A DNA stretch of 64,000 nt from Fibrobacter sp. (GTDB taxonomy: Bacteria > Fibrobacterota > Fibrobacteria > Fibrobacterales > Fibrobacteraceae). Below, in pieces: positions 1 to 64,000 of the stretch (position 1 is the first letter of the stretch; every line of letters begins with the position of its first letter). The translations under genes were made by a program, and so were the position numbers. The stretch lies in NCBI GenBank assembly GCA_045616805.1, contig JAZLHK010000052.1, forward strand, positions 23,140 through 87,139. The letters are read 5' to 3'. Below the pieces are notes generated by a model that was not told where the DNA came from, did no database searches, and was given only the letters and a program-made list of their open reading frames with translations.

Positions 1-34
1 AAAAGGAAAAAGTCCCACGCTTTTTGCGTGAGAC
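1..34 (-). terminator. Rho-independent terminator downstream of ssrA
   Basis: On the minus strand, stem 26-34/12-20 (GTCTCACGC/GCGTGGGAC, one G-U pair) with a 5-nt loop is followed by a T-rich run (complement of 1-11). Confidence 0.7.
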
Positions 35-43
35 TCTCTTCAG

Positions 44-401
44 TGGAGGTGAGGGGAGTCGAACCCCTGTCCAAAATCACGTCCATATCCATTCCTACAA
101 GCTTTCCCTTCGCATTTAAGATCTCGTCTCACCCACGCCCAAGAAGGTCGGCGCGAGCTTTGACCAGCCTAGTAAATCTCGGGACCCGCCCCCAGGCATG
201 ACGATTCCCTATCCCATATTGCGACCGAGCTTTGATCCCAATGGGAGTGAGACCAGGCTCGGCGTTGCCGATTAATTAGGCAGCGAGTGCGTAGTTTTCT
301 TCAGCACTTATTTTTTTTCAGACTTTTTAACGGGTGCCCTCGTCTGAGACCCCGGCTTGCAACTAATACTTCAGCGACCCTGTCGAAACCGGATCACCCC
401 C
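44..401 (-). ncRNA. ssrA: tmRNA (transfer-messenger RNA)
   Basis: The minus strand starts GGGGGTGATCCGGTTTCGAC and ends GGTTCGACTCCCCTCACCTCCA. The acceptor stem has G3:U and a T-arm. The internal tag ORF GCTGAAGAAAACTACGCACTCGCTGCCTAA encodes AEENYALAA-stop (plus coordinates 276-305). Confidence 0.92.
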
Positions 402-796
402 GATGTTATATACCCTAATATAGCAAAGTTAGAAGAACTGACAAGTTCTGATAACTTTGCTTTATGATCCGGTTGAGACAGGCCTGTCGACTGAATGCGA
501 CCTCAGGGAGCATTCAGGCCCTTGAGCAAGCAAAGCTTGCAAAAGGCCCGTAGGGGAAAAATAACGCGAACAGCGTTATTTTTAGCAAACCGGATCACCC
601 CCGAGCGAGCGTCGCGACAGAATGCTTGCATTCTGGCATGACCGAGCGAGGAAGATTCTGCTCGTAGAGCAGCTATCACCCCCGTTCTACTTGAGGTGTT
701 ATAAAATATAGCAATTTTTGAAAAAAAAATGTAAAGTGATCCGGTTGAGACAGGCCTTGGAGCAAGTTTCGTCTCAACCTTACTATTATATCGTCT
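402..796 (-). other. Hairpin-rich non-coding region with partial duplications of the ssrA 5' end; possible sRNA
   Basis: AAACCGGATCACCCCC occurs at 386-401 (true ssrA 5' end) and again at 587-602; ATCACCCCC recurs at 675-683. GTGATCCGGTT occurs in opposite orientation at about 465-475 and 737-747. A 20-nt direct repeat lies at 466-485 and 738-757. There are at least 6 perfect short hairpins. No credible ORF. Confidence 0.5.
417..444 (-). promoter_or_regulatory. Candidate sigma70-like promoter for the ssrA precursor
   Basis: The minus strand reads TTGTCA (439-444), a 16-nt spacer, then TATATT (417-422). This sits about 15 nt upstream of the mature 5' end, consistent with RNase P processing of a precursor. 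Confidence 0.3.
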
Positions 797-1753
797 TTAC
801 ATGCAATTTTGTAAAGCAACAGCAGCCATAGCATTTTTCTGCGCCACCGCAGAAGGCAAGGCATCACTCCCAAAGCCCTTTTGCCCTCGAGCCTCCCCTC
901 TCCCACTTCCGATGGTTACACCAGACAGATTCTGTTGACGCTCCGGCATATGCTTCCAGTAGCGTACAGGCAGACAGCGTTTCAACAACCTGGGATTCAG
1001 CCTTTCCTTAATCGCCATGGAATCGTAATAGTTCTTCCACATCACCGTTACTTCATCGGACGGCGCATGAGCCCTTAATTCCTCAGAACTTGGCGCCACC
1101 ACATCGTGAACGCGAACGCCATCATAAAACACAGCCAAGCCACGCTTTGAGTCAATAATGGCCCAATGCTCAGAAGCGAAACGTCCCCTGAAGTGAGGAA
1201 CAATCAAATCCATAATATCATACTTGGGCTCAATCTCTGCAATATAGGTACCGTCTGGAGCCCTATTGAAACGGAGCATACCCAGCATATTTCCCGCCTC
1301 ACGACGAACCGTCTGAGCCTTACGAAACAGAGGCAACATTTCAAGACTTGCAGGATTCCTTCCGTAATTTGGATCAATACCGGCAAACAGTTTGCGTAGA
1401 TATGCAAGAATTTCCATTTCCACACCAGATTCTTCGGACCGAAATGCCACATTAAGCAAATTCAGGACCTCTTCGCTGGCCGCATTTACAATGGCTCGCT
1501 TCAGCCTGCGGGCAGACTCATCATTAGTCGTAACAAAGAAAGGAGTCATGAACAAATCCGTAGCACCGGCACGACCATCCTCGTTACCGGAATGGGGAAC
1601 AATCTCCCCCACATCCAGATGTTGGCGATACACTTCAAAGACAACACTCAGAAAGCCATCGATTGTAGAATCATATTGAATGGATAAAGACATAAAACCT
1701 CTTAATGTTTGCGGCACCAGATTATCAATAATTACTTGCAACCCTGCACTCAC
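797..1753 (-). CDS. DUF4130/TIGR03915-like putative DNA metabolism protein, partner of the radical-SAM repair protein
   Basis: 318-aa ORF. Its GTG start overlaps the TGA stop of the upstream radical SAM gene (GTGA). Motifs YDSTIDGFLSVVFEVY and WKNYYDSMAIKERLNPRL match the family from memory. An alternative ATG start lies at 1693. Confidence 0.6.
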   Translation of the reverse strand: MSAGLQVIIDNLVPQTLRGFMSLSIQYDSTIDGFLSVVFEVYRQHLDVGEIVPHSGNEDGRAGATDLFMTPFFVTTNDESARRLKRAIVNAASEEVLNLLNVAFRSEESGVEMEILAYLRKLFAGIDPNYGRNPASLEMLPLFRKAQTVRREAGNMLGMLRFNRAPDGTYIAEIEPKYDIMDLIVPHFRGRFASEHWAIIDSKRGLAVFYDGVRVHDVVAPSSEELRAHAPSDEVTVMWKNYYDSMAIKERLNPRLLKRCLPVRYWKHMPERQQNLSGVTIGSGRGEARGQKGFGSDALPSAVAQKNAMAAVALQNCM

Positions 1754-3024
1754 GCAGATTTTGGCAATGCCAAGGGCATATTCTCAAACAAGTCAAGTTG
1801 CGCAGGTTTGGGCTTCGCCACCAACAGGGGGCGCAACATCTCGGGATAGAGCCTGCGAAGGCTTGCTGGAGTATCGGGATGGTAAATGAAATACTGAGCC
1901 CGCTTCATCACAACTCCCATTTTCTTCAAGTTCTCCAGACGGATTTTGCAATAGCGACGACCGCTTACAATCAAGTTCGCAGACTTCACGCCAATTCCCG
2001 GCACCCGCAAAATCATCTCATAATCCGCAGTCTGCAAATCTATAGGGAAAAATTCAGGATGGCGCAAAGCCCACATGACCTTGGGGTCCAAATCAGGATC
2101 GAGATTAGGATTCTTCTCGTCAAGAATTTCATCGTGGCGGAACTTGTAGAAACGCATAAGCCAATCGGCCTGATACAGACGATGTTCACGGAGCAGCGGA
2201 GGCTTTGTGGTAATGACAGGCAAGCGCCTATCGGCATTAACGGGAACGTAGCCAGAGAAATAGACTCGTTTCATTTGCTGATTTCGATAAAAACCAGCAG
2301 ACAGAGTCAAGATCTGGAAATCCGTCTCATTGGATGCACCCACAATCATTTGCGTGCTCTGCCCGGCGGGCAAGAACTTCGGCGTATAGCGGGCAACCGT
2401 CCCCTTATCCGCCTTGTACTCCAGCTTACGCTCCGCAAAAAAATTCATGGGCTGGTAGATGGACTTATAGTTCTTTTCGGGAGCAAGATACTGCAACTGC
2501 GCATCGGAAGGTATTTCGATATTCACGCTGCTGCGATCAGCATAGAGCCCAGCCTCGTAAAGCAATGCGGGACTTGCCCCAGGAATAGACTTCAGATGGA
2601 TGTAGCCACCAAAACGATGGACCGTGCGAAGTTCCTTGGCGACACTAATTAACAATTCCATGGTATGGTCGGGAGAGCCAATGACCGCAGAACTTAGGAA
2701 CAATCCTTCGATGTAGTTACGGCGATAAAACTCCAGAGTCAGGTTCACCAGTTCCTTGGGAGTAAATGTCGCGCGAGGAATGTCGTTACTGCGGCGATTG
2801 ACGCAGTAGGCACAATCGTACTTGCAGGCATTGCTGAGCAGCACTTTCAAAAGAGAAATGCACCGACCATCGGCAGCCCAAGTATGACAAATCCCCGCAG
2901 CACAGCCATTGCCAAGCCCGCCCTTCATAGCCCTGCGGCTAGAACCACTTGACGAGCAGGATACGTCGTATTTGGCGGCATCACCAAGAATACTCAACTT
3001 CTCATTTAAATCCATTTTGTTCAC
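1750..3024 (-). CDS. Putative DNA modification/repair radical SAM protein (TIGR03916-like)
   Basis: 424 aa. It has the CxxxCxxC motif (CKYDCAYC) and the conserved N-terminus AAKYDVSCSSSG...GICHTWAADGRC. It is operonic with the DUF4130 partner. Confidence 0.8.
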   Translation of the reverse strand: MNKMDLNEKLSILGDAAKYDVSCSSSGSSRRAMKGGLGNGCAAGICHTWAADGRCISLLKVLLSNACKYDCAYCVNRRSNDIPRATFTPKELVNLTLEFYRRNYIEGLFLSSAVIGSPDHTMELLISVAKELRTVHRFGGYIHLKSIPGASPALLYEAGLYADRSSVNIEIPSDAQLQYLAPEKNYKSIYQPMNFFAERKLEYKADKGTVARYTPKFLPAGQSTQMIVGASNETDFQILTLSAGFYRNQQMKRVYFSGYVPVNADRRLPVITTKPPLLREHRLYQADWLMRFYKFRHDEILDEKNPNLDPDLDPKVMWALRHPEFFPIDLQTADYEMILRVPGIGVKSANLIVSGRRYCKIRLENLKKMGVVMKRAQYFIYHPDTPASLRRLYPEMLRPLLVAKPKPAQLDLFENMPLALPKSA

Positions 3025-3080
3025 TTGTTCCTTTGTGCACTAAATATAACATATAGTGAACAAAAAAGCAATAGCAAACT

Positions 3081-3344
3081 GGCTGTGTCAAGTCAAATCG
3101 TATTTTTTTACAAGGCTGCGTGGTCATTGCGTTCCGACTGCGTTCTGGCTGCGGTTTCGGGGGCGGGCTCTGTCATGCCTGGTCGTATGGCTGTAGAAAG
3201 GCTGCGAAACCGCTGCGGCGGTCAAAATGGCCAAAATAGCCTAAAAACAGCATTTCCGAGGTGAATTTGCAGGTTTCGATGGGCTGACGGATTGGGAAAG
3301 TTTTGCTAGCCCGGGGTTGGCGTATAAAATGACTTGACAGAGCC
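3081..3344. repeat. Intergenic repeat copy A (GGCTSTGTCAAG ... CTTGACAGAGCC module)
   Basis: Left end GGCTGTGTCAAGTCA (3081-3095), internal GGCTCTGTCA (3166-3175), right end TGACTTGACAGAGCC (3330-3344). The last roughly 80 nt align by eye with 7311-7391. Confidence 0.75.
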
Positions 3345-6300
3345 TATCGGACAATGATTTTTTCAACCTGGAATTTATTTCGAACGATGTAAATTCCCGC
3401 TTTCTGCACAGGGATAGCAACTTTCGAAACTCCCGGCGCTCCACGCCACAAACATTTACCACGCATATCGAACAACGCCGTACGCCCTCCCTCGACCAAA
3501 TTGTCGAGATGTATCGTCCGTCCAACAACGCTCACACGCAAAGCCCTAAATACAAGCGGCATTTTTTCGATACCCGCCTGTCCCTTATCCAATTCATTGG
3601 GATCAAACGTCCCCTTACCCGAAAAAATTGGGAAGCCGCCGTTGACGCCTTTCGAATCATATTCAAAAGCTTCTTCCAGCAACGGAGCAAAGCTCTTGGA
3701 CTTCATCTCCTTCGACGATTTCGCAACACCAACCACGCTGCTGTCAGGAGATCCTAAATAGAACACATTTTTCACATAAACTTGACCGGGATATGTCAAT
3801 GCCGTCGGGCTACATTTTTTCAGTTCACTTACACAAACATTGGCCGTGTTGTACAGGTTCTTCAAGGTGAACATCACTCGCCTAAATTGTACAGACATAT
3901 CTTTAAAACCAGAAACAAGCCCAGCCACACTTCCCGTATCCGATTTCACCTTTCCGACATTATAGGAATTGACGACACTTATAAAGTTTTCGGGACTTTC
4001 CATTATTTCGGCCCAATAAACATCCAGCGACATTCCCGCATAGCCGACAAGCCCCCCAGCATTCGCAGAACCATAAACAGTGCCCGCATTATAGGTTCTG
4101 TCAAGGTATATCTTTCGAGTAGCCTCCTTTAACGTTCCCCTAGTCGAGGGAACTCTATTGATACTATCCGCCTCAAGGACACCGACAATTCCCCCTGCAA
4201 CAACCCCCTCAATAGAAGCACTTTCATTCCAGCAATTCTCTATAATGCCATGGTTCGTTCCTGCAATGGCTCCAGCATTTGTGCCTCGTATTGTAGACTT
4301 TGCAATTCCAACATTTTTAATGGTTCCGCTATTCAAAGCAAAAAGTCCACTATTTTTTACGGAATCCGTATAAATGCCTGAAATGACATGACCGCCGCCA
4401 TCAAATATTCCTACAAACTTATCTGTTTTCTCAGACAAACTAAACAGCGGAATCCACGGATATTCCGATGTCGCGTTCAAGTCGATATCGGCTGTCACCT
4501 TGAAATTTTTGTCGCAAAAAAATGACGACATTACCGTATTTCCATAATGGTTAGTCCCATTGCTAAAAAGCGAGAGGAGCCACAGCTTTTCGGGAGAATC
4601 AATAATATAGGGATCGCTCTCGGAGCCTTGCCCTTCAAGGAACGCCAATATTGGATACCCTCCATTTTCTCCATGAGAATCTTCATTAAAGTACCCACCC
4701 AGTTTTTGGATGCTAGACCTTGACTTCAGGGTCTTGGAATCCATTCCCGCAATGGAATCAAAAACAACCAAGGTGTCAAAACCCAAGGCGGGAACAGAAG
4801 TCAATGAACTGTCGTAGAACAAAGGGCCATGAATCGTATCTTTTTTCTGGGGTTTACCGATAATGGCTCCAACATATTCGTTGCCAGTTACGACAGACGC
4901 GTTATAGCCATGAGATAATTTTCCGACTCCACCCACAGTTCCCGCAACAAGACCGCCCACAATACGGTCCCCCGATACAGTCCCCCTATTGTAAACATAC
5001 TTGATATCGTTACTGTAAAGACTAAATGAAATTCCTCCAACCGAAGATTTCCCTGTCACGTTTCCATAATTCCGTGCGTAAAAGACATCTCCAGAAGTAA
5101 CGCCACAGATATTCCGAATACCCTTGACATCAGCATAGTTCGTCACATTAAACATTGTCCCACTCATATAAGGAGCAACACCACACACAGCAGTCACACC
5201 ACTCACCGAACCATCAACCGTAATGTTCGAAATATCGTTGAAATTGCCTTGCCCCGACCAAAGCGCCCCAACGGATTTTTCCCCAACGATATCAACCTTG
5301 TGTAGCGTAAGGGACCGGATTTCAGAACGACTCAAATTCGAAAAGAATCCAATAGGAGGCAATGCATTCTTATTTGTAACATTGTAATAAAACATAACGT
5401 CATCTTCCGATTCGTCAAAAAGGCTATCCACATTGACGTCTTGGTGGATATTCAAATTCGAAATCGAATGGCCATTCCCATCATAACTTATCGCCCAGCC
5501 GTCCACGGGAGTCCAGTTGTTTACAGCCTTTGGCAACTCAATATCTGCATCCTGTCTGAAATAGCGCAATTCAAGCGTAGAGTCAATCACAATTGCTGCA
5601 TGGCGTTCAAAACGACGTAAATCGCCCAGAGACTTTATCAGGTACGGGTTTTCCTTGGTGCCAGAACCATAATCAAATAATTTATCCATATTATAATAAG
5701 CAAGCAAGGGATATCCCCTGTTAACAAGCGCCGTTCCCGAATCAGGAAAAAAATGCGCTCCCATCGAATCGGCATAAAAATGAACCGAATCAGCGTGTTC
5801 CCCGTTCAAATCGTACAGATGCAAAATGGAAAGGTTCAAACGATCCAAAAGTTCTGGTGCGATAGGGAACAATGCACCGACTAAGGAGTCCCCACTCACC
5901 TTCCCCGCATTATAGCCATTTCCTATATTAAATTCATGATAAACTATTTCTTCAGAATGAAGAAGGAACACTAAAAGACCTCCGACACAAATTTTACCAG
6001 ACACATCCCCCAAATTTACCACATTTTGAAAAAAAAATCGATCTTCATCTCGCCCCCCATACACAAGCCCAATCAGTCCGCCAACATACTCTTCACCGGC
6101 AATGTCGGCCTCATTCACAATGTCCCTAAAGATACCGTAATCATTGGGGACATCAATATAAAGAAATCCCAAGAGTCCACCCACACACTTCCGCCCCGTC
6201 ACGGAAGCCCTGTTGACAATTCCACGATACGTGGCATGAATATAGGACACTCCGGTCATCCCAATCACACCACCTACAACGGAATCCCCGTCAACAACTC

Positions 6301-6970
6301 CTGATACAGAAATATCTCTCAAATAAGGAGCCCCCAAGAACCTAGGGGAGAAAGTCAATACATTAGGATAAGCATAAACAGAATCCATCCAAACAAAGCC
6401 GATAGTTCCAAAAAGCCCTCCGACATTGCGAGTTCCCTTGACAATCACATCTGCAGAGATGTTCTGCACATTGGGATCTTTGGGAGTATTCTGTTCATAA
6501 CCATAAAAAGTACCCGCCAAGGCACCGACCGAAGCGCCGCCCTTCACATAGGAATTTCTGATTTCAAGATTCGTAACAGAACCCTTCCAAACGCCAAAGA
6601 GACCTTGGAAATTCTCGTCACTGCTGATGTAAAGGCCACTGATAGAATGCCCCGCCCCATCCAAGTAAATAAGCGCAGGCTTCAAGGTATCCCCATAAAC
6701 GGTCCATTTATTTTTGGGAGCAGACTTAGCCCAATCCTTTGCCGAGCCTTCATTCAATACGATATCACTAGCCAACTTGTAATAAAACGTGGAATCGTAT
6801 TTTTCGGCCATTAGTGCAAACTGCTCCGGCGTCTCGATTACAAACGGGTCGTTACTTTTACCAGCCCCCGATGCAAACTCTTTTGCCACTTTGCCCGTCC
6901 ACACCTCCGATGCGGCAAAAACCGACAGCTGCAGCAAAACTACAGCGAGACCAATTTTAGATAAATACAT
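3344..6970 (-). CDS. Large exported GLUG-motif repeat protein with a C-terminal sorting-type domain (adhesin-like)
   Basis: The ORF runs 3344-7129, but the signal-peptide-like start MYLSKIGLAVVLLQLSVFAAS is at 6970. There are many VGGLxG/AGGxVG repeats about 25-30 aa apart. The C-terminus ...FDMRGKCLW...AGIYIVRNKFQVEKIIVR resembles the C-terminal domain of the GH9 enzyme in this window. Confidence 0.7.
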   Translation of the reverse strand: MYLSKIGLAVVLLQLSVFAASEVWTGKVAKEFASGAGKSNDPFVIETPEQFALMAEKYDSTFYYKLASDIVLNEGSAKDWAKSAPKNKWTVYGDTLKPALIYLDGAGHSISGLYISSDENFQGLFGVWKGSVTNLEIRNSYVKGGASVGALAGTFYGYEQNTPKDPNVQNISADVIVKGTRNVGGLFGTIGFVWMDSVYAYPNVLTFSPRFLGAPYLRDISVSGVVDGDSVVGGVIGMTGVSYIHATYRGIVNRASVTGRKCVGGLLGFLYIDVPNDYGIFRDIVNEADIAGEEYVGGLIGLVYGGRDEDRFFFQNVVNLGDVSGKICVGGLLVFLLHSEEIVYHEFNIGNGYNAGKVSGDSLVGALFPIAPELLDRLNLSILHLYDLNGEHADSVHFYADSMGAHFFPDSGTALVNRGYPLLAYYNMDKLFDYGSGTKENPYLIKSLGDLRRFERHAAIVIDSTLELRYFRQDADIELPKAVNNWTPVDGWAISYDGNGHSISNLNIHQDVNVDSLFDESEDDVMFYYNVTNKNALPPIGFFSNLSRSEIRSLTLHKVDIVGEKSVGALWSGQGNFNDISNITVDGSVSGVTAVCGVAPYMSGTMFNVTNYADVKGIRNICGVTSGDVFYARNYGNVTGKSSVGGISFSLYSNDIKYVYNRGTVSGDRIVGGLVAGTVGGVGKLSHGYNASVVTGNEYVGAIIGKPQKKDTIHGPLFYDSSLTSVPALGFDTLVVFDSIAGMDSKTLKSRSSIQKLGGYFNEDSHGENGGYPILAFLEGQGSESDPYIIDSPEKLWLLSLFSNGTNHYGNTVMSSFFCDKNFKVTADIDLNATSEYPWIPLFSLSEKTDKFVGIFDGGGHVISGIYTDSVKNSGLFALNSGTIKNVGIAKSTIRGTNAGAIAGTNHGIIENCWNESASIEGVVAGGIVGVLEADSINRVPSTRGTLKEATRKIYLDRTYNAGTVYGSANAGGLVGYAGMSLDVYWAEIMESPENFISVVNSYNVGKVKSDTGSVAGLVSGFKDMSVQFRRVMFTLKNLYNTANVCVSELKKCSPTALTYPGQVYVKNVFYLGSPDSSVVGVAKSSKEMKSKSFAPLLEEAFEYDSKGVNGGFPIFSGKGTFDPNELDKGQAGIEKMPLVFRALRVSVVGRTIHLDNLVEGGRTALFDMRGKCLWRGAPGVSKVAIPVQKAGIYIVRNKFQVEKIIVR

Positions 6971-7141
6971 AACGTCCCTTTTTTGAGTAAACCGCCTTAA
7001 ATGTAAAAAAAAAAACACATTATCAAGGATAAAAATTGACCTGTCGTCGAGGCGAAGGGCGAGCCAAGACATTATAATCCTTTGGGAGTCATCACTTTTC
7101 TTGGCTCGCGTTATTATGCTACCGGACAATCGCTATCGGAC

Positions 7142-7391
7142 GGCTCTGTCAAGCTTGGCCGTATGGCCAGGGACAGATTGCATAAACACACTTTTTTAGC
7201 TGTATTCTAACTGCTGGCTCTGTCAGTCCAGACTGTACGCTGCAAACTCACTATAAATATGCTTTGGCGCCGAAGCTAATAAACTGCATGGAAATGGCGT
7301 TTTTGGAGTAAAAATGCAGTTTTCGAGGGGCTGACAAATTGAGGTTTGTTTGCTAGCTGCTCTTTTGTGTACGAAATGACTTGACACAGCC
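7142..7391. repeat. Intergenic repeat copy B
   Basis: GGCTCTGTCAAG at 7142-7153 and GGCTCTGTCAG at 7216-7226. The 25-nt GTGTACGAAATGACTTGACACAGCC at 7367-7391 is identical to 9371-9395. Confidence 0.8.
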
Positions 7392-7434
7392 TGTTATTTA
7401 ATGAACTTTATTGATTAGGTGCAAACTGCAGAAT

Positions 7435-8115
7435 CTAGCGTTTTTGGATGGTCAAGTAAAGTCCCAGGGAATTGCCCAATTCAGAACCTTCATACATTCC
7501 GAATTCTATGGCGTCCTTTATCGAGACTCCTACAAAAAGACGTTCGTACACTTCCCAGAGTTTGCCTACTTCTAACTTGAAGAACATGCGTTCGATACCA
7601 TAATGATAGTCACTCAAAACCTTATCATCGCGGAACTCGTCTATAACGCCAAGCCAACCAAACGAGGCCCCGACAAAAGTTCCATCCAGGAAATTTTTCG
7701 GATCAACATAAGGCGTATACTGAACCCCTAAACCAAAGGAAATTCGAGTCCAACTACCCTTATGTTCATTTTCTTCCTTATCCCTGGAGTAATCCTTCAG
7801 GCGGTATTCCCCTTTTACTCTGTAATATCCCAACTCTACGAAAGGAGCAATCTGCCTAAAAAGAATGGCTCCAGCTTTACCACTCACATTGAAACCAAGG
7901 CCAGAGAATGACATGAGTTCACAAAGAAGATCCTCGTCGTGTATCATCTCGTCCTTTTCAAGGTCATGATAGTAGCCGTTCTCCGTTTCTCTTTCGGCGC
8001 TATAGACATTATGCGTTCCGCCAACATCTACGTTGAACAAAGGCCTTACAATGGGCCTTGGAACAGCCATCGCTGCAGTGACAGCAAAGAGCAATAGCAA
8101 TAGGATTCGTGTCAT
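7435..8115 (-). CDS. Hypothetical exported protein, possible small outer-membrane beta-barrel
   Basis: The signal-like start MTRILLLLLFAVTAAMA is at 8115. The ATGA overlap with the upstream gene suggests translational coupling. The C-terminal two-thirds shows an alternating hydrophobic pattern. Confidence 0.45.
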   Translation of the reverse strand: MTRILLLLLFAVTAAMAVPRPIVRPLFNVDVGGTHNVYSAERETENGYYHDLEKDEMIHDEDLLCELMSFSGLGFNVSGKAGAILFRQIAPFVELGYYRVKGEYRLKDYSRDKEENEHKGSWTRISFGLGVQYTPYVDPKNFLDGTFVGASFGWLGVIDEFRDDKVLSDYHYGIERMFFKLEVGKLWEVYERLFVGVSIKDAIEFGMYEGSELGNSLGLYLTIQKR

Positions 8116-8645
8116 GAGCGCGTCTCCCATATCATCAAGGCGTAGTTCACCATCTTGCCGCAAGACGTATCTGCAGGAGGAACGAATTCCACCAGTTTGT
8201 AGCTTACATAGGCATCACTAGGCCCCAAGTAACGCTCTTCATAATTCCAAAAATGATAACGATCGCTTAGCAACTTCTGAGCGGGAATATTATAAGGTTC
8301 TGAGACAGTCATACCCGCGGAACAGTAAAACTGAACCTGAAGATTAAACTCCTCAACGCCTAATAGTTCTGGATGATGCACTGAAGAGTCTATCCAGTCA
8401 GGGGTTTCTTCATCCACATAAACATCAAGGTCCTTACGGCCGCATAAAGAGCTTGAATCTCCTTTGGAATCCACATAGGATAAACAAACACGAACAGAAT
8501 CAACGCCTTTGGGAACGTCTGCGGAAACGTTAATGTTAGTGACGGGAACCCCACTCATCATAGGATCGCAACTGGCCGCCACAAGGCAACAGAACAAACA
8601 GCTGCAAAAAATCAATTTGAGAATAAACCACCTAACCATAATCAC
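8112..8645 (-). CDS. Hypothetical lipoprotein
   Basis: 177 aa with a lipobox-like LVAASC after a hydrophobic N-terminus. Translationally coupled to 7435-8115. Confidence 0.5.
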   Translation of the reverse strand: MIMVRWFILKLIFCSCLFCCLVAASCDPMMSGVPVTNINVSADVPKGVDSVRVCLSYVDSKGDSSSLCGRKDLDVYVDEETPDWIDSSVHHPELLGVEEFNLQVQFYCSAGMTVSEPYNIPAQKLLSDRYHFWNYEERYLGPSDAYVSYKLVEFVPPADTSCGKMVNYALMIWETRS

Positions 8646-8702
8646 AAACTATATAGAAAACAATTAGTTGAAACACAAAAAAATAATTTTATCTTGTAAT
8701 CT

Positions 8703-8853
8703 GTGAAGAAAAGGATTATCAAGGCTCTTTTAGACACCGCTCATAAAGAAGGGGACCGACTCCCCTCCGTTCGAACCATTATTTCGACTTACAACGTGTC
8801 TTCTGGAACGGTCCAGGCCGCCTTGAAGGACTTGGCCAAGCAATCCAAGACAA
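8703..8853 (+). pseudogene. N-terminal fragment (about 50 codons) of a GntR-family HTH regulator
   Basis: MKKRIIKALLDTAHKEGDRLPSVRTIISTYNVSSGTVQAALKDLAKQSK aligns with residues 1-49 of the intact regulator at 16858. Similarity stops at about 8853. Confidence 0.75.
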
Positions 8854-8854
8854 T

Positions 8855-9121
8855 CAGTTCTTTGGGAGTGAACGTAGCCCTGGGAACATCGTTCGTGCGA
8901 CGATTAACACAATAAGCGCAATCGTACTTGCAGGCATTGCTCAAAAGAACCTTTAAAAGAGAAACACAGCGACCGTCCGCCGCCCAGGTATGACAAATAC
9001 CCGCGCTGCAGGCGTTACCAAGCCCACCGCTCATGGCACGACGTTTGGACCCGCTAGAAGAACAAGACACATCGTACTTTGCCGCATTTGCAAGAATATT
9101 CAATTTTTCACGAACATCCAT
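8855..9121 (-). pseudogene. N-terminal fragment (89 codons) of a radical SAM DNA-repair gene paralogous to 1750-3024
   Basis: MDVREKLNILANAAKYDVSC...RATFTPKEL matches the intact gene at 77 of 89 residues by manual alignment. Many differences are synonymous. Homology ends at about 8855, abutting the GntR fragment. Confidence 0.85.
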
Positions 9122-9144
9122 ACCTAGATTCCACCTAATCAAAA

Positions 9145-9395
9145 GGCTCTGTCAAGCTAAAACATACCTTTTCACTCGGCTAGCAAAAGGTTTCTATTCC
9201 GTAAACCCGTTATAAATTGTTTATTTGCTGCACAATTACACTAAGTTCACTGTGGCGCAAAAGCCAGAAAAAACAGCAAAAATGCAGCTATACAATCGGG
9301 TTTGACAGAGCAACGGCGCCTTCGCAATCAAAATACAGACTTTTAAATGTATTTTCGCAGCAACGGCACCGTGTACGAAATGACTTGACACAGCC
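9145..9395. repeat. Intergenic repeat copy C (module present at both ends in inverted orientation)
   Basis: GGCTCTGTCAAG at 9145-9156. The inverted TTTTGCTAGCC module lies at about 9178-9195. GTTTGACAGAGC is at about 9300-9311. The 25-nt block at 9371-9395 is identical to 7367-7391. Confidence 0.75.
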
Positions 9396-9474
9396 AGCAA
9401 ACTAAAGTTAGGTGGCTTTGATATTTATGAATGGGGCGAAAAGGAGTTATATTTCTCCGATAGGAGGCCTCCTC

Positions 9475-11883
9475 ATGAACATTCGTCTGAAATCTTTCGC
9501 TCTTACAGCATGTTTTTTTGCGGCAGCTCTATTCTCCGCCTGTAGCGATGATAGTGGGAACAACAGTTCCAGACCAAACCAGGAATCATCTGGTATAACG
9601 GATTTGGAACTTCCCGATGGCAATGCAGTGGTCTGCGACGATGACATGGAAGGCGTCGTTGCCATTACCGTTGACGAAGGTTACCGCAAGTGCGTCGATG
9701 GCGAATGGGTAAAAATAACGGAGAATGACGCGCTAAATGCCGACAAAATTATCGGACAGATCGACAACATCACTTCCAGTGGCAGTGAGGAATCTAGTGG
9801 CAATAAGCCTATGGACTATTCTGCAGAAAAGTATGAAGACATTCCTTCATGTACTGCAAAACGCGAAGGTTCGACCGTATTGGTTGAGACTACTGGCAAG
9901 AAGTATGTCTGTGAAAGTGGAGAATGGCTTGCTCTTCAATCTACCGTAAAGTCGTCTTCTAGCGCCATGGACCATGGTAGTTCTTCAAGTGTTAATCAGA
10001 GTTCCGACAGCGTTAAGCCGAGCTCCAGCAGCAACAATCAGAGTTCCAGTTCGGACTTGCCTGTTGATGAAGAATCTTCTAGTAGCAAAGGTAATCCTGG
10101 CACACTCTTTAAGTGCGACGACGGAACGCTTGTTGCTCATGAGGAAAACTGCATTTCTCAATCCAGTAGCAGCGTGAGCGGGTCCAGCGACAGTGTCAAT
10201 TCGAGTTCATCGAGCGACATTCCGGCATCTTCCACGGCGCAACTAGACAAGGATATAAAGGCGGATGGCTACTACAAGACAAATTGTCCCGCCGGTAAGA
10301 CTTGCACTTACCTTTCTACAGAACATCTGAATCCAAATATTGCTTACGGCGAGTTCCTTGACACCCGTGACTACCAGGTGTATAAGACGGTGACCATTGG
10401 TTCTCAGACTTGGATGGCTCAAAACTTGAACTATGCCTATACGGGCGTAAAATTCAATTATGGTAGTTATGCTGACACTTCGGATTCCACAAGTTGGTGC
10501 CGAGGCAACAAAGCTGACTCCTGTTTAATTTATGGCCGCTTATACACTTGGGCTGCTGCCATAGATTCTGTCGCCTTGGCTAATGATGAGGATGACCCGC
10601 AGGACTGTGGTTATGGACGCAATTGTAGTAGAGCAAATGTATCTAACTCAGCCAAAAAAACAATTCAGGGTGTTTGCCCTGATGGTTGGCATTTGCCTAG
10701 CGTTTCTGAATGGGCCGTCCTGATCAGGTTTGAATCGGAGGATACGGGAGTAATCAGCACTATTGGTACGAGATTGAAAACAGCTGACGGCTGGAGAGAT
10801 GATGAAGGGCGAAGTGGAAATGGAATAAATGCCTATGGTTTTTCGGCTCTCCCTGCGGGCGTGAGGTATTACTATAGAGAATTCTCCCCAATCGGTTTCT
10901 ACACTAACTTCTGGTCTGCCACTCAATATACTGCAAGTTATAGTAGTGACTACAGTAAAGCTTACTACGCAAAGATTAGTTATCATAAATCCAGCGCCGA
11001 TACGGAGATTGGCGAAAAATTCACCGGATTCTCCGTTCGCTGCATTAAGAATTCCAACAATGAGGGTGGAGAATCTATTGCTTCAAGTTCCAGCGCAAAT
11101 GTCGTTCCAGAACCTGTTGCAGAAATAAAGGCTAGCGGCTATTACAAGACAAATTGCCCCGCCGGAAAGACTTGCAAATATGCTCCTACAGAACACTTGA
11201 ATCCAAATATCACCTATGGCGAGATTCTGGACACCCGTGACTACCAGGTGTACAAGACTGTGACCATCGGTTCCCAGACTTGGATGGCCCAAAACTTGAA
11301 TTATGCGGACTTTATTGCAACACCCAGTCTTACGGATCATTGCTGGTGCTATTTCTTGTCGGCAGACTCCTGTGCTGTTTATGGTCGTCTCTATACCTGG
11401 GCTGTGGCCATCGACTCTGTTGCCTTGGCCAAAGAAGGGCATACCTGCGGCAGAGGGACAAAATGTGAACGTCTATCCTACGAAAACCTTAAAAGCAACC
11501 CGATTCGGGGGCTGTGTCCCAACGGCTGGCATCTGCCTAGCAATCATGAATGGGCTGTTCTGTTTAAGTCGGACGCTATAAGTGATTCGCACGAAGGTAC
11601 GAGTTTGAGAGCAACCAGTAGGTGGGTGAGCGATGGTGACTTCTATGGCCCTTATGGCACTGATACTTATGGCTTTGCGGCTCTCCCTGCCGGCTATTCC
11701 TACCTTCACGATTCATTCACTGGAATTAGACTACTTACCCGTTTCTGGACCGCCAGAGATGCTGGCTCTGACAAAGGAGAAGAGACCGATTACATAGCCT
11801 TGGATCACAAAGGTAAGGTCGAGGCGATGTATCAAGAAAAGTTCCATGGGTCATCTGTTCGTTGTATTAAAGATTCCAACTAG
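9475..11883 (+). CDS. Lipoprotein with two Fibrobacter succinogenes major paralogous domains (TIGR02145-like)
   Basis: RBS TAGGAGG at 9461-9467 precedes ATG 9475. Lipobox LFSAC. Ser-rich linkers. Two copies of the motif set YGRLYTW / CPxGWHLPS..EW / GF.ALPAG / FW.A / SVRCIK. Confidence 0.85.
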   Translation: MNIRLKSFALTACFFAAALFSACSDDSGNNSSRPNQESSGITDLELPDGNAVVCDDDMEGVVAITVDEGYRKCVDGEWVKITENDALNADKIIGQIDNITSSGSEESSGNKPMDYSAEKYEDIPSCTAKREGSTVLVETTGKKYVCESGEWLALQSTVKSSSSAMDHGSSSSVNQSSDSVKPSSSSNNQSSSSDLPVDEESSSSKGNPGTLFKCDDGTLVAHEENCISQSSSSVSGSSDSVNSSSSSDIPASSTAQLDKDIKADGYYKTNCPAGKTCTYLSTEHLNPNIAYGEFLDTRDYQVYKTVTIGSQTWMAQNLNYAYTGVKFNYGSYADTSDSTSWCRGNKADSCLIYGRLYTWAAAIDSVALANDEDDPQDCGYGRNCSRANVSNSAKKTIQGVCPDGWHLPSVSEWAVLIRFESEDTGVISTIGTRLKTADGWRDDEGRSGNGINAYGFSALPAGVRYYYREFSPIGFYTNFWSATQYTASYSSDYSKAYYAKISYHKSSADTEIGEKFTGFSVRCIKNSNNEGGESIASSSSANVVPEPVAEIKASGYYKTNCPAGKTCKYAPTEHLNPNITYGEILDTRDYQVYKTVTIGSQTWMAQNLNYADFIATPSLTDHCWCYFLSADSCAVYGRLYTWAVAIDSVALAKEGHTCGRGTKCERLSYENLKSNPIRGLCPNGWHLPSNHEWAVLFKSDAISDSHEGTSLRATSRWVSDGDFYGPYGTDTYGFAALPAGYSYLHDSFTGIRLLTRFWTARDAGSDKGEETDYIALDHKGKVEAMYQEKFHGSSVRCIKDSN

Positions 11884-11918
11884 AATAGATTGTAATTCCT
11901 TGTAAAGGAGTAGTTTTT

Positions 11919-13244
11919 ATGAACTATCGCTTGAAATTTTTAGTCCTTGCAACATTTTTATTTGCGGCAGCTCTATTCTCCGCCTGTGGCGAAGATAGTG
12001 GAAATAACAGTTCCAAGCCAAATCAGGAATCTCCTGGTGCGGCGAATTTAGAACTTGCCGATGGTAAGATCGTGGCCTGCGACGACGACATGGAAGGTGT
12101 CGTTGCCATTACTGCAGACGATGGCTACCGAAAGTGCGTCGATGGCGAATGGGAGAAAATAAAGGAGAATGACGCGCTAAATTCCGACAAAATTATGGGC
12201 CAGCTCGAAGACGATGTTACCTCCAGTAGCAGCGAGGACTCTACGGCCCAATCATCTTCTAGTACAGAGACTTCTTCTGACAAGAATCAGTCATCTTCCA
12301 GTACTGGGATTTCTTCTGAGGAAAATCCATCCAGCAGTAGTAAGGATGATTCTAGTGAAATTTCCAGTTCTTCGGCAATCTCCTCAAGCAGCTCTGAAAA
12401 AAACGGCGTCATTCCGGAATCCAGCAGTCAGAGCATATCTGCAAAAGTTATGCCTGCAGGCTACTATCGTGAACACTGTCCCGCTGGTTATGAATGCAAG
12501 GATGCCACATCTTCAGAATACCTGAATCCTTCGGTAAATTATGGCGAATTTTTAGACACTCGTGATAGCCAGGTTTACAAGACTGTTGTTATATGCAATG
12601 AGGAGGATGGTACAAACTGTCAAACTTGGATGGCAGAGAACTTGAACTATGCTTACAGGGGAGTGAAGTTCCGATATGTTAGTAAACTTGAAAACTATAC
12701 CTTAGATTCCACCAGCTGGTGCTATGACGATGACCCGAATAACTGCGCTATCTACGGTCGCCTGTACTCCTGGACTGCTGCTATGGACAGTGCAGGTATT
12801 GCGGACTCGACCAAATCCGGCAAACGCTGTGGCACGGGTGTATTTTGCAAGGCCGCGTCTGAAAATTCCACGGCTGTTGTGCGCGGCGTATGCCCCGAAG
12901 GCTGGCATTTGCCCCGCAGTGCGGAGTGGAACGTTCTCTTTGAAAACATAGGTGGAATTAGTGTTGCAGGCTTGAAACTGAAGTCGACTTCCGACTTGTG
13001 GCGTATGGAAGATCCTGGTGTGGATAAGCATGGTTTCTCTATTCTTCCTGCCGGATCACATGAGCATGAACGAGATTTTGTAGATGCTGGCCTATATGCT
13101 TATTTTTGGAGTTCCACAGAACATATGGAGAGTAGCGTTGGTGCTCAAACAAAGATGTTCTTTTATTTTTCTAAAGTTGTTGCTCTATTTAACCGCAGTA
13201 AGAGCTTTGGGTACTCTGTTCGCTGCCTTAAGGATTCTCTCTAG
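11919..13244 (+). CDS. Lipoprotein with one Fibrobacter succinogenes major paralogous domain
   Basis: RBS AAAGGAG. The N-terminal roughly 95 aa are nearly identical to those of the upstream gene. Motifs YGRLYSW, CPEGWHLPRSAEW, GFSILPAG and SVRCLK are present. Confidence 0.85.
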   Translation: MNYRLKFLVLATFLFAAALFSACGEDSGNNSSKPNQESPGAANLELADGKIVACDDDMEGVVAITADDGYRKCVDGEWEKIKENDALNSDKIMGQLEDDVTSSSSEDSTAQSSSSTETSSDKNQSSSSTGISSEENPSSSSKDDSSEISSSSAISSSSSEKNGVIPESSSQSISAKVMPAGYYREHCPAGYECKDATSSEYLNPSVNYGEFLDTRDSQVYKTVVICNEEDGTNCQTWMAENLNYAYRGVKFRYVSKLENYTLDSTSWCYDDDPNNCAIYGRLYSWTAAMDSAGIADSTKSGKRCGTGVFCKAASENSTAVVRGVCPEGWHLPRSAEWNVLFENIGGISVAGLKLKSTSDLWRMEDPGVDKHGFSILPAGSHEHERDFVDAGLYAYFWSSTEHMESSVGAQTKMFFYFSKVVALFNRSKSFGYSVRCLKDSL

Positions 13245-13402
13245 ATTTTTCAAACCGTATTCTGGTTTACAAACCTGCTACAGCAATTCTTCCGATACGG
13301 CGTTAGCCATGGCTTCGTAGACTTTTCATTAATTATTATTTTTTATAATTCTTATCTCAAACGTCATTTTTGATTTTTAGGAATATTTTTTTAGGGTCAT
13401 CT

Positions 13403-15487
13403 ATGGAAAAATTCAAAATTTTCAGCATGGTCTCTACTATATGCGTAGTGCTGAATGCCTGCGGTGGAGATGAATCTTCCGACAAGTCATCTCCAGTTGC
13501 AGGCAACGATAATGGTCGTGAGGTCGACACAATATACGACTTGGGCCGTTGTACTTTGGAACGCGAAGGCGATACCGTTTATGTTGCCGAGAAAATGACG
13601 GATTATCTGTGTGTTAACAAAACATGGGAAAAAATCACGAACGAAAAAATTGATTCGTCATCAGACGATGGCGTTGGCCGCGAGCCGGAATCCAAATCGT
13701 CCTCTTCTGTAAAGGACGCTTCAAATGACGAGAACGGTGAACATTCCTCTAGTAGCGATGTGTCAGAAAATCGATCCAGTTCGTCTGTTACAGGCGACTC
13801 CGCAGGAAACGACAATAGCGATGATGGCAGTTCTTCCTCGCAAGCATCGTCATCTTCAAAGGATAACTCTGACCCGAATTACCAAGGCCCTGAAATTTCT
13901 CCTTCCTGCCAAGAACCTTCCTATACAACCACACTGGCCGAACCGCTTAGAAAGTGGGGCTATTTTGGATACGTCTTGCCAATGAAGGTTTCTACAGGTT
14001 CCACACAGATATTGGCTTTAGGTTTTAAGGAAAGGTATGCCATAATTACCGGTCCCACGTCATGGAATGGCTTTGGCATCATGATTGCTCAAAAAAGCGA
14101 AACAGATGGCTGGGTAAAAGGAACGGAATTATTCTCAAAGGAAACCCAGTCCATTAATCGTGGGGAACTGATGACGGGTGGCCATTACGTCACGATGACT
14201 TTCGATAAGACGGATTCCTGGCTATCTGGCAAGGATGGCAAAATGGTTGAGGTTGTCGTTCATTTCTATAACCCTGCCGTCAAGAGTGATTCTTCAGGAA
14301 CTGGATTCGACTATTACTCCATTCCACAAACGGATGCGCCGTCGCTGTATTTCAGCTTCGCGGATGAAGACTGCTTTGCTGTTCGCTACGGAAAATTCAC
14401 CGATCCCAGAGACGGTCAATCCTATAAGACTATTGATTTTGCTGGACGAACATGGATTGCAGAAAACATGAACTACAAGACGCCGAATTCCTGGTGCGGT
14501 GGCGGCGTCGGCACTTTTGGTGGTGATTGCGACAATTATGCCAGATTATATACGTGGGAAGAATCTGAAGCTGCATGTCCTGAGGGATGGCATTCCGCTA
14601 CAAACTTAGAGTGGGAAAAGGCTTATGAAGACGGTGGACGTCACCCGCAAGATTTTATGTCAAAAACTGGTTGGACAATTACGAGCCTGCGACCCACGGA
14701 TGAATACGGATTTTCTATTAAGCCAACTGGCATGATTAGTGGATCAGGTTTCTCCAACACGGGTAATGTCGCTTATTTCTGGTCTTATCCTGAAATGACA
14801 CAGGATTCTGCATATGCCTATACGTTCGCGTCAGTCGATGCCTTCCCAAAGTCTTACGGATTTCCTGTACGTTGTATCCGAGATACGGTAATGTTTAAAA
14901 CCGCAGTTCCTCCTCCAGGAAAGTATGACTGCAATACATATAAGTGTGTTCCGTATTTTTACCTAAACCAGCAGATGCTCGCTAATGGCGAATACGGCGA
15001 ATTACTTGATACTCGAGATAGCACCGTGTATAGAACCGTAAAGATTGGAAATCAAAATTGGATGGCCCAGGATTTAGTCTATGCACCTGATAGTAAAAAG
15101 GTGTCAAAGCCAATCTGCATGTATCATGACGGGAAGTCTCGCTGCGTGATGTATGACCGGCAATATATAGATATGCGAACACTCGGAGCTTGCCCCTCGG
15201 GATGGCATGTTCCTACCGTTGAAGAATGGGAAATAATGTTTGATGTCGCAGGTTTTGGCATATACTCCAATAGGAATTGGGGTGGATTCACCACAGAATT
15301 CCACAACGAAAGTGGCCTGTCCATATATCCTTCTTCAATTGGTGCTAAAGAAAAGGTATATTGGACCCAAGACAGGGCGAATTCCGTTGACTTCTATAGA
15401 TGGAGATTTTATGAAAAAATTTACAGTACGAAAGACGAACTATACGATGGATATTTCAGTAGCATTCGCTGTGTAGAGGATGACTAG
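13403..15487 (+). CDS. Lipoprotein with two divergent Fibrobacter succinogenes major paralogous domains
   Basis: Start MEKFKIFSMVSTICVVLNAC (lipobox). Motifs YARLYTW, CPEGWH, GFSIKPTG, FPVRCIRD, and later CPSGWHVPTVEEW and SIRCVED. Confidence 0.8.
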   Translation: MEKFKIFSMVSTICVVLNACGGDESSDKSSPVAGNDNGREVDTIYDLGRCTLEREGDTVYVAEKMTDYLCVNKTWEKITNEKIDSSSDDGVGREPESKSSSSVKDASNDENGEHSSSSDVSENRSSSSVTGDSAGNDNSDDGSSSSQASSSSKDNSDPNYQGPEISPSCQEPSYTTTLAEPLRKWGYFGYVLPMKVSTGSTQILALGFKERYAIITGPTSWNGFGIMIAQKSETDGWVKGTELFSKETQSINRGELMTGGHYVTMTFDKTDSWLSGKDGKMVEVVVHFYNPAVKSDSSGTGFDYYSIPQTDAPSLYFSFADEDCFAVRYGKFTDPRDGQSYKTIDFAGRTWIAENMNYKTPNSWCGGGVGTFGGDCDNYARLYTWEESEAACPEGWHSATNLEWEKAYEDGGRHPQDFMSKTGWTITSLRPTDEYGFSIKPTGMISGSGFSNTGNVAYFWSYPEMTQDSAYAYTFASVDAFPKSYGFPVRCIRDTVMFKTAVPPPGKYDCNTYKCVPYFYLNQQMLANGEYGELLDTRDSTVYRTVKIGNQNWMAQDLVYAPDSKKVSKPICMYHDGKSRCVMYDRQYIDMRTLGACPSGWHVPTVEEWEIMFDVAGFGIYSNRNWGGFTTEFHNESGLSIYPSSIGAKEKVYWTQDRANSVDFYRWRFYEKIYSTKDELYDGYFSSIRCVEDD

Positions 15488-15530
15488 AAGATATTGCAAA
15501 AGCAAAAACTGTCATCCCTGTTTCGAACAA

Positions 15531-15557
15531 GGAAGTCCTGTGGACTTCCTTTTTTTA
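15531..15557 (+). terminator. Rho-independent terminator after the lipoprotein cluster
   Basis: GGAAGTCC-TGT-GGACTTCC followed by TTTTTTT. Confidence 0.8.
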
Positions 15558-15668
15558 TTCACAAATTGCATAACAATCAATACAATTTTAACGCTTTGAC
15601 ATTTTATACATTAGTTTACTCATCAAACTCAATATAAATTCATATTCGGTGTACGGAAGGGGAACAAA

Positions 15669-16793
15669 ATGACTATTAAAAAAGCAATTTCTCTTATCGC
15701 TATCGCAGCGGCGGCAACCATGGCAAAAGACTATTCCGGTGCAGAACTTTACACTCTGGACGAATACATGTACGGCAAGTACGAAGCCCGTATGTACATG
15801 GGAGCAACCTCCGGAACCATCAGTTCCATGTTCCTATACCACAATGGGTCCGAAAATGGAACTGGCCCCTGGGTTGAAGTTGATATTGAAGTATTGGGAA
15901 AAAATCCCAATAGTTTCCAGTCCAACATCATTACGGGAAGAGCTGGAGCCCAGATCACAAGCGAAGAGCATCATTCCATAAACCCAGCGGCAAACGCCGG
16001 CTTCCATACTTATGGTCTTGAATGGACCCCAAACTATGTTCGTTGGACCGTGGACGGGGTCGAAGTCCGCAAGACAGAAGGTGGACAGGTTTCCGATCTT
16101 AAGCTGACTCAGGGTCTGCGTTTCAACCTGTGGTCCCACGAAGATGCCGGTTGGGTCGGCCCATGGGATGACAGCAAGCTTCCCATCTTCCAGTTCATCA
16201 ACTGGGTTAAGGCATACAAGTACACTCCGGGCCAGGGCGAAAATGGTTCCGACTTTACCCTGGACTGGACAGACAACTTTGACACTTTTGACGGTTCCCG
16301 CTGGGGCAAGGGCAACTGGAGCTTCGAAGGCAACCGAGTGGACCTTACCGAAAACAACATCTACTCCAGGGATGGCATGCTGATCCTTGCCCTCACCAAG
16401 AAGGGGCAGGAAATGTTCAACGGTGTAGTTCCCCAGGACAATGAATCCGCTGCCGTTGTAACACCGAGCAGCTCCAGTGAAGCACAGCAGGCGAATTCCT
16501 CTTCTGCCACAAATCCCTGGGAACAGCAGTCTTCCTCCTCTGTTGCCACGAACCCCTGGGAACAGCCAACTTCATCTGCAGCCACTCCGACAAACAGTTC
16601 CTCCAGCGTTAATCCCTGGGAACAGCCTGCAAGTTCCGCATCAGAGCAGGAAATTACCCCGCCACAGGCAATCCAAAGGCACATTCCTGCAGAACTGAAC
16701 ACGATGAAGAAAGACCGCGGAACCTTCAATGCAAAGGGCGAACGCATAAACAAGTCTAACGCCAGTCGTTACCGTGTAGACTTCGATCTGTAA
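15669..16793 (+). CDS. GH16 beta-1,3-1,4-glucanase (lichenase), circularly permuted Fibrobacter type, with repeat linker and basic C-terminal domain
   Basis: 374 aa. It is near-colinear, from memory, with the F. succinogenes lichenase (FSGAELYTL..., PWVEVDIEVLGKNP, HTYGLEWTPNYVRWTVDG, LFQFINWVK, DFTLDWTDNFDTFDGSRWGKG). The linker contains NPWEQ three times. The tail is basic. Confidence 0.9.
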   Translation: MTIKKAISLIAIAAAATMAKDYSGAELYTLDEYMYGKYEARMYMGATSGTISSMFLYHNGSENGTGPWVEVDIEVLGKNPNSFQSNIITGRAGAQITSEEHHSINPAANAGFHTYGLEWTPNYVRWTVDGVEVRKTEGGQVSDLKLTQGLRFNLWSHEDAGWVGPWDDSKLPIFQFINWVKAYKYTPGQGENGSDFTLDWTDNFDTFDGSRWGKGNWSFEGNRVDLTENNIYSRDGMLILALTKKGQEMFNGVVPQDNESAAVVTPSSSSEAQQANSSSATNPWEQQSSSSVATNPWEQPTSSAATPTNSSSSVNPWEQPASSASEQEITPPQAIQRHIPAELNTMKKDRGTFNAKGERINKSNASRYRVDFDL

Positions 16794-16816
16794 TTTTTTT
16801 CATAAACACCCAAAAG

Positions 16817-16847
16817 ACTGCGTGGCAATTGCCGCGCAGTTTTTTTA
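16817..16847 (+). terminator. Rho-independent terminator after the lichenase gene
   Basis: Stem ACTGCG/CGCAGT with an inner GGCAATTGCC palindrome, followed by TTTTTTT. It overlaps the 5' extension of ORF 16822, which argues for the ATG at 16858. Confidence 0.7.
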
Positions 16848-16857
16848 TTTTAAGTAC

Positions 16858-18231
16858 ATGAAAGATCTGATTGTTCAGGAACTTTTGAAAACAGACCACA
16901 AGGACGGCGACCAGCTGCCCTCCGTCCGAGCATTAATGAAATCCTTTGCTGTTTCCTCCAGCACCATCCAATCAGCCCTTAAACAACTGGCAAGTGAATC
17001 TAAAATTTCAAGGATTCAGGGAAAGGGATGCTTCTGGGGCGATAAAATTCAGTTTAATGCAGTTCCTACGGTTCACGAATCCGTGTCAACACAGATCAAG
17101 AACGCCTTTGAACACGATATCGCCAGCGGCTTCTTCAAAATTGGCGATCCCCTCCCCCTTTCCAAGGAACTAACGATCCGCTACAATGTTTCTCCCAATT
17201 CCCTTAGAAAATTCCTAGAGGAACTAGTAGCCCGTGGAACCCTAAAAAAAGTGGGACGTCGTTTCTACTTTGCCACAAAAAAAATTTTCACAACACAAAC
17301 CTCGTTAAGCGAACTGATTTTCGTTACCCGGTGCAACAGCTGGGGTGGTTTTTCTCCGGAGAGTGAACGAGAAATGGATTTTCTCCGCCTAGTCTACAAA
17401 ACGGCGGGAAAGAATCAATACAAATTAATCCTGCTGGGATATAACGACAACCAGGGAAAACTGGTGGATCGTAGCGGAGCAGTCAAGCAACTTAGCGATT
17501 TTCCCAATGCCATAGGCATTCTTATTTCAACTCTTCTGGTGCAAAACTGGAAAGTACTCCTTTCCCACTTCACCACCGTTAAAATTCCCGTCGCCGTGTG
17601 GTGGGAACACCCCAAGGAAACACTTCCCAAAAACTATACGAACAAAAACAACTGGATTTTCTTCAACTCCACGTTCGGTTCGGCTCCGGGTATTGAAATT
17701 GGGAAATTCCTAAAGCAACACGGTATCCATGAAGCGTGCTACCTTTCCCCCTACCATGACAGTTCCTGGTCCAAGGACCGACTAGAAGGTTTAAAAGAAT
17801 CCGGAATTGTGGTACATGCTTACGTAGACGAGGAATTTGCAAGCCCCTGGGATTTCAAGCAAATCGCAAGAAAGAAGGTGGACAAAAGTTCTGTGGAATT
17901 CTACGCGCGCAATTTGGAAAAGCAGAAATTAAGTACACTCATCCAGAATGCACAATTTGAATTAGGCGAAAGATTTTCTGAAATTCCGTTGGTTTGCGTC
18001 AATGACGAAGTAGCGGGACTTTGCATCGAAATGGCAGAAGGTTCAAGCAAAAAAGAGCCTACCTACATCGGCTTTGACAATTCCGTAGAAAGCTACCTGT
18101 TAAGAATTCCGTCCTACGACTTCAATACGGAAACCCTGGTGGAGCAGATGTTCTACTACATCAGCAATCCAGACGCATTCACCCAGAAAAAAAATATCCA
18201 CCACATCATTGGGAATGTGGTGGAGAAATAA
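16858..18231 (+). CDS. GntR-family HTH regulator fused to a LacI/periplasmic-binding-protein-type sugar-binding domain (AraR-like architecture)
   Basis: N-terminus MKDLIVQELLKTDHKDGDQLPSVRALMKSFAVSSSTIQSALKQL is a GntR winged HTH. The C-terminal roughly 330 aa are PBP-like. Confidence 0.7.
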   Translation: MKDLIVQELLKTDHKDGDQLPSVRALMKSFAVSSSTIQSALKQLASESKISRIQGKGCFWGDKIQFNAVPTVHESVSTQIKNAFEHDIASGFFKIGDPLPLSKELTIRYNVSPNSLRKFLEELVARGTLKKVGRRFYFATKKIFTTQTSLSELIFVTRCNSWGGFSPESEREMDFLRLVYKTAGKNQYKLILLGYNDNQGKLVDRSGAVKQLSDFPNAIGILISTLLVQNWKVLLSHFTTVKIPVAVWWEHPKETLPKNYTNKNNWIFFNSTFGSAPGIEIGKFLKQHGIHEACYLSPYHDSSWSKDRLEGLKESGIVVHAYVDEEFASPWDFKQIARKKVDKSSVEFYARNLEKQKLSTLIQNAQFELGERFSEIPLVCVNDEVAGLCIEMAEGSSKKEPTYIGFDNSVESYLLRIPSYDFNTETLVEQMFYYISNPDAFTQKKNIHHIIGNVVEK

Positions 18232-18258
18232 ACACATTTTAGGTTAGTGTCGGCGCGA

Positions 18259-18358
18259 CACTCGCCTTACTTGTTTTGGCCCTCTTCGAGGGCTAAACAA
18301 TCGGCTCGGAAATAAAATCATGCAAGCATGATTTTGCTTCACTCGCCTTACTTGTTTT
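18259..18358. repeat. 19-nt direct repeat duplicating the 3' end and stop codon of the purO-like gene, flanking two hairpins
   Basis: CACTCGCCTTACTTGTTTT occurs at 18259-18277 and at 18340-18358. The second copy contains the real stop at 18348-18350. Between them lie hairpins GCCCTC-TTC-GAGGGC and AAAATCATGC-AA-GCATGATTTT. Confidence 0.85.
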
Positions 18359-19082
18359 TGTTCACGATCAGGGTCTTTGCCTTGAAGGTCTTGCGGTCGA
18401 TGACCTTGACCATCAGAGAAACCTTGTTATCCTTGTCCAGGGCGTTCCAGTACTTCTTCAGGTTTTCTTCGGCGGTGTCGAAGATAGGCATGAGCTTCGG
18501 AGAACCTTCGAAAGAAGGAATGGGCTTACCGTCGGTGACGTAAGTGCTGATGAAGTGGCCAAGACCCGGAAGAGCCTTTTCGAATTCGAAGGTAGCACGT
18601 TCGCAGCCTGCGTCTTCGCAGTTGTTGCGGGACTTCAGGATGCTGAGCTTGTACAGAGCAGGCTGAGCATTCTTGTAGTGAATACCGGAAATACGCGGAG
18701 TGAAGTTGGGAGCGTCGTCTTCGTACTGACGGGTTGCGAGTGCGCTTTCAAAAGTGCCGCCCAGCTTGATGGCATCATAGATGGTATCGGTCTGGTCGCC
18801 GTTGGTAATGATCTGCACGTCGGCAGTGTGGCGAGCCGGGTAGTAGATGATGAGGTGCGGATCGGTGAGCTTGGATTCGTCAAAGGCCTTGGTCTTCATG
18901 AAGCCAGTCTTTGCTTCCATTTCGAACACGCGGTTGCGGCTGTTTACGCTACGGCCCATGATCCAGTAGACCTGCACGAAGGACTTGCCATCAGGGCTAG
19001 CGCCGAGGACGATGCCACGACCGGGATACGGATTCTTGGCGAGAGCCTTGAAGTTTTCTTTTGCTTCATCATTGTAAGACAT
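18348..19082 (-). CDS. purO: IMP cyclohydrolase-like protein (archaeal PurO-type family)
   Basis: 244 aa. NPYPGRGIVLG...VQVYWIMGRSVNSRNRVF matches the IMP_cyclohyd family from memory. Confidence 0.6.
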   Translation of the reverse strand: MSYNDEAKENFKALAKNPYPGRGIVLGASPDGKSFVQVYWIMGRSVNSRNRVFEMEAKTGFMKTKAFDESKLTDPHLIIYYPARHTADVQIITNGDQTDTIYDAIKLGGTFESALATRQYEDDAPNFTPRISGIHYKNAQPALYKLSILKSRNNCEDAGCERATFEFEKALPGLGHFISTYVTDGKPIPSFEGSPKLMPIFDTAEENLKKYWNALDKDNKVSLMVKVIDRKTFKAKTLIVNKNK

Positions 19083-19100
19083 ATTGTACCTCTTGTTAAA

Positions 19101-19200
19101 AAGTTTTGAGCTTTGAGCCCACTCACTTCGTTCGCTTTGAGATTGTATAATCGCGCCTTAGGCGCCTCTATCTATCTCATTGCTCATCACTGAAAGCTCG
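19101..19200. repeat. Palindromic heptad element (TGAG arm, TAATCGCGCCT..GGCGCC core, CTCA arm)
   Basis: TGAG at 19107 and 19114. Core at 19148-19166. CTCA/CTCA/CTGA/CTCG at 19176, 19183, 19190 and 19197, at 7-nt spacing. Confidence 0.8.
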
Positions 19201-19201
19201 T

Positions 19202-19573
19202 CTATCTCTTTGGATTATAATTGTTCATCAACACCATGGCAATAGCAACGCACAACATAATGACGCTGCCCACGATCACCTGCTGCTTGTGGTTATACTC
19301 GCGCTTGACATAGCTGGGATTTTCCTCATTCAGTTCCTGGAGCGTCGGTCCCTGATTCAACTTGGTACTATCAATACCATAGAGTTCAGCAATTTCCTCG
19401 TCACTCATATTCAGCGTACTTACATAAGCTGAGTCATAAGTATCCAGCTTGTCTGCGGCACTTGAAACCGCCGGCGTCAGTACGACGCAGAAAAATGCCA
19501 GTAGGAATACACCGAAGAGATTCCGGCTTTCGCCGGAATGACGAACATTGAGAGAATCACACAACAGAGTCAT
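19202..19573 (-). CDS. Hypothetical small bitopic membrane protein
   Basis: 123 aa with N-terminal and C-terminal hydrophobic segments. The 5' end of the ORF contains a REP-like hairpin, so the start is uncertain. Confidence 0.4.
   Translation of the reverse strand: MTLLCDSLNVRHSGESRNLFGVFLLAFFCVVLTPAVSSAADKLDTYDSAYVSTLNMSDEEIAELYGIDSTKLNQGPTLQELNEENPSYVKREYNHKQQVIVGSVIMLCVAIAMVLMNNYNPKR
19517..19545. repeat. REP-like hairpin GAGATTCCGGC-N-GCCGGAATGACGAA
   Basis: Stem ATTCCGG/CCGGAAT. A second copy with the same flanks lies at 26088-26118. Confidence 0.75.
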
Positions 19574-19620
19574 TCCAATAACGTCATTCTGAACTTTTTT
19601 CAGAATCTCTTTAGCCTAAA

Positions 19621-21075
19621 TTATTCCTGGGCCAGCTTGTCGAGAATTTCGTTCACCATGCCCGGGTTGGCCTTACCGCCAGACTTACGCATGGTCATAC
19701 CCACGAGGAAGCCCTTCAGTGCAACCTTACCGGCCTTGAATTCGGCGAACTGGGCAGCGTTGGCGGCACAGACTTCGCGGACGATAGCTTCGATAGCGCC
19801 AGTGTCGGCCACCTGGACCAGGCCCTTTTCCTTAACGATGTCTGCAGGATCCTTGCCGGTTTCGAACATGTCGGCAAACACGGTCTTTGCAATCTTACCG
19901 TTGATGGTCTTGTCTTCGATGAGGTTCACCAGGGCGCAGAGCTGTTCCGGCTTGATCTTCAGGTCGGCGAGACCACCTTCCAGGTCCTTCATCTTGGCTA
20001 GAAGTTCAGTGATGACCCAGTTGGCCAAGACCTTGCCGTTCTTGCAGTTCTTGGATGCGGTATCGAACCAGTCGCTGATGTCGCGGTCGTCGGTCAGCAC
20101 CTGGGCGTCGTATTCGGACACGCCGAGGTCGTTCATGAAGCGGGCGCGGCGGGCATCCGGCAGTTCCGGAAGGGTGCGGCGGATTTCTTCCACGAAGGCA
20201 GGATCGGTGACAAGACGTACCATGTCCGGTTCCGGGAAGTACTTATAGTCGTGAGCGTCTTCCTTACTGCGGATGACGATGGTCTTGTCGGCGTTGGGAT
20301 CGTAACGCTTGGTGCACTGTTCCACTTCCTTGCCAGCGTCCAGAGTGGCGGACTGCAGGTAGTATTCGGCGTTCAAAGCCTTTTCAAGGTTGGTGAAGCT
20401 GTTCAGGTTCTTGATTTCTGCACGGGTGCCGAAAGGTGCGTCTTCGGAAGCGCGGAGGGAGATGTTTCCGTCGCAGCGCATGTTGCCGTTTTCCATGTTG
20501 GCGTTGGAGACGCGGGTGTATTCAAGAGTCTGCTTGATCTTCTTGAGAACGAGAACGGCTTCTTCCGGGCTACGGATGTCCGGTTCCGTGACGATTTCGC
20601 AAAGCGGGGTGCCGCAGCGGTTTGCGTCGAAGTGAGAGTCGGTGGGGCTCATGTCGTGGATCAGCTTACCGGCATCTTCTTCCATGTGGATACGGGTAAT
20701 GCCCACACGCTTCTTGGTACCGTCGGCCTTGATGATTTCAAGCCAACCGTTCTTGCAGATGGGATGGTCATAAACCGGAAGACCGCCAGTCTGGGTAATC
20801 TGATAACCCTTGGGAAGGTCCGGGTAGAAATAGTTCTTACGGGTCCACATGGCGTTCAAATCGATTTCGCAGTTCAGGGCGAGACCCAGACGGATGGCGT
20901 ATTCCACAGCCTTCTTGTTGGGAACAGGCATGGCACCGGGCATACCCAGGCAAACCGGGCAAACGTGCTTGTTGGGGCTGGTGTTCACTTCAATTTCGCA
21001 ACCGCAGAACATCTTAGTCTTGGTAGCGAGCTGGCAATGGATTTCGAGACCAATAACGGTAGAGTAGTTAGGCAT
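19621..21075 (-). CDS. gatB: Asp/Glu-tRNA amidotransferase subunit B
   Basis: 484 aa. MPNYSTVIGLEIHCQLATKTKMFCGC... is the canonical GatB N-terminus, and a C-terminal GatB/YqeY domain is present. Confidence 0.95.
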   Translation of the reverse strand: MPNYSTVIGLEIHCQLATKTKMFCGCEIEVNTSPNKHVCPVCLGMPGAMPVPNKKAVEYAIRLGLALNCEIDLNAMWTRKNYFYPDLPKGYQITQTGGLPVYDHPICKNGWLEIIKADGTKKRVGITRIHMEEDAGKLIHDMSPTDSHFDANRCGTPLCEIVTEPDIRSPEEAVLVLKKIKQTLEYTRVSNANMENGNMRCDGNISLRASEDAPFGTRAEIKNLNSFTNLEKALNAEYYLQSATLDAGKEVEQCTKRYDPNADKTIVIRSKEDAHDYKYFPEPDMVRLVTDPAFVEEIRRTLPELPDARRARFMNDLGVSEYDAQVLTDDRDISDWFDTASKNCKNGKVLANWVITELLAKMKDLEGGLADLKIKPEQLCALVNLIEDKTINGKIAKTVFADMFETGKDPADIVKEKGLVQVADTGAIEAIVREVCAANAAQFAEFKAGKVALKGFLVGMTMRKSGGKANPGMVNEILDKLAQE

Positions 21076-21104
21076 ATTAACTCCAATAAATTTTACCCTT
21101 CAAA

Positions 21105-21134
21105 TATAAAAAAAGCCGCACAACACTGTGCGGC
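21105..21134 (-). terminator. Rho-independent terminator ending the 23312-21146 operon
   Basis: Stem GCCGCACA/TGTGCGGC with a 4-nt loop, followed by a T-run on the minus strand. Confidence 0.8.
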
Positions 21135-21145
21135 ATCCGTCAAGA

Positions 21146-21706
21146 TTACTCGATAGTAAAGCAGGTTCCGTAGTAGATGAAGGGACGTTTCTTCTTTTTC
21201 TTGAACTTGCCCTTGCCGCCACCTTCCAGACCAGAGACAAGGTCCTGAATTCCACCCATATCGACCTGGTTGGGATCCCCCTGTTCCTCCTCCCCTTCCT
21301 TCACCTTGAAGTACGGAATGACCAGATCAAAGTCATCCTTGTCGGCATCCTTTTCAAAGTTGAAGGAATATTCGGTTTCAGTATTTCCATCCTTGACTCG
21401 CTTGCTGGAAATGCTGACGCTCATGAGACGAGCATTCAGGGTAATGGCATCAAAGTCAATTTTCATATCCAGTGCATAGTCTTCCAGGGGAAGGGTTGTC
21501 TTGGAAAAGCAGAAATCACCAATGCTATTGAATACGCCATCCAGTTCAACGCCGTACTTCATGAGATCACGAAGCATGGAATGGGTTGCTCCATATTCCA
21601 TCGCCTTGAGAGTAAACTTGGACTTCACCATCAGTTGCTGCAGTTTCAGGGAATACTTGTCCAAGCGGGAAGTCAGTTCCATTTGCATTTTAAATTCTTT
21701 TGCCAT
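21146..21706 (-). CDS. Hypothetical protein with an acidic middle region and a Gly/Lys-rich C-terminal tail
   Basis: ATG at 21706 is preceded by AAGGAA. 186 aa. I recognise no family. Tail is GGGKGKFKKKKKRPFIYYGTCFTIE. Confidence 0.5.
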   Translation of the reverse strand: MAKEFKMQMELTSRLDKYSLKLQQLMVKSKFTLKAMEYGATHSMLRDLMKYGVELDGVFNSIGDFCFSKTTLPLEDYALDMKIDFDAITLNARLMSVSISSKRVKDGNTETEYSFNFEKDADKDDFDLVIPYFKVKEGEEEQGDPNQVDMGGIQDLVSGLEGGGKGKFKKKKKRPFIYYGTCFTIE

Positions 21707-21750
21707 ATTCGTTCCTTTTTTCGAGAGCAAATATAATTCTTTATCAAAAA

Positions 21751-22221
21751 CTAGACTTCATCTAGAGTCACCACGGGAATGTCCGTCGCCATGGCAAAAT
21801 TCTGATTTTCCGTAAGAATGCAATCTGCCCCATTAACAAAGGCGGTCGCAAGGCGAAGTGCATCTTCTTCTGTCAACTTGTGGTTGGTACGGCATGCAGC
21901 TGCAAATAATTCTGCAGCCTTAACCGCAATTTCGCCATCAACTTCACAGAGTTTCACATTGGCGGAATTTTCAAAAAATTCACGATACTGTCGAGCGAGA
22001 ACCCCTTCCCCAGCCATGCAAGCCTTACGGGAAAGTTCAAATAGCGTTACCGAAGATGTCAACAAGGTCATCTTCTTCTCATACGCGTAGTCCAGAACAG
22101 AAGACACAACAGGATAATATTCCGGATGCATCTGAAGCAGACGCACAATGGCGCCAGTATCCAGAAAGAGTATGCGAGACTGTTCCAGGGACTTGTTCAT
22201 AAGGATTCGCGAGCCTTCCAC
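21751..22221 (-). CDS. PIN-domain protein (VapC-like nuclease fold)
   Basis: ILFLDTGAIV (first Asp), LFELSRKA (Glu), EEDALRLATAF (Asp) and ADCILTENQNF (fourth acidic position) match PIN spacing. An alternative start lies at 22200. Confidence 0.65.
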   Translation of the reverse strand: MEGSRILMNKSLEQSRILFLDTGAIVRLLQMHPEYYPVVSSVLDYAYEKKMTLLTSSVTLFELSRKACMAGEGVLARQYREFFENSANVKLCEVDGEIAVKAAELFAAACRTNHKLTEEDALRLATAFVNGADCILTENQNFAMATDIPVVTLDEV

Positions 22222-22235
22222 CGCACAAAGTTAAT

Positions 22236-23312
22236 TTATTCGTAAATTTCCATCTGGGCGATATCTTCTCGCATGCCGGCACGGACCATTCTAAACTGTT
22301 CCGCCTTGGGATAGAAGTACCAGAGCCACCATTCTCCACTAATGTCGGTACGCTTGGTCTTGATAACTATAGGCTTTTCTCCCTTGTAGAAGTCTCGCTT
22401 GTGAGGAATCACATGTTCGAAGGGTCGATAGGTATGAACCTCTTCGCCTGCCTTACGTTCAATGAAGCCGTTACCACCCTTACTCCAGGTAATGGTCACC
22501 TTGCCGTTTTCGTCCTTTTCATCCTTGCAGGAATCAAAGCCGCTATCGCACCACTTGAACTTTTTGTAGGTGAAGGATTTTTCCGGCATATTGAAAGTTT
22601 CCACCTTGCGAGAATTTCCCTTATAGGTGTTATAGTCACCTTCCAGCTTGTAATTGCCAGCATTATATTCGCTACAGCCACGCTGCACCACCTTAACCTG
22701 GCGGTTGTTCAGGCCGATATCTACAGAGCATCCGTCTTCCTGATAACTCAGCCGACCATGACCATTGGATTCACGAATTTCCAGATTTCCCATTTCAATT
22801 TCAGCGCGATTTCCTTCAGGACCGTTCTGGATAACCACATTGAAACGATTGGGATTGTTCGGGGATTTCTTCAGGAATACACTACCAGTTGCAGAAGCAT
22901 ATTCCCCACTAAGGTCCTTAGCTTCCTGCTGGAAACGAGCCAAGTCAGCGCGGCGAACCCACACGTTGCCCAGCTTACAGTCGATGGGAACAAACTTAGG
23001 GGGTTCCGTAGATTCCCTTTCTTCCCAAGTGACGACCTTTTTCTTCTTGACCTTCATCTTGGGCTTACCCTTCTTGTCTTTCTTGATGTTTCCCTTTTTA
23101 TCCTTAACGGGAACCATTTCCTTTTCGTAGGTAATTTTTTTCACCTTTTCCTTGGGAATGGGAAGTTCCTTGATCCAGTCAGACTTGGACAGCGTCCCGA
23201 TGGATTTTTCTTCATCGACAACGCCATTTACCTGCTTATATGCAGGCAAAGTTTCCTGGGAAAACGCAAAGGAAACAAAAAGAACCAGTAAAAAAACAAC
23301 AATCTTTTTCAA
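22236..23312 (-). CDS. Hypothetical secreted protein with a Lys-rich segment
   Basis: No in-frame ATG. A TTG at 23312, 6 nt after AGAGG, gives MKKIVVFLLVLFVSFAFSQ (signal peptide). Contains KKGNIKKDKKGKPKMKVKKKK and several Cys residues. Confidence 0.5.
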   Translation of the reverse strand: MKKIVVFLLVLFVSFAFSQETLPAYKQVNGVVDEEKSIGTLSKSDWIKELPIPKEKVKKITYEKEMVPVKDKKGNIKKDKKGKPKMKVKKKKVVTWEERESTEPPKFVPIDCKLGNVWVRRADLARFQQEAKDLSGEYASATGSVFLKKSPNNPNRFNVVIQNGPEGNRAEIEMGNLEIRESNGHGRLSYQEDGCSVDIGLNNRQVKVVQRGCSEYNAGNYKLEGDYNTYKGNSRKVETFNMPEKSFTYKKFKWCDSGFDSCKDEKDENGKVTITWSKGGNGFIERKAGEEVHTYRPFEHVIPHKRDFYKGEKPIVIKTKRTDISGEWWLWYFYPKAEQFRMVRAGMREDIAQMEIYE

Positions 23313-23430
23313 AGCCAACCTCTTTTGCGGTATAAGTTAACTTTTTATGGGAGCTACAAAAATTTTTCCACCAAAAAGGAATCATTTTTACTAAAATTTT
23401 ACCAATTGGAAAAACAAGGAGATCCCTATA

Positions 23431-24840
23431 ATGAAAAAAATGTTTCTCGCTTCCTGCCTCCTGGCTGCATCTGTTTTCGCAGCCCCTGAAGCAAAGACTG
23501 AAGCAGTAGCCCCCGCAGCTGCACCGGCACCCGCTGCTGCACCGGCAGAACAGGCTGCACCTGCAGCTGAAGCTCCGAAGGCTGAAGCCGCACAGGCTCC
23601 TGCTGCCGAAGCTGCTCCTGCTGAAGCCGCTCAGGCTCCTGCTGCTGAAGCAGCACCCGCTGAAGCTGCTCCTGCTGAAGAAGTAAAGGCTGCTGAAGCT
23701 GCACCTGCCGAAGAAAAGGCTGAAGAAGTCAAGGCCGCTGAAGCTCCGAAGGCTGAACCGGCACCAGCAGCAAAGCCCGCAAAGAAGCGTAAGAAAAAGA
23801 AGATGATTGAAAACGCTATGCTCCAGACTGCCAAGCTGGACTTTGACGTTCTCGCTGACTTCGAATTGGAAGCCGGCAAGGTCTTCTGGAATACCGAAGA
23901 CGACGTTTATGGCGACAACCTGGAAACCTGGAACGGCGAAGCAAACTTCGCTATCCGTGCCGAAGGCGAAGACTTCAAGGGCAAGATCGGTGTTGCTTTC
24001 TATCCGGGCGACCTTAAGGCCGCATCTGACGACTCCGACGTTGCAAATACCAAGGAAGCTCGCAAGCAGGCAAAGAAGGACAAGAAGGAAGCTCTCGCTA
24101 ACGACAAGTATGAAACCGTAGCTGACTACTTCAGCCTGGACGAAGCATGGGCAATGCAGAATACCGACCTCTTCGTATTCAAGGTCGGTCGTTGGGACAA
24201 CACTGACAAGAACGGCGACTACTTCGGTGGTTACATCGATGGTTACCTGGCCGGCTTCATGTCTACCCAGGCTTCTGAAAACCAGTTGCAGTTCGGCTTC
24301 ACCCCGACTGAAAACCTGGACCTCTTCGTTTCTCTCATTAGCGGTTCCCCGAACCTGGATAAGGGCGACCTCCGTGCCGCATTCAACTTCCACGGTCTCG
24401 AAAGCCTCCCGGACCTCAATGTCCAGTTGGCCTACCGCAGCAACCTCTTTGATGCAATTTACGATGCTGACGTAGACATCGTTCACAATGCATCCTTGAA
24501 GGCTCGCCTCCCCATCGTGAAGAATGCCTTCTCCATCTTCGGTGAAGCAGCCCTCATCAACATGGATCCCAACGACGACATGGTCATGCCGGTTACCGGT
24601 GGCTTTGCCTTCTACACTCCTGTTGTTGACCGCATCATCATTGAAGCTGAATATGTTAAGGATCGTAGCGAAAACGAAGACTTCATTCAGTTCAACAGCA
24701 AGCATGTGAAGGACGTTCTCGGTGCAATCTACCTGGAAAAGGCATTCACCGACCGCTTCAGCCTGTCTGCTGGTTTCCACAGCTACGGTTCTACCAAGGA
24801 CTTCATGTTGTCTGGCAACCTGGTTGGCCGTATCAACTAA
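23431..24840 (+). CDS. Porin-like outer-membrane protein with an Ala/Pro/Glu/Lys-rich N-terminal region (paralog of 56390-58069)
   Basis: Signal peptide MKKMFLASCLLAASVFA, then about 100 aa of low-complexity APAAEA repeats and KKRKKKK, then about 340 aa with a beta-strand-like pattern. Confidence 0.6.
   Translation: MKKMFLASCLLAASVFAAPEAKTEAVAPAAAPAPAAAPAEQAAPAAEAPKAEAAQAPAAEAAPAEAAQAPAAEAAPAEAAPAEEVKAAEAAPAEEKAEEVKAAEAPKAEPAPAAKPAKKRKKKKMIENAMLQTAKLDFDVLADFELEAGKVFWNTEDDVYGDNLETWNGEANFAIRAEGEDFKGKIGVAFYPGDLKAASDDSDVANTKEARKQAKKDKKEALANDKYETVADYFSLDEAWAMQNTDLFVFKVGRWDNTDKNGDYFGGYIDGYLAGFMSTQASENQLQFGFTPTENLDLFVSLISGSPNLDKGDLRAAFNFHGLESLPDLNVQLAYRSNLFDAIYDADVDIVHNASLKARLPIVKNAFSIFGEAALINMDPNDDMVMPVTGGFAFYTPVVDRIIIEAEYVKDRSENEDFIQFNSKHVKDVLGAIYLEKAFTDRFSLSAGFHSYGSTKDFMLSGNLVGRIN
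23581..23670 (+). repeat. In-frame 39-nt tandem repeat (about 2.3 units) encoding AEAAQAPAAEAAP
   Basis: Units at 23581-23619 and 23620-23658, plus a partial third unit. Confidence 0.8.
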
Positions 24841-24862
24841 TCTGAGGTCTAGTTCTCATAAG

Positions 24863-24892
24863 AACGCCTGGTTAACACCAGGCGTTTTTTTT
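24863..24892 (+). terminator. Rho-independent terminator
   Basis: AACGCCTGG-TTAACA-CCAGGCGTT followed by TTTTTT. Confidence 0.85.
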
Positions 24893-24913
24893 GCAGGCAA
24901 ACCGTTGAACTTG

Positions 24914-24947
24914 AAAAAAGCCCCGACATCCACAAGATGCCGGGGCT
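24914..24947 (-). terminator. Rho-independent terminator for the 65-aa gene
   Basis: Stem AGCCCCG/CGGGGCT, with a T-run on the minus strand. Confidence 0.7.
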
Positions 24948-24992
24948 ATTTAATATCAATTAGACTAGACTACACCTAGATCAAGTGAAGGA

Positions 24993-25190
24993 TTAGAAAC
25001 CCTTGCGATCCAGATCCATCATCAGAGACTGAAGGGAGTCTTCAACAGAAGTACGGAAGTCAGCAGAGCCCAGGCTGCAGCTGGCAACCACTTCGGAACC
25101 CTTAGTCACGCGAATGACAGCAAAACCGTTTTCGTTAGAAAAAGAAACGCTCAAACCTTTCTTCAAAGCCTTTTCCAACAAGTCACGCAT
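24993..25190 (-). CDS. Hypothetical small protein (65 aa)
   Basis: An ORF with its own terminator. No family recognised. Confidence 0.4.
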   Translation of the reverse strand: MRDLLEKALKKGLSVSFSNENGFAVIRVTKGSEVVASCSLGSADFRTSVEDSLQSLMMDLDRKGF

Positions 25191-25328
25191 AAAAACTCCT
25201 TTGTGTTTTTAGATAAAGAATTCAACGCCCTTAAATTAGGCTTTTTTCTTCTAAAAAACAAGTTTATTTTTGCAATTTGTACAATAATCCTTCGACTTTT
25301 GGAATTTCTATCTTATTGCAAGGATAAA

Positions 25329-26051
25329 ATGTTTGATTTTCACTTACATCTCGCCAGACTACCTGAACCAGAACGCCTTGCAGTCACACTGTATCAGCAA
25401 GGATACAGGTTTATTGCTGTCGCCTGCGAGCCCTGGGAATGGAAATCCATTAACGATTTAAAAAGTACCCACGTAAATGATGACGCATTTCAATTTCAGG
25501 TTGCATTCGGTATCCATCCCATAATTGCAAGTAAGGCCACCCCTATCCTTTTCCAGGAACTTCAAAAGTACCTTGAGCAGGACCCAACAGCGCAAGTGGG
25601 AGAAGCCGGTCTGGACAAACGCTACGAAGGATACGAACCCGGAGGTATCCAGGAACAAGTCTTTCTGGAACAAGCCCGTTTATCACTGGAACTAGATCGC
25701 GATTTGCAGATTCACTGCGTCGGGGACTATGGGCGCACCATTTGCCTATTAAAAAAGGCGGGTTACAGAAAAGACTCCACATCCCGCCCCATATTCCACC
25801 GCTTCGGCGGCGATGCTGGAATTGTACGAAACGCCCTCTCCCTAAACGCCTTATTTTCCCTTCACGCAGACAGTTTCAGAAAGAAAAGTACAGCCACCGC
25901 CATAGCGCAAGTTCCAGAAGAATTTATCCGGTTCGAAACAGATGCTGATGAAACATTTGCTCAGAATCTGGCATTAACAACAGCGGATGAATGCTGCTCA
26001 AAACTAATCGAGCGACTCAACGCTGTTCAAAATTTACTGCAGTGCAAATAG
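25329..26051 (+). CDS. TatD-family metal-dependent hydrolase
   Basis: Start MFDFHLHL (HxH motif). Also GIHP, GEAGLD, HCV, HRFGG and ETDAD motifs. Confidence 0.75.
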   Translation: MFDFHLHLARLPEPERLAVTLYQQGYRFIAVACEPWEWKSINDLKSTHVNDDAFQFQVAFGIHPIIASKATPILFQELQKYLEQDPTAQVGEAGLDKRYEGYEPGGIQEQVFLEQARLSLELDRDLQIHCVGDYGRTICLLKKAGYRKDSTSRPIFHRFGGDAGIVRNALSLNALFSLHADSFRKKSTATAIAQVPEEFIRFETDADETFAQNLALTTADECCSKLIERLNAVQNLLQCK

Positions 26052-26056
26052 AAAAA

Positions 26057-26076
26057 GGACCGGCATGAACCGGTCC
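26057..26076. terminator. Shared hairpin between convergent tatD-like and hisD genes
   Basis: GGACCGG-CATGAA-CCGGTCC flanked by A-rich and T-rich runs. Confidence 0.55.
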
Positions 26077-26087
26077 ATAAATTTGGA

Positions 26088-26118
26088 GAGATTCCGGCCT
26101 AGGAACCGGAATGACGAA
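26088..26118. repeat. REP-like hairpin, second copy
   Basis: GAGATTCCGGCCTAGGAACCGGAATGACGAA. Same flanks as 19517-19545. Confidence 0.75.
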
Positions 26119-26156
26119 AGAACTGACTCAGGGCCAGCGGAGAACTCCCCAAGCCA

Positions 26157-27446
26157 CTAAAGGCGCTTGAGAACAGCCTGTGCGTGATGGTAGAAGCCTT
26201 CTTCCATGGCCACAGCAGCAATTGCCTTGGCGTTCTTCTTGATGGCCTTCTCGCTGTAGCGGATGATGGACATGCGCTTCAGGAAGTCGTACACACCGAG
26301 TGGGCTGAAGAAGCGGCCAGTGCCGTTGGTGGGCAGCACATGGTTGGGGCCAGCGAAGTAGTCGCCCACCGGTTCAGAAGACCAGTGACCGATAAACACG
26401 GCACCAGCGTTTTCAATCTGGGCGGCCATGGATTCAGCTTCGTCGGTCATGACTTCCAGATGTTCCGGAGCGATTTTGTTTGCAATGGCAACGCCATCGA
26501 ACCAGTCCTTCACCACAAGGATACGACCGAAGTTATCCAGCACCTTCTGGAGCAGTTCCTTCTTGGGGCTGTTTTCAACTTGGACGTCTACGCAGGCAGA
26601 AATCATCTGGGCGGTTTCCATGTCGTCGGTAATGCAGATGGCGGCTTCGAAACCAGAACCGTGTTCAGCCTGGGAAAGCAGGTCTGCAGCAACGAAGTCA
26701 GGATCGGCAGTCTTGTCGGCCATGACGAGAACTTCGGAAGGGCCAGCCACCATGTCGATATCTACGACACCGAAGACTTCCTTCTTGGCAACGGCGGCGA
26801 AAACGTTACCCGGCCCCACAATCTTATCGACGCGTTCAACAATGGTCTTGCCCTTGGCGTCCTTGGCACCGTAAGCCAACAGGCCAATTGCCTGAGCACC
26901 ACCGATGTGGTAGACTTCAGTAATGCCCAGCTGCTGCAGCACGAAAGCCACGGCGCGGTTGATTTCGCCCTTGATGGGGGTCACCACAACGATGTCCTGA
27001 ACACCGGCAACGAGAGCGGGCACTGCGTTCATGATCACGGTGCTGGGGTAAATGCCTGCGCCACCGGGAACATAGAGGCCAACGCGCTTCATGGGGCGGA
27101 TACGCTGACCAAGAACCACGCCGTCCTTCCCTTCCATGAGCCAGGATTCTTCCATCTGGTTCTGGTGGAAATCGCGGACGTTCTTGATGGCCTGCTTGAG
27201 AGCCTTCTGCAAATCGGCGGGGCACTTGGCGGCAGACTTTGCAATTTCCTTTTCAGAGACGCGGATATTCTTGCGTTCAAGACCATCGAACTTTTGGGCA
27301 TATTCTACGGCCTTGGCGTAGCCGCCCTTCTTGATGTCGGCAAGGATGTCTACAACCTTGTTATAAATCTCGCGGCTGGGAGCAACTTCGCGACCGCAAA
27401 TGCGTTCAATTTCCTTAGAATTAGGAGTAGCCTTAACTATTTGCAT
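26157..27446 (-). CDS. hisD: Histidinol dehydrogenase
   Basis: 429 aa. Full-length HisD-like sequence (…GPGNVFAAVAKKEVFG.VDIDMVAGPSE…). Confidence 0.92.
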   Translation of the reverse strand: MQIVKATPNSKEIERICGREVAPSREIYNKVVDILADIKKGGYAKAVEYAQKFDGLERKNIRVSEKEIAKSAAKCPADLQKALKQAIKNVRDFHQNQMEESWLMEGKDGVVLGQRIRPMKRVGLYVPGGAGIYPSTVIMNAVPALVAGVQDIVVVTPIKGEINRAVAFVLQQLGITEVYHIGGAQAIGLLAYGAKDAKGKTIVERVDKIVGPGNVFAAVAKKEVFGVVDIDMVAGPSEVLVMADKTADPDFVAADLLSQAEHGSGFEAAICITDDMETAQMISACVDVQVENSPKKELLQKVLDNFGRILVVKDWFDGVAIANKIAPEHLEVMTDEAESMAAQIENAGAVFIGHWSSEPVGDYFAGPNHVLPTNGTGRFFSPLGVYDFLKRMSIIRYSEKAIKKNAKAIAAVAMEEGFYHHAQAVLKRL

Positions 27447-29011
27447 TTCTTAGTTTCCTTCAAAATCTTGTAGCACAGACCGTCCATCAAGGCAAGCCAG
27501 CTGGCTTCGATGATGTTGGTGCTGACGCCTGCCACATTCCAATGTTCCTTGTCGTCGCCGAAGGTTGTCCACACGCGGACCAGAGCGTCGGAACCTACGG
27601 AAGAACCCAGAACGCGGACCTTAAAGTCGTCCAGCCGGACCTTGGCCATATACGGGAAGAAGGGCTGCAAAGCCTTGCGGAGAGCCGCATCCAGAGCGTT
27701 CACCGGACCGTCGCCTTCGCTCACCTGATGGCTGATCTTGTCGCCAATCTTCAGCTTGACGCTGGCCTGGGAAACAGACACACCTTGCGGGGTCTTGTCT
27801 TCGGTGACGCGGTAGTTCATGAATTCAAAGGGTGCGGTGAACATGCCCAGCTGACGATACACCAGCATCTTGAAGCTGGCTTCGGCGGAGTCGAAGTGCC
27901 AGCCGGCGTTTTCCTTTTCCTTGATGGCGAGCAAAAGCTTTGCCACCATGGGATCCTTCTTGTCGATGCCCGGCTTAATGGCCTTCAGCTTTTCTACAAC
28001 CAGAGAGCCGCCAGCCTGATCGCTGGTGACGAACACACGGTCGTTGCCGATGGAGTGGGGGTCCACATGTTCGAAACTGCGGGACACCTTCATGACTCCA
28101 TCGATGTGTGCTCCGCCCTTATGGGCAAAGGCAGCCTCGCCCACGTACGGTGCGCGGACATCGCTAGCCAGATTCACAATCTGATCGACGCTGAGGAACA
28201 GCTTGCGAAGTCCAGCCATCTTCTTGGCGGCAAAGAATTTTACGCCCATCTTGAAGTTGAGGTCAGCCATGATGGTGGTGAGGTTTGCGTTACCGCAACG
28301 TTCACCGTAACCGTTGATGACGCCCTGGATCATTTCTGCACCGGACTTTACGGCGTAGATGCTGTTGGCCACAGCAAGGCCAGAGTCGTTATGCACATGG
28401 ATACCCAGAGGAACATCAACCACATCCTTAACGGCATCAAAAATTTCTTCCAGTTCCCACGGCATGGTTCCGCCGTTGGTATCGCAAAGCACGATGAAGT
28501 CTGCACCACCGAGGGCAGCTGCCTTCAGGGTTTCAAGAGCGTATTCCGGATTAGCCTTATAGCCGTCGAAGAAATGTTCGGCGTCGTAAATGACCTCCTT
28601 GGAATGTTCCTTCAAAAATTCGATGGAAGACTGGATCATGTCCAGGTTTTCTTCCAGTGTGGTATGAATGACATCCGTAACGTGGAGGTCCCAGCTCTTG
28701 CCGAAGATGGTCTTCACGGGAGCTTCGGACTTTACCAGAGCCTGGAGCAGCGGATCCTTCTCAGGAAGGATCTTCGGACGACGGGTGCTGCCGAATGCAG
28801 CGATCTTGGCGTGCTTCAGCTTAAGCTTCTTGACTTCGCGGAAGTATTCTTCGTCGGTGGGATTGCTGGGGTTAGGCCAGCCGCCTTCAATGTAATCAAT
28901 ACCGAAAGAGTCAAGAATTCGAGTAATCTGGAGTTTGTCGGCCAGAGAGAGACTAATCTTGCGATCTTGATTGCCGTCGCGCAGCGTGGTGTCATAGATA
29001 AAACATTTCAT
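27437..29011 (-). CDS. cimA: Citramalate synthase / 2-isopropylmalate synthase family (CimA-like)
   Basis: 524 aa. YDTTLRDGNQ, HMGL-like TIM barrel and C-terminal LeuA-dimer-like domain. Overlaps hisD by 10 nt. Confidence 0.75.
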   Translation of the reverse strand: MKCFIYDTTLRDGNQDRKISLSLADKLQITRILDSFGIDYIEGGWPNPSNPTDEEYFREVKKLKLKHAKIAAFGSTRRPKILPEKDPLLQALVKSEAPVKTIFGKSWDLHVTDVIHTTLEENLDMIQSSIEFLKEHSKEVIYDAEHFFDGYKANPEYALETLKAAALGGADFIVLCDTNGGTMPWELEEIFDAVKDVVDVPLGIHVHNDSGLAVANSIYAVKSGAEMIQGVINGYGERCGNANLTTIMADLNFKMGVKFFAAKKMAGLRKLFLSVDQIVNLASDVRAPYVGEAAFAHKGGAHIDGVMKVSRSFEHVDPHSIGNDRVFVTSDQAGGSLVVEKLKAIKPGIDKKDPMVAKLLLAIKEKENAGWHFDSAEASFKMLVYRQLGMFTAPFEFMNYRVTEDKTPQGVSVSQASVKLKIGDKISHQVSEGDGPVNALDAALRKALQPFFPYMAKVRLDDFKVRVLGSSVGSDALVRVWTTFGDDKEHWNVAGVSTNIIEASWLALMDGLCYKILKETKKCK

Positions 29012-29026
29012 GAGCGCAAAGATAGA

Positions 29027-29075
29027 AAAGTGATTAGTGATTAGAGGTTAGTGATTAGAATTGTAGATAGAGAAT
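29027..29075. repeat. Heptad array (TTAGTGA type)
   Basis: Units in one register: AAAGTGA TTAGTGA TTAGAGG TTAGTGA TTAGAAT TGTAGAT AGAGAAT. Confidence 0.85.
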
Positions 29076-29123
29076 TGCAAAAGAAAAGCGGCCTTATTAA
29101 GGGTTATTTGGTTTTAGTGGCTG

Positions 29124-29157
29124 GAAAAAAAGAGAGCCGGGTTATACCCATGCTCTC
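29124..29157 (-). terminator. Rho-independent terminator after the tyrosine-kinase gene
   Basis: Stem GAGAGC/GCTCTC followed by T7 on the minus strand. Confidence 0.7.
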
Positions 29158-29199
29158 GTCTTGTTTATATGGGGGTTCAAACCCACTATTATATTTTGA

Positions 29200-31353
29200 C
29201 TACTTCTTCTTTTTCTTGCTATAGTAACCATACTTGCCGTAGTAGCCATAACCACCATAGCCATGAACCTCATGTTCACAATGGTTCATAACAAAGGCAT
29301 GAGGCCTACTACCACTACGTTCAACCTTCATCATGGATTCCTTAATCTGTTCCATGGAGTGGCGACCATAGTGAAGCACGAACAAAGCAAAGTCAACATG
29401 AGGGTAAATCAATTCTGAATCCGTCACCAGATTCAGAGGCGGAGTATCGATAATGACAATGTCATATTCAGTCTTTGCCAACTCCAGCATATTCTTGAAG
29501 TTTTCTCCACGAAGAAGTTCACTGGGAGAAACTTCGCTATTTCCAGCACCAAGGACAAACAGGTTTTCAATGGATGAATCAGAAATAGCATTGTCCAAAG
29601 TCTTACGACCAGAAAGAACCTCACTCAGGCCATAAGGCTTTTTGCTATAGATGACGCCGCGACGCATATCGGCATCAATAATCAATGTTTTCTTTCCAGA
29701 ACCAGCATACAGGGATGCAATATTCTTGGAAACAAATGATTTACCTACACCAGGAATCATTCCGGAGACCATAACGACCTTTTTATCGTTAATGGTAAAA
29801 TCAATTGCCGTATAAAGAGAACGCAAGGCTTCACTGGCCGGATCATCAGGATTGGCAATCACCATGGGAACATACTTTGAACTCATACGGTGCTTGCGCC
29901 CAATCTTACCATTTGCAGATTCAGGGATCTTTGCGTAGACGCTGACTCCAGTTTCCCTCTCAATTTCAAGGGAACTGCGAACCCCACGTCTCATCATCTG
30001 CAGGAGATAAATGAGAAGCGCCCCAAAGAGGAATGCTCCAGCAACACAGCCTGCAAAGATAATTTTCTTGTTCGGCTTGCTGGGACGACGTTCAATTTGG
30101 GCGAAGTCAACAACACGAACGTTGCCCACCTCGCCGGCACGAACCACGCGAAGCTGCTGAATATTGTTCAGCATGGAGGTATACTGAGCATTGTTCACTG
30201 CAACTTCCTCTTGCAGGCGGAAAACTTCCTGTTGAGTCAAAGGCATAGATTCTGCAGAAGAACGAAGCTTGGAAAGTTCGGCGCGAAGACGATTCTGCTG
30301 TTTTGCAATGGTAACAACAGTGGGATGTTCTTCCTTGAACAGACGAGTGGCTTCCTGGCGCTGCTGTTCCAACTGGAGAATCTGTCTCTGCAAATCAGCT
30401 TCCTTTTCCAGATGGGCGCGAGTTTCTCCGGTCATGTCCACAGAACCAATCTTGTGTCGGTAATTGGCCAGTTTCTGTTCTGCAGAATCCAATTTAGCCT
30501 TCACCCCCGGCAGCTGCTGCTCCAGAAATTCCAAGGTCTTTTCGGCTTCAGCACTGCGCATTTCCACATTCTGACGCAGGTAAATATTTGCAATGGAGTT
30601 CAGGATAGATGCTGCACGATCCGGATACTGATGAGTATAGGACACACCAATGATTCCTGTCTGCTTTCCCTTTTCAGCAACGTTCAGGGACTTTACCAAT
30701 CCTCGCATTGCATCCAGAGGATCAGACTGGACAAGGGAGAAAAGCTGACCAGGTTCGGCGCGTAACATCTTCACATTAATTTCGAGTGTATCGCCAGCGT
30801 AGGGAGCTTTTACATTGTCCCCTACCTTACCCTTAACCAATTCAGTTTCTTCCGGGGTAATTACCACATATTCATCAGCAGAAATGACCTTAGCCATCCA
30901 GGGATCTGCAATAGCCACCTCAGGAATATGCAGATTTTCCAGATCCATGCGACCTTCCCTGTGAGTCAACCTCTTGAGGGCTCCTTTCGGGAATGCACTA
31001 AAGCAAAGGCGTTCCTGATCCACCACATAGCTCAAAACCATGCGGCTCTTCAAAAGTTCAATTTCAGCTTCAGCAGGGCTAGCAACATCGAGCAAGGCTC
31101 CCATTTCGCCCATGGCCTTCCCCGCCTTATTCCCCTTCACATCAATCTGCAAAAGGGCATCACTGGTATATTGAGGACGCATCCAGTTGGAAGCCAGGAA
31201 ACCTGCAATGCAGCCAAGAATAATGCAGAATACCAGGAAGGCCTTGTATTTCAGCAGAATGCCCAAGACCTCTAGCAGGTCAATTTCATCATCATTGCTG
31301 ACCGGCTGAGGAATTGCATTATTCGGAGCCATGTTATTCGAATTTAAATCCAT
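29200..31353 (-). CDS. Polysaccharide co-polymerase / tyrosine autokinase (Wzc/GumC-like)
   Basis: Start MDLNSNN at 31353. Wzz-type N-terminus with TM segments and a coiled coil. Walker A is GMIPGVGKSF. The C-terminal Tyr cluster is HGYGGYGYYGKYGYY. Confidence 0.85.
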   Translation of the reverse strand: MDLNSNNMAPNNAIPQPVSNDDEIDLLEVLGILLKYKAFLVFCIILGCIAGFLASNWMRPQYTSDALLQIDVKGNKAGKAMGEMGALLDVASPAEAEIELLKSRMVLSYVVDQERLCFSAFPKGALKRLTHREGRMDLENLHIPEVAIADPWMAKVISADEYVVITPEETELVKGKVGDNVKAPYAGDTLEINVKMLRAEPGQLFSLVQSDPLDAMRGLVKSLNVAEKGKQTGIIGVSYTHQYPDRAASILNSIANIYLRQNVEMRSAEAEKTLEFLEQQLPGVKAKLDSAEQKLANYRHKIGSVDMTGETRAHLEKEADLQRQILQLEQQRQEATRLFKEEHPTVVTIAKQQNRLRAELSKLRSSAESMPLTQQEVFRLQEEVAVNNAQYTSMLNNIQQLRVVRAGEVGNVRVVDFAQIERRPSKPNKKIIFAGCVAGAFLFGALLIYLLQMMRRGVRSSLEIERETGVSVYAKIPESANGKIGRKHRMSSKYVPMVIANPDDPASEALRSLYTAIDFTINDKKVVMVSGMIPGVGKSFVSKNIASLYAGSGKKTLIIDADMRRGVIYSKKPYGLSEVLSGRKTLDNAISDSSIENLFVLGAGNSEVSPSELLRGENFKNMLELAKTEYDIVIIDTPPLNLVTDSELIYPHVDFALFVLHYGRHSMEQIKESMMKVERSGSRPHAFVMNHCEHEVHGYGGYGYYGKYGYYSKKKKK

Positions 31354-31395
31354 CAAAATACCTAAGGGAAACTTTCTCTTTCTTTTCGGTAAAAT

Positions 31396-31428
31396 ATAAA
31401 AAAGCCCCACCCCTAAAAGGAATGGGAC
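31396..31428 (-). terminator. Candidate terminator after adk
   Basis: On the minus strand, CCCATTCC-TTTTA-GGGGTGGG (with G-U pairs) is followed by CTTTTTT. Confidence 0.45.
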
Positions 31429-31452
31429 TTTTCAAAAGCAAGCAAAAATGGA

Positions 31453-32115
31453 TTACTTGCTCTTCTTCTTAGCAGGAGCCTTCTTTGCAGCAGCCTTCTT
31501 AGCCGGCTTTGCAGCCTTGGCAGAAGCCTTGCAGAAGTCAACGTATGCCTTCAGCACGTCGCAGAACACTTCGTCCGGAGTGTTGTCGCCAACGATGTGG
31601 GAGATGATCTTCTTGTTGTACTTGGAAAGAACCTTGGCGGTGGATTCCTTGTAAACCTTGAGACGGTTCTTGATGACGTTTTCATCAGCGTCGTCCTTAC
31701 GGCCTTCGATCTTGGCACGGTTCAGGAGGCGAGCAACGATGGTTGCTTCGTCCTTGATGTCGAGAACGAAAATGTGCTTAACATCAACGATGGATTCAAT
31801 GAGCTTCACCTGTTCAACGGTACGAGGAATGCCGTCCAGGAGGAGGGTATCCTTTTCCGGGTTCAGCTTGTTGGTGTTCACCAGGCCTTCAACATAGCGG
31901 CCGAAGATTTCGACGGTAGCTTCGTTAGGAACCAGGAGGCCCTTGCTGGAATAGGAAGCGAGGAGCTTGCCAGATTCGCTGGAGGGAGCGATGCCGCGGA
32001 AGATGTCACCAGTGGAGAGGTGCTTCAGAGAAGTGGTAGCAGCGAGCTTTGCGCCCACAGTGCCCTTACCGGAACCCGGTGCACCGAAGATAAGAACGGC
32101 AGAAATCTTTGCCAT
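31453..32115 (-). CDS. adk: Adenylate kinase family protein (short-lid type) with a Lys/Ala-rich histone-H1-like C-terminal tail
   Basis: RBS AAGGAAA precedes the start MAKISAVLIFGAPGSGKGT (P-loop). LLLDGIPRT is present. The tail is KASAKAAKPAKKAAAKKAPAKKKSK. Confidence 0.8.
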   Translation of the reverse strand: MAKISAVLIFGAPGSGKGTVGAKLAATTSLKHLSTGDIFRGIAPSSESGKLLASYSSKGLLVPNEATVEIFGRYVEGLVNTNKLNPEKDTLLLDGIPRTVEQVKLIESIVDVKHIFVLDIKDEATIVARLLNRAKIEGRKDDADENVIKNRLKVYKESTAKVLSKYNKKIISHIVGDNTPDEVFCDVLKAYVDFCKASAKAAKPAKKAAAKKAPAKKKSK

Positions 32116-32173
32116 GATGTTTTCCTTTGTTGATTGTTTGAAATTTTTCAAGCCCAATTATAGAAAAGTTCCC

Positions 32174-34693
32174 TTAACTAGGCAATGCCTCGGAAGTGAA
32201 CTTCAGTTTTCCGTCTTCCACGTCAATGGTGATGGTCGAGAAATCCTTATAGATCCCCAAGAGGAGGCCTTCCGCAATTTCATCTTCCACCAGATTCTGG
32301 ATAGAACGGCGAATAGGACGGGCTCCCAAGGCGGAATCATAATTGTGGTTGACAATGAGTTCCTTGGCAGCCTGTGAAATTTCCAGCAGGATGCCGCGCT
32401 CTGAAATGTTCTTCTGAAGGAAGCCCATCTGAATATCCACCACGGACACAAGATTCTTCTTGCTGAGGGCGCGGAATACAATCTGTTCATCAATACGGTT
32501 CAGGAATTCCGGAGAGAACACACGCTTGACTTCTTCACGAATGGCCGTTTCCATACGTTCGTAATCGTCGGTCTCCCCCATCTTGGTGAAGCCCATACCA
32601 GAACTGTGGCGAACTTCGCGAGCGCCTGCGTTACTGGTCATGATAATGATGGTATTCTTGAAGTTAATCTTGCGGCCATAGCTATCCGTAAGGATACCAT
32701 CGTCCAGAATCTGGAGCAACAAGTTATAAATGTCCGGATGAGCCTTTTCAATTTCGTCCAGAAGCACCACAGAATAGGGATGCTTGCGGACCTTCTCGGA
32801 AAGCTGTCCACCACCATCTTCGAAGCCCACATATCCCGGAGGAGCACCGATAAGGCGGCTAATACTATGCTTTTCCATGTATTCGCTCATGTCTATACGA
32901 ATCATGGAATCTTCGCTACCAAACAGGCTCTGGCTCAAAACCTTTGCAAGTTCAGTCTTACCAACACCGGTGGGTCCCAGGAACAGGAAACTGCCCATGG
33001 GGCGCTTGGTGCTACGAATACCTGCACGGGTTCGGCGAATGGATTTTACAATGGCATCCACAGCTTCATCCTGACCGATGACGCGCTGCTTAATTTCATC
33101 GCCAAGATGTAGAAGTCTCTGGGCTTCTTCTCCGGCAAGGCGGCTAACGGGAATACCCGTCATCTTGCTAATGACATCACGAATGTCGTTTTCATCCACC
33201 GTGGGAATTTCTTCGCCTTCGGCCTGCAACTGCTTCTTGCGTTCCGCAATGCGATTCTGCAGGTCCTCTTCCTGAGCGCGTTCCCTGGCCGCCGTTTCAA
33301 AGTCCTGATTGGCAACAGCATCTTCCTTGCGTTCCACAGAAGCTGCCAACTCGTCTTCCATGTCCTGCAGATCCTGCGGAACCTTAATGGAATTGAGGCG
33401 AACACGGGCGCCAGCTTCATCAAGAACGTCGATAGCCTTATCCGGCAAGAAGCGTTCACTGATATAGCGTTCGCCCAGGGTTACTGCCGCACGGATGGCG
33501 TTAGGAGTATAATGAACCTTATGGTGCTGTTCATATTTTGCACGGAGACCTTCCAGAATCTGGACAGAATCTTCAGCGTTGGGCGGATTTACCACAATGG
33601 TCTGGAAACGGCGTTCCAGGGCAGCATCCTTCTCTATATACTTGCGGTATTCATCAAAGGTTGTTGCCCCAATGCACTGGAGTTCACCGCGGGCAAGAGC
33701 AGGCTTGAAAATATTGGAAGCATCCAGGCTTCCCTCAGAGCCTCCAGCACCAACGATGGTGTGAAGTTCGTCAATGAACAGGATAACGGAATTACCGACG
33801 CGCTGAAGTTCCATGATAAGGCCCTTCACGCGTTCCTCAAACTGGCCACGGTACTTTGTACCAGCCACCATGGCCGCAACATCCAAGGTCACCACGCGCT
33901 TGTTGGCCAGAAGATCGGGAATCTTTTTCTGCACAATCTTCTGAGCAAGGCCTTCAATAATGGCAGTCTTACCGACACCCGGCTCACCAATGAGAGCAGG
34001 ATTGTTCTTCTTACGACGACAGAGAATCTGGATTAGACGTTCAATTTCAGCCTCGCGCCCGATAATCGGATCAAGTTTACCTGCGCGGGCCATGGCAGTC
34101 AAGTCGCGACCGAAATGTTCCAGAATCGGAGTCTTGGAACGGGAACTAGGACGGGCATCACGAGGAGCAGCGCCTCCTTGAGGGTACGGACGTCCCTGAG
34201 GTTCGCCCTCCCCTTCTTCGGGAGTGTCATCGGATCCGTTATGCTTCAGCTGGTCCAGCGCCTGCTGGAAATTCTCGTAAGTTACGTTATACGTAGAAAG
34301 GGTTGCTGCCGCAGGAGAATCCGACTGTTGCAAAATGGCAAGCATCAGATGTTCAGGTCCAATGTACTGGTCCCCTTCATTCTTGGCAATCTTTGCCGCA
34401 TTGAAAAGGACAGCCTTTGTGCGAGCGGTAAAGGAAAGAAGACCACCATGGTTATCACCACCGACAGTCATGATACCGCCATCATTGGTCAAGTTCTTCT
34501 GAACAATTTCAGCCAGTTCGTTCAAGTTTACATGGAGCACTCTCAATGTTTCCGCAGCAAAGCCGGAATCTTCACGGACAAGACCGAGAAGCAAATGCTC
34601 CACAGTAATGCTGTCACTTCCCAAATTACGAGCCGCCATTCGGGCAGCCTGCATAACAGCTTTTGCCTTTGCCGAAAAAAGACCATCAGACAT
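32174..34693 (-). CDS. clpC: Clp/Hsp100 AAA+ chaperone (ClpC/ClpA type)
   Basis: 839 aa with Clp_N repeats and two AAA modules ([10 protein letters not shown]; [12 protein letters not shown]). Confidence 0.9.
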
Positions 34694-34703
34694 AATTGTG
34701 CTC

Positions 34704-35447
34704 CTATTCGATACTTTGAATCAGGCCATTGTGCATCACCACACGACGCTTGGCAAAGGAAGCCAGCTTTTCATCGTGAGTCACAATCAGGAAAGCCTGA
34801 TTAAACTTTTCATTCAATTCACCAAAGAGTTCATTCAGTTTTGCAGAATTTGCCTCATCCAGATTGCCGCTGGGTTCATCCGCCAGAATCAAGTCCGGAT
34901 GATTCATCAGGGCGCGGGCAATGGCAATGCGCTGGCGTTCACCGCCGGAAAGTTCACGGGGCAAGTGCTTTAGGCGATCCTTCAGGCCAACCGTCTCCAA
35001 AAGCATTTCTGCACGTTCACGGCATTCTGCCTCGCTGGTTCCAAGAATCCGACCAGGAACACAAACGTTTTCCAGAGCAGAAAATTCGCTGAGCAGGTGA
35101 TGGAACTGGAAAACAAATCCAACCTGCATACGATGGTACATGTCCCGTTCGTAGCCACTGAACTGAGAAAGAGCCTTGCCCTTAAAATAGATTTCACCAG
35201 AACTAGGAGTATCCAGCATACCCACCAGGTTTAGGAAGGTTGATTTTCCAGAACCGGAAGAACCCGTAAGAGCTACCAGTTCCCCCACGTTCATGGAGAA
35301 GTTTACACCCTTCAGGATTTCAAGCTTTTCGCCCGTCTCGCTGAAAACTCTGCGAAGATCACGAGTTTCTAATAAGTATTCAGTCTTGAGCAGTGAGCCC
35401 GCGCTTTCAGCGCTATGAGGAACGTCCATCGTTGCATCTAAATTCAT
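34704..35447 (-). CDS. lolD: Lipoprotein-releasing ABC transporter ATP-binding protein
   Basis: Walker A GSSGSGKST, signature LSGGERQR and Walker B ILADEP. Adjacent to a LolE-like permease. Confidence 0.8.
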   Translation of the reverse strand: MNLDATMDVPHSAESAGSLLKTEYLLETRDLRRVFSETGEKLEILKGVNFSMNVGELVALTGSSGSGKSTFLNLVGMLDTPSSGEIYFKGKALSQFSGYERDMYHRMQVGFVFQFHHLLSEFSALENVCVPGRILGTSEAECRERAEMLLETVGLKDRLKHLPRELSGGERQRIAIARALMNHPDLILADEPSGNLDEANSAKLNELFGELNEKFNQAFLIVTHDEKLASFAKRRVVMHNGLIQSIE

Positions 35448-35471
35448 GTTCTACCTAAATAACTCGATATT

Positions 35472-35499
35472 TTCACAACTCAATACTCATAGCTCATCG
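35472..35499 (-). repeat. Heptad array (NNNTGAG type) immediately after the lolE stop
   Basis: The minus strand reads TAG-CGATGAG-CTATGAG-TATTGAG-TTGTGAA. Confidence 0.85.
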
Positions 35500-36747
35500 C
35501 TATTCATGCCTAATCGCTCCCACGGGGTCAAGACGGCTTGCCTTCCAGGCCGGCAAAATAGTTGCAAGAATGCACAGGGCAATTCCAATCACGAACACAA
35601 GAACAACATCCAGCAAGTGCACGGAAATCGGGAAATAGGGAATCACATAGACGTCGCCGGGCAAGGTAATGAAGTGATACTTTTCCTGCAGTTTGCAAAG
35701 AATCAGGCCAATGGATCCGCCAACAAGGGTTCCTCCAACACCAATAAAACTGCCCATGAGCATAAACACACGCATGATTCCGGCCTTGCTGAAACCCATG
35801 CTGCGGAGAATGCCGATTTCCTTCGTCTTATCGATAACCACCATAATCAGGGAACTGATAATGTTGAAGGCGGCCACAAGAATAATGAGACAGATGACAG
35901 CAGCTACAATGAACTTTTCATAGTTCATCCACTTCAGCAGGGTGATATTCTTGGACTTCCAGTCCAGGACGTAATACGGGTAGGACAGCCACTCCGCAAT
36001 TTTATCTACGGCTTCACCAGCCTTCCAGTGGTCCGTAATTCGGAACTGGATACCGGAAACGGCATTACCGATACCCATGAGTTTTTGCAACTGGTGCAAA
36101 CCTACATAGGCTAACTGGCCATCGTATTCATAGGTACCCGTTTCAAAGATGCCGCTTACCACGCACATCATCATGCGAGAACCACCAGCACTGACAGCCT
36201 CATCCGGGCTCTGGAAAAGCTGAAGCACAAGCTTATCGCCAACAACCACACGAAGACGGTTGGCAAGACCGCTACCCAGAAGAATTCCCGGACGGAGAGT
36301 TCCGTTCAGATCTTCCAGACTGTCAACGGAATACTCGCCCCACTTCATGTACTTGTGAATATCGGTAACACCCTTGGAGGTTTCCTGATCGATACCGTAA
36401 ATCACGATACCATCATTCACCTTCTTACTGCTGATTCCCACCTTATAGATGATGAAGGGAGATGCGGCAACCACTTCGGAGTCACGGGAGCGCACTTCCT
36501 GAATCAGACTGTCATAGGCAACGATATGTTCCCCATTGTAGGCCATCAGTTCGAAGTGAGCGTCCTTCCCTATCATCTGGGCGGTGACTTCTTCTTCAAA
36601 GCCATTGACCGCAGCAAGGGCAACCACCAGCGCAAAGACGCCGATACTTACCCCAAGCATACTGAAGATACCGATAAGCGAAACAAAGAGACTCTTACGC
36701 TGAGCCCCCAGGTAACGCCATGCAATAAGCCATTCAAGTTTATTCAT
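35500..36747 (-). CDS. lolE: Lipoprotein-releasing system permease (LolC/E, FtsX-like)
   Basis: 415 aa with MacB-like periplasmic domain architecture and a C-terminal FtsX domain. Confidence 0.8.
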   Translation of the reverse strand: MNKLEWLIAWRYLGAQRKSLFVSLIGIFSMLGVSIGVFALVVALAAVNGFEEEVTAQMIGKDAHFELMAYNGEHIVAYDSLIQEVRSRDSEVVAASPFIIYKVGISSKKVNDGIVIYGIDQETSKGVTDIHKYMKWGEYSVDSLEDLNGTLRPGILLGSGLANRLRVVVGDKLVLQLFQSPDEAVSAGGSRMMMCVVSGIFETGTYEYDGQLAYVGLHQLQKLMGIGNAVSGIQFRITDHWKAGEAVDKIAEWLSYPYYVLDWKSKNITLLKWMNYEKFIVAAVICLIILVAAFNIISSLIMVVIDKTKEIGILRSMGFSKAGIMRVFMLMGSFIGVGGTLVGGSIGLILCKLQEKYHFITLPGDVYVIPYFPISVHLLDVVLVFVIGIALCILATILPAWKASRLDPVGAIRHE

Positions 36748-36753
36748 ACACAG

Positions 36754-36860
36754 TTGCGAGCTATGAGTTGTGAGCTATGAGTTGTGAGCTATGAGCTATG
36801 AGTATTGAGCGCATCAGGGCTCACAGCGCAGCGGGCTCACTTCTCATCACTCAATGCTAT
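36754..36860. repeat. Palindromic heptad element filling the lysS-lolE spacer
   Basis: Eight units on the plus strand (36754-36809): TTGCGAG CTATGAG TTGTGAG CTATGAG TTGTGAG CTATGAG CTATGAG TATTGAG. Then GGGCTCAC twice, then CTCA at 36836, 36843 and 36850. Confidence 0.9.
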
Positions 36861-36861
36861 G

Positions 36862-38376
36862 CTAAACCTCCGGTTTCATCAGCGGGAAGAGCTGCACGTC
36901 GCGGATGGTTTCCTGGTTGGTGAGCAGCATGATCATACGGTCGATACCGAAGCCCACACCGCCGGTAGGAGGCAGGCCGGATTCGATAGCGTGCAGGAAG
37001 TTTTCGTCCATGGGGTGAGTTTCGCCTTCACCACCACGGCCACGGCGGACCTGGTCTTCCAGAAGTTCGCGCTGGCGCAGAGGATCGTTAAGTTCAGTAT
37101 AGGCGTTGCCCAGTTCCCAGCCGTTGGCGTAGGGTTCGAACTGTTCAATGAGGCCTTCGACTGTACGGTGCTTCTTGCAGAGCGGAGTAGATTCGGTGGG
37201 CATGTCCATGATGAAGGTGGGCTGGATCAGCTGTTCTTCAACAGTCAGTTCAAACAGTTCCAGAATGCCACGGCCGCGGCTGAATTCGCCATCCAGATGG
37301 CCACCCAGTTCGTCGATCTTGGCCTGAATCTGTTCATCGGACAGGTCGTCCACCTTGATGCCGCCGAACTTTTCGATAGCGCCCTTCATGGTGTAGCGGG
37401 GCCACGGAGCCTTGAAGTCGATTTCCTTGCCCTGGGTCACAATCTTAGTGGTGCCGTTTGCAGCGATACAGGCGCGTTCGTAGATGTTTTCGAAGTGAAC
37501 CATCATGTCGTTGTAGTCGGCATAGGCTTCGTAGAATTCCAGACCGGTGAATTCCGGGCTATGGGTACGGTCCATACCTTCGTTACGGAAGTTCTTGGAG
37601 AATTCGAAAACCTTTTCCATACCGCCAACAATGCAGCGCTTCAGGTAAAGTTCCGGAGCCACACGCATGTAGAGAGTCATGTCGGCAGCGTTATGGTGAG
37701 TGGTGAACGGACGAGCGTTTGCACCGCCATAGATGGGCTGCAAGGTCGGGGTTTCCACTTCAATGAAGCCCTTTTCGATGAGATATTCACGGATGGACTG
37801 CATGATCTTGGAACGCTTGATGAATACTTCCTTCACGTCGTCGTTCAGGGCCATGTCCACATAGCGCTGACGATAGCGGGTATCTACGTCGGCAAATTCG
37901 TTGAACACCACCTTGTTGCCGTTTTCGTCGATCTTTTCCTTGGCAACGGGAAGCGGGCGCACAGCCTTGGAAAGCATGGTCACCTTCTTCACGCGTACGG
38001 AGTATTCACCACTCTGGGTTTCAAACATGGTTCCGTTTACGCCGATGAAGTCACCAAGGTCGGTCATCTTAACGATTTCGTAGTTTTCTTCGCCAACTTC
38101 GTCGCGGGCGCACACAACCTGCAGGCGGCCATAACGGTCCTTCAGGTGCATAAAGCACATCTTGCCCTTACGATTGAAACGAACAACACGACCAGCAAAA
38201 CCCACTTCCTCCTGGGATGCGATCAGGGCGTCCTTGTTTTCCTTAAGGACCTTGGAATCGTGAGTGCGGTTGAACTTGTGCGGATAGGCTTCGATACCCA
38301 TTTCCTTGAACTTTTCGAGCTTGTCAAGGCGGGCCTTCACCTGGTCATTCATATCGGGCAAAATAACATTAGACAT
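36862..38376 (-). CDS. lysS: Lysine--tRNA ligase (class II)
   Basis: 504 aa with an OB-fold N-terminal domain and class II motifs. Confidence 0.93.
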   Translation of the reverse strand: MSNVILPDMNDQVKARLDKLEKFKEMGIEAYPHKFNRTHDSKVLKENKDALIASQEEVGFAGRVVRFNRKGKMCFMHLKDRYGRLQVVCARDEVGEENYEIVKMTDLGDFIGVNGTMFETQSGEYSVRVKKVTMLSKAVRPLPVAKEKIDENGNKVVFNEFADVDTRYRQRYVDMALNDDVKEVFIKRSKIMQSIREYLIEKGFIEVETPTLQPIYGGANARPFTTHHNAADMTLYMRVAPELYLKRCIVGGMEKVFEFSKNFRNEGMDRTHSPEFTGLEFYEAYADYNDMMVHFENIYERACIAANGTTKIVTQGKEIDFKAPWPRYTMKGAIEKFGGIKVDDLSDEQIQAKIDELGGHLDGEFSRGRGILELFELTVEEQLIQPTFIMDMPTESTPLCKKHRTVEGLIEQFEPYANGWELGNAYTELNDPLRQRELLEDQVRRGRGGEGETHPMDENFLHAIESGLPPTGGVGFGIDRMIMLLTNQETIRDVQLFPLMKPEV

Positions 38377-38646
38377 ATTGTACCTATGGATTAAATTTTG
38401 AACGGGGTAAATTTAAAAAAAATACGAATTTCCCTAATTTTTGAAATTGCGAAATTCGACAGAATTCGAACATTCTGAGAGTCAATTCAAAAAAAGGGGC
38501 CGTAAACGAAAAAAGCAAAAATGAAAAAATATTCATACGAAAAACGCCATCACACTTAGTACAGTTAACAAAAATTTACAAGAATGTCTTTCAACATGGA
38601 ACACGTGTTCATTACCAGAAGTACAAGGAAAAACTAATGATAACCC

Positions 38647-39006
38647 GTGTCCAGAAAAGAAACTCCAAAGATTATCCAAGAAAGGAAAGCCCTAGCCAGG
38701 GTTATTCGAGAAAAACTCGATGAACTCGGCAAGGACCTCACCTTCCTATCCCAGGAATCGGGAGTTTGCAAGCGTTCCATCAAAAATTGGTGCAGCGGGA
38801 AAACTACTCCAGACTACATAAGTCTTCTGGAAATCGCACAAACCCTATACGGCAACTTCGGGGACATGTGCCGAGATATTGAAAAATGCCGAGAAGAAAT
38901 GGTGATTCCCATGGACAAGGTCGCCGATAAGCAGATGGCCCAGGTATACATAGCCTCCGTAAAGAAGAGGGCGCAGGAATCTAGACGCAAGGAAAACGAA
39001 AAATAG
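38647..39006 (+). CDS. XRE-type helix-turn-helix protein
   Basis: 119 aa with a GTG start. LTFLSQESGVCKRSIKNWCSGKTTP is HTH-like. The C-terminus is basic. Confidence 0.5.
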   Translation: MSRKETPKIIQERKALARVIREKLDELGKDLTFLSQESGVCKRSIKNWCSGKTTPDYISLLEIAQTLYGNFGDMCRDIEKCREEMVIPMDKVADKQMAQVYIASVKKRAQESRRKENEK

Positions 39007-39029
39007 AGTTCAGGAAAGTTAGCGAAATG

Positions 39030-39443
39030 CTAGCCCTGTTCGTCCAGCCACCTTTGCAAAATAATCTGTGCGGCCAGCTGGTCAATGACAGCCTTATTCT
39101 TCTGCTTTTTCTTTTTGCTGAAATGGGAAGTACAGGCCTGAGCCTGGACGCTGGAATAGGATTCGTCCTGAGTGTATACGGGCATTCCCGGGAATCGGTC
39201 CTTCAGATCAACAATAAACTTTTCCACCACCACATTCTTGCCATCGGTACGACCGTCCGGATGATAGGGCATCCCCACCACAAAGGCATCAACCTTGTTC
39301 ACCTTCACCAGTTCATCGAGACGAACCCAGAGGTTGGTAATCTTCTGGTCAATGGTCTCACGGGCAAAGGCAAATTTCAGTTCGGAATCTGCGAAAGCGA
39401 CACCAACGCGATGTTCACCGTAGTCAAGAGCGAGGTAGTTCAT
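39030..39443 (-). CDS. ruvX: Holliday-junction-resolvase-like pre-16S rRNA nuclease (YqgF)
   Basis: MNYLALDYGEHRVGVAFAD..., 137 aa. Confidence 0.88.
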   Translation of the reverse strand: MNYLALDYGEHRVGVAFADSELKFAFARETIDQKITNLWVRLDELVKVNKVDAFVVGMPYHPDGRTDGKNVVVEKFIVDLKDRFPGMPVYTQDESYSSVQAQACTSHFSKKKKQKNKAVIDQLAAQIILQRWLDEQG

Positions 39444-39450
39444 GAGTTCA

Positions 39451-39541
39451 ATTGAAAATTGATGATTGATGATTGATGATTACAAAAATATCAATTGGTA
39501 TACCAATTATCAATTGTTCATTATCAATTATCAATCAAAAA
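39451..39541. repeat. Heptad array (ATTGATG)3, 16-bp perfect palindrome, then (TTATCAA)n, all in one 7-nt register
   Basis: ATTGATG three times at 39458-39478. AATTGGTATACCAATT at 39493-39508. TTATCAA at 39507, 39521 and 39528. Confidence 0.9.
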
Positions 39542-39667
39542 CGCGTTAGGGGGCGTCGCACGTAGGTGGCAAGACCCGTAGGGGCTTGATGAGCGCAGCG
39601 AGCAGCACCCGACCTGCGCCTTCACCGTAATTTGGGCTCCTCATTGGCGCAGGGAACGCCCTTACAG

Positions 39668-39702
39668 CGGTGAGATATGAGCGATGAGTATTGAGATGTG
39701 AA
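39668..39702 (+). repeat. Heptad array (NNNTGAG type)
   Basis: TGA at 39671, 39678, 39685, 39692 and 39699, at exact 7-nt spacing. Confidence 0.9.
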
Positions 39703-39729
39703 TCCTAAAAGAATCATTTCATCCCCAGA

Positions 39730-39771
39730 TTTCTGTCTACTGTCAACTAACAACTGTTTACTAATTACTAC
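39730..39771. repeat. Heptad array (NNNCTRN type; complement reads TTAGTAA/ACAGTAG) in the 5' leader of the activase gene
   Basis: TTTCTGT CTACTGT CAACTAA CAACTGT TTACTAA TTACTAC. Confidence 0.75.
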
Positions 39772-39784
39772 ATTTGCGCCCACT

Positions 39785-42700
39785 ATGAGTATTACAAAGA
39801 ATGATTTATGGGTCGGTGTTGACGTCGGTTCTACAACTGTTAAGATTGCCGTCGTCGATCCGGAAACCTCAAAGCTTTTACATTATACGTATCAAAGACA
39901 CAACGCCATGCAGGCCCAGAAGGTCCATGAAGTGTTGCGTGAAGCCCATGGTCTTTTCCCGGGCAAGAACTTCAGAGTCGCATTCTGCGGTAGCGGCGGT
40001 CAGCCCTTCGCCGATGCAACCCACTCATTCTTTGTGCAGGAAGTGGTGGCAAACGCCCTTGCTGTCCGCGCTACCTATCCCGATACTCGAGTTGCCATTG
40101 AACTGGGTGGTCAGGACGCCAAGGTGGTGTTCTTCGAAAAGGACCCCACCACGGGTAAGCTTATCGCCAGCGACATGCGTATGAACGGTGTCTGCGCAGG
40201 TGGTACCGGCGCATTTATCGACCAGGTGGCAGAACTCCTCCGCATCAAGACCGAAGCCTTCGAAGGCTTCGCCAAGCGTGGTCAGAAGGTTTATGAAATC
40301 TCTGGCCGTTGCGGTGTGTTCGCCAAGACCGACATCCAGCCCATGCTGAACAACGGTATCGCCAAGGAAGATATCGCCCTGTCCAGCTTCCACGCCATCG
40401 CCAAGCAGACCATCGGCGGTCTTGCCCAGGGTATGGAAATCAAGCCGCCCGTCATCTTCGAAGGTGGCCCGCTGACCTTTAACCCGACCCTCGTCCGCGC
40501 CTTCAAGGAACGCCTTGGCATTACTGACGAGCAGGCCATCGTTCCTGAACACTCCGAAGTACTCGTAGCAATGGGTGCCGCACTTTCCGTAGGCTCCATG
40601 TTCGCAGATCAGGAATGCTATTACCGCGAAGAAGGTTCCCTGGACTCCCTGGTCCACTTCAACGAAATTCGCCAGGCCGAACACAAGGCCAAGGCTGCCG
40701 CCGACCTGTTCTTCAAGGACGATGCCGAATACAAGCAGTTCCTGGAAGACCACAAGATGGCAGGCAACAACTACCCGCAGCCCGCCTCCGGCTCCGAACT
40801 GAACGTTTACCTGGGTATCGACGCCGGCTCCACCACCACCAAGTTCGTGTTGATGGATGAACAGGACAACATCGTGGACGGCTTCTACGCCTCCAACGAC
40901 GGTGAACCTCTGGCCGTGCTCAAGCGCGCCATGAACGAGCTTATCGACCGTTACGAAGAATACGGTTGCAAGCTGAACATTCTGGGCGTAGGTACCACCG
41001 GTTACGGCGAACAGCTTTTCGCCAAGGCAGTCCATGCAGACTACCACACCGTGGAAACCGTGGCTCACGCCAACGCCGCCCAGCGTCTCTGCCCCGACGT
41101 ATCCTTCATCCTGGATATCGGCGGTCAGGACATGAAGGCCATCTCCGTTACCGACGGCGTGGTCACCGGCATCATCCTGAACGAAGCCTGCTCCTCCGGT
41201 TGCGGTTCGTTCATCGAAACCTATGCCCGTTCCCTTGGCATCCCCATGGAAAAGATCGCCGAAATGGCCTTCAACGCCAAGAGCCCGTCCCAGCTGGGTT
41301 CCCGCTGCACCGTGTTCATGAACAGTTCCATCATTACGGAACAGCGCGACGGTAAGCAGCCCGAAGACATTATCGCAGGTATCTGCCGTTCCATTATAAA
41401 CAACGTTTTCACCAAGGTGATCCGTATCCGCAACCTCAACACCCTCGGTAAGAAGGTGGTGGTCCAGGGCGGTACCTTCAAGAACAACGCTGTGCTCCGC
41501 GCCTTTGAACAGTACACCGGCCTCAAGCCCATCCGTCCAGAACGTCCGGGTGAAATGGGTGCTATCGGTATTGCGCTCCTCACCAAGAAGTTCATGGAAG
41601 AAAAGCGCAAGGAAAATCCGGAACTGAAGTCCAGCTTCATCGGCCTCGACGCCATGAAGACCTTCAGCTGGCACAACCAGCCGGGTCAGCTCTGCCAGTA
41701 CTGCACCAACCACTGCTCCCGTACCATCGTGACCTTTAGCGATGGTCAGAGCTTCGTCACCGGCAACCGTTGCGAACGTGGTGAAGTCACCGCCGACCCC
41801 AACGATCCGAAGACCAAGGCCCTGATTGCAGAAATCAACAAGAAGATGATGTCCGTGCCCGACATGATCAAACGCACCAACCAGCTCCTGGTGAAGGACT
41901 ACGCTCCCGCTAAACTGGCTGAACCGCAGCTGAAGGCCGACGGCACTCAGAAGACCATCGGCATTCCCCGCGCTCTTGAATTCTGGGCATCCCTCCCCTT
42001 CTGGAAGGCTTTCTTCACAAGCCTCGGCTACACCGTTGTTGTAAGCCGCAGCTCCGACTACAAGATGTTCGAAGCAGGCCTCCACAGCGTGCCTTCTGAC
42101 ACCGTCTGCTTCCCGGCAAAACTGGTCCACGGCCACGTGCTTTCCCTTGTTGACAAGAAGGTGGACCGCATCTTCTTCCCCATGATGGTTTCTGTTCCCA
42201 GTGACCACACCAAGTTTGACGCAACCGCCGTCTGCCCCGTGGTCCAGGCCTATCCCAACGTCTGTAAGAACACTGACGATCCGGAACGTAACTTCAACAT
42301 TCCCATGGATCAGCCCATCTTCCACTGGTTCAACGCCAAGTTGCGCCGTTCCCAGACCATCGACTGGTTCAGCACCAACTGGGGTCTCGACAAGAAGATT
42401 ATCAGCAAGGCTGTAGATGAAGGCGAAAAGGCCCTCAACAACTACCGCACAACCTTGCTGGAAGAAGGCCAGAAGATTCTGGATGATGTCCGCGCAAAGA
42501 ACACCTTTGCCGTTGTGATCGCCGGCCGCCCCTACCATGTGGACCCGCTGATCAACCACAACATCGCCACCCACTTTACCGCCATGGGCATTCCGGTGCT
42601 TACCACCGAATCCCTCCCGGGCGTATACGACCAGGATGTTCCCAGTTCCACCCGCGTGGAAATCAAGAACACCTTCCACCTGCGTATGCTTGGCGCAACC

Positions 42701-44239
42701 ATGATTGCCGCCAAGGACCCCAACGTGGAACTGGCCCAGATCGTGAGCTTCGGTTGCGGTCATGACTCCATCCTGACCGACGAAATGATGCGCATGCTGC
42801 ATCGCGATTCCAACAAGGAAATGCTGATGCTGAAACTGGACGAAGGCGACGCCCGCGGCCCTGTAGGCATCCGTATCAAGAGCTTTATCGAAACCGTGAA
42901 GGCCCGCCGTGCAGCAAACCTGCCCGACAAGCCGGAATCCAACGAACCGCTCTTCACCACTCCGTTCCTCAAGGAAGACAAGGAACGCCGTACCATCCTG
43001 GTACCGAACCTCTCCCCCGCTTTCAGTGTGCTGGCAGCAGCCTACATGCGCGCCAAGGGTTACAAGGCAGCAAGCCTCCCCGTGGCCGACAAGCGCGCCA
43101 TTGAACTGGGTAAGAAGTTTGTCCATAACGACATCTGCTTCCCCTGCCAGGTGAACATCGGCGAAAACCTCCTGTGGCTGGAACAGCATCCCGAAGTCAA
43201 GCAGACTGAAGTTTCCATCGGCCTTTCCAAGAACTGCGAAAACTGCCGCGCCGTGCAGTACCCGGTTCTTGCCCGTAAGGCTCTAGACGAAGCCGGCTAC
43301 AAGGATGTTTCCATCATCACCACCGGTACCGATAACAAGAATATGCATCCGGGCTTTGCCCTTGGTCTCGACTTCCGTCTCCACATGCTGTGGGGCCTCG
43401 TGACCATGGATGCCATCGAAATCATGTACCGCGCACTTCGCCCCTACGAAGTTAACGCCGGCGACACCCAGAAGGTCTACGACGAATGGATGCCCAAGGT
43501 CATGGAACGTGCGGCAATCCTTTCCAAGCTGGAACTTGCAAAGCCCACTGCTGTGATCGAGCTCTTCCGCCAGACCATCGATGCTTTCAACTCTGTTGAA
43601 ATCACCGAGGATCGTAAGAAGGGTATCCGCAAGCCTCGCGTTGCCGTGCTTGGCGAAATCCTCATGAACTACCATCCCAGTGCCAACGGTTTCATCGAAG
43701 AATACCTGATGAACAACGGCATGGAAGTCTACCTGCCGGGCATGACCGACTTCTTCCGCGTGGACGAAATCGTGAAGGCCGAAAAGCTGAAGCGCGGTTT
43801 CTCCGCCAATCCTATTGAAGACCGCGTCATCGGTGGTGCAACCGCCAAGGTTTACACCCACGCCCTGAACGTTGTCCAGAAGGAAATGGAAGCCCGCTTC
43901 AAGCTGTACGAACATCATGCAGACTGCTACGAATTGATCCACATGGTTGGAGACATTATCGACCCCACCTACAACACCGGCGAAGGCTGGCTGATTCCGG
44001 GCGAAATTCTGTACAACTCCCAGCATGGCATCAACAGCCATATCATTCTGCAGCCTTTTGCCTGCCTTGCAAACCACATTTCCGGCCGCGGCCTCTCCAA
44101 GGCTGTTAAGGAACGTTGCCCCCATATCCAGATTCTGTCTTTGGACTACGATCCGGATACCAGCTTTGCAAACATCGAAAACCGTTTGCAGATGCTGATC
44201 ATCAACGCCCGCGAACTGGAAAAAGCTAATCAGCATTGA
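39785..44239 (+). CDS. Giant fusion protein: two BcrAD/BadFG-type ATPase (activase) domains plus a 2-hydroxyacyl-CoA-dehydratase-like/DUF2229 region
   Basis: Start MSITKNDLWVGVDVGSTTVKIAV. A second ATPase domain begins LGIDAGSTTTKFVL. The C-terminal roughly 750 aa contain Cys motifs (CQYCTNHC, CERG). 1484 aa in total. Confidence 0.8.
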   Translation: MSITKNDLWVGVDVGSTTVKIAVVDPETSKLLHYTYQRHNAMQAQKVHEVLREAHGLFPGKNFRVAFCGSGGQPFADATHSFFVQEVVANALAVRATYPDTRVAIELGGQDAKVVFFEKDPTTGKLIASDMRMNGVCAGGTGAFIDQVAELLRIKTEAFEGFAKRGQKVYEISGRCGVFAKTDIQPMLNNGIAKEDIALSSFHAIAKQTIGGLAQGMEIKPPVIFEGGPLTFNPTLVRAFKERLGITDEQAIVPEHSEVLVAMGAALSVGSMFADQECYYREEGSLDSLVHFNEIRQAEHKAKAAADLFFKDDAEYKQFLEDHKMAGNNYPQPASGSELNVYLGIDAGSTTTKFVLMDEQDNIVDGFYASNDGEPLAVLKRAMNELIDRYEEYGCKLNILGVGTTGYGEQLFAKAVHADYHTVETVAHANAAQRLCPDVSFILDIGGQDMKAISVTDGVVTGIILNEACSSGCGSFIETYARSLGIPMEKIAEMAFNAKSPSQLGSRCTVFMNSSIITEQRDGKQPEDIIAGICRSIINNVFTKVIRIRNLNTLGKKVVVQGGTFKNNAVLRAFEQYTGLKPIRPERPGEMGAIGIALLTKKFMEEKRKENPELKSSFIGLDAMKTFSWHNQPGQLCQYCTNHCSRTIVTFSDGQSFVTGNRCERGEVTADPNDPKTKALIAEINKKMMSVPDMIKRTNQLLVKDYAPAKLAEPQLKADGTQKTIGIPRALEFWASLPFWKAFFTSLGYTVVVSRSSDYKMFEAGLHSVPSDTVCFPAKLVHGHVLSLVDKKVDRIFFPMMVSVPSDHTKFDATAVCPVVQAYPNVCKNTDDPERNFNIPMDQPIFHWFNAKLRRSQTIDWFSTNWGLDKKIISKAVDEGEKALNNYRTTLLEEGQKILDDVRAKNTFAVVIAGRPYHVDPLINHNIATHFTAMGIPVLTTESLPGVYDQDVPSSTRVEIKNTFHLRMLGATMIAAKDPNVELAQIVSFGCGHDSILTDEMMRMLHRDSNKEMLMLKLDEGDARGPVGIRIKSFIETVKARRAANLPDKPESNEPLFTTPFLKEDKERRTILVPNLSPAFSVLAAAYMRAKGYKAASLPVADKRAIELGKKFVHNDICFPCQVNIGENLLWLEQHPEVKQTEVSIGLSKNCENCRAVQYPVLARKALDEAGYKDVSIITTGTDNKNMHPGFALGLDFRLHMLWGLVTMDAIEIMYRALRPYEVNAGDTQKVYDEWMPKVMERAAILSKLELAKPTAVIELFRQTIDAFNSVEITEDRKKGIRKPRVAVLGEILMNYHPSANGFIEEYLMNNGMEVYLPGMTDFFRVDEIVKAEKLKRGFSANPIEDRVIGGATAKVYTHALNVVQKEMEARFKLYEHHADCYELIHMVGDIIDPTYNTGEGWLIPGEILYNSQHGINSHIILQPFACLANHISGRGLSKAVKERCPHIQILSLDYDPDTSFANIENRLQMLIINARELEKANQH

Positions 44240-44275
44240 GCAGTGAGTAATGAGCCATGAGTAATGAGTTGTGAG
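44234..44275 (+). repeat. Heptad array (NNNTGAG type) whose first unit contains the activase stop codon
   Basis: TGA at 44237 (the stop codon), 44244, 44251, 44258, 44265 and 44272. Confidence 0.92.
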
Positions 44276-44361
44276 CAACTACTCGAACTCATGCAAAAAG
44301 GGACGTCGGTTTTTAACCGGCGCCCTTTATGTTTGCAGGAAAAAATTCTAAATTTGGCGCC

Positions 44362-45963
44362 ATGCTGAACGTTTCTAATGTAAGTCTTCAATATGGTAGC
44401 CGCGTCCTCTTCAAGGATGTGAATCTTTCCTTCAAGCCCGGTAACTGCTACGGCGTTATCGGTGCAAACGGCGCAGGCAAATCTACATTCCTTAAAATTC
44501 TCTCTGGTGATTTGGAACCGAATACTGGTGAAGTCACCAAGAACCCCGGTGAACGTATTGCAGTCCTTAAGCAGGACCACTTCGCATACGAACAGAATAC
44601 CGTTCTTGAAACAGTCATGATGGGCTTCCCGGAACTGTACGAACTGGGAAAGAAGCGTGACGAACTGTATGCCCTTCCGGAAATGACCGAAGAACAGGGC
44701 GTGCAGGCTATGGAAATCGAAACCCGCTTTGGTGAAATCGGCGGTTATGAAGCAGACTCCAGCGCAGCTGTTCTCCTGAAGGGTCTTGGCATTCCTGAAG
44801 AATTCCACTACAGCCTCATGGCAGACCTGGATGGCAACCAGAAGATCCGCGTACTCCTGGCTCAGGCCCTGTTCGGCAACCCCGACATTCTTCTGCTTGA
44901 CGAACCGACCAACCATTTGGACTTGGATACCGTCGCCTGGCTTGAAGACTACCTGGAACGTTTTGAAAACGTTGTGATCGTGGTGAGCCATGACCGTCAC
45001 TTCCTGAATACCGTCTGTACCCACACTTGCGATATCGACTATGGCAAGATCAATATCTACGGCGGTAACTATGAATTCTGGTACGCAGCAAGCCAGCTGG
45101 CCCAAAAGCAGCGCAAGGACCAGAACCGTCGTGCAGAAGAAAAGATCGAAGAATTGAAGGCTTTTATTCGCCGCTTCGCATCCAATGCAGCAAAGGCAAA
45201 GCAGGCAACCTCCCGTAAGAAGCTCCTGGACAAGATGACCGTGGAAGAAATGCCGGCCTCCAGCCGCAAGTTCCCCTGGGTCAACTTCAAGATGGACCGC
45301 GAACCGGGTAAGATCGTTCTTGAAGTGAAGAACATGGATATTGATGGTGGCGACGGCATCGTCTGCAAGGGTCTGAACTTCAACCTGAACAATGGCGACA
45401 AAGTGGCTCTCGTCGGTGAATACGGCACTCTGAAGACGGCATTTTTCCAGATGATCGCAGGTGAAATCAAGGCTCCGGAAGGAGTCATCAAGTGGGGCAA
45501 CACCATCACCCAGAACTACTTCCCGAAGAACAACGACGCCTACTTCCAGAGTGACCTCTCCCTGGTGGATTGGCTGCGCCAATACAGCAAGGAACAGGAC
45601 GAAACCTTCATCCGCGGTTTCCTCGGCCGCATGCTCTTCACCGGCGAAGAAGCACTGAAGTGCTGTAATGTTCTCTCCGGTGGTGAAAAGGTCCGCTGCA
45701 TGCTCTCCAAGATGATGCTCAGCAATGCAAACTGCCTGTTGCTGGACGAACCCACCGCTCACCTGGACTTGGAAGCCATTACCGCCCTGAACAACGGCCT
45801 TACCGCATTCCAGGGTCCCATCATCTTCTGTACCCAGGACCATGAATTTGCACAGACCGTTGCAAACCGTGTTCTGGAACTGACACCGGATGGCGTCCTC
45901 GACCGTTCAATCACCTTCGACGAATGGTACGAGTCCAAATCCGCAAAGTCCAAGCGCAAGTAA
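44362..45963 (+). CDS. ABC-F family ATPase (YbiT/EttA-like translation factor type)
   Basis: Two ABC cassettes without TM domains (GANGAGKST; second cassette has LSGGEKVR). An alternative start lies at 44329. Confidence 0.85.
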   Translation: MLNVSNVSLQYGSRVLFKDVNLSFKPGNCYGVIGANGAGKSTFLKILSGDLEPNTGEVTKNPGERIAVLKQDHFAYEQNTVLETVMMGFPELYELGKKRDELYALPEMTEEQGVQAMEIETRFGEIGGYEADSSAAVLLKGLGIPEEFHYSLMADLDGNQKIRVLLAQALFGNPDILLLDEPTNHLDLDTVAWLEDYLERFENVVIVVSHDRHFLNTVCTHTCDIDYGKINIYGGNYEFWYAASQLAQKQRKDQNRRAEEKIEELKAFIRRFASNAAKAKQATSRKKLLDKMTVEEMPASSRKFPWVNFKMDREPGKIVLEVKNMDIDGGDGIVCKGLNFNLNNGDKVALVGEYGTLKTAFFQMIAGEIKAPEGVIKWGNTITQNYFPKNNDAYFQSDLSLVDWLRQYSKEQDETFIRGFLGRMLFTGEEALKCCNVLSGGEKVRCMLSKMMLSNANCLLLDEPTAHLDLEAITALNNGLTAFQGPIIFCTQDHEFAQTVANRVLELTPDGVLDRSITFDEWYESKSAKSKRK

Positions 45964-46059
45964 ATCTCGTCTCGTATGACTTTGCTCTCGCAACAACGAC
46001 CGGTTAATACCGGTCGTTTTTTGCTCACATAAGTCCGCAAAGTCTAAGCGCAAGTAAAT
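45940..46059. repeat. 26-nt direct repeat duplicating the 3' end and stop codon of the ABC-F gene, flanking its terminator
   Basis: TCCGCAAAGTCCAAGCGCAAGTAAAT at 45940-45965 versus TCCGCAAAGTCTAAGCGCAAGTAAAT at 46034-46059 (one mismatch). Confidence 0.85.
45995..46022 (+). terminator. Rho-independent terminator
   Basis: AACGACCGG-TTAATA-CCGGTCGTT followed by TTTT. Confidence 0.85.
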
Positions 46060-46123
46060 TTAGGGTCGTTAAGAACCACGCGGATTAAACCGCGCGGTAC
46101 AAACGATCCGCACCCTTTTACAA

Positions 46124-46166
46124 ACAAAAATACCCTCGGCAGCATTAACTGACCGAGGGCATTTTT
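46124..46166. terminator. Bidirectional hairpin terminator downstream of the minus-strand DUF1015 gene
   Basis: Stem CCCTCGG/CCGAGGG with a 13-nt loop, flanked by A-rich and T-rich runs. Confidence 0.6.
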
Positions 46167-46179
46167 GACTTTATTCTAG

Positions 46180-48030
46180 TTAGTCCAGGGTGTGAACCAG
46201 GAGACCGTCGCGGAGCTTGGGTTCAAACCAGGTGCTCTTGGGCGGCATGATTTCGCCAGCGTCGGCGATGTTCATGAGCTGATCCAGAGTGGTGGGATAC
46301 ATTGCAAATGCGCAAGTGCATTCGCCACTATCAACACGCTTCACCAGTTCGCCGAGACCACGGATACCACCCACGAAGTCGATGTTCTTGGAAGTACGGG
46401 GATCGTCCACGTTGAAGAGGGGCTTCAAAATGAGCTTCTGGAGGAGTGCCACGTCAAGACTGTCAACCGGGCCAAGATTCTGGAGGTATTCAGACTTGAA
46501 GGTGCAGGCATACCACTTGCCACCCATGTAGAAGTTCACCTGGTTCTGCTTTGCGGGGCTCTGCATTTCAGGCAGTTCAGCAATGTCGAAGACCTTAGCC
46601 ATTTCTTCCATGAGCTGTTCCGGAGTATGGCCGTTCAAAGTCTTGAGAACGCGGTTGTAGTCCAGAATCTTCAGCTGGGTGCTGGGGAACAGGATGGCGA
46701 GGTAACGGTTGAATTCTTCTTCACCGGTGTAGGTGCCAGCCTTCTTGGCTTCTTCGGCACGGAAGCTAGCGGCGCGGGCGCCCGCAGCACTGCGGTGGTG
46801 ACCGTCAGCGATGTAGCTAACAGGAACAGCTTCGAAAGCCTTGCGGATGGCAGCGATCTTGGCGTCGTCTTCGATGACCCAAACGGTATGGCCAAAGCCG
46901 TCGGCTTCGGTAACGAAGTCATAGGTGGGAGCAGTCTTGATCACGTCAGCCAGCAGTTCGAACTGGCCTTCGTCGCGGTAGGTCAGGAACACCGGACCGG
47001 TGTTGGCGTTGGTGCCGAGCACATGGCGCAGACGGTCTTCTTCCTTGTCGGCGCGGGTCAGTTCGTGCTTCTTGATGATGCCATTGAAGTAGTCTTCTGC
47101 GGGAACGCAGCAAACCAGGCCGTACTGTTCGCGACCGTTCATGGTCTGGCGATAGATGTAGAGGCAATCCTTCTTGTCGTGGGCGATAACGCCATCGGCA
47201 ATCATCTTGTCCAGGTTTTCGCGAGCGTGGGCATAGACCTTCGGGTCGTAAGCGTCAACGCTGTCATCCAGTTCCAGTTCGGAACGGGTAACGCGGAGGT
47301 AGGAGTGAGGAAGGCCCAGAGCCATTTCCTTGGCTTCAGCGCGGTTCATCACGTCGTACGGGAGTGCAGAGATGTTCTTGGCTTCGGCGGGGTCAACCGG
47401 GCGAAGGGCCTTGAACGGATAGATGTGCATCATAGGTTTCTTTCCTTTGTGAGCTTCTTTGATTAAAACTTCATCTTCACTGATAAGATTGTGAATAAAT
47501 CCAGTCTTTGCAGCCATCCATTTTTTCCGGCGGTGACTTACGATGAAATAAGCTAGAATAAAAAAGATGACACCACCGATGGCAGCCACAATTGTAATGC
47601 CTATAAGGAATGCAATTAGATGGTCCGGCGCATTTTGAGCCAGATTTTTGACAACGGTAACGCAGTTCTTAAAGGACAAGCCTTCCATCTCGGACAAAAA
47701 GTCGAAATTTATCTTGTCCGGTTCAATAATGCGGCAACCAATGTAATAGCCTGCCGGATAGAATAAGCCAAACTGAGTAAAGGGGTTCGCCACAAAGGAG
47801 GAAACCACACCAGGAACCTTAGGCAACTTGAACAGGGCGCAGAAGGCCACCGTCAAAATAATGGCAACACCGATGGTGGGCCAAATACCGATAAAAACTC
47901 CTGCAAAAACAGACCAGGCAACACGCATGGCATCCTGATTCTTGGGGAACATGCGATTATAGTATATGCGACTTAGACGCTTATACTTGGATTCCTGTCT
48001 TCTTTTAGGCAATTTATCCATTAAACTCAT
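46180..48030 (-). CDS. DUF2062 membrane domain fused in frame to a DUF1015 domain
   Basis: Start MSLMDKLPKRRQ at 48030. The N-terminal roughly 200 aa have 4 TM segments (…AWSVFAGVFIGIWPTIG…). The C-terminal roughly 414 aa begin MHIYPFKALRP (DUF1015). There is no stop codon between the two parts. Confidence 0.7.
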   Translation of the reverse strand: MSLMDKLPKRRQESKYKRLSRIYYNRMFPKNQDAMRVAWSVFAGVFIGIWPTIGVAIILTVAFCALFKLPKVPGVVSSFVANPFTQFGLFYPAGYYIGCRIIEPDKINFDFLSEMEGLSFKNCVTVVKNLAQNAPDHLIAFLIGITIVAAIGGVIFFILAYFIVSHRRKKWMAAKTGFIHNLISEDEVLIKEAHKGKKPMMHIYPFKALRPVDPAEAKNISALPYDVMNRAEAKEMALGLPHSYLRVTRSELELDDSVDAYDPKVYAHARENLDKMIADGVIAHDKKDCLYIYRQTMNGREQYGLVCCVPAEDYFNGIIKKHELTRADKEEDRLRHVLGTNANTGPVFLTYRDEGQFELLADVIKTAPTYDFVTEADGFGHTVWVIEDDAKIAAIRKAFEAVPVSYIADGHHRSAAGARAASFRAEEAKKAGTYTGEEEFNRYLAILFPSTQLKILDYNRVLKTLNGHTPEQLMEEMAKVFDIAELPEMQSPAKQNQVNFYMGGKWYACTFKSEYLQNLGPVDSLDVALLQKLILKPLFNVDDPRTSKNIDFVGGIRGLGELVKRVDSGECTCAFAMYPTTLDQLMNIADAGEIMPPKSTWFEPKLRDGLLVHTLD

Positions 48031-48109
48031 GGTGTGCCAAAGATAGCAAAAAAACGAGGACAACGGCAAATGCCAAATCCTGCAGACCAAAATTTCTACA
48101 TTTTATCCC

Positions 48110-48580
48110 ATGAAGCACTTGATTTCAAAAGAAGGCTTTGAAAAGTACAAAGCGGAATGGGAAAGGCTCAAATACGTTGAGCGACCAGAAATGATCAACC
48201 AGGTCCAGGCAGCGGCCGCAGAAGGCGACCGTAGTGAAAACGCCGCCTACACCTACGGCCGCATGCGCGTTCGCGAAATCGACCGCCGTCTCCGCGAACT
48301 GGACCGCATTCTTGATGGAGCACAGATTATCGAGAACAAGGCTCCCGAAGATGGTTCCATCCGTTTCGGCGCTACCGTCAAGATGCTGGACAAAAAACTG
48401 AAGAAGCAAAAGATCTACAGCATCGTCGGGGAAAAGGAAATCGATCCGCTGCAGGGAAAAATCAGCATGAAGTCTCCCATCGGCGAAGCCCTCATGGGCA
48501 AGAAGCAGGGCGATGTAGTCTCCGTCCAGGCTCCCCGCGGAACCATCACCTACGAAATCATGGAAGTAAGCTATCAGTAA
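48110..48580 (+). CDS. greA: Transcription elongation factor GreA
   Basis: 156 aa with a coiled-coil N-terminus containing DRSENAAY and a C-terminal FKBP-like domain. Confidence 0.9.
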   Translation: MKHLISKEGFEKYKAEWERLKYVERPEMINQVQAAAAEGDRSENAAYTYGRMRVREIDRRLRELDRILDGAQIIENKAPEDGSIRFGATVKMLDKKLKKQKIYSIVGEKEIDPLQGKISMKSPIGEALMGKKQGDVVSVQAPRGTITYEIMEVSYQ

Positions 48581-48690
48581 CGAGCAATGAGCCGGTTGCG
48601 TCGCAACCTCTGAGTTCATTTAATCGCGCCTCCGGCGCCAAACCTTTTCTCACAACTCATAGCTCACTGCTCACAACTCACCGCTCATAT
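48581..48690. repeat. Palindromic heptad element filling the greA-tatD spacer
   Basis: CGAG at 48581 and TGAG at 48588. Hairpin GGTTGC/GCAACC. Core TAATCGCGCCT-CC-GGCGCC at 48621-48639. CTCA at 48649, 48656, 48663, 48670, 48677 and 48684, ending 3 nt before the ATG. Confidence 0.92.
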
Positions 48691-49557
48691 ATGTTTATCG
48701 ATTCCCATTGTCATCTTGATGCATACGAAGAATATTCCGGCGAAAAGCTGGACGATCTTTTTGCACGACTGAAGGCGGCAACCGAAGCAGCCCCCTTCCC
48801 TATTCCCGATTTGAGCGGTCCCAGAACCTGGAGTAGCAGCAAATCCAACGCACCAGATCCAAACATCCGTATGCCCGAAGCATTTATCCATGTGGCGTGC
48901 GATCCAAAGGATTTGACCCGCGGAGTGGAACTGATTGAGAAGTATAGTTTCGTGTACGGAGCCTTTGGCATCCATCCCGAGTACGTAAGCGTCACTACAC
49001 CCGAAGACGAGGCGCGAGTTGCCGAGTTGCTTAAGCACCCCAAGTGTGTTGCCTGTGGAGAAATTGGTCTAGACTACCATTACGGAGCCGAAAGGAAATC
49101 TGAGCAATGCAGCTTGTTCGAAAGACAGCTCCGCATCGGAATTGAATCCGGCAAGCCCCTGGTATTCCACCTTCGCGAAGCTGATGACGACGCCCTTGCC
49201 ATTCTCCGCAACGCCCCCTTGCACGACAGAAATATCCATGTTCACTGCTTTACCGGCAATGCCGATTTTGTCCAAAAGCTGCTTGCCCTGGATGCCAACG
49301 TTTTCATTGGATTTACCGGCATCGTCACCTTCAAGAGCGCCGAGAACGTCCGTGAAGCCGCCACCGTGGTGCCACTGGAGCAAATTCTTCTTGAAACCGA
49401 TACGCCCTATATGGCTCCCGTGCCCCACCGTGGCAAGACGTGCCATCCGGGACTCATCCCCTACACCGCCCAGATGCTCAGCGAAATCAAAAAAATGCCC
49501 GTAGAAGAACTCTACAGGCACTGTCGAGAAAACACGCGTAACTGCTACGGCATTTAG
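48691..49557 (+). CDS. tatD: TatD-family DNase/hydrolase
   Basis: MFIDSHCHLD, GIHP, GEIGLDY, HLREA, HCFTG and ETDTPYM motifs. There is an insertion of about 45 aa after the first motif. Confidence 0.85.
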   Translation: MFIDSHCHLDAYEEYSGEKLDDLFARLKAATEAAPFPIPDLSGPRTWSSSKSNAPDPNIRMPEAFIHVACDPKDLTRGVELIEKYSFVYGAFGIHPEYVSVTTPEDEARVAELLKHPKCVACGEIGLDYHYGAERKSEQCSLFERQLRIGIESGKPLVFHLREADDDALAILRNAPLHDRNIHVHCFTGNADFVQKLLALDANVFIGFTGIVTFKSAENVREAATVVPLEQILLETDTPYMAPVPHRGKTCHPGLIPYTAQMLSEIKKMPVEELYRHCRENTRNCYGI

Positions 49558-51530
49558 GAAACGACACCTTCTACAGCGTAGTGTTCCTGCAGATAAGCTA
49601 ATGCATCATCTGGATTCAATGGCTTACTGAAATAGAAACCCTGAATATTCTGGCATCCTTCCTGGCGCAGGAAATCAAGCTGGTCCTTCGTTTCAACGCC
49701 TTCGGCAATAAGGTCCAGATTCAGGGACTTGGCAATACCGATAACCATCTTGGCAAAGGCGGCATCTTCGTCATTTTCTGCCACATGATCCACAAAGGAC
49801 TTGTCCATCTTTAATGTGTGAATAGGATACCGTTTCAGGTAAGAAAGCGAGCTATAGCCCGTGCCAAAATCATCGATGGAAATCTGCAGGCCCATGCCAG
49901 AAAGTTGCCGCATGATACCAATAGCCTTTTCCACTTCACACATGGCAGTGTATTCAGTAATTTCAAGCTTGAGATTTTGTGGATTCAGGTGGGTTTCATT
50001 CAGAACCTGACGAACATCCTCCACCATGCTATCCATGGCAAACTGCTTTGCGCTGAAATTGACAGCCACCTTAATCTTGTCAAAGCCCATGTCCACCCAT
50101 TTCTTGGTCTGTTCACAGGCCATCTTCAGAATGAGGGCTCCCATGGGAACTATCAGGCCAGTCTCTTCAGCAATGGGAATGAACTCTGCAGGGGAAATAA
50201 CCCCCTGTTCCGAATTATTCCAGCGAACTAAGGCTTCAAAGCCCACAATTGTGTCACCGGCAGTAATATCAATAATAGGCTGATACATCAGTACGAATTC
50301 CTTAGCCTGGATGGCCCTGCGGATTTCGTATTCCAGCTTATAAAGCTTCATGGCCTTTTCACGGATTCCACCTTTAAAGAACTGGATTCCGCCATGGTCA
50401 CCATTCTTCTTGAGATCTCGAAGAACGGCGCTGGCGTTGGCCATAATGTCCTCAACACAGTCCACGTCGTGATTCACCACCACCGCCATGGATACGCTGA
50501 TATAAAGTTCACGCCCATCTAGCTGAATCGGGGACTTCACCTTGTTATGCAAGCGCTTTACAATGGGAATCAAGTCATCCTGTTCTCCAGCCCCCTGAAT
50601 GTTGTGAATAACCACGGCAAACACATCAGGGCCAATTCGGGCCACACAGTCGTTTTCTCGACAGCTGGACTTGATACGATCCGAAAAAACACGCAGAACG
50701 CTATCGCCGAATGTAGAAGAATAAGAATCGTTAATGGCGCCAAAGCTATCAATGTCAAGAAGCGCCACAGCAAAGGTATAATCCGGGCGGACAGCGGACA
50801 TGTCCACATCCACCTTCAGTTTTTCCAGGAAGAACTTTCTGTTGTAAACGCCAGTGAGGGCATCCCTGTACACGTAGTACTGCTTCTGTTTTTCCATAGA
50901 AGCGCGATCCACTGAGTTACCAATGGAACCGATAACGCGAATGGGCTTTCCCTCCTCATTCATCTGGGAACGTCCTCTCACCACAACCTTGTGATCAGCA
51001 TCCTTTCCCCCAACCAGTTGAAGAGTCATAGAAAACGACTTGTTACCATTAAGAGCATCGTTCAACTCACTACGGAAGGCCTCCCAATCCGATTCCATAA
51101 TGCAAGACTTCAAAGTATTGAAGGAGTCTTCCACCTTTGAAATATCAATGCCCAAAACCTTGGCCACACGGTCAGACCAGTAAACCTTTCCCGTAGCCAC
51201 ATCAAAAGTCCAGAAGCCATCGGCAGCGACATCCACCATCATCTGGAAGAGTTCATTCTTTTCGTCAAGATCTTTCTGATAATCACGAACGGCATCGGGA
51301 GTCACCTGTGTGGGAATTTCCACATCATTACGCATCTTCTTGGTATTGCCCGCATGAGGAAACTTATAAAAAAGGGCAATATAGGCAAGGAAAACAATCG
51401 CAATGGAATAGGATACAACACCGACCCTATAGCCAGTCAAATTCAAGAGTTCAGGAATAAACGCGGCGAATAGCAGACACGCCAGCAGCAATCCAAAACG
51501 AAGAATTACATGTTCGTCAAATAAACGCAT
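49554..51530 (-). CDS. Membrane-anchored PAS-GGDEF-EAL protein (degenerate GGDEF, intact EAL)
   Basis: Two N-terminal TM segments and a PAS-like region. The GGDEF position reads GPDVF. The EAL domain has EALVRW, DDFGTGYSSL and EGVE. Confidence 0.85.
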   Translation of the reverse strand: MRLFDEHVILRFGLLLACLLFAAFIPELLNLTGYRVGVVSYSIAIVFLAYIALFYKFPHAGNTKKMRNDVEIPTQVTPDAVRDYQKDLDEKNELFQMMVDVAADGFWTFDVATGKVYWSDRVAKVLGIDISKVEDSFNTLKSCIMESDWEAFRSELNDALNGNKSFSMTLQLVGGKDADHKVVVRGRSQMNEEGKPIRVIGSIGNSVDRASMEKQKQYYVYRDALTGVYNRKFFLEKLKVDVDMSAVRPDYTFAVALLDIDSFGAINDSYSSTFGDSVLRVFSDRIKSSCRENDCVARIGPDVFAVVIHNIQGAGEQDDLIPIVKRLHNKVKSPIQLDGRELYISVSMAVVVNHDVDCVEDIMANASAVLRDLKKNGDHGGIQFFKGGIREKAMKLYKLEYEIRRAIQAKEFVLMYQPIIDITAGDTIVGFEALVRWNNSEQGVISPAEFIPIAEETGLIVPMGALILKMACEQTKKWVDMGFDKIKVAVNFSAKQFAMDSMVEDVRQVLNETHLNPQNLKLEITEYTAMCEVEKAIGIMRQLSGMGLQISIDDFGTGYSSLSYLKRYPIHTLKMDKSFVDHVAENDEDAAFAKMVIGIAKSLNLDLIAEGVETKDQLDFLRQEGCQNIQGFYFSKPLNPDDALAYLQEHYAVEGVVS

Positions 51531-51634
51531 ATAAAAACTACTTATATATAGTCTATATCCTTTAGTGTAAAAAAAATCACATATATTCTCAGCGCATTAT
51601 TCCAACTTGGACGAACTTTTTTCTATGCGAAGAC

Positions 51635-51671
51635 AAAAAAAAGGACCCGTCTTTTCGACGAGTCCTTTTTT
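51635..51671. terminator. Bidirectional terminator downstream of gdhA
   Basis: GGACCCGTC-TTTTC-GACGAGTCC flanked by A8 and T6 runs. Confidence 0.8.
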
Positions 51672-51722
51672 AGCTTTTCAAGCTTTTCGAGCTAGGTAAT
51701 ATCCTTCGCTAAGCGAATTCTA

Positions 51723-53099
<1,377 letters not shown>

Positions 53100-53419
53100 T
53101 TATGTTTAATTAAACTTTGGTACCCTACCCCACTTTTCGACGATTCCGACCCGCGAGGCATGGTATTTCTGTTACATTTTTAAAGATAACAAATAATGAA
53201 AAAAAACAAGTAGTTCTATACAAAAATCGTCAATTTCTTACAATTTTGTAAGTTATTTTTTTAGCATAATTTCAAATTGCTTTTTTTGAAAAAATTTAGC
53301 GGGAATACAAGTCAAAAACTAACAATTTTGTAATTTTCGTATTTTCTACACCAATAGTAAATATTATTTTACATTTTGTTTTACGAAAAACGTTAATAGA
53401 CAAACAGTAAAATGCAAAC

Positions 53420-53439
53420 GGCCCCTCCTAGGAGGGGCC
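53420..53439. terminator. Hairpin terminator downstream of the GH9 gene
   Basis: GGCCCCTCC-TA-GGAGGGGCC. Confidence 0.7.
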
Positions 53440-53461
53440 GTATATACAGTGAATAAAAGGC

Positions 53462-55252
53462 CTATAGGTTATTCAGCTTGCGATTGACTTCTGCACCCTT
53501 GGACTTGATGCGTACATTCAAAACGCCCCTAGTCTTGAGCTGCATGTTAACCTGACCGCCCTGGCTACGCTGTCTCTGTACCAAGTTACCCTTCAAGTCA
53601 AAAACTTCAACCGTGAACGGAACGTACCCAGACACAGCAAGAATACCCCTATTCATTCCGATCTTGAAGTCTCCAGCAAGAGAAGACAACGCCCTTACTG
53701 CTGTTGACGTTGAATCCGTTACAGAAGTATCCTTCGGAACATCACCGGGAATAGCAACACCAAGTTCGGAATCGCCCTTGGGAGCCTTCTTGGAAAGGAT
53801 GTAGCCCAGGGCGCCAACCATGGGAGCGTTGATATCAACGCAGACTTCGTTTTCATCCCAAGATCCAACCTTGTCATTGTGAGAGGTGTTACTGAACGCA
53901 CCTGCAATCATGGCTCCAAAGTACTTGTTCTTTGCAGGCGGCTGCAAACCGGAGTCAGGATTCTTGCTAGGATCTTCATTGGCGTAATATCCGCGATGAT
54001 GAACCGCAGTAGGAGCCTTTGCACCATTGCGGTCAAAACCCGCCACGTAGGACTTTTTATTGTCATTGTCGCCAAGGAGGTAAGCCACGTTCTTCTCAAT
54101 CAAGGCTTCATAGTCGCTAGAGCCGGTGAACTTGGAATAAAGGCCATAAAGGAATGCGCCACCAGACGGAGTACGCACAGAGAAGCTGCCGCCGCCACCG
54201 GTTTCCTTAGTGAAGATACCGTTAGCGTCACTCTGGTTTTTATAGATACCATCCAGGAAGGACTTGGCATCCTTGGCATTACCAGCAGCCGGCTTCCAGC
54301 CAAACACCCCCTCACCCATAACCACGGAAAGAGGCACTGCGTTAGCATAGTTCAAGCGGGAGTAGCTACCGGATTCGAACTTCAGCTTAGAGAAATGCTG
54401 TTGAGCTTCAGTCTTATAGGACTCATCCTTAGTGGTACGGTAAAGTTCCAGGGCTCCCAGGAAGGTTCCGTCATCGGTACGGCCATCCCACCAGCCGCTA
54501 TTGTAGTAGTTGCCGGAAGTAGTGACTCCCTTATGAGCCTTGGAGTAAGCGTAGGCGTTCTTTGCCGCGGTCAAGTACTTGACCTGACGCTCTGCATCAG
54601 GTTCCACACGAGCCATGACAGCCATAAAGGCTGCCACCATGCCCGAGGTAAAGGCGTCATCCGTATTGGCCTGCATGATACGGGGGTCACCGCCTTCTTC
54701 GGTACCCATAGTGCTCATCTTGCCCGGAGTCACCCAGTTCTTGTGGTCTACATCGCCGTTGCCCTTAACTGCGACGAAATCCGTTTCGGAGGGAGCAGCC
54801 TTTACCCAGAAATCAGCTTCGTAGCGAAGTTCTTCCAGAAGGTCACGGACCTTGTTGGGCTTACCGCCGGCACGGGAATAATCACCGGATGCCTTATAGT
54901 CGGTGTAGTCACCGGTATAAAGGTCGTAGAAACCTTCCGTAAATTCGGCATAAGCCAGAGCAAGCACGTAGGCACCAAAGCCCTGGGTCTGACCGAACAT
55001 CACATGGTCACCGCAGTCAAACCAACCACCAGAAACATCCTGGCCATTGTAGGTATCCTTCATGAAACTCGTGGTATAGGTGGTACCGTCAGCCATCCAG
55101 TTGGGACCTTCCCCGGAACGCTGGGCGCCGTAGAAACGGGTAGTCATCCATGCTGCCTCGACGTAATCATCGTCAGAGAGGGCTGCGGTGGCATTGGTTG
55201 CAGCCAAGCCAAACAGGGCAAGGCCAGCCACGAAACTTTTCTTAATAAACAT
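53462..55252 (-). CDS. GH9 endoglucanase (cellulase) with a C-terminal sorting/basic domain
   Basis: Signal peptide. FYGAQRSG, GGWFDCGDHVMFG and HHRGY are GH9 signatures. The C-terminus ...VEVFDLKGNLV...NVRIKSKG resembles that of the GLUG protein. Confidence 0.88.
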   Translation of the reverse strand: MFIKKSFVAGLALFGLAATNATAALSDDDYVEAAWMTTRFYGAQRSGEGPNWMADGTTYTTSFMKDTYNGQDVSGGWFDCGDHVMFGQTQGFGAYVLALAYAEFTEGFYDLYTGDYTDYKASGDYSRAGGKPNKVRDLLEELRYEADFWVKAAPSETDFVAVKGNGDVDHKNWVTPGKMSTMGTEEGGDPRIMQANTDDAFTSGMVAAFMAVMARVEPDAERQVKYLTAAKNAYAYSKAHKGVTTSGNYYNSGWWDGRTDDGTFLGALELYRTTKDESYKTEAQQHFSKLKFESGSYSRLNYANAVPLSVVMGEGVFGWKPAAGNAKDAKSFLDGIYKNQSDANGIFTKETGGGGSFSVRTPSGGAFLYGLYSKFTGSSDYEALIEKNVAYLLGDNDNKKSYVAGFDRNGAKAPTAVHHRGYYANEDPSKNPDSGLQPPAKNKYFGAMIAGAFSNTSHNDKVGSWDENEVCVDINAPMVGALGYILSKKAPKGDSELGVAIPGDVPKDTSVTDSTSTAVRALSSLAGDFKIGMNRGILAVSGYVPFTVEVFDLKGNLVQRQRSQGGQVNMQLKTRGVLNVRIKSKGAEVNRKLNNL

Positions 55253-55399
55253 CTTAACTCCAATTTGTTATTCTACACTCAAATCTATACAATTTGTAAA
55301 AAATTGCAAATTCAAAAGTGTTTCCGCTCACAGGTTTTAAGCACGCATCTCCTCCCCTGGAAGGGAATTACCACGATTCGGACAAAAAGTTCCCAAAAA

Positions 55400-56191
55400 T
55401 CAATGATTTACGGTATTCACCAACACATCATGTAGCAGGCCATTGCTGAAGATGACTTGCTCTGCGTCCACAAACTGCATCTCGGAGCCATCAATATGCG
55501 TAGATTTACCGCCAGCCTCCTCCACAAGGAGGGCTATAGCAGCAATATCCCAGGGATAGCTCATGGTCATGACAAAGCAGTCCAGGCGACCGCAAGCAGT
55601 AAAGCAGCCTTCAATGACAGCAGACCCCAGGCACTTGACACGTTCAAAGGCAATCGCCTCCGCTGCAAAATTCCTGGAGTTATGGGCGTTGATCTTCTGG
55701 GTGTCACCAACATTAAAGTCTCCATTGCTGACAATTGCGTGCGTGGGATTGTCCTCTCGACTCACATGAACCGGATTTCCGTTCATAAAGGTGCCTTGCC
55801 CCTTTACCGCAGTAAATATTTCCCCAAGTTTAGGAAGATTGACGACAGCAACTAAAGGTTTTCCCTCAAAATGAAGAGCAATGGAAATGCCCCACAGGGG
55901 AATGCCGCGACTGAAATTCACGGTACCATCCACAGGATCAATAATCCAACGATAACGAGGGTCGGAACCATCAATAATTCCAGCCTCCTCCGTACGGATG
56001 GAATGAGACGGGAATGCCGCCCGAAGCCCGTCAACAATTAGTTTTTCGCTGGTAACGTCAGCGATGGTTACCACATCCTTTACGGACTTGTATTTCACAT
56101 CACCCAGATTTTTCTGCAAATCCAGGCAAACCTTCCCCGCCTTTATGGCCAAATCCCTGGCAACTTCTAAAAATACGGAACAATCCTGCAT
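55400..56191 (-). CDS. Inositol monophosphatase family protein
   Basis: WIIDPVDGTVNF and WDIAA motifs. 263 aa. Confidence 0.85.
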   Translation of the reverse strand: MQDCSVFLEVARDLAIKAGKVCLDLQKNLGDVKYKSVKDVVTIADVTSEKLIVDGLRAAFPSHSIRTEEAGIIDGSDPRYRWIIDPVDGTVNFSRGIPLWGISIALHFEGKPLVAVVNLPKLGEIFTAVKGQGTFMNGNPVHVSREDNPTHAIVSNGDFNVGDTQKINAHNSRNFAAEAIAFERVKCLGSAVIEGCFTACGRLDCFVMTMSYPWDIAAIALLVEEAGGKSTHIDGSEMQFVDAEQVIFSNGLLHDVLVNTVNH

Positions 56192-56389
56192 TTATTTTTC
56201 CTCTCTTTTTACGGAAATTTACTAACTGAACTAGCCTTTTTACACCCTTCGTAAGCGAATAATCCTCAATTCCTGCACCTCATCTTTTTTTTGTGATTTT
56301 TTTTACTTTCTCTTTGCAAGAACCCTACAGACTTTTTAAATTTGAGGCGTGTAACACACAACTCGTTCTATTAATAAGGAGAATAGAAG

Positions 56390-58069
56390 ATGAAATCCAT
56401 GAAGCTTTCTGCAATCGCTCTCGGCCTCGTTGCCGCCAGCGCATTTGCACAGAATGCCGCTCCCGCAGCAGCACCCGCTGCAGCACCCGCACAACCCGCC
56501 GCAGCAGCACCTGCAGCTCAGCCCGCACCGGCTGCCGCTCCTGCCGCTGAAGCTCCGAAGGCTGAAGCCGCTCCTGCAGCACAGGCAGCACCCGCCGCAG
56601 CACCTGCTGCACAGCCTGCAGCTCCTGTTGCCAACGCAGACTCCGTAAAGGCTGCTGAAGAAGCCAAGAAGGCTGAAGAAGAAAAGGCCGCCGCCGAAGC
56701 TAAGAAGGCTGAAGAAGAAAAGGCCGCCGCCGAAGCAAAGAAGGCCGAAGAAGAAAAGGCCGCCGCTGAAGCCAAGAAGGCTGAAGAAGCTAAGACTGCT
56801 GAAGCTCAGAAGACCGAAGCCGCTCCTGCAGAAAACACCAATCCGGGTGAAGTTGCAAACGCAGCAGGCAACGCTCTTGACGCTCTCAAGGCTAGCATGA
56901 ACGAAGAAACTTCCAAGGCAAGCATGGAAGTGAAGTTCTCTGGCGAAGTTGAATTCGACGCCTACACCAACGACGTTCTCGCTGATGACGATCTCAGACA
57001 CTCCTATGCAACTACCGCCGACCTCAACATCGACGTGAAGTTCAACGAAAAGTGGTCTGCATACTTGGGAATTGAAGCTGACGCCGACAACGAAGCCCCG
57101 GGCTTTGGCTACAATGGCGCATACGTTCAGTACAAGCCGGCTGATTTCTTCGCCGTCAAGCTGGGCGACCTGACCTTCAGTGAAGGTGCATTCCAGGCAT
57201 ACTATGGCTACGATGATCCGACCTACGATGCTGCTGGCATGAAGGAACACGACATCCGCGGTCTCGAAATCGATCTGGCGGGTCTCGAACTCGGCATCGG
57301 TTTCGGCCGTAATGGCAATGACTACTACGGTAAGGGCGGCGCTAACTGCGATGGTCTCGAAGGTGACGACAAGGACTTCTGCGAAGACTTGAACAAGAAG
57401 TTCGCCGGCATTTCCACCTCTCGTAACATCTACAACGCTCATATGGCATACGAATTCAACTATGCCGGTCAGCACCTCCGTCCGTATGTTGACTACAAGT
57501 CCTATCAGCAGGCAGAACACAACGAACTGCACGCTGGTATCGATGCAGGCCTCACCATCGGTGGCTTCAGCTTCCGTGCTGTGTATGGCTTCCACGCAGA
57601 CTTCCTGGGTGACGACGACGAAAGCGTCAGCGCCTACGGTGAAGTCAACAATGCAAAGAAGAAGAATGCAGACGTAACTTCTGCTGCTCACACCATCTTG
57701 GCTGAACCGACCTTCGATGTCAGCATGTTCCAGATCAAGACCTCCTTCTTCTATGCAATCATTGATGATGGTGACAATGGCAACCAGGAATATGCCGGTG
57801 AAATTCCGGAATACATGTTCATCTATGCTGAACCGGCCCTCAAGCTGGCTGGCTTCATCAAGCTGGGCATTCCTGTTGAATACCACACCAACACTCTGAA
57901 CGACGACGAAAGCATCGAAACCCTCGACGTTGGCGGTCGTTTCTACCTGTCCCCGGTTGAAAACCTGGACATCACCGCCTTCGGCATGGTTGACATTCCG
58001 ATGGGTGACGACAACGACAATGACGACACCGCACTTCGCTTCGGTGTTGAAACCGTATTCTCCTTCTAA
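56390..58069 (+). CDS. Porin-like outer-membrane protein with an Ala/Pro-rich and E/K-rich N-terminal region (paralog of 23431-24840)
   Basis: RBS AAGGAG. Signal peptide ...AASAFA. An AP-rich segment is followed by AAAEAKKAEEEK repeats, then about 400 aa that are beta-rich. The protein ends ...VETVFSF (aromatic C-terminus). Confidence 0.65.
   Translation: MKSMKLSAIALGLVAASAFAQNAAPAAAPAAAPAQPAAAAPAAQPAPAAAPAAEAPKAEAAPAAQAAPAAAPAAQPAAPVANADSVKAAEEAKKAEEEKAAAEAKKAEEEKAAAEAKKAEEEKAAAEAKKAEEAKTAEAQKTEAAPAENTNPGEVANAAGNALDALKASMNEETSKASMEVKFSGEVEFDAYTNDVLADDDLRHSYATTADLNIDVKFNEKWSAYLGIEADADNEAPGFGYNGAYVQYKPADFFAVKLGDLTFSEGAFQAYYGYDDPTYDAAGMKEHDIRGLEIDLAGLELGIGFGRNGNDYYGKGGANCDGLEGDDKDFCEDLNKKFAGISTSRNIYNAHMAYEFNYAGQHLRPYVDYKSYQQAEHNELHAGIDAGLTIGGFSFRAVYGFHADFLGDDDESVSAYGEVNNAKKKNADVTSAAHTILAEPTFDVSMFQIKTSFFYAIIDDGDNGNQEYAGEIPEYMFIYAEPALKLAGFIKLGIPVEYHTNTLNDDESIETLDVGGRFYLSPVENLDITAFGMVDIPMGDDNDNDDTALRFGVETVFSF
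56660..56790 (+). repeat. In-frame 36-nt tandem repeat (about 3.6 units) encoding EAKKAEEEKAAA
   Basis: Units at 56660-56695, 56696-56731 and 56732-56767, plus a partial unit. Confidence 0.9.
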
Positions 58070-58110
58070 GATAAGCACGAACACCAGTTCGTCATCTTAA
58101 AAGACTAAAA

Positions 58111-58145
58111 GAGCCCCGGTCCTATGGACCGGGACTCTTTGTTTT
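58111..58145 (+). terminator. Rho-independent terminator
   Basis: GAGCCCCGGTCC-TAT-GGACCGGGACTC followed by TTTGTTTT. Confidence 0.85.
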
Positions 58146-58165
58146 GAGCACAAGTTCAGATTAAT

Positions 58166-58192
58166 TAAAAAAGCAGGCGATTCCTCGCCCGC
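58166..58192 (-). terminator. Rho-independent terminator for the 58215-59162 gene
   Basis: On the minus strand, GCGGGCGA-GGAA-TCGCCTGC is followed by TTTTTT. Confidence 0.75.
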
Positions 58193-58214
58193 TTTTCCTT
58201 GTTTGCAAAAGCAT

Positions 58215-59162
58215 CTAGAACTTGATGGGATAAAGCAAGTACCACCGAACTTCAGGATAGACCTGAACCGTCGGTGCGGGGAACTTGAAGTAGTTCAAGT
58301 AACGAACCAACTGGCGGGCAATTCTACTCTGCGGTCTAAAGGCTTCCAGGTCATAGTCCAATGCGATGTAGACTTCTCGGTGAGGAGTGCCTTCATAATT
58401 CTTGATAAAGACGCCCTCGTCAATGCTCAAGCCGGCAGCGAATGCTAGCCAGCTAGGGTAGAACCTGCGAGCGCCAGAAGGCAATAGGCGATAAGGTTTA
58501 AAAGACGCCCAGAATGTCTGGTTCACATAGTCGTCCGTAAAAATACCGTCGGAAGCCTGGTGATTTTGTCTGTAATAAACCTTAGTATTGATCCAGTAGC
58601 TCCACTTCAAGTCCACATACTTGAACAGGGGCACATAACGTTCCGCCATAGGCAAGAAACCGCCCAGGGAACCGGAAAGAACATCAAAAATGCTAAAGCC
58701 CCAACTGGGAGCAAATCCGTCCTTGATATCAATGGCGATGTGAGTGGACATGGCAGAAAGACCAGCCAACAGATAGGAATAGAATTCAGGAACACCGGCC
58801 CAGAAATAACCTTCGTAGAAGAATTCACCCAGCGCCACGCCAGCCGCGAAATGCCCTAGTTTATCCAGGTTCAGAGCGTAGTCAAAATCATTTTCAAAAT
58901 GAAAGTCGTTGCCGTTTTCACCCCACCAGCCCTTATCAAATACAAGCCAGTAGGCAGCTCCATAGGCAATCAACGTGGTGGAAGCAACCCCCGTCAACTT
59001 TAAAGCGCTAAATTCCTTATTGGCGTCTTCAGGATCTTCTGTACGGTAGTCCCAGGTGGAATCGCGCCAGGTCAGAGGATCGCCAGGAGCGGCGTTCACC
59101 AAGCAAGCGCAAGCCAGAGAACCAGCAAGAATATGTTTAAGAGACTTCTTCACGGTTATCAA
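58215..59162 (-). CDS. Hypothetical exported/membrane protein (possibly DUF2279-like)
   Basis: 315 aa with a signal-like N-terminus ...SLACACLVNAA. Rich in aromatic residues. LDKLGHFAAG motif. The family assignment is tentative. Confidence 0.4.
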   Translation of the reverse strand: MITVKKSLKHILAGSLACACLVNAAPGDPLTWRDSTWDYRTEDPEDANKEFSALKLTGVASTTLIAYGAAYWLVFDKGWWGENGNDFHFENDFDYALNLDKLGHFAAGVALGEFFYEGYFWAGVPEFYSYLLAGLSAMSTHIAIDIKDGFAPSWGFSIFDVLSGSLGGFLPMAERYVPLFKYVDLKWSYWINTKVYYRQNHQASDGIFTDDYVNQTFWASFKPYRLLPSGARRFYPSWLAFAAGLSIDEGVFIKNYEGTPHREVYIALDYDLEAFRPQSRIARQLVRYLNYFKFPAPTVQVYPEVRWYLLYPIKF

Positions 59163-59193
59163 AAATAGAAAAACGCCCGCTCAATGCGGGCGT
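59161..59193 (-). terminator. Rho-independent terminator after fabF
   Basis: On the minus strand, ACGCCCGC-ATTGA-GCGGGCGT is followed by TTTTTCTATTTTT. Confidence 0.8.
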
Positions 59194-59216
59194 CTTCCTG
59201 AAAATTGGATTTTTCC

Positions 59217-60446
59217 TTAGTCCTTGGCGAGAAGAACAACGCTGTTGTGGCCACCGAAACCGAAGCCATCGGACATGGCGTAGCGGAAGGAGTGGCTGGT
59301 GTTCTTGTTGGCGCAAACGTCAAAGTGGATGCGTTCGTCCTGGTTGAACACGTTGGTAGTAGCGTGGATCATCTGGTTCTGGAGGCTCTTGATGGTGATG
59401 ATAGCTTCGAGAGCACCAGCAGCACCGAGAGCATGACCGATCATGCACTTGGAAGAGTTGATCTTGAGAGAGTCACGGAGACCAAACACCTTTTCGAGAG
59501 CAGAGCATTCAGCAACGTCTCCCAGCGGAGTAGAAGTACCGTGGGTATTGACATAGCCAACTTCGGAAGCGGCAATCTTAGCTTCGCGGAGAGCCATTTC
59601 AATAGCCAGACGGACACCTTCACCGTCTTCACGAGGAGCGGACATGTGGTGAGCATCGGCGCTCATGCCAACGCCAGCGATACGGGCGAGAATCTTTGCG
59701 CCACGCTTCTGTGCGTGAGAAAGGCTTTCGAGAACGAGAACGCCAGCACCTTCACCAATGACGAAACCATCGCGGTCAATGTCGAACGGACGGGAAGCGG
59801 TAGTCGGATCATCGTTACGCTTGGAGAGAGCCTTCATGGAGCAGAAGCCAGCGACAGCGACTTCGTTCACAGTTTCATCAGCACCGCCAGCCAGCATGAT
59901 GTCGGCACGGCCAAGACGGATAGCGTCAACGGCGGCTGCGATAGAGTGGTTGGAGGTTGCGCAAGCGGAGGTCACTGCAAAGCAGGGGCCCATCCAGCCA
60001 GTACGGTTGGAAACTTCACCTGCCGGCATGTTGGTAATAGACATGGGGATGAAGAAGGGAGACACGCGGCTAGGACCACGGTTTGCAAGAGCAACGCAGG
60101 ATTCGTTATAAATCTTCATGCCACCGATACCGGAACCGATAATCACACCGGAACGGCTAGGATCTTCTGCAGCGGGATCGATACCAGCATCTGCCAGAGC
60201 CTTGTATGCGGAATAAACGGCATACTGGATAGCGCGAGAGTAACGGGACTGGTCACGAGAACTGAAATATTCGGAACTGTCGAATTCGTTGACAGATGCT
60301 GCAAACTTGGTAACGTATGCAGAGGTGTCAAAGCGATCGATCATGGAAATGCCGGACTTACCAGCCAGCAAATTGTTCCAAAGAAGATCAGGGGTGTTGC
60401 CAAGGGCAGATACACAGCCCATACCGGTGATTACGACTTCTTCCAT
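59217..60446 (-). CDS. fabF: 3-oxoacyl-ACP synthase II
   Basis: Start MEEVVITGMGCVSALG at 60446. Active-site motifs ACATS and HGTSTPLGD are present, and the protein ends GFGGHNSVVLL. Confidence 0.92.
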   Translation of the reverse strand: MEEVVITGMGCVSALGNTPDLLWNNLLAGKSGISMIDRFDTSAYVTKFAASVNEFDSSEYFSSRDQSRYSRAIQYAVYSAYKALADAGIDPAAEDPSRSGVIIGSGIGGMKIYNESCVALANRGPSRVSPFFIPMSITNMPAGEVSNRTGWMGPCFAVTSACATSNHSIAAAVDAIRLGRADIMLAGGADETVNEVAVAGFCSMKALSKRNDDPTTASRPFDIDRDGFVIGEGAGVLVLESLSHAQKRGAKILARIAGVGMSADAHHMSAPREDGEGVRLAIEMALREAKIAASEVGYVNTHGTSTPLGDVAECSALEKVFGLRDSLKINSSKCMIGHALGAAGALEAIITIKSLQNQMIHATTNVFNQDERIHFDVCANKNTSHSFRYAMSDGFGFGGHNSVVLLAKD

Positions 60447-60645
60447 AATTTTATTCCTTCTAAATTTTGCGTGCAAATATAAAAAACGCAAACCTTACTT
60501 AAATGTGATTTTTACCATACTTTAGCAAAAAAACGATAATTGGACAGGTTTTAAGGATAAACTACGTCAATCCTTCTCAACCTAAGGGACTTTAGAAAAA
60601 ATTTACGCTTTTTGACAAGCCCTTTTTTATTAAATTAGACCCGCT

Positions 60646-61200
60646 ATGGTAAGATGGAAAAGTTCCCCGAATCTCGTTTGGATGGACCTGGAAATGTCCG
60701 GTCTTGACCCCGAAAAGGACGTCATTCTCGAAGTAGCCACCATCGTTACCGACGCTAACCTGAGAACCATTACCGAAGGCCCTGTTCTGGCCGTTCACCA
60801 GCCAGAAAACGTCTTCGAAGGCATGGACGACTGGAACACCCGTCACCATACCCAAAGCGGCCTTGTGGACCGCTGCCGCAAGTCAAAACTGACCGTAGAA
60901 GATTGCGAAAAAATGGTTCTGGACCTAATTAAGCCCTACACAGAAAAGGGTGGCAATCTTCTGTGCGGCAATTCCATCACCCAGGATAGACGTTTTCTCT
61001 ACAAGTACATGCCCAAGCTATCGGCATGGCTCAACTACCGAAACATTGACGTCAGTTCCATCAAGGAACTGAGTTTCCGGTGGTACCCCAACCTGCCCGA
61101 ATTCCAGAAAATGGAAAAACACGAGGCCCTAGAGGACATCCGGGAAAGCATTGCCGAACTAGCCTATTACCGCAAGACTATTTTTAAAGACCGTATTTAA
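60646..61200 (+). CDS. orn: Oligoribonuclease
   Basis: NLVWMDLEMSGLDPEKD... is DEDDh exonuclease-like. 184 aa. Confidence 0.9.
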   Translation: MVRWKSSPNLVWMDLEMSGLDPEKDVILEVATIVTDANLRTITEGPVLAVHQPENVFEGMDDWNTRHHTQSGLVDRCRKSKLTVEDCEKMVLDLIKPYTEKGGNLLCGNSITQDRRFLYKYMPKLSAWLNYRNIDVSSIKELSFRWYPNLPEFQKMEKHEALEDIRESIAELAYYRKTIFKDRI

Positions 61201-61205
61201 GAACA

Positions 61206-62594
61206 ATGACCATCAAGCCCTACATTGAACCCAAGGATAGACTTCCCTATGCCGTGAGAATGCGCAACCGCTGCATTGCAGCCATTGTCTTCGTCATTTT
61301 GTGCGGCATTATAGGATCCTGCATTTTCGGAGACAAGGAAGAACCAAGCCAGAAAGCAGAAGAAACCAAAGAAGCGGCACAAATCGAGACAAGCGAAAAC
61401 ACAGCTCCCGCCGAAGAAGTTGCCAGTTTAGAAGAGAGCTCCCCCGAAGCGAAAGCCTCCATCAACGAAAGCATCATGGACAAGCCAACCGTAGAGGATA
61501 TAGCCTCTACTCAGGCAACCGTCACAGCGGAAGTTTCCCCCGACAATCCTCCTGAAGTGGAAATCATCGACAGCACCCACATCAAGGCGCAGAAAAATGT
61601 CTTCTTGGCAGAAAAGATTGACAACCTGCTCCGTCGCTTCAAGCCAGAAAATGCAATTATCCTGATTGTAGATCCCAAATCCAACGAAATCATCGCCTGG
61701 GGTGAACGCAAGGACAACGCCATACAGAGTAAGCCGGACTATCTTTCCCGCAATACCTTCCCTGCCGCCTCACTGGCAAAGACCATTACCATCGCAGCCG
61801 CCATGGAAAGCAACCGTTATTCGTTGAACAGCGTCATCCCCATGATCGGGCGTGCCCACCACCTGTACAGGAACCAGCTCCGCGTTCCAGAAAACTACCA
61901 CGGCCCCACCGTGGAACTGCAAGACGCCTATGCCCATTCCTACAATCCGCCCCTGGCCTTGATCGGCATGGGTGTCGGTGCTAGCAAGCTGAAGGCAGCA
62001 GCCCACAAGCTTGGATACAACATGAACTATGCCGGAGGGCTGCCAGGCCGTTCCATCTATGCCCCTCCTGATACCGGCTACGGTCTGGCAGAGGCAAGCT
62101 GCGGCTTTACGGAAGCAACCACGCTCTCCCCCCTCCAGGCAGCAGCGCAGGTTCGAGCAATTCTCATGAAGAAGCCCCTGGAAATTCCCTGGGCATCCAA
62201 TCTTGATGGCTACGCTCCTAAGACACGTCTAGCTCTTGACGTAGGAACCTTCAGCGAAAATACCTACTACGGCCTCCGTCAGGCTATGCTACGTTCCGTA
62301 ACCCACGGTACTGCCCACAAGAACGTCTCTACAAAGAACATGGCCCGCAAGAATTACGACGCACTGTACATCGGCGGAAAGACAGGCTCCCTGGATGGCT
62401 CCGATCCCAAGGGTCGTTATGACTGGTTTATGGGTTTTGCCCAGTCCAAGGAAGACCCGAACAACGCCATTGTCATTGTTGTCCTGCAAATCTACGACAA
62501 TCAGGGGTTAAGGCCTCAGCCCACAACTCAGGTTACCGCAATGCTCATCAACTACTGGGCACACCAGAACGTGACGAATAAGAGTAGGAAGTAG
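61206..62594 (+). CDS. Penicillin-binding-protein-type transpeptidase domain protein
   Basis: N-terminal TM segment. SxxK (ASLAK), SxN (SYN) and KTG (GGKTGS) motifs in order. Confidence 0.75.
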   Translation: MTIKPYIEPKDRLPYAVRMRNRCIAAIVFVILCGIIGSCIFGDKEEPSQKAEETKEAAQIETSENTAPAEEVASLEESSPEAKASINESIMDKPTVEDIASTQATVTAEVSPDNPPEVEIIDSTHIKAQKNVFLAEKIDNLLRRFKPENAIILIVDPKSNEIIAWGERKDNAIQSKPDYLSRNTFPAASLAKTITIAAAMESNRYSLNSVIPMIGRAHHLYRNQLRVPENYHGPTVELQDAYAHSYNPPLALIGMGVGASKLKAAAHKLGYNMNYAGGLPGRSIYAPPDTGYGLAEASCGFTEATTLSPLQAAAQVRAILMKKPLEIPWASNLDGYAPKTRLALDVGTFSENTYYGLRQAMLRSVTHGTAHKNVSTKNMARKNYDALYIGGKTGSLDGSDPKGRYDWFMGFAQSKEDPNNAIVIVVLQIYDNQGLRPQPTTQVTAMLINYWAHQNVTNKSRK

Positions 62595-62660
62595 GAAGTA
62601 GACAGTAGACAGTAGACAGTAGGCAGTAGACAGTTGGCAGTGGTTAGTGCTTAGTGGTTA
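62584..62660 (+). repeat. Heptad array (GTAGRMA type) that includes the last codons and stop of the PBP-like gene
   Basis: TAG at 62585, 62592 (the stop codon), 62599, 62606, 62613, 62620 and 62627. It then decays to GTTGGCA GTGGTTA GTGCTTA GTGGTTA. Confidence 0.92.
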
Positions 62661-62678
62661 TTTTGAAAAGGAGAAAAA

Positions 62679-63557
62679 ATGGAATTGTCTTGGTGGAATC
62701 TGATCCCCACATACTTTGACGGCACAGCATTCTCTGTCGGCGACTTTCAAGTTCGCTGGTACGGAATGATGTACATCTTCGCCTTCGTTACGGCATACAT
62801 TACCATGTGGCACATCAACAAGAAAGAGAAGATGGGCTACACCAAGGAACAGTTTGACAGCCTCTACACCTGGATTATCGCAGGCATCATTCTCGGCGCT
62901 CGCCTTGGCTACGTATTTTTCTACAAGGCCAGTTACTACCTAGCCAACCCCACCGAAATTATTTTACCCATGACCCACGACGCTCTAGGCTACCATTTCA
63001 CGGGCATTTCCGGAATGAGCTACCACGGCGGTTTAATCCTTGGCACGATTTTCACCATTATCGGCTTGAAACGAAACAAGATAAATGTTTGGCAAGGTCT
63101 AAATCTTTGCTTCCTTGCCGCCCCTCTAGCCTACACCTGGGGCCGTTGGGGAAATTTCATTAACGGAGAACTGTTTGGCGAAGTTACAACAAGCCCCATA
63201 GGCATGTACTTCCCCCTTGCACACGACAGTCCCATCACCAACCCCATTCTCCATCATCCTTCTCAGTTGTATGAAATGACTTTTGAGGGAATCATTCTTT
63301 TCGTCATTCTGTACAACCTGCGCAAGATTCCAAAACTGCGCGACAAGATGCCCTGCCTGTATTTGATGGGCTACGGGATTTTCCGTTTCTTCATTGAATT
63401 TTTCCGCAAGTCCGACGCTCACCTGGGACGCAACGACCTGTTCGGCATGAGCCGTGGTCAAACCCTCTGCAGTGTCATGATCTTGGCTGGAATCATCTGG
63501 ATGGTCGTCATCATCTATAGACAAAAGAAAAAAGACACCGCCAACAAATCGGAATAA
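62679..63557 (+). CDS. lgt: Prolipoprotein diacylglyceryl transferase
   Basis: FQVRWYGMMYIFAF... and GRWGNFINGELFG motifs. 292 aa. Confidence 0.92.
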   Translation: MELSWWNLIPTYFDGTAFSVGDFQVRWYGMMYIFAFVTAYITMWHINKKEKMGYTKEQFDSLYTWIIAGIILGARLGYVFFYKASYYLANPTEIILPMTHDALGYHFTGISGMSYHGGLILGTIFTIIGLKRNKINVWQGLNLCFLAAPLAYTWGRWGNFINGELFGEVTTSPIGMYFPLAHDSPITNPILHHPSQLYEMTFEGIILFVILYNLRKIPKLRDKMPCLYLMGYGIFRFFIEFFRKSDAHLGRNDLFGMSRGQTLCSVMILAGIIWMVVIIYRQKKKDTANKSE

Positions 63558-63597
63558 ACAGTCTTTTTATTAGGAAAGGCGAACGAAGAATTTCCCA

Positions 63598-63628
63598 TAA
63601 AAAAGAGCCCCACAGGGCTCTTTTTTTC
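63598..63628. terminator. Bidirectional terminator between lgt and the convergent PmbA/TldD gene
   Basis: AGAGCCC-CACA-GGGCTCT flanked by A-rich and T-rich runs. Confidence 0.85.
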
Positions 63629-63647
63629 ATTTTCGCTTCAAGCAAAA

Positions 63648-64000
63648 CTACTGGCTTACGCTCAGTTCACTTACAGCCAATGCGGGAACCATATAGGTAC
63701 TGAACGGATCGCGATATTCGTTTCCTACATCCACAATGTTGTTCATTATGTCAAAGAAGTTTCCACTGAGGGTGACTCCATCCACAGGATGCTGGATTAC
63801 ACCATTTTCACACCAGAATCCGTGAGCACCCATGCTCAGTTCACCACTAACGGCGTTGCAGCCCGAACCACCCTCCAGGCGGACCACAAGCAGGCACTTG
63901 GGGAACAGTTTCAGAAGATCTGCCGTAGAAAGGGCGCCAGCAGGCACCAGCAGGTTGTTGAAAGAAGTTCCCATCTTGCTACCGAAATCACGGGCGCCGT
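63648..64000 (-). CDS. PmbA/TldD-family metalloprotease, C-terminal part (truncated by the window edge)
   Basis: ...GGSGCNAVSGELSMGAHGFWCENGVIQHPVDGVTLSGNFFD... is typical of the PmbA/TldD C-terminus. Confidence 0.7.
   Translation of the reverse strand, partial: GARDFGSKMGTSFNNLLVPAGALSTADLLKLFPKCLLVVRLEGGSGCNAVSGELSMGAHGFWCENGVIQHPVDGVTLSGNFFDIMNNIVDVGNEYRDPFSTYMVPALAVSELSVSQ

Follow-up and report, generated by a model that had tools for sequence, protein, structure and literature searches.

The intergenic arrays of 7-nt units found in a 64-kb stretch of Fibrobacter DNA (here called the window) are, in our judgement, rather probably degenerate heptanucleotide arrays of the STRR type and arm sequences of a family of small cassettes. 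A full cassette would consist of a 5′ G/purine-rich heptad arm, a gene for the 23S rRNA intervening-sequence protein (IVP) and a complementary C/pyrimidine-rich heptad arm, placed precisely between one gene's stop codon and the start codon that follows or, in some bacteria, inside a 23S rRNA helix. Paired heptad arms around an IVP gene were found in Fibrobacter, cyanobacteria and other bacteria, and the cassette-arm reading gives long-unexplained heptanucleotide repeats a testable origin. The window itself holds only forms devoid of an ORF, namely palindromes of two arms around a GC hairpin, which occupy entire spacers, and solo arms, at the following sites:

19083..19201, minus strand: element filling the spacer from a 123-aa ORF's stop (19202) to a purO-like start (19082); its hairpin GCGCCTTAGGCGC (19153-19165) has short GAG-type units to one side and CTCA units to the other
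29027..29075, minus strand: solo array, (TTAGTGA)n on the plus strand and G-poor (TCACTAA)n in the leuA/cimA sense
35472..35499, minus strand: solo TGAG arm, TGAGCTA TGAGTAT TGAGTTG TGAA in gene sense
36748..36861, minus strand: paired element occupying the whole spacer from the lysS stop (36862) to the lolE start (36747), with no ORF; in gene sense, three to four TGAG units, a GC-rich centre (about 36813-36832) and eight CTCA units
39444..39541, no strand assigned: paired element adjoining the ruvX start (39443, minus strand), with arms (ATTGATG)3 at 39451-39481 and inverted (TTATCAA)n at 39500-39541
39668..39771, plus strand: two arrays, (TGAGNNN)4-5 at 39671-39702 and G-poor (ACTNNNN)5 at 39739-39771
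44234..44296, plus strand: (TGAGNNN)6 array with the activase stop codon as its first TGA (44237), then a short inverted stretch CTACTCGAACTCA
48581..48690, plus strand: paired element occupying the whole spacer from the greA stop (48578-80) to the tatD ATG (48691), containing CGAGCAATGAGCC, the hairpins GGTTGCGTCGCAACC (48594-48608) and GCGCCTCCGGCGC (48626-48638), and (CTCANNN)6 at 48649-48687
62583..62660, plus strand: solo G-rich array, (AGTAGRM)x8 then (AGTGGTT/AGTGCTT)x3

The first-pass annotation had described these arrays as starting at or beside the stop codon of the upstream gene and some of them as running close to the next start, and both descriptions were borne out. TGA 44237 and TAG 62592, the stop of the PBP gene, are the first units of their arrays, and the units at 35472-35496 begin 3 nt past the lolE stop (35500-35502), ahead of the lolD start (35447). 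The CTCA units stop 3 nt short of the tatD ATG and about 10 nt short of the lolE ATG. The three whole-spacer elements are indeed of similar size (110-119 bp); the array reported at 19107/19114 exists, but it has only two clean units per arm. Array 29027..29075 directly precedes a -7 box of the Bacteroidetes type, TATCTTTG (29017-29024, minus sense), and ATG 29011, and array 39739-39771, which shows no clear complementarity to 39671-39702, ends at the -7 box TACATTTG and ATG 39785 of a BcrAD/DUF2229 activase gene. Downstream of 44234..44296 come a terminator-like hairpin (44301-44326), the -7 box TAAATTTG (44349-44356) and ATG 44362, which is probably the start of the ABC-F gene instead of 44329, so that this spacer measures 122 nt. 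In 62583..62660, the array that contains the PBP stop is followed by AAGGAG and the lgt ATG (62679).

Tandem Repeats Finder detected period-7 arrays at 29029-58, 36758-802, 39458-81, 39504-35, 44228-68, 48649-87, 62583-641 and 62639-60. By an exact-period scan, in which one 3-mer had to recur at least four times at a fixed period, the window contained 11 merged arrays at period 7 and none at periods 4, 5, 8 and 10; those at periods 6, 9 and 12 were coding repeats. Lag-7 self-similarity (at least 21 of 28 matches) was found in eight windows at six loci, all intergenic, and the other lags from 3 to 11 and lag 13 gave no self-similar window, nor did 50 shuffles. As for the comparison with dinucleotide-preserving shuffles that had been proposed, TGAG(N3)x4 with at most one mismatch matched 15 times in the window and not once in 100 shuffles. 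The heptad arrays are confirmed as present at the stated sites, intergenic throughout and absent from shuffled DNA. At the genus level (1.42 Mb from 75 Fibrobacter species loci), 65 lag-7 regions stood against none at lags 4, 5, 8, 10, 11 and 13, and a period-7 array was present in 5% of post-stop flanks of Fibrobacter loci, compared with 0-0.1% for periods 5, 8 and 10.

In the TGAG family (30 units), information content is 1.8-2.0 bits at each core position and 0.3-0.6 bits at the three variable ones. The emphasis that had been placed on stop triplets proved statistically sound across the genus, with at least one strand closed in all three frames in 86% of arrays vs. 54% for random intergenic heptamer tandems, and the G-rich strand so closed in 79% vs. 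45% expected. Start triplets were rarer on the C-rich strand (density 0.018) than in intergenic DNA (0.038), and among 15 distinct inverted pairs 12 were G-first and none C-first. This asymmetry, with stops in the first arm and start triplets scarce in the second, agrees with an inserted element being neutral for translation.

The gene between the arms belongs to PF05635/TIGR02436 (confirmed by Pfam and NCBIfam), the Avd-like four-helix-bundle family of IVP. In the Fibrobacter loci, each of the eight IVP genes has a G-rich heptad arm on one side and the complementary C-rich arm on the other, and inverted heptad arms also flank the widespread lysS|IVP|lolE orthologues of the genus and one copy in a batA operon. 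At the lysS|lolE junction the armed gene was found in L126, L134, L185, L196-L203 and L327-L341, and in genomes of the L127/L128 type an IVP cassette occupies the activase|ABC-F junction. At least five arm families, each self-complementary, occur at the single lysS|lolE site; at one orthologous site complementarity is kept while the arm sequence changes. Twelve of 12 inspected plasmid copies were armed (ten cyanobacterial, one from Gemmatirosa and one true 23S rRNA intervening sequence of Azospirillum), in a sample drawn with one tblastn query and made up mostly of cyanobacteria, which are heptamer-rich anyway. The cyanobacterial copies came from Nostoc, Anabaena, Pseudanabaena, Calothrix, Stanieria, Picosynechococcus, Geminocystis and Leptolyngbya. 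Across 21 cassettes, the best period of the 5′ flank was 7 in 17 and 8 in three, G exceeded C in 17 of the 5′ arms, and C exceeded G in 19 of the 3′ arms. The link between IVP genes and heptad arms holds across phyla.

Cognate arms formed more stable duplexes (mean -49.5 kcal/mol) than non-cognate ones (-33.7 kcal/mol). In the window, whole-spacer elements folded with z of -2.9 to -4.8: 36748-36861 forms an end-to-end RNA hairpin of -40.8 kcal/mol (z = -3.2), and values of -4.8 and -2.85 were obtained for 48581..48690 and 19083-19201. The inverted-arm pairing originally reported was strong at 36748-36861, 39444-39541 and 48581-48690 (arm duplex z = -4.9, -5.1 and -3.1), but weak in two of the five paired elements, 44237-44300 and 19083-19201, the latter with an arm-to-arm z of only -0.2 despite its fold. 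The solo arrays 29027..29075, which has no inverted partner, and 35472..35499 gave fold z of +0.25 and +0.23.

The window lacks an IVP gene, so that what links it to the cassettes is a common site, a common architecture and common arm sequence. Element 36748-36861 occupies the lysS|lolE junction, the site of the IVP gene in other Fibrobacter. Over 30-32 nt, array 62583..62660 (match at 62595) shares 93-97% identity with the 5′ arm of the lysS|IVP|lolE cassette, array 29027..29075 (match at 29012) is 93% identical over 30 nt to an arm of the L126 IVP cassette, and the 3′ arm of 48581..48690 is near-identical in style to IVP-cassette 3′ arms of L221, L324 and L258. The 18-mer TGAGCTATGAGTTGTGAG of the window was found at 110 loci in a metagenome scan, none from this species; in six of them it forms the 5′ arm directly upstream of an IVP gene, with CTCA units extending from the gene to the next ATG. 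Arrays far outnumber IVP genes (84 vs. 8 in Fibrobacter loci), only two of 120 IMG/VR loci chosen by the TGAG pattern carried an IVP gene, and most arrays are without demonstrable cassette history.

The cassettes show signs of moving as units with their arms. Cassette sequence is discordant with its flanks: one cassette with its arms is 98.9-99.6% identical between species (L127, L138, L141 and L185), compared with 81-87% and 91-95% for the flanks, and the opposite relation holds between L127 and L128. A nested insertion occurs in L091, where another IVP ORF is interrupted by an arm-IVP-arm unit. No target-site duplication was seen. The IVP gene is small and apparently mobile; IVP is not known to be a transposase or to move by any established mechanism. 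The lysS|lolE IVP gene looks vertically inherited across the genus, which is equally compatible with a gene that is retained and perhaps useful and with a selfish one.

The presence of arrays varies between close relatives, and their units vary with lineage: the same gene junctions hold spacers of 2-25 nt or arrays of other units. The greA|tatD spacer (window 48581..48690) measures 2 nt in L142, activase|ABC-F (44234..44296) 20-25 nt in L121, L122, L124 and L126, PBP|lgt (62583..62660) 17-19 nt in L158, L164, L165 and L191, and lolE|lolD (35472..35499) 0-10 nt in L126, L144 and L185. The orthologue of 19083..19201 in L143/L171 has 79 nt with different heptads (AATTCTT/CATTCTG), and L123 carries a 14-unit ACT-core array at the place of 39668..39771. 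Element 39444..39541 is partly common to L134 and L123 at the same spacer and absent from the 75-84-nt orthologous spacers of L121, L122, L126, L180 and L184. L153 keeps the 44234..44296 array with intact TGAG cores and different N3, and hairpin 44301-44326 is also present in L184. The comparison of orthologous spacers, which the first-pass annotation had proposed as a check, thus went against a required, conserved host module, since the greA|tatD, activase|ABC-F and PBP|lgt arrays are missing from relatives that have nothing in their place. Instead of forming conserved modules, arrays are gained and lost rapidly among relatives. Its MITE-like option is better supported than a functional module by the turnover, the variation of units with lineage, the match to IVP-cassette arms in architecture and down to exact sequence, and the signs of cassette mobility.

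Plain long SSRs, born and decaying by slippage in AT-rich spacers with no element or function, on which IVP genes merely land or survive, are possible but unlikely. Heptanucleotide long SSRs are the commonest class in many bacterial genomes, with a polymerase-slippage bias proposed (Mrazek 2007, via PMC4679880). Recent 14- and 21-nt unit duplications are visible (96% match at 36752-36795), array copy number differs by 7 nt between L327 and L331, and the rapid turnover, the empty sites and the excess of arrays over IVP genes would all be expected. Slippage alone, however, leaves unexplained an invariant 4-nt core beside three nearly random positions, a unit vocabulary, even one 18-mer, shared at many loci and in unrelated organisms, inverted pairing of fixed G-first polarity (12:0), stops enriched over random heptamer tandems and arms that travel with the gene.

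It is improbable that the arrays are multimeric mRNA or DNA sites through which a host protein (S1, cold-shock, TRAP/HutP-like or a heptad-binding repressor) tunes the adjacent gene. A multimeric binder would require just such a conserved 4-nt core at fixed spacing. Start codons without a Shine-Dalgarno sequence (48691, 36747) directly follow G-poor arrays, other arrays cover the -10 to -45 region upstream of -7 boxes (29011, 39785), and PMC4679880 proposes a regulatory binding-site role for TAACTGA repeats of Beggiatoaceae, likewise placed before genes. Nevertheless, the genes beside the arrays are housekeeping genes unrelated to one another, their counterparts in close relatives have either no array or one of another unit, half of the arrays follow stop codons instead of preceding starts, and no candidate regulator is linked to them. 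We regard as very improbable a putative host-selected translational insulator, with all-frame stops acting against out-of-frame or read-through ribosomes between genes. The stop enrichment and the arrays beginning at or within the upstream stop codon (44237, 62592) would agree with it; yet many relatives have the 2-25-nt spacers and no substitute, the common units AGACGAG and CACATTC have no stop on either strand, and the enrichment is equally explained by the harmlessness of an inserted element. Intrinsic, possibly bidirectional, terminators or attenuators are scarcely credible despite the central GC-rich hairpins of several elements and the T-rich tail of hairpin 44301-44326, a hairpin also present in L184, since terminator-like sites in 34.5-50 kb are not in excess (23 vs. 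17.6 ± 4.9 in shuffles), T-runs are missing from the centre hairpins at 19153, 48594 and 48626, solo arrays are hairpin-free and several elements lie inside apparent operons (lysS-lolE-lolD).

If the arrays are cassette arms, the arms of the transcript would pair into a long imperfect stem, which RNase III may cut by analogy with 23S rRNA intervening sequences. The TGA/TAG-rich first arm would stop ribosomes in every frame, and the G-poor second arm, nearly free of start triplets, would extend to the next start codon, so that an operon receiving the insertion in either orientation would suffer no translational harm. Array length would change by replication slippage, and the ORF-less arrays may be cassette relics, non-autonomous copies or pre-existing sites entered by the gene.

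Among known systems, the Beggiatoaceae TAACTGA repeats (PMC4679880) are placed like the Fibrobacter arrays. An arm-gene-arm cassette has a precedent in the intervening sequences of 23S rRNA, whose loop contains an S23p ORF and whose terminal inverted repeats are cleaved by RNase III (PMC4990558). The window elements are not near-identical to each other, as copies of a recently amplified MITE would be, and have only a unit vocabulary in common. The Fibrobacter arrays are objects of the same kind as the heptanucleotide STRR and long-SSR arrays of cyanobacteria, and the earlier statement that STRR repeats do not match was too strong: some Fibrobacter units (TTGGTCA/TTAGTCA) equal what we take to be the STRR2 unit.

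Tandem Repeats Finder returned period-7 arrays in the window at 29029-58, 36758-802, 39458-81, 39504-35, 44228-68, 48649-87, 62583-641 and 62639-60, and a scan for 3-mers recurring at least four times at an exact period gave 11 merged arrays of period 7, with none of period 4, 5, 8 or 10 and with coding repeats making up periods 6, 9 and 12. Self-similarity analysis of the 64 kb detected 8 scan windows at lag 7, at 6 loci that were all intergenic, and none at the other lags from 3 to 13 apart from 12, or in shuffled sequence. Period 7 was the only non-triplet period with arrays in these scans. The pattern TGAG(N3)x4 with at most one mismatch was matched 15 times, compared with 0 matches in 100 dinucleotide-preserving shuffles. 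The array positions given by the first-pass annotation were borne out by these searches. The 30 units of the TGAG family carry 1.8-2.0 bits per position in the core and 0.3-0.6 bits at the three remaining positions; a 4-nt core is kept and 3 positions vary, which makes the units degenerate. Coding tandem repeats of period 15-39 nt, rich in Ala, Pro, Glu and Lys, were also observed at 23500-23740 and 56450-56800; the ORF pairs there had no Pfam match on either strand.

There are ten array sites in the window, all of them intergenic, and they differ in how well their arms pair:

Elements and solo arms of the window
36748-36861, well-paired element filling the lysS-lolE spacer, long stem possible from terminal inverted repeats, TGAG arm followed by CTCA arm, no ORF
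39444-39541, well-paired whole-spacer element, long stem possible from terminal inverted repeats
48581-48690, well-paired whole-spacer element, long stem possible from terminal inverted repeats
19083-19201, weaker paired element, arm pairing weak
44234-44296, weaker paired element, arm pairing weak (scored over 44237-44300)
29027-75, solo arm without inverted partner stem
35472-99, solo arm without inverted partner stem
39668-771, solo arm without inverted partner stem
62583-660, solo arm without inverted partner stem

The inverted arm pairs described at first pass are thus real at the three well-paired elements, weak at 19083-19201 and 44237-44300, and absent from the solo arrays. RNA folds of whole spacers gave z values of -2.9 to -4.8. 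No long matches were found between the window elements, which resemble each other through their heptad units alone. Searches of the array spacers against Rfam, at the gathering threshold and in an E-value scan of 35.3-48.8 kb, returned nothing; the sole gathering-threshold match in the window was a tmRNA gene (41-401, minus strand, 173 bits, tag peptide AEENYALAA). Within the ABC-F coding sequence, a sub-threshold match resembling a fluoride riboswitch (45472-45519, minus strand, E = 0.018, 22.3 bits where the gathering threshold is 34) is most likely a chance match. The two array pairs of the ruvX-activase spacer are separated by a GC-rich stretch of 125 nt (39542-39667), of which none of the fetched loci had a copy and for which Rfam gave no match. 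GCGCC-N3-GGCGC hairpins were considered as a dispersed REP-like family and dropped, as only two occur in the window.

The genes adjoining the arrays (purO-like, leuA/cimA, lolD, lolE, lysS, ruvX, ABC-F, greA, tatD, PBP and lgt) are unrelated housekeeping genes. The activase (BcrAD/DUF2229, 1484 aa, 39785-44239) is 95% identical to its counterparts in Fibrobacter MAGs, 89% in F. succinogenes-like MAGs and 77% in F. intestinalis. The TatD protein of the window had no exact-sequence match, and the assignment to Fibrobacter was made from related loci. TAnnTTTG boxes, which we take to be -7 boxes of the Bacteroidetes type, are located about 5 nt before the starts of leuA/cimA (29017-29024), activase (39769-39776) and ABC-F (44349-44356), and nearly all of the 75 Fibrobacter loci have the motif ahead of activase as well. 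Such a short distance implies near-leaderless mRNAs, and therefore some of the arrays placed before starts overlie the promoter rather than a 5' UTR. A Fibrobacter-like activase locus (74% aa identity over a full-length match) was also found on a contig labelled 'Deltaproteobacteria bacterium' (L160), which may be mis-binned.

The period-7 phenomenon is genus-wide. The self-similarity scan of 75 Fibrobacter species (1.42 Mb) detected 65 regions at lag 7, with none at lags 4, 5, 8, 10, 11 or 13, and depending on the scan 65-98 arrays were counted in the 75 loci. Among 130-nt flanks downstream of long ORFs, 5% contained a period-7 array, compared with 0-0.1% for periods 5, 8 and 10. Among the matches listed in an IMG/VR scan, the TGAG(N3)x5 pattern was taxonomically widespread. 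The arrays are not conserved at orthologous spacers. Downstream of activase, the closest relatives (loci L121, L122, L124 and L126) have 20-25 nt without heptads, L153 has the same TGAG array as the window, differing in its N3 positions but not in its cores, GGTTAAA units are present in L123, and L131, L133 and L180 have other arm-hairpin-arm elements. The greA-tatD spacer measures 2 nt in L142, the PBP-lgt spacer 17-19 nt in four other species, and the ruvX-activase spacer ranges from 75 to 341 bp. In the comparison of orthologous spacers suggested at first pass, both array presence and units vary, some relatives having spacers of 2-25 nt with nothing in place of the array and others different heptads. 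Units vary with lineage and are drawn from a shared vocabulary (AGTAGGA/AGTAGAC, TTAGTGG/TTAGTGA, AGACGAG, AATGGAT/ATCATCA, TTAGTCA/TTGGTCA). Copy number differs in 7-nt steps between the 3' arms of L327 and L331, between the window and L153, and between the window and L123.

We found that the arms have a fixed polarity. Among 15 distinct inverted pairs from Fibrobacter, the G-rich arm came first in 12 and the C-rich arm in none, 3 being ambiguous. Because the structure is palindromic, the G-first order holds on both strands and in either gene orientation; the apparent rule of TGAG after stops and CTCA before starts was accordingly discarded as the same statement, carrying no separate information on gene orientation. 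The observation made at first pass that the units close reading frames is real, as all three frames are closed on at least one strand in 86% of 84 arrays, compared with 54% of random intergenic heptamer tandems and 22% of random intergenic 48-mers, and for the G-rich strand alone the proportion is 79%, where 45% would be expected; the C-rich strand is depleted of start-codon triplets (0.018 vs 0.038). The 84 arrays include some orthologous ones, and the significance of these stop and start statistics is somewhat overstated. The figure of 48/84 arrays scored as 'intergenic' was not relied on, since the ORF-based mask counts antisense ORFs as coding. With such stop content, insertion of an element between a stop codon and the next start would leave translation undisturbed.

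In three relatives (L126, L134 and L185), the lysS-lolE spacer orthologous to 36748-36861 contains a gene of about 120 aa, and genomes of the L127 type carry another gene of this class and family in the activase-ABC-F spacer. Both belong to PF05635 (23S rRNA intervening-sequence protein, IVP), equivalent to TIGR02436 (four-helix-bundle protein), a family to which the DGR protein Avd is related. All 8 IVP genes of the Fibrobacter loci are flanked by a heptad array on one side and the inverted complement of that array on the other. None of the 8 is in the window, and an iterative profile search (jackhmmer) of six-frame ORFs detected no ORF of this family there. Arrays outnumber IVP genes by about 10:1. 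Orthologues of the lysS-lolE copy are common across Fibrobacter: P0070 is indexed in 115 blocks of the genome collection, which also includes P0035, P0094 and P0008, and every place shown for these four was the lysS-lolE junction. The arms at this junction vary by species and keep their mutual complementarity, as follows:

Arm pairs at the lysS-lolE junction
5' arm GTAGACA/GTAGGAA, 3' arm TTCCTAC
5' arm TTAGTGG, 3' arm CTAACCA
5' arm TGAGGT, 3' arm ACCTCA
5' arm AGACGAG, 3' arm CTCGTCT

Directly after the lysS stop, 5' of the 5' heptad arm, small hairpins with GAA or GAAG loops (TAAGCGAAGCTTA, TAGGCGAAGCCTA, TAATCGGCGAAGCCGATTA) were observed in L126, L134, L332 and L337; they take in the lysS stop codon and its complement.

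Arm sequences link the window to these gene-bearing cassettes. Its own 18-mer TGAGCTATGAGTTGTGAG was recovered from 110 loci in a metagenome scan, none of them from this species, and in six (L240, L221, L236, L243, L258 and L282) it makes up the 5' arm immediately ahead of an IVP gene, which is followed by (NNNCTCA)n stopping a few nt short of the next ATG; the tatD and lolE starts of the window are approached by CTCA units in the same way. In another locus, L324, each of three consecutive spacers of an rfb-like operon contains a cassette, and the locus also has an ORF-less TGAG/CTCA mini-palindrome like those of the window. Two of the window arrays (62595 and 29012) share 93-97% identity, over about 30 nt, with IVP arms from other Fibrobacter genomes.

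The cassette also shows signs of behaving as a unit. Including its arms it is 98.9-99.6% identical among L127 (at about 14.3-14.9 kb), L138, L141 and L185, against 81-87% and 91-95% in the flanking coding DNA, and the reverse pattern was observed between L127 and L128 (flanks 94-95%, cassette 86%). The same cassette in L163 has lost the middle of the ORF through an internal deletion of about 170 nt. A nested case was found at 3000-4250 of L091: one IVP gene, flanked by TTAGCTN/AAGCTAA arms, is inserted within the ORF of another, whose arms are TGAGTWA/AACTCAT. When filled and empty sites were read, the arms abutted stop and start codons, no target-site duplication was seen and no transposase was associated. 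We conclude that the window elements are structures of the type found around IVP genes, here without an ORF; they may be cassette relics, non-autonomous copies, or pre-existing arrays that attract the gene.

The same arrangement was found outside the genus. A tblastn search of PLSDB plasmids with one Fibrobacter IVP returned 31 records, 27 of them cyanobacterial, and the arm-gene-arm layout was present in all 12 records inspected:

Cassettes on plasmids
Nostoc edaphicum, (AGTAGGG/AGTGGGG)x8, IVP gene, (TCCCTAC)x4, between two ribonucleotide-reductase genes (RNR beta and alpha)
Anabaena sp. 90 and Pseudanabaena, IVP cassette between cas6 and cas4
Picosynechococcus, IVP cassette between cas10 and cmr3
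Stanieria, Geminocystis, Leptolyngbya, Calothrix and two further Nostoc plasmids, same layout
Gemmatirosa, IVP cassette with period 8
Azospirillum, true 23S rRNA intervening sequence, 5' arm CAGAGGA, CGGATGA, CAGAGGA, CGGAGGA, 3' arm TCCGTCC, TCTGTCT, TCTGTCA, TCCGTCT

When 21 cassettes were scored, period 7 fitted the 5' flank best in 17 and period 8 in 3, with G exceeding C in the 5' arm of 17/21 and C exceeding G in the 3' arm of 19/21. Pairing energies were -49.5 kcal/mol for cognate arms and -33.7 kcal/mol for non-cognate ones, and the cognate arm ranked 0-2 of 25 in 17/25 cases. IVP genes are co-oriented with their neighbours in Fibrobacter, but a general rule to this effect fails on three cyanobacterial plasmids. 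On plasmid loci L205-L216 and in L324, IVP genes are inside operons of unrelated function (RNR, cas, rfb-like). Those in cas loci were listed earlier as possibly cas-associated, with no mention of flanking repeats (PMC3936711); promiscuous insertion appears more likely than a cas association.

The first-pass annotation had weighed a MITE-like element against a functional host module, either a translational stop or insulator or a protein-binding site. The element reading fits better than that of a required host module, the arrays not being conserved at orthologous spacers, and the first-pass interpretation is supported in part. What stands of the MITE-like proposal are the palindromic intergenic arms; a near-identical copy family derived from one master does not. 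TRAP- or HutP-type RNA-binding arrays would share the short cores and regular spacing, and HutP sites and omega heptads do have period 7. The reverse complement of 29027-29075 reads AATCACT twice, AACCTCT once and AATCACT twice more, heptads that fit the WATCACW motif reported for the omega repressor of pSM19035. The array neighbours are unrelated housekeeping genes and orthologous spacers occur without arrays, and on this context we rejected the omega-repressor, HutP and TRAP resemblances as probably coincidental. Intrinsic termination was rejected, since only 44304-44322 has a GC-rich stem with a T-run, the count in 34.5-50 kb is not above shuffles, and the centre hairpins of the window elements are not canonical terminators. 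Phase-variation contingency SSRs, which are perfect repeats in promoters or ORFs of surface or virulence genes, were dismissed on the degeneracy of the units and the nature of the neighbours (greA, tatD, lysS, lolE, leuA, ruvX, lgt).

Taken jointly, STRR repeats, TAACTGA-type repeats and the Fibrobacter arrays may be the arms and footprints of one widespread, unrecognised class of mobile IVP cassettes, a tentative reading that we hold to be somewhat short of probable. Such cassettes would enter as arm-gene-arm units at the exact boundaries between genes, among them genes of cas, rfb and ribonucleotide-reductase operons, or alternatively into 23S rRNA helices, and would be excised from transcripts by way of the arm stem, with the Avd-like IVP protein acting on the heptad arms. 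Processing of the stem by RNase III is suggested by analogy with 23S rRNA intervening sequences (PMC4990558). If the arrays are IVP cassette arms, RNase III cuts in the arms, binding of IVP to heptad nucleic acid and unit-wise stop-to-start insertion are predicted, and the reading of IVP genes inside cas or biosynthetic operons would change. STRR-type repeats have been fingerprinting targets for decades without explanation, and the IVP family, an abundant one with solved structures and with the DGR accessory protein Avd as a relative, is not known to have a role outside diversity-generating retroelements. The two puzzles would become one testable system, and a frequent cause of variable spacer length and broken assemblies in the genomes of Fibrobacter and cyanobacteria would be flagged. 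The cross-phylum association of arrays with IVP genes is the part that would matter most, if it survives a genome-wide census. Our literature search, in which absence does not prove novelty because coverage was incomplete, found no paper pairing Fibrobacter with heptanucleotide repeats and none linking IVP, S23p or four-helix-bundle genes to heptamer, STRR or tandem repeats.

With regard to known systems, TRAP (G/U)AG, HutP UAG-N4 and omega-repressor WATCACW sites are similar in their short, regularly spaced cores and differ in that the arrays have no conserved operon or regulator link and no conservation at orthologous sites. With MITEs and REP/BIME elements the window elements share small size, lack of coding capacity, a palindromic form and scattered intergenic positions, and strains differ in whether they are present; unlike them, they form no near-identical copy family and have arms of tandem heptads in place of a unique inverted repeat, and no target-site duplication or transposase partner was seen. 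Intervening sequences of 23S rRNA with an S23p ORF were reportedly described by Ralph & McClelland in 1993. In those of Leptospira and Coxiella, terminal inverted repeats make a stem whose loop contains an S23p/IVP ORF of this family; these elements are regarded as selfish, with mobility suspected (PMC4990558). The arms of the Azospirillum 23S copy consist of heptads. The Fibrobacter and cyanobacterial copies lie between protein genes, and the window elements lack the ORF. The closest description is that of TAACTGA direct repeats by start codons in marine Beggiatoaceae, cyanobacteria and some Bacteroidetes (MacGregor 2015, PMC4679880). Shared features are heptamers directly upstream of starts without Shine-Dalgarno sequence or reversed after stops, 7-nt-step indels between strains, and a patchy distribution that includes the FCB group; the unit sequences differ, and PMC4679880 proposes translational regulation and describes no inverted arm pairs or enclosed gene.

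STRR repeats and long SSRs (heptanucleotide ones were reportedly described by Mrazek et al. in 2007) have in common with the arrays tandem 7-nt units in several families, dispersed intergenic positions, 7-nt-step copy number and no known function. TTGGTCA/TTAGTCA units, presumably those of STRR2, were found in L131, L133 and L190. Unlike STRR, the Fibrobacter units are degenerate and often form inverted arm pairs around a hairpin or gene. The first-pass statement that STRR does not match holds for STRR in the strict sense, which is restricted to heterocystous cyanobacteria, the window and its relatives being Fibrobacter (Fibrobacterota); it does not hold for the wider STRR/long-SSR class. As objects, the arrays are a variant within this known class of heptanucleotide arrays.
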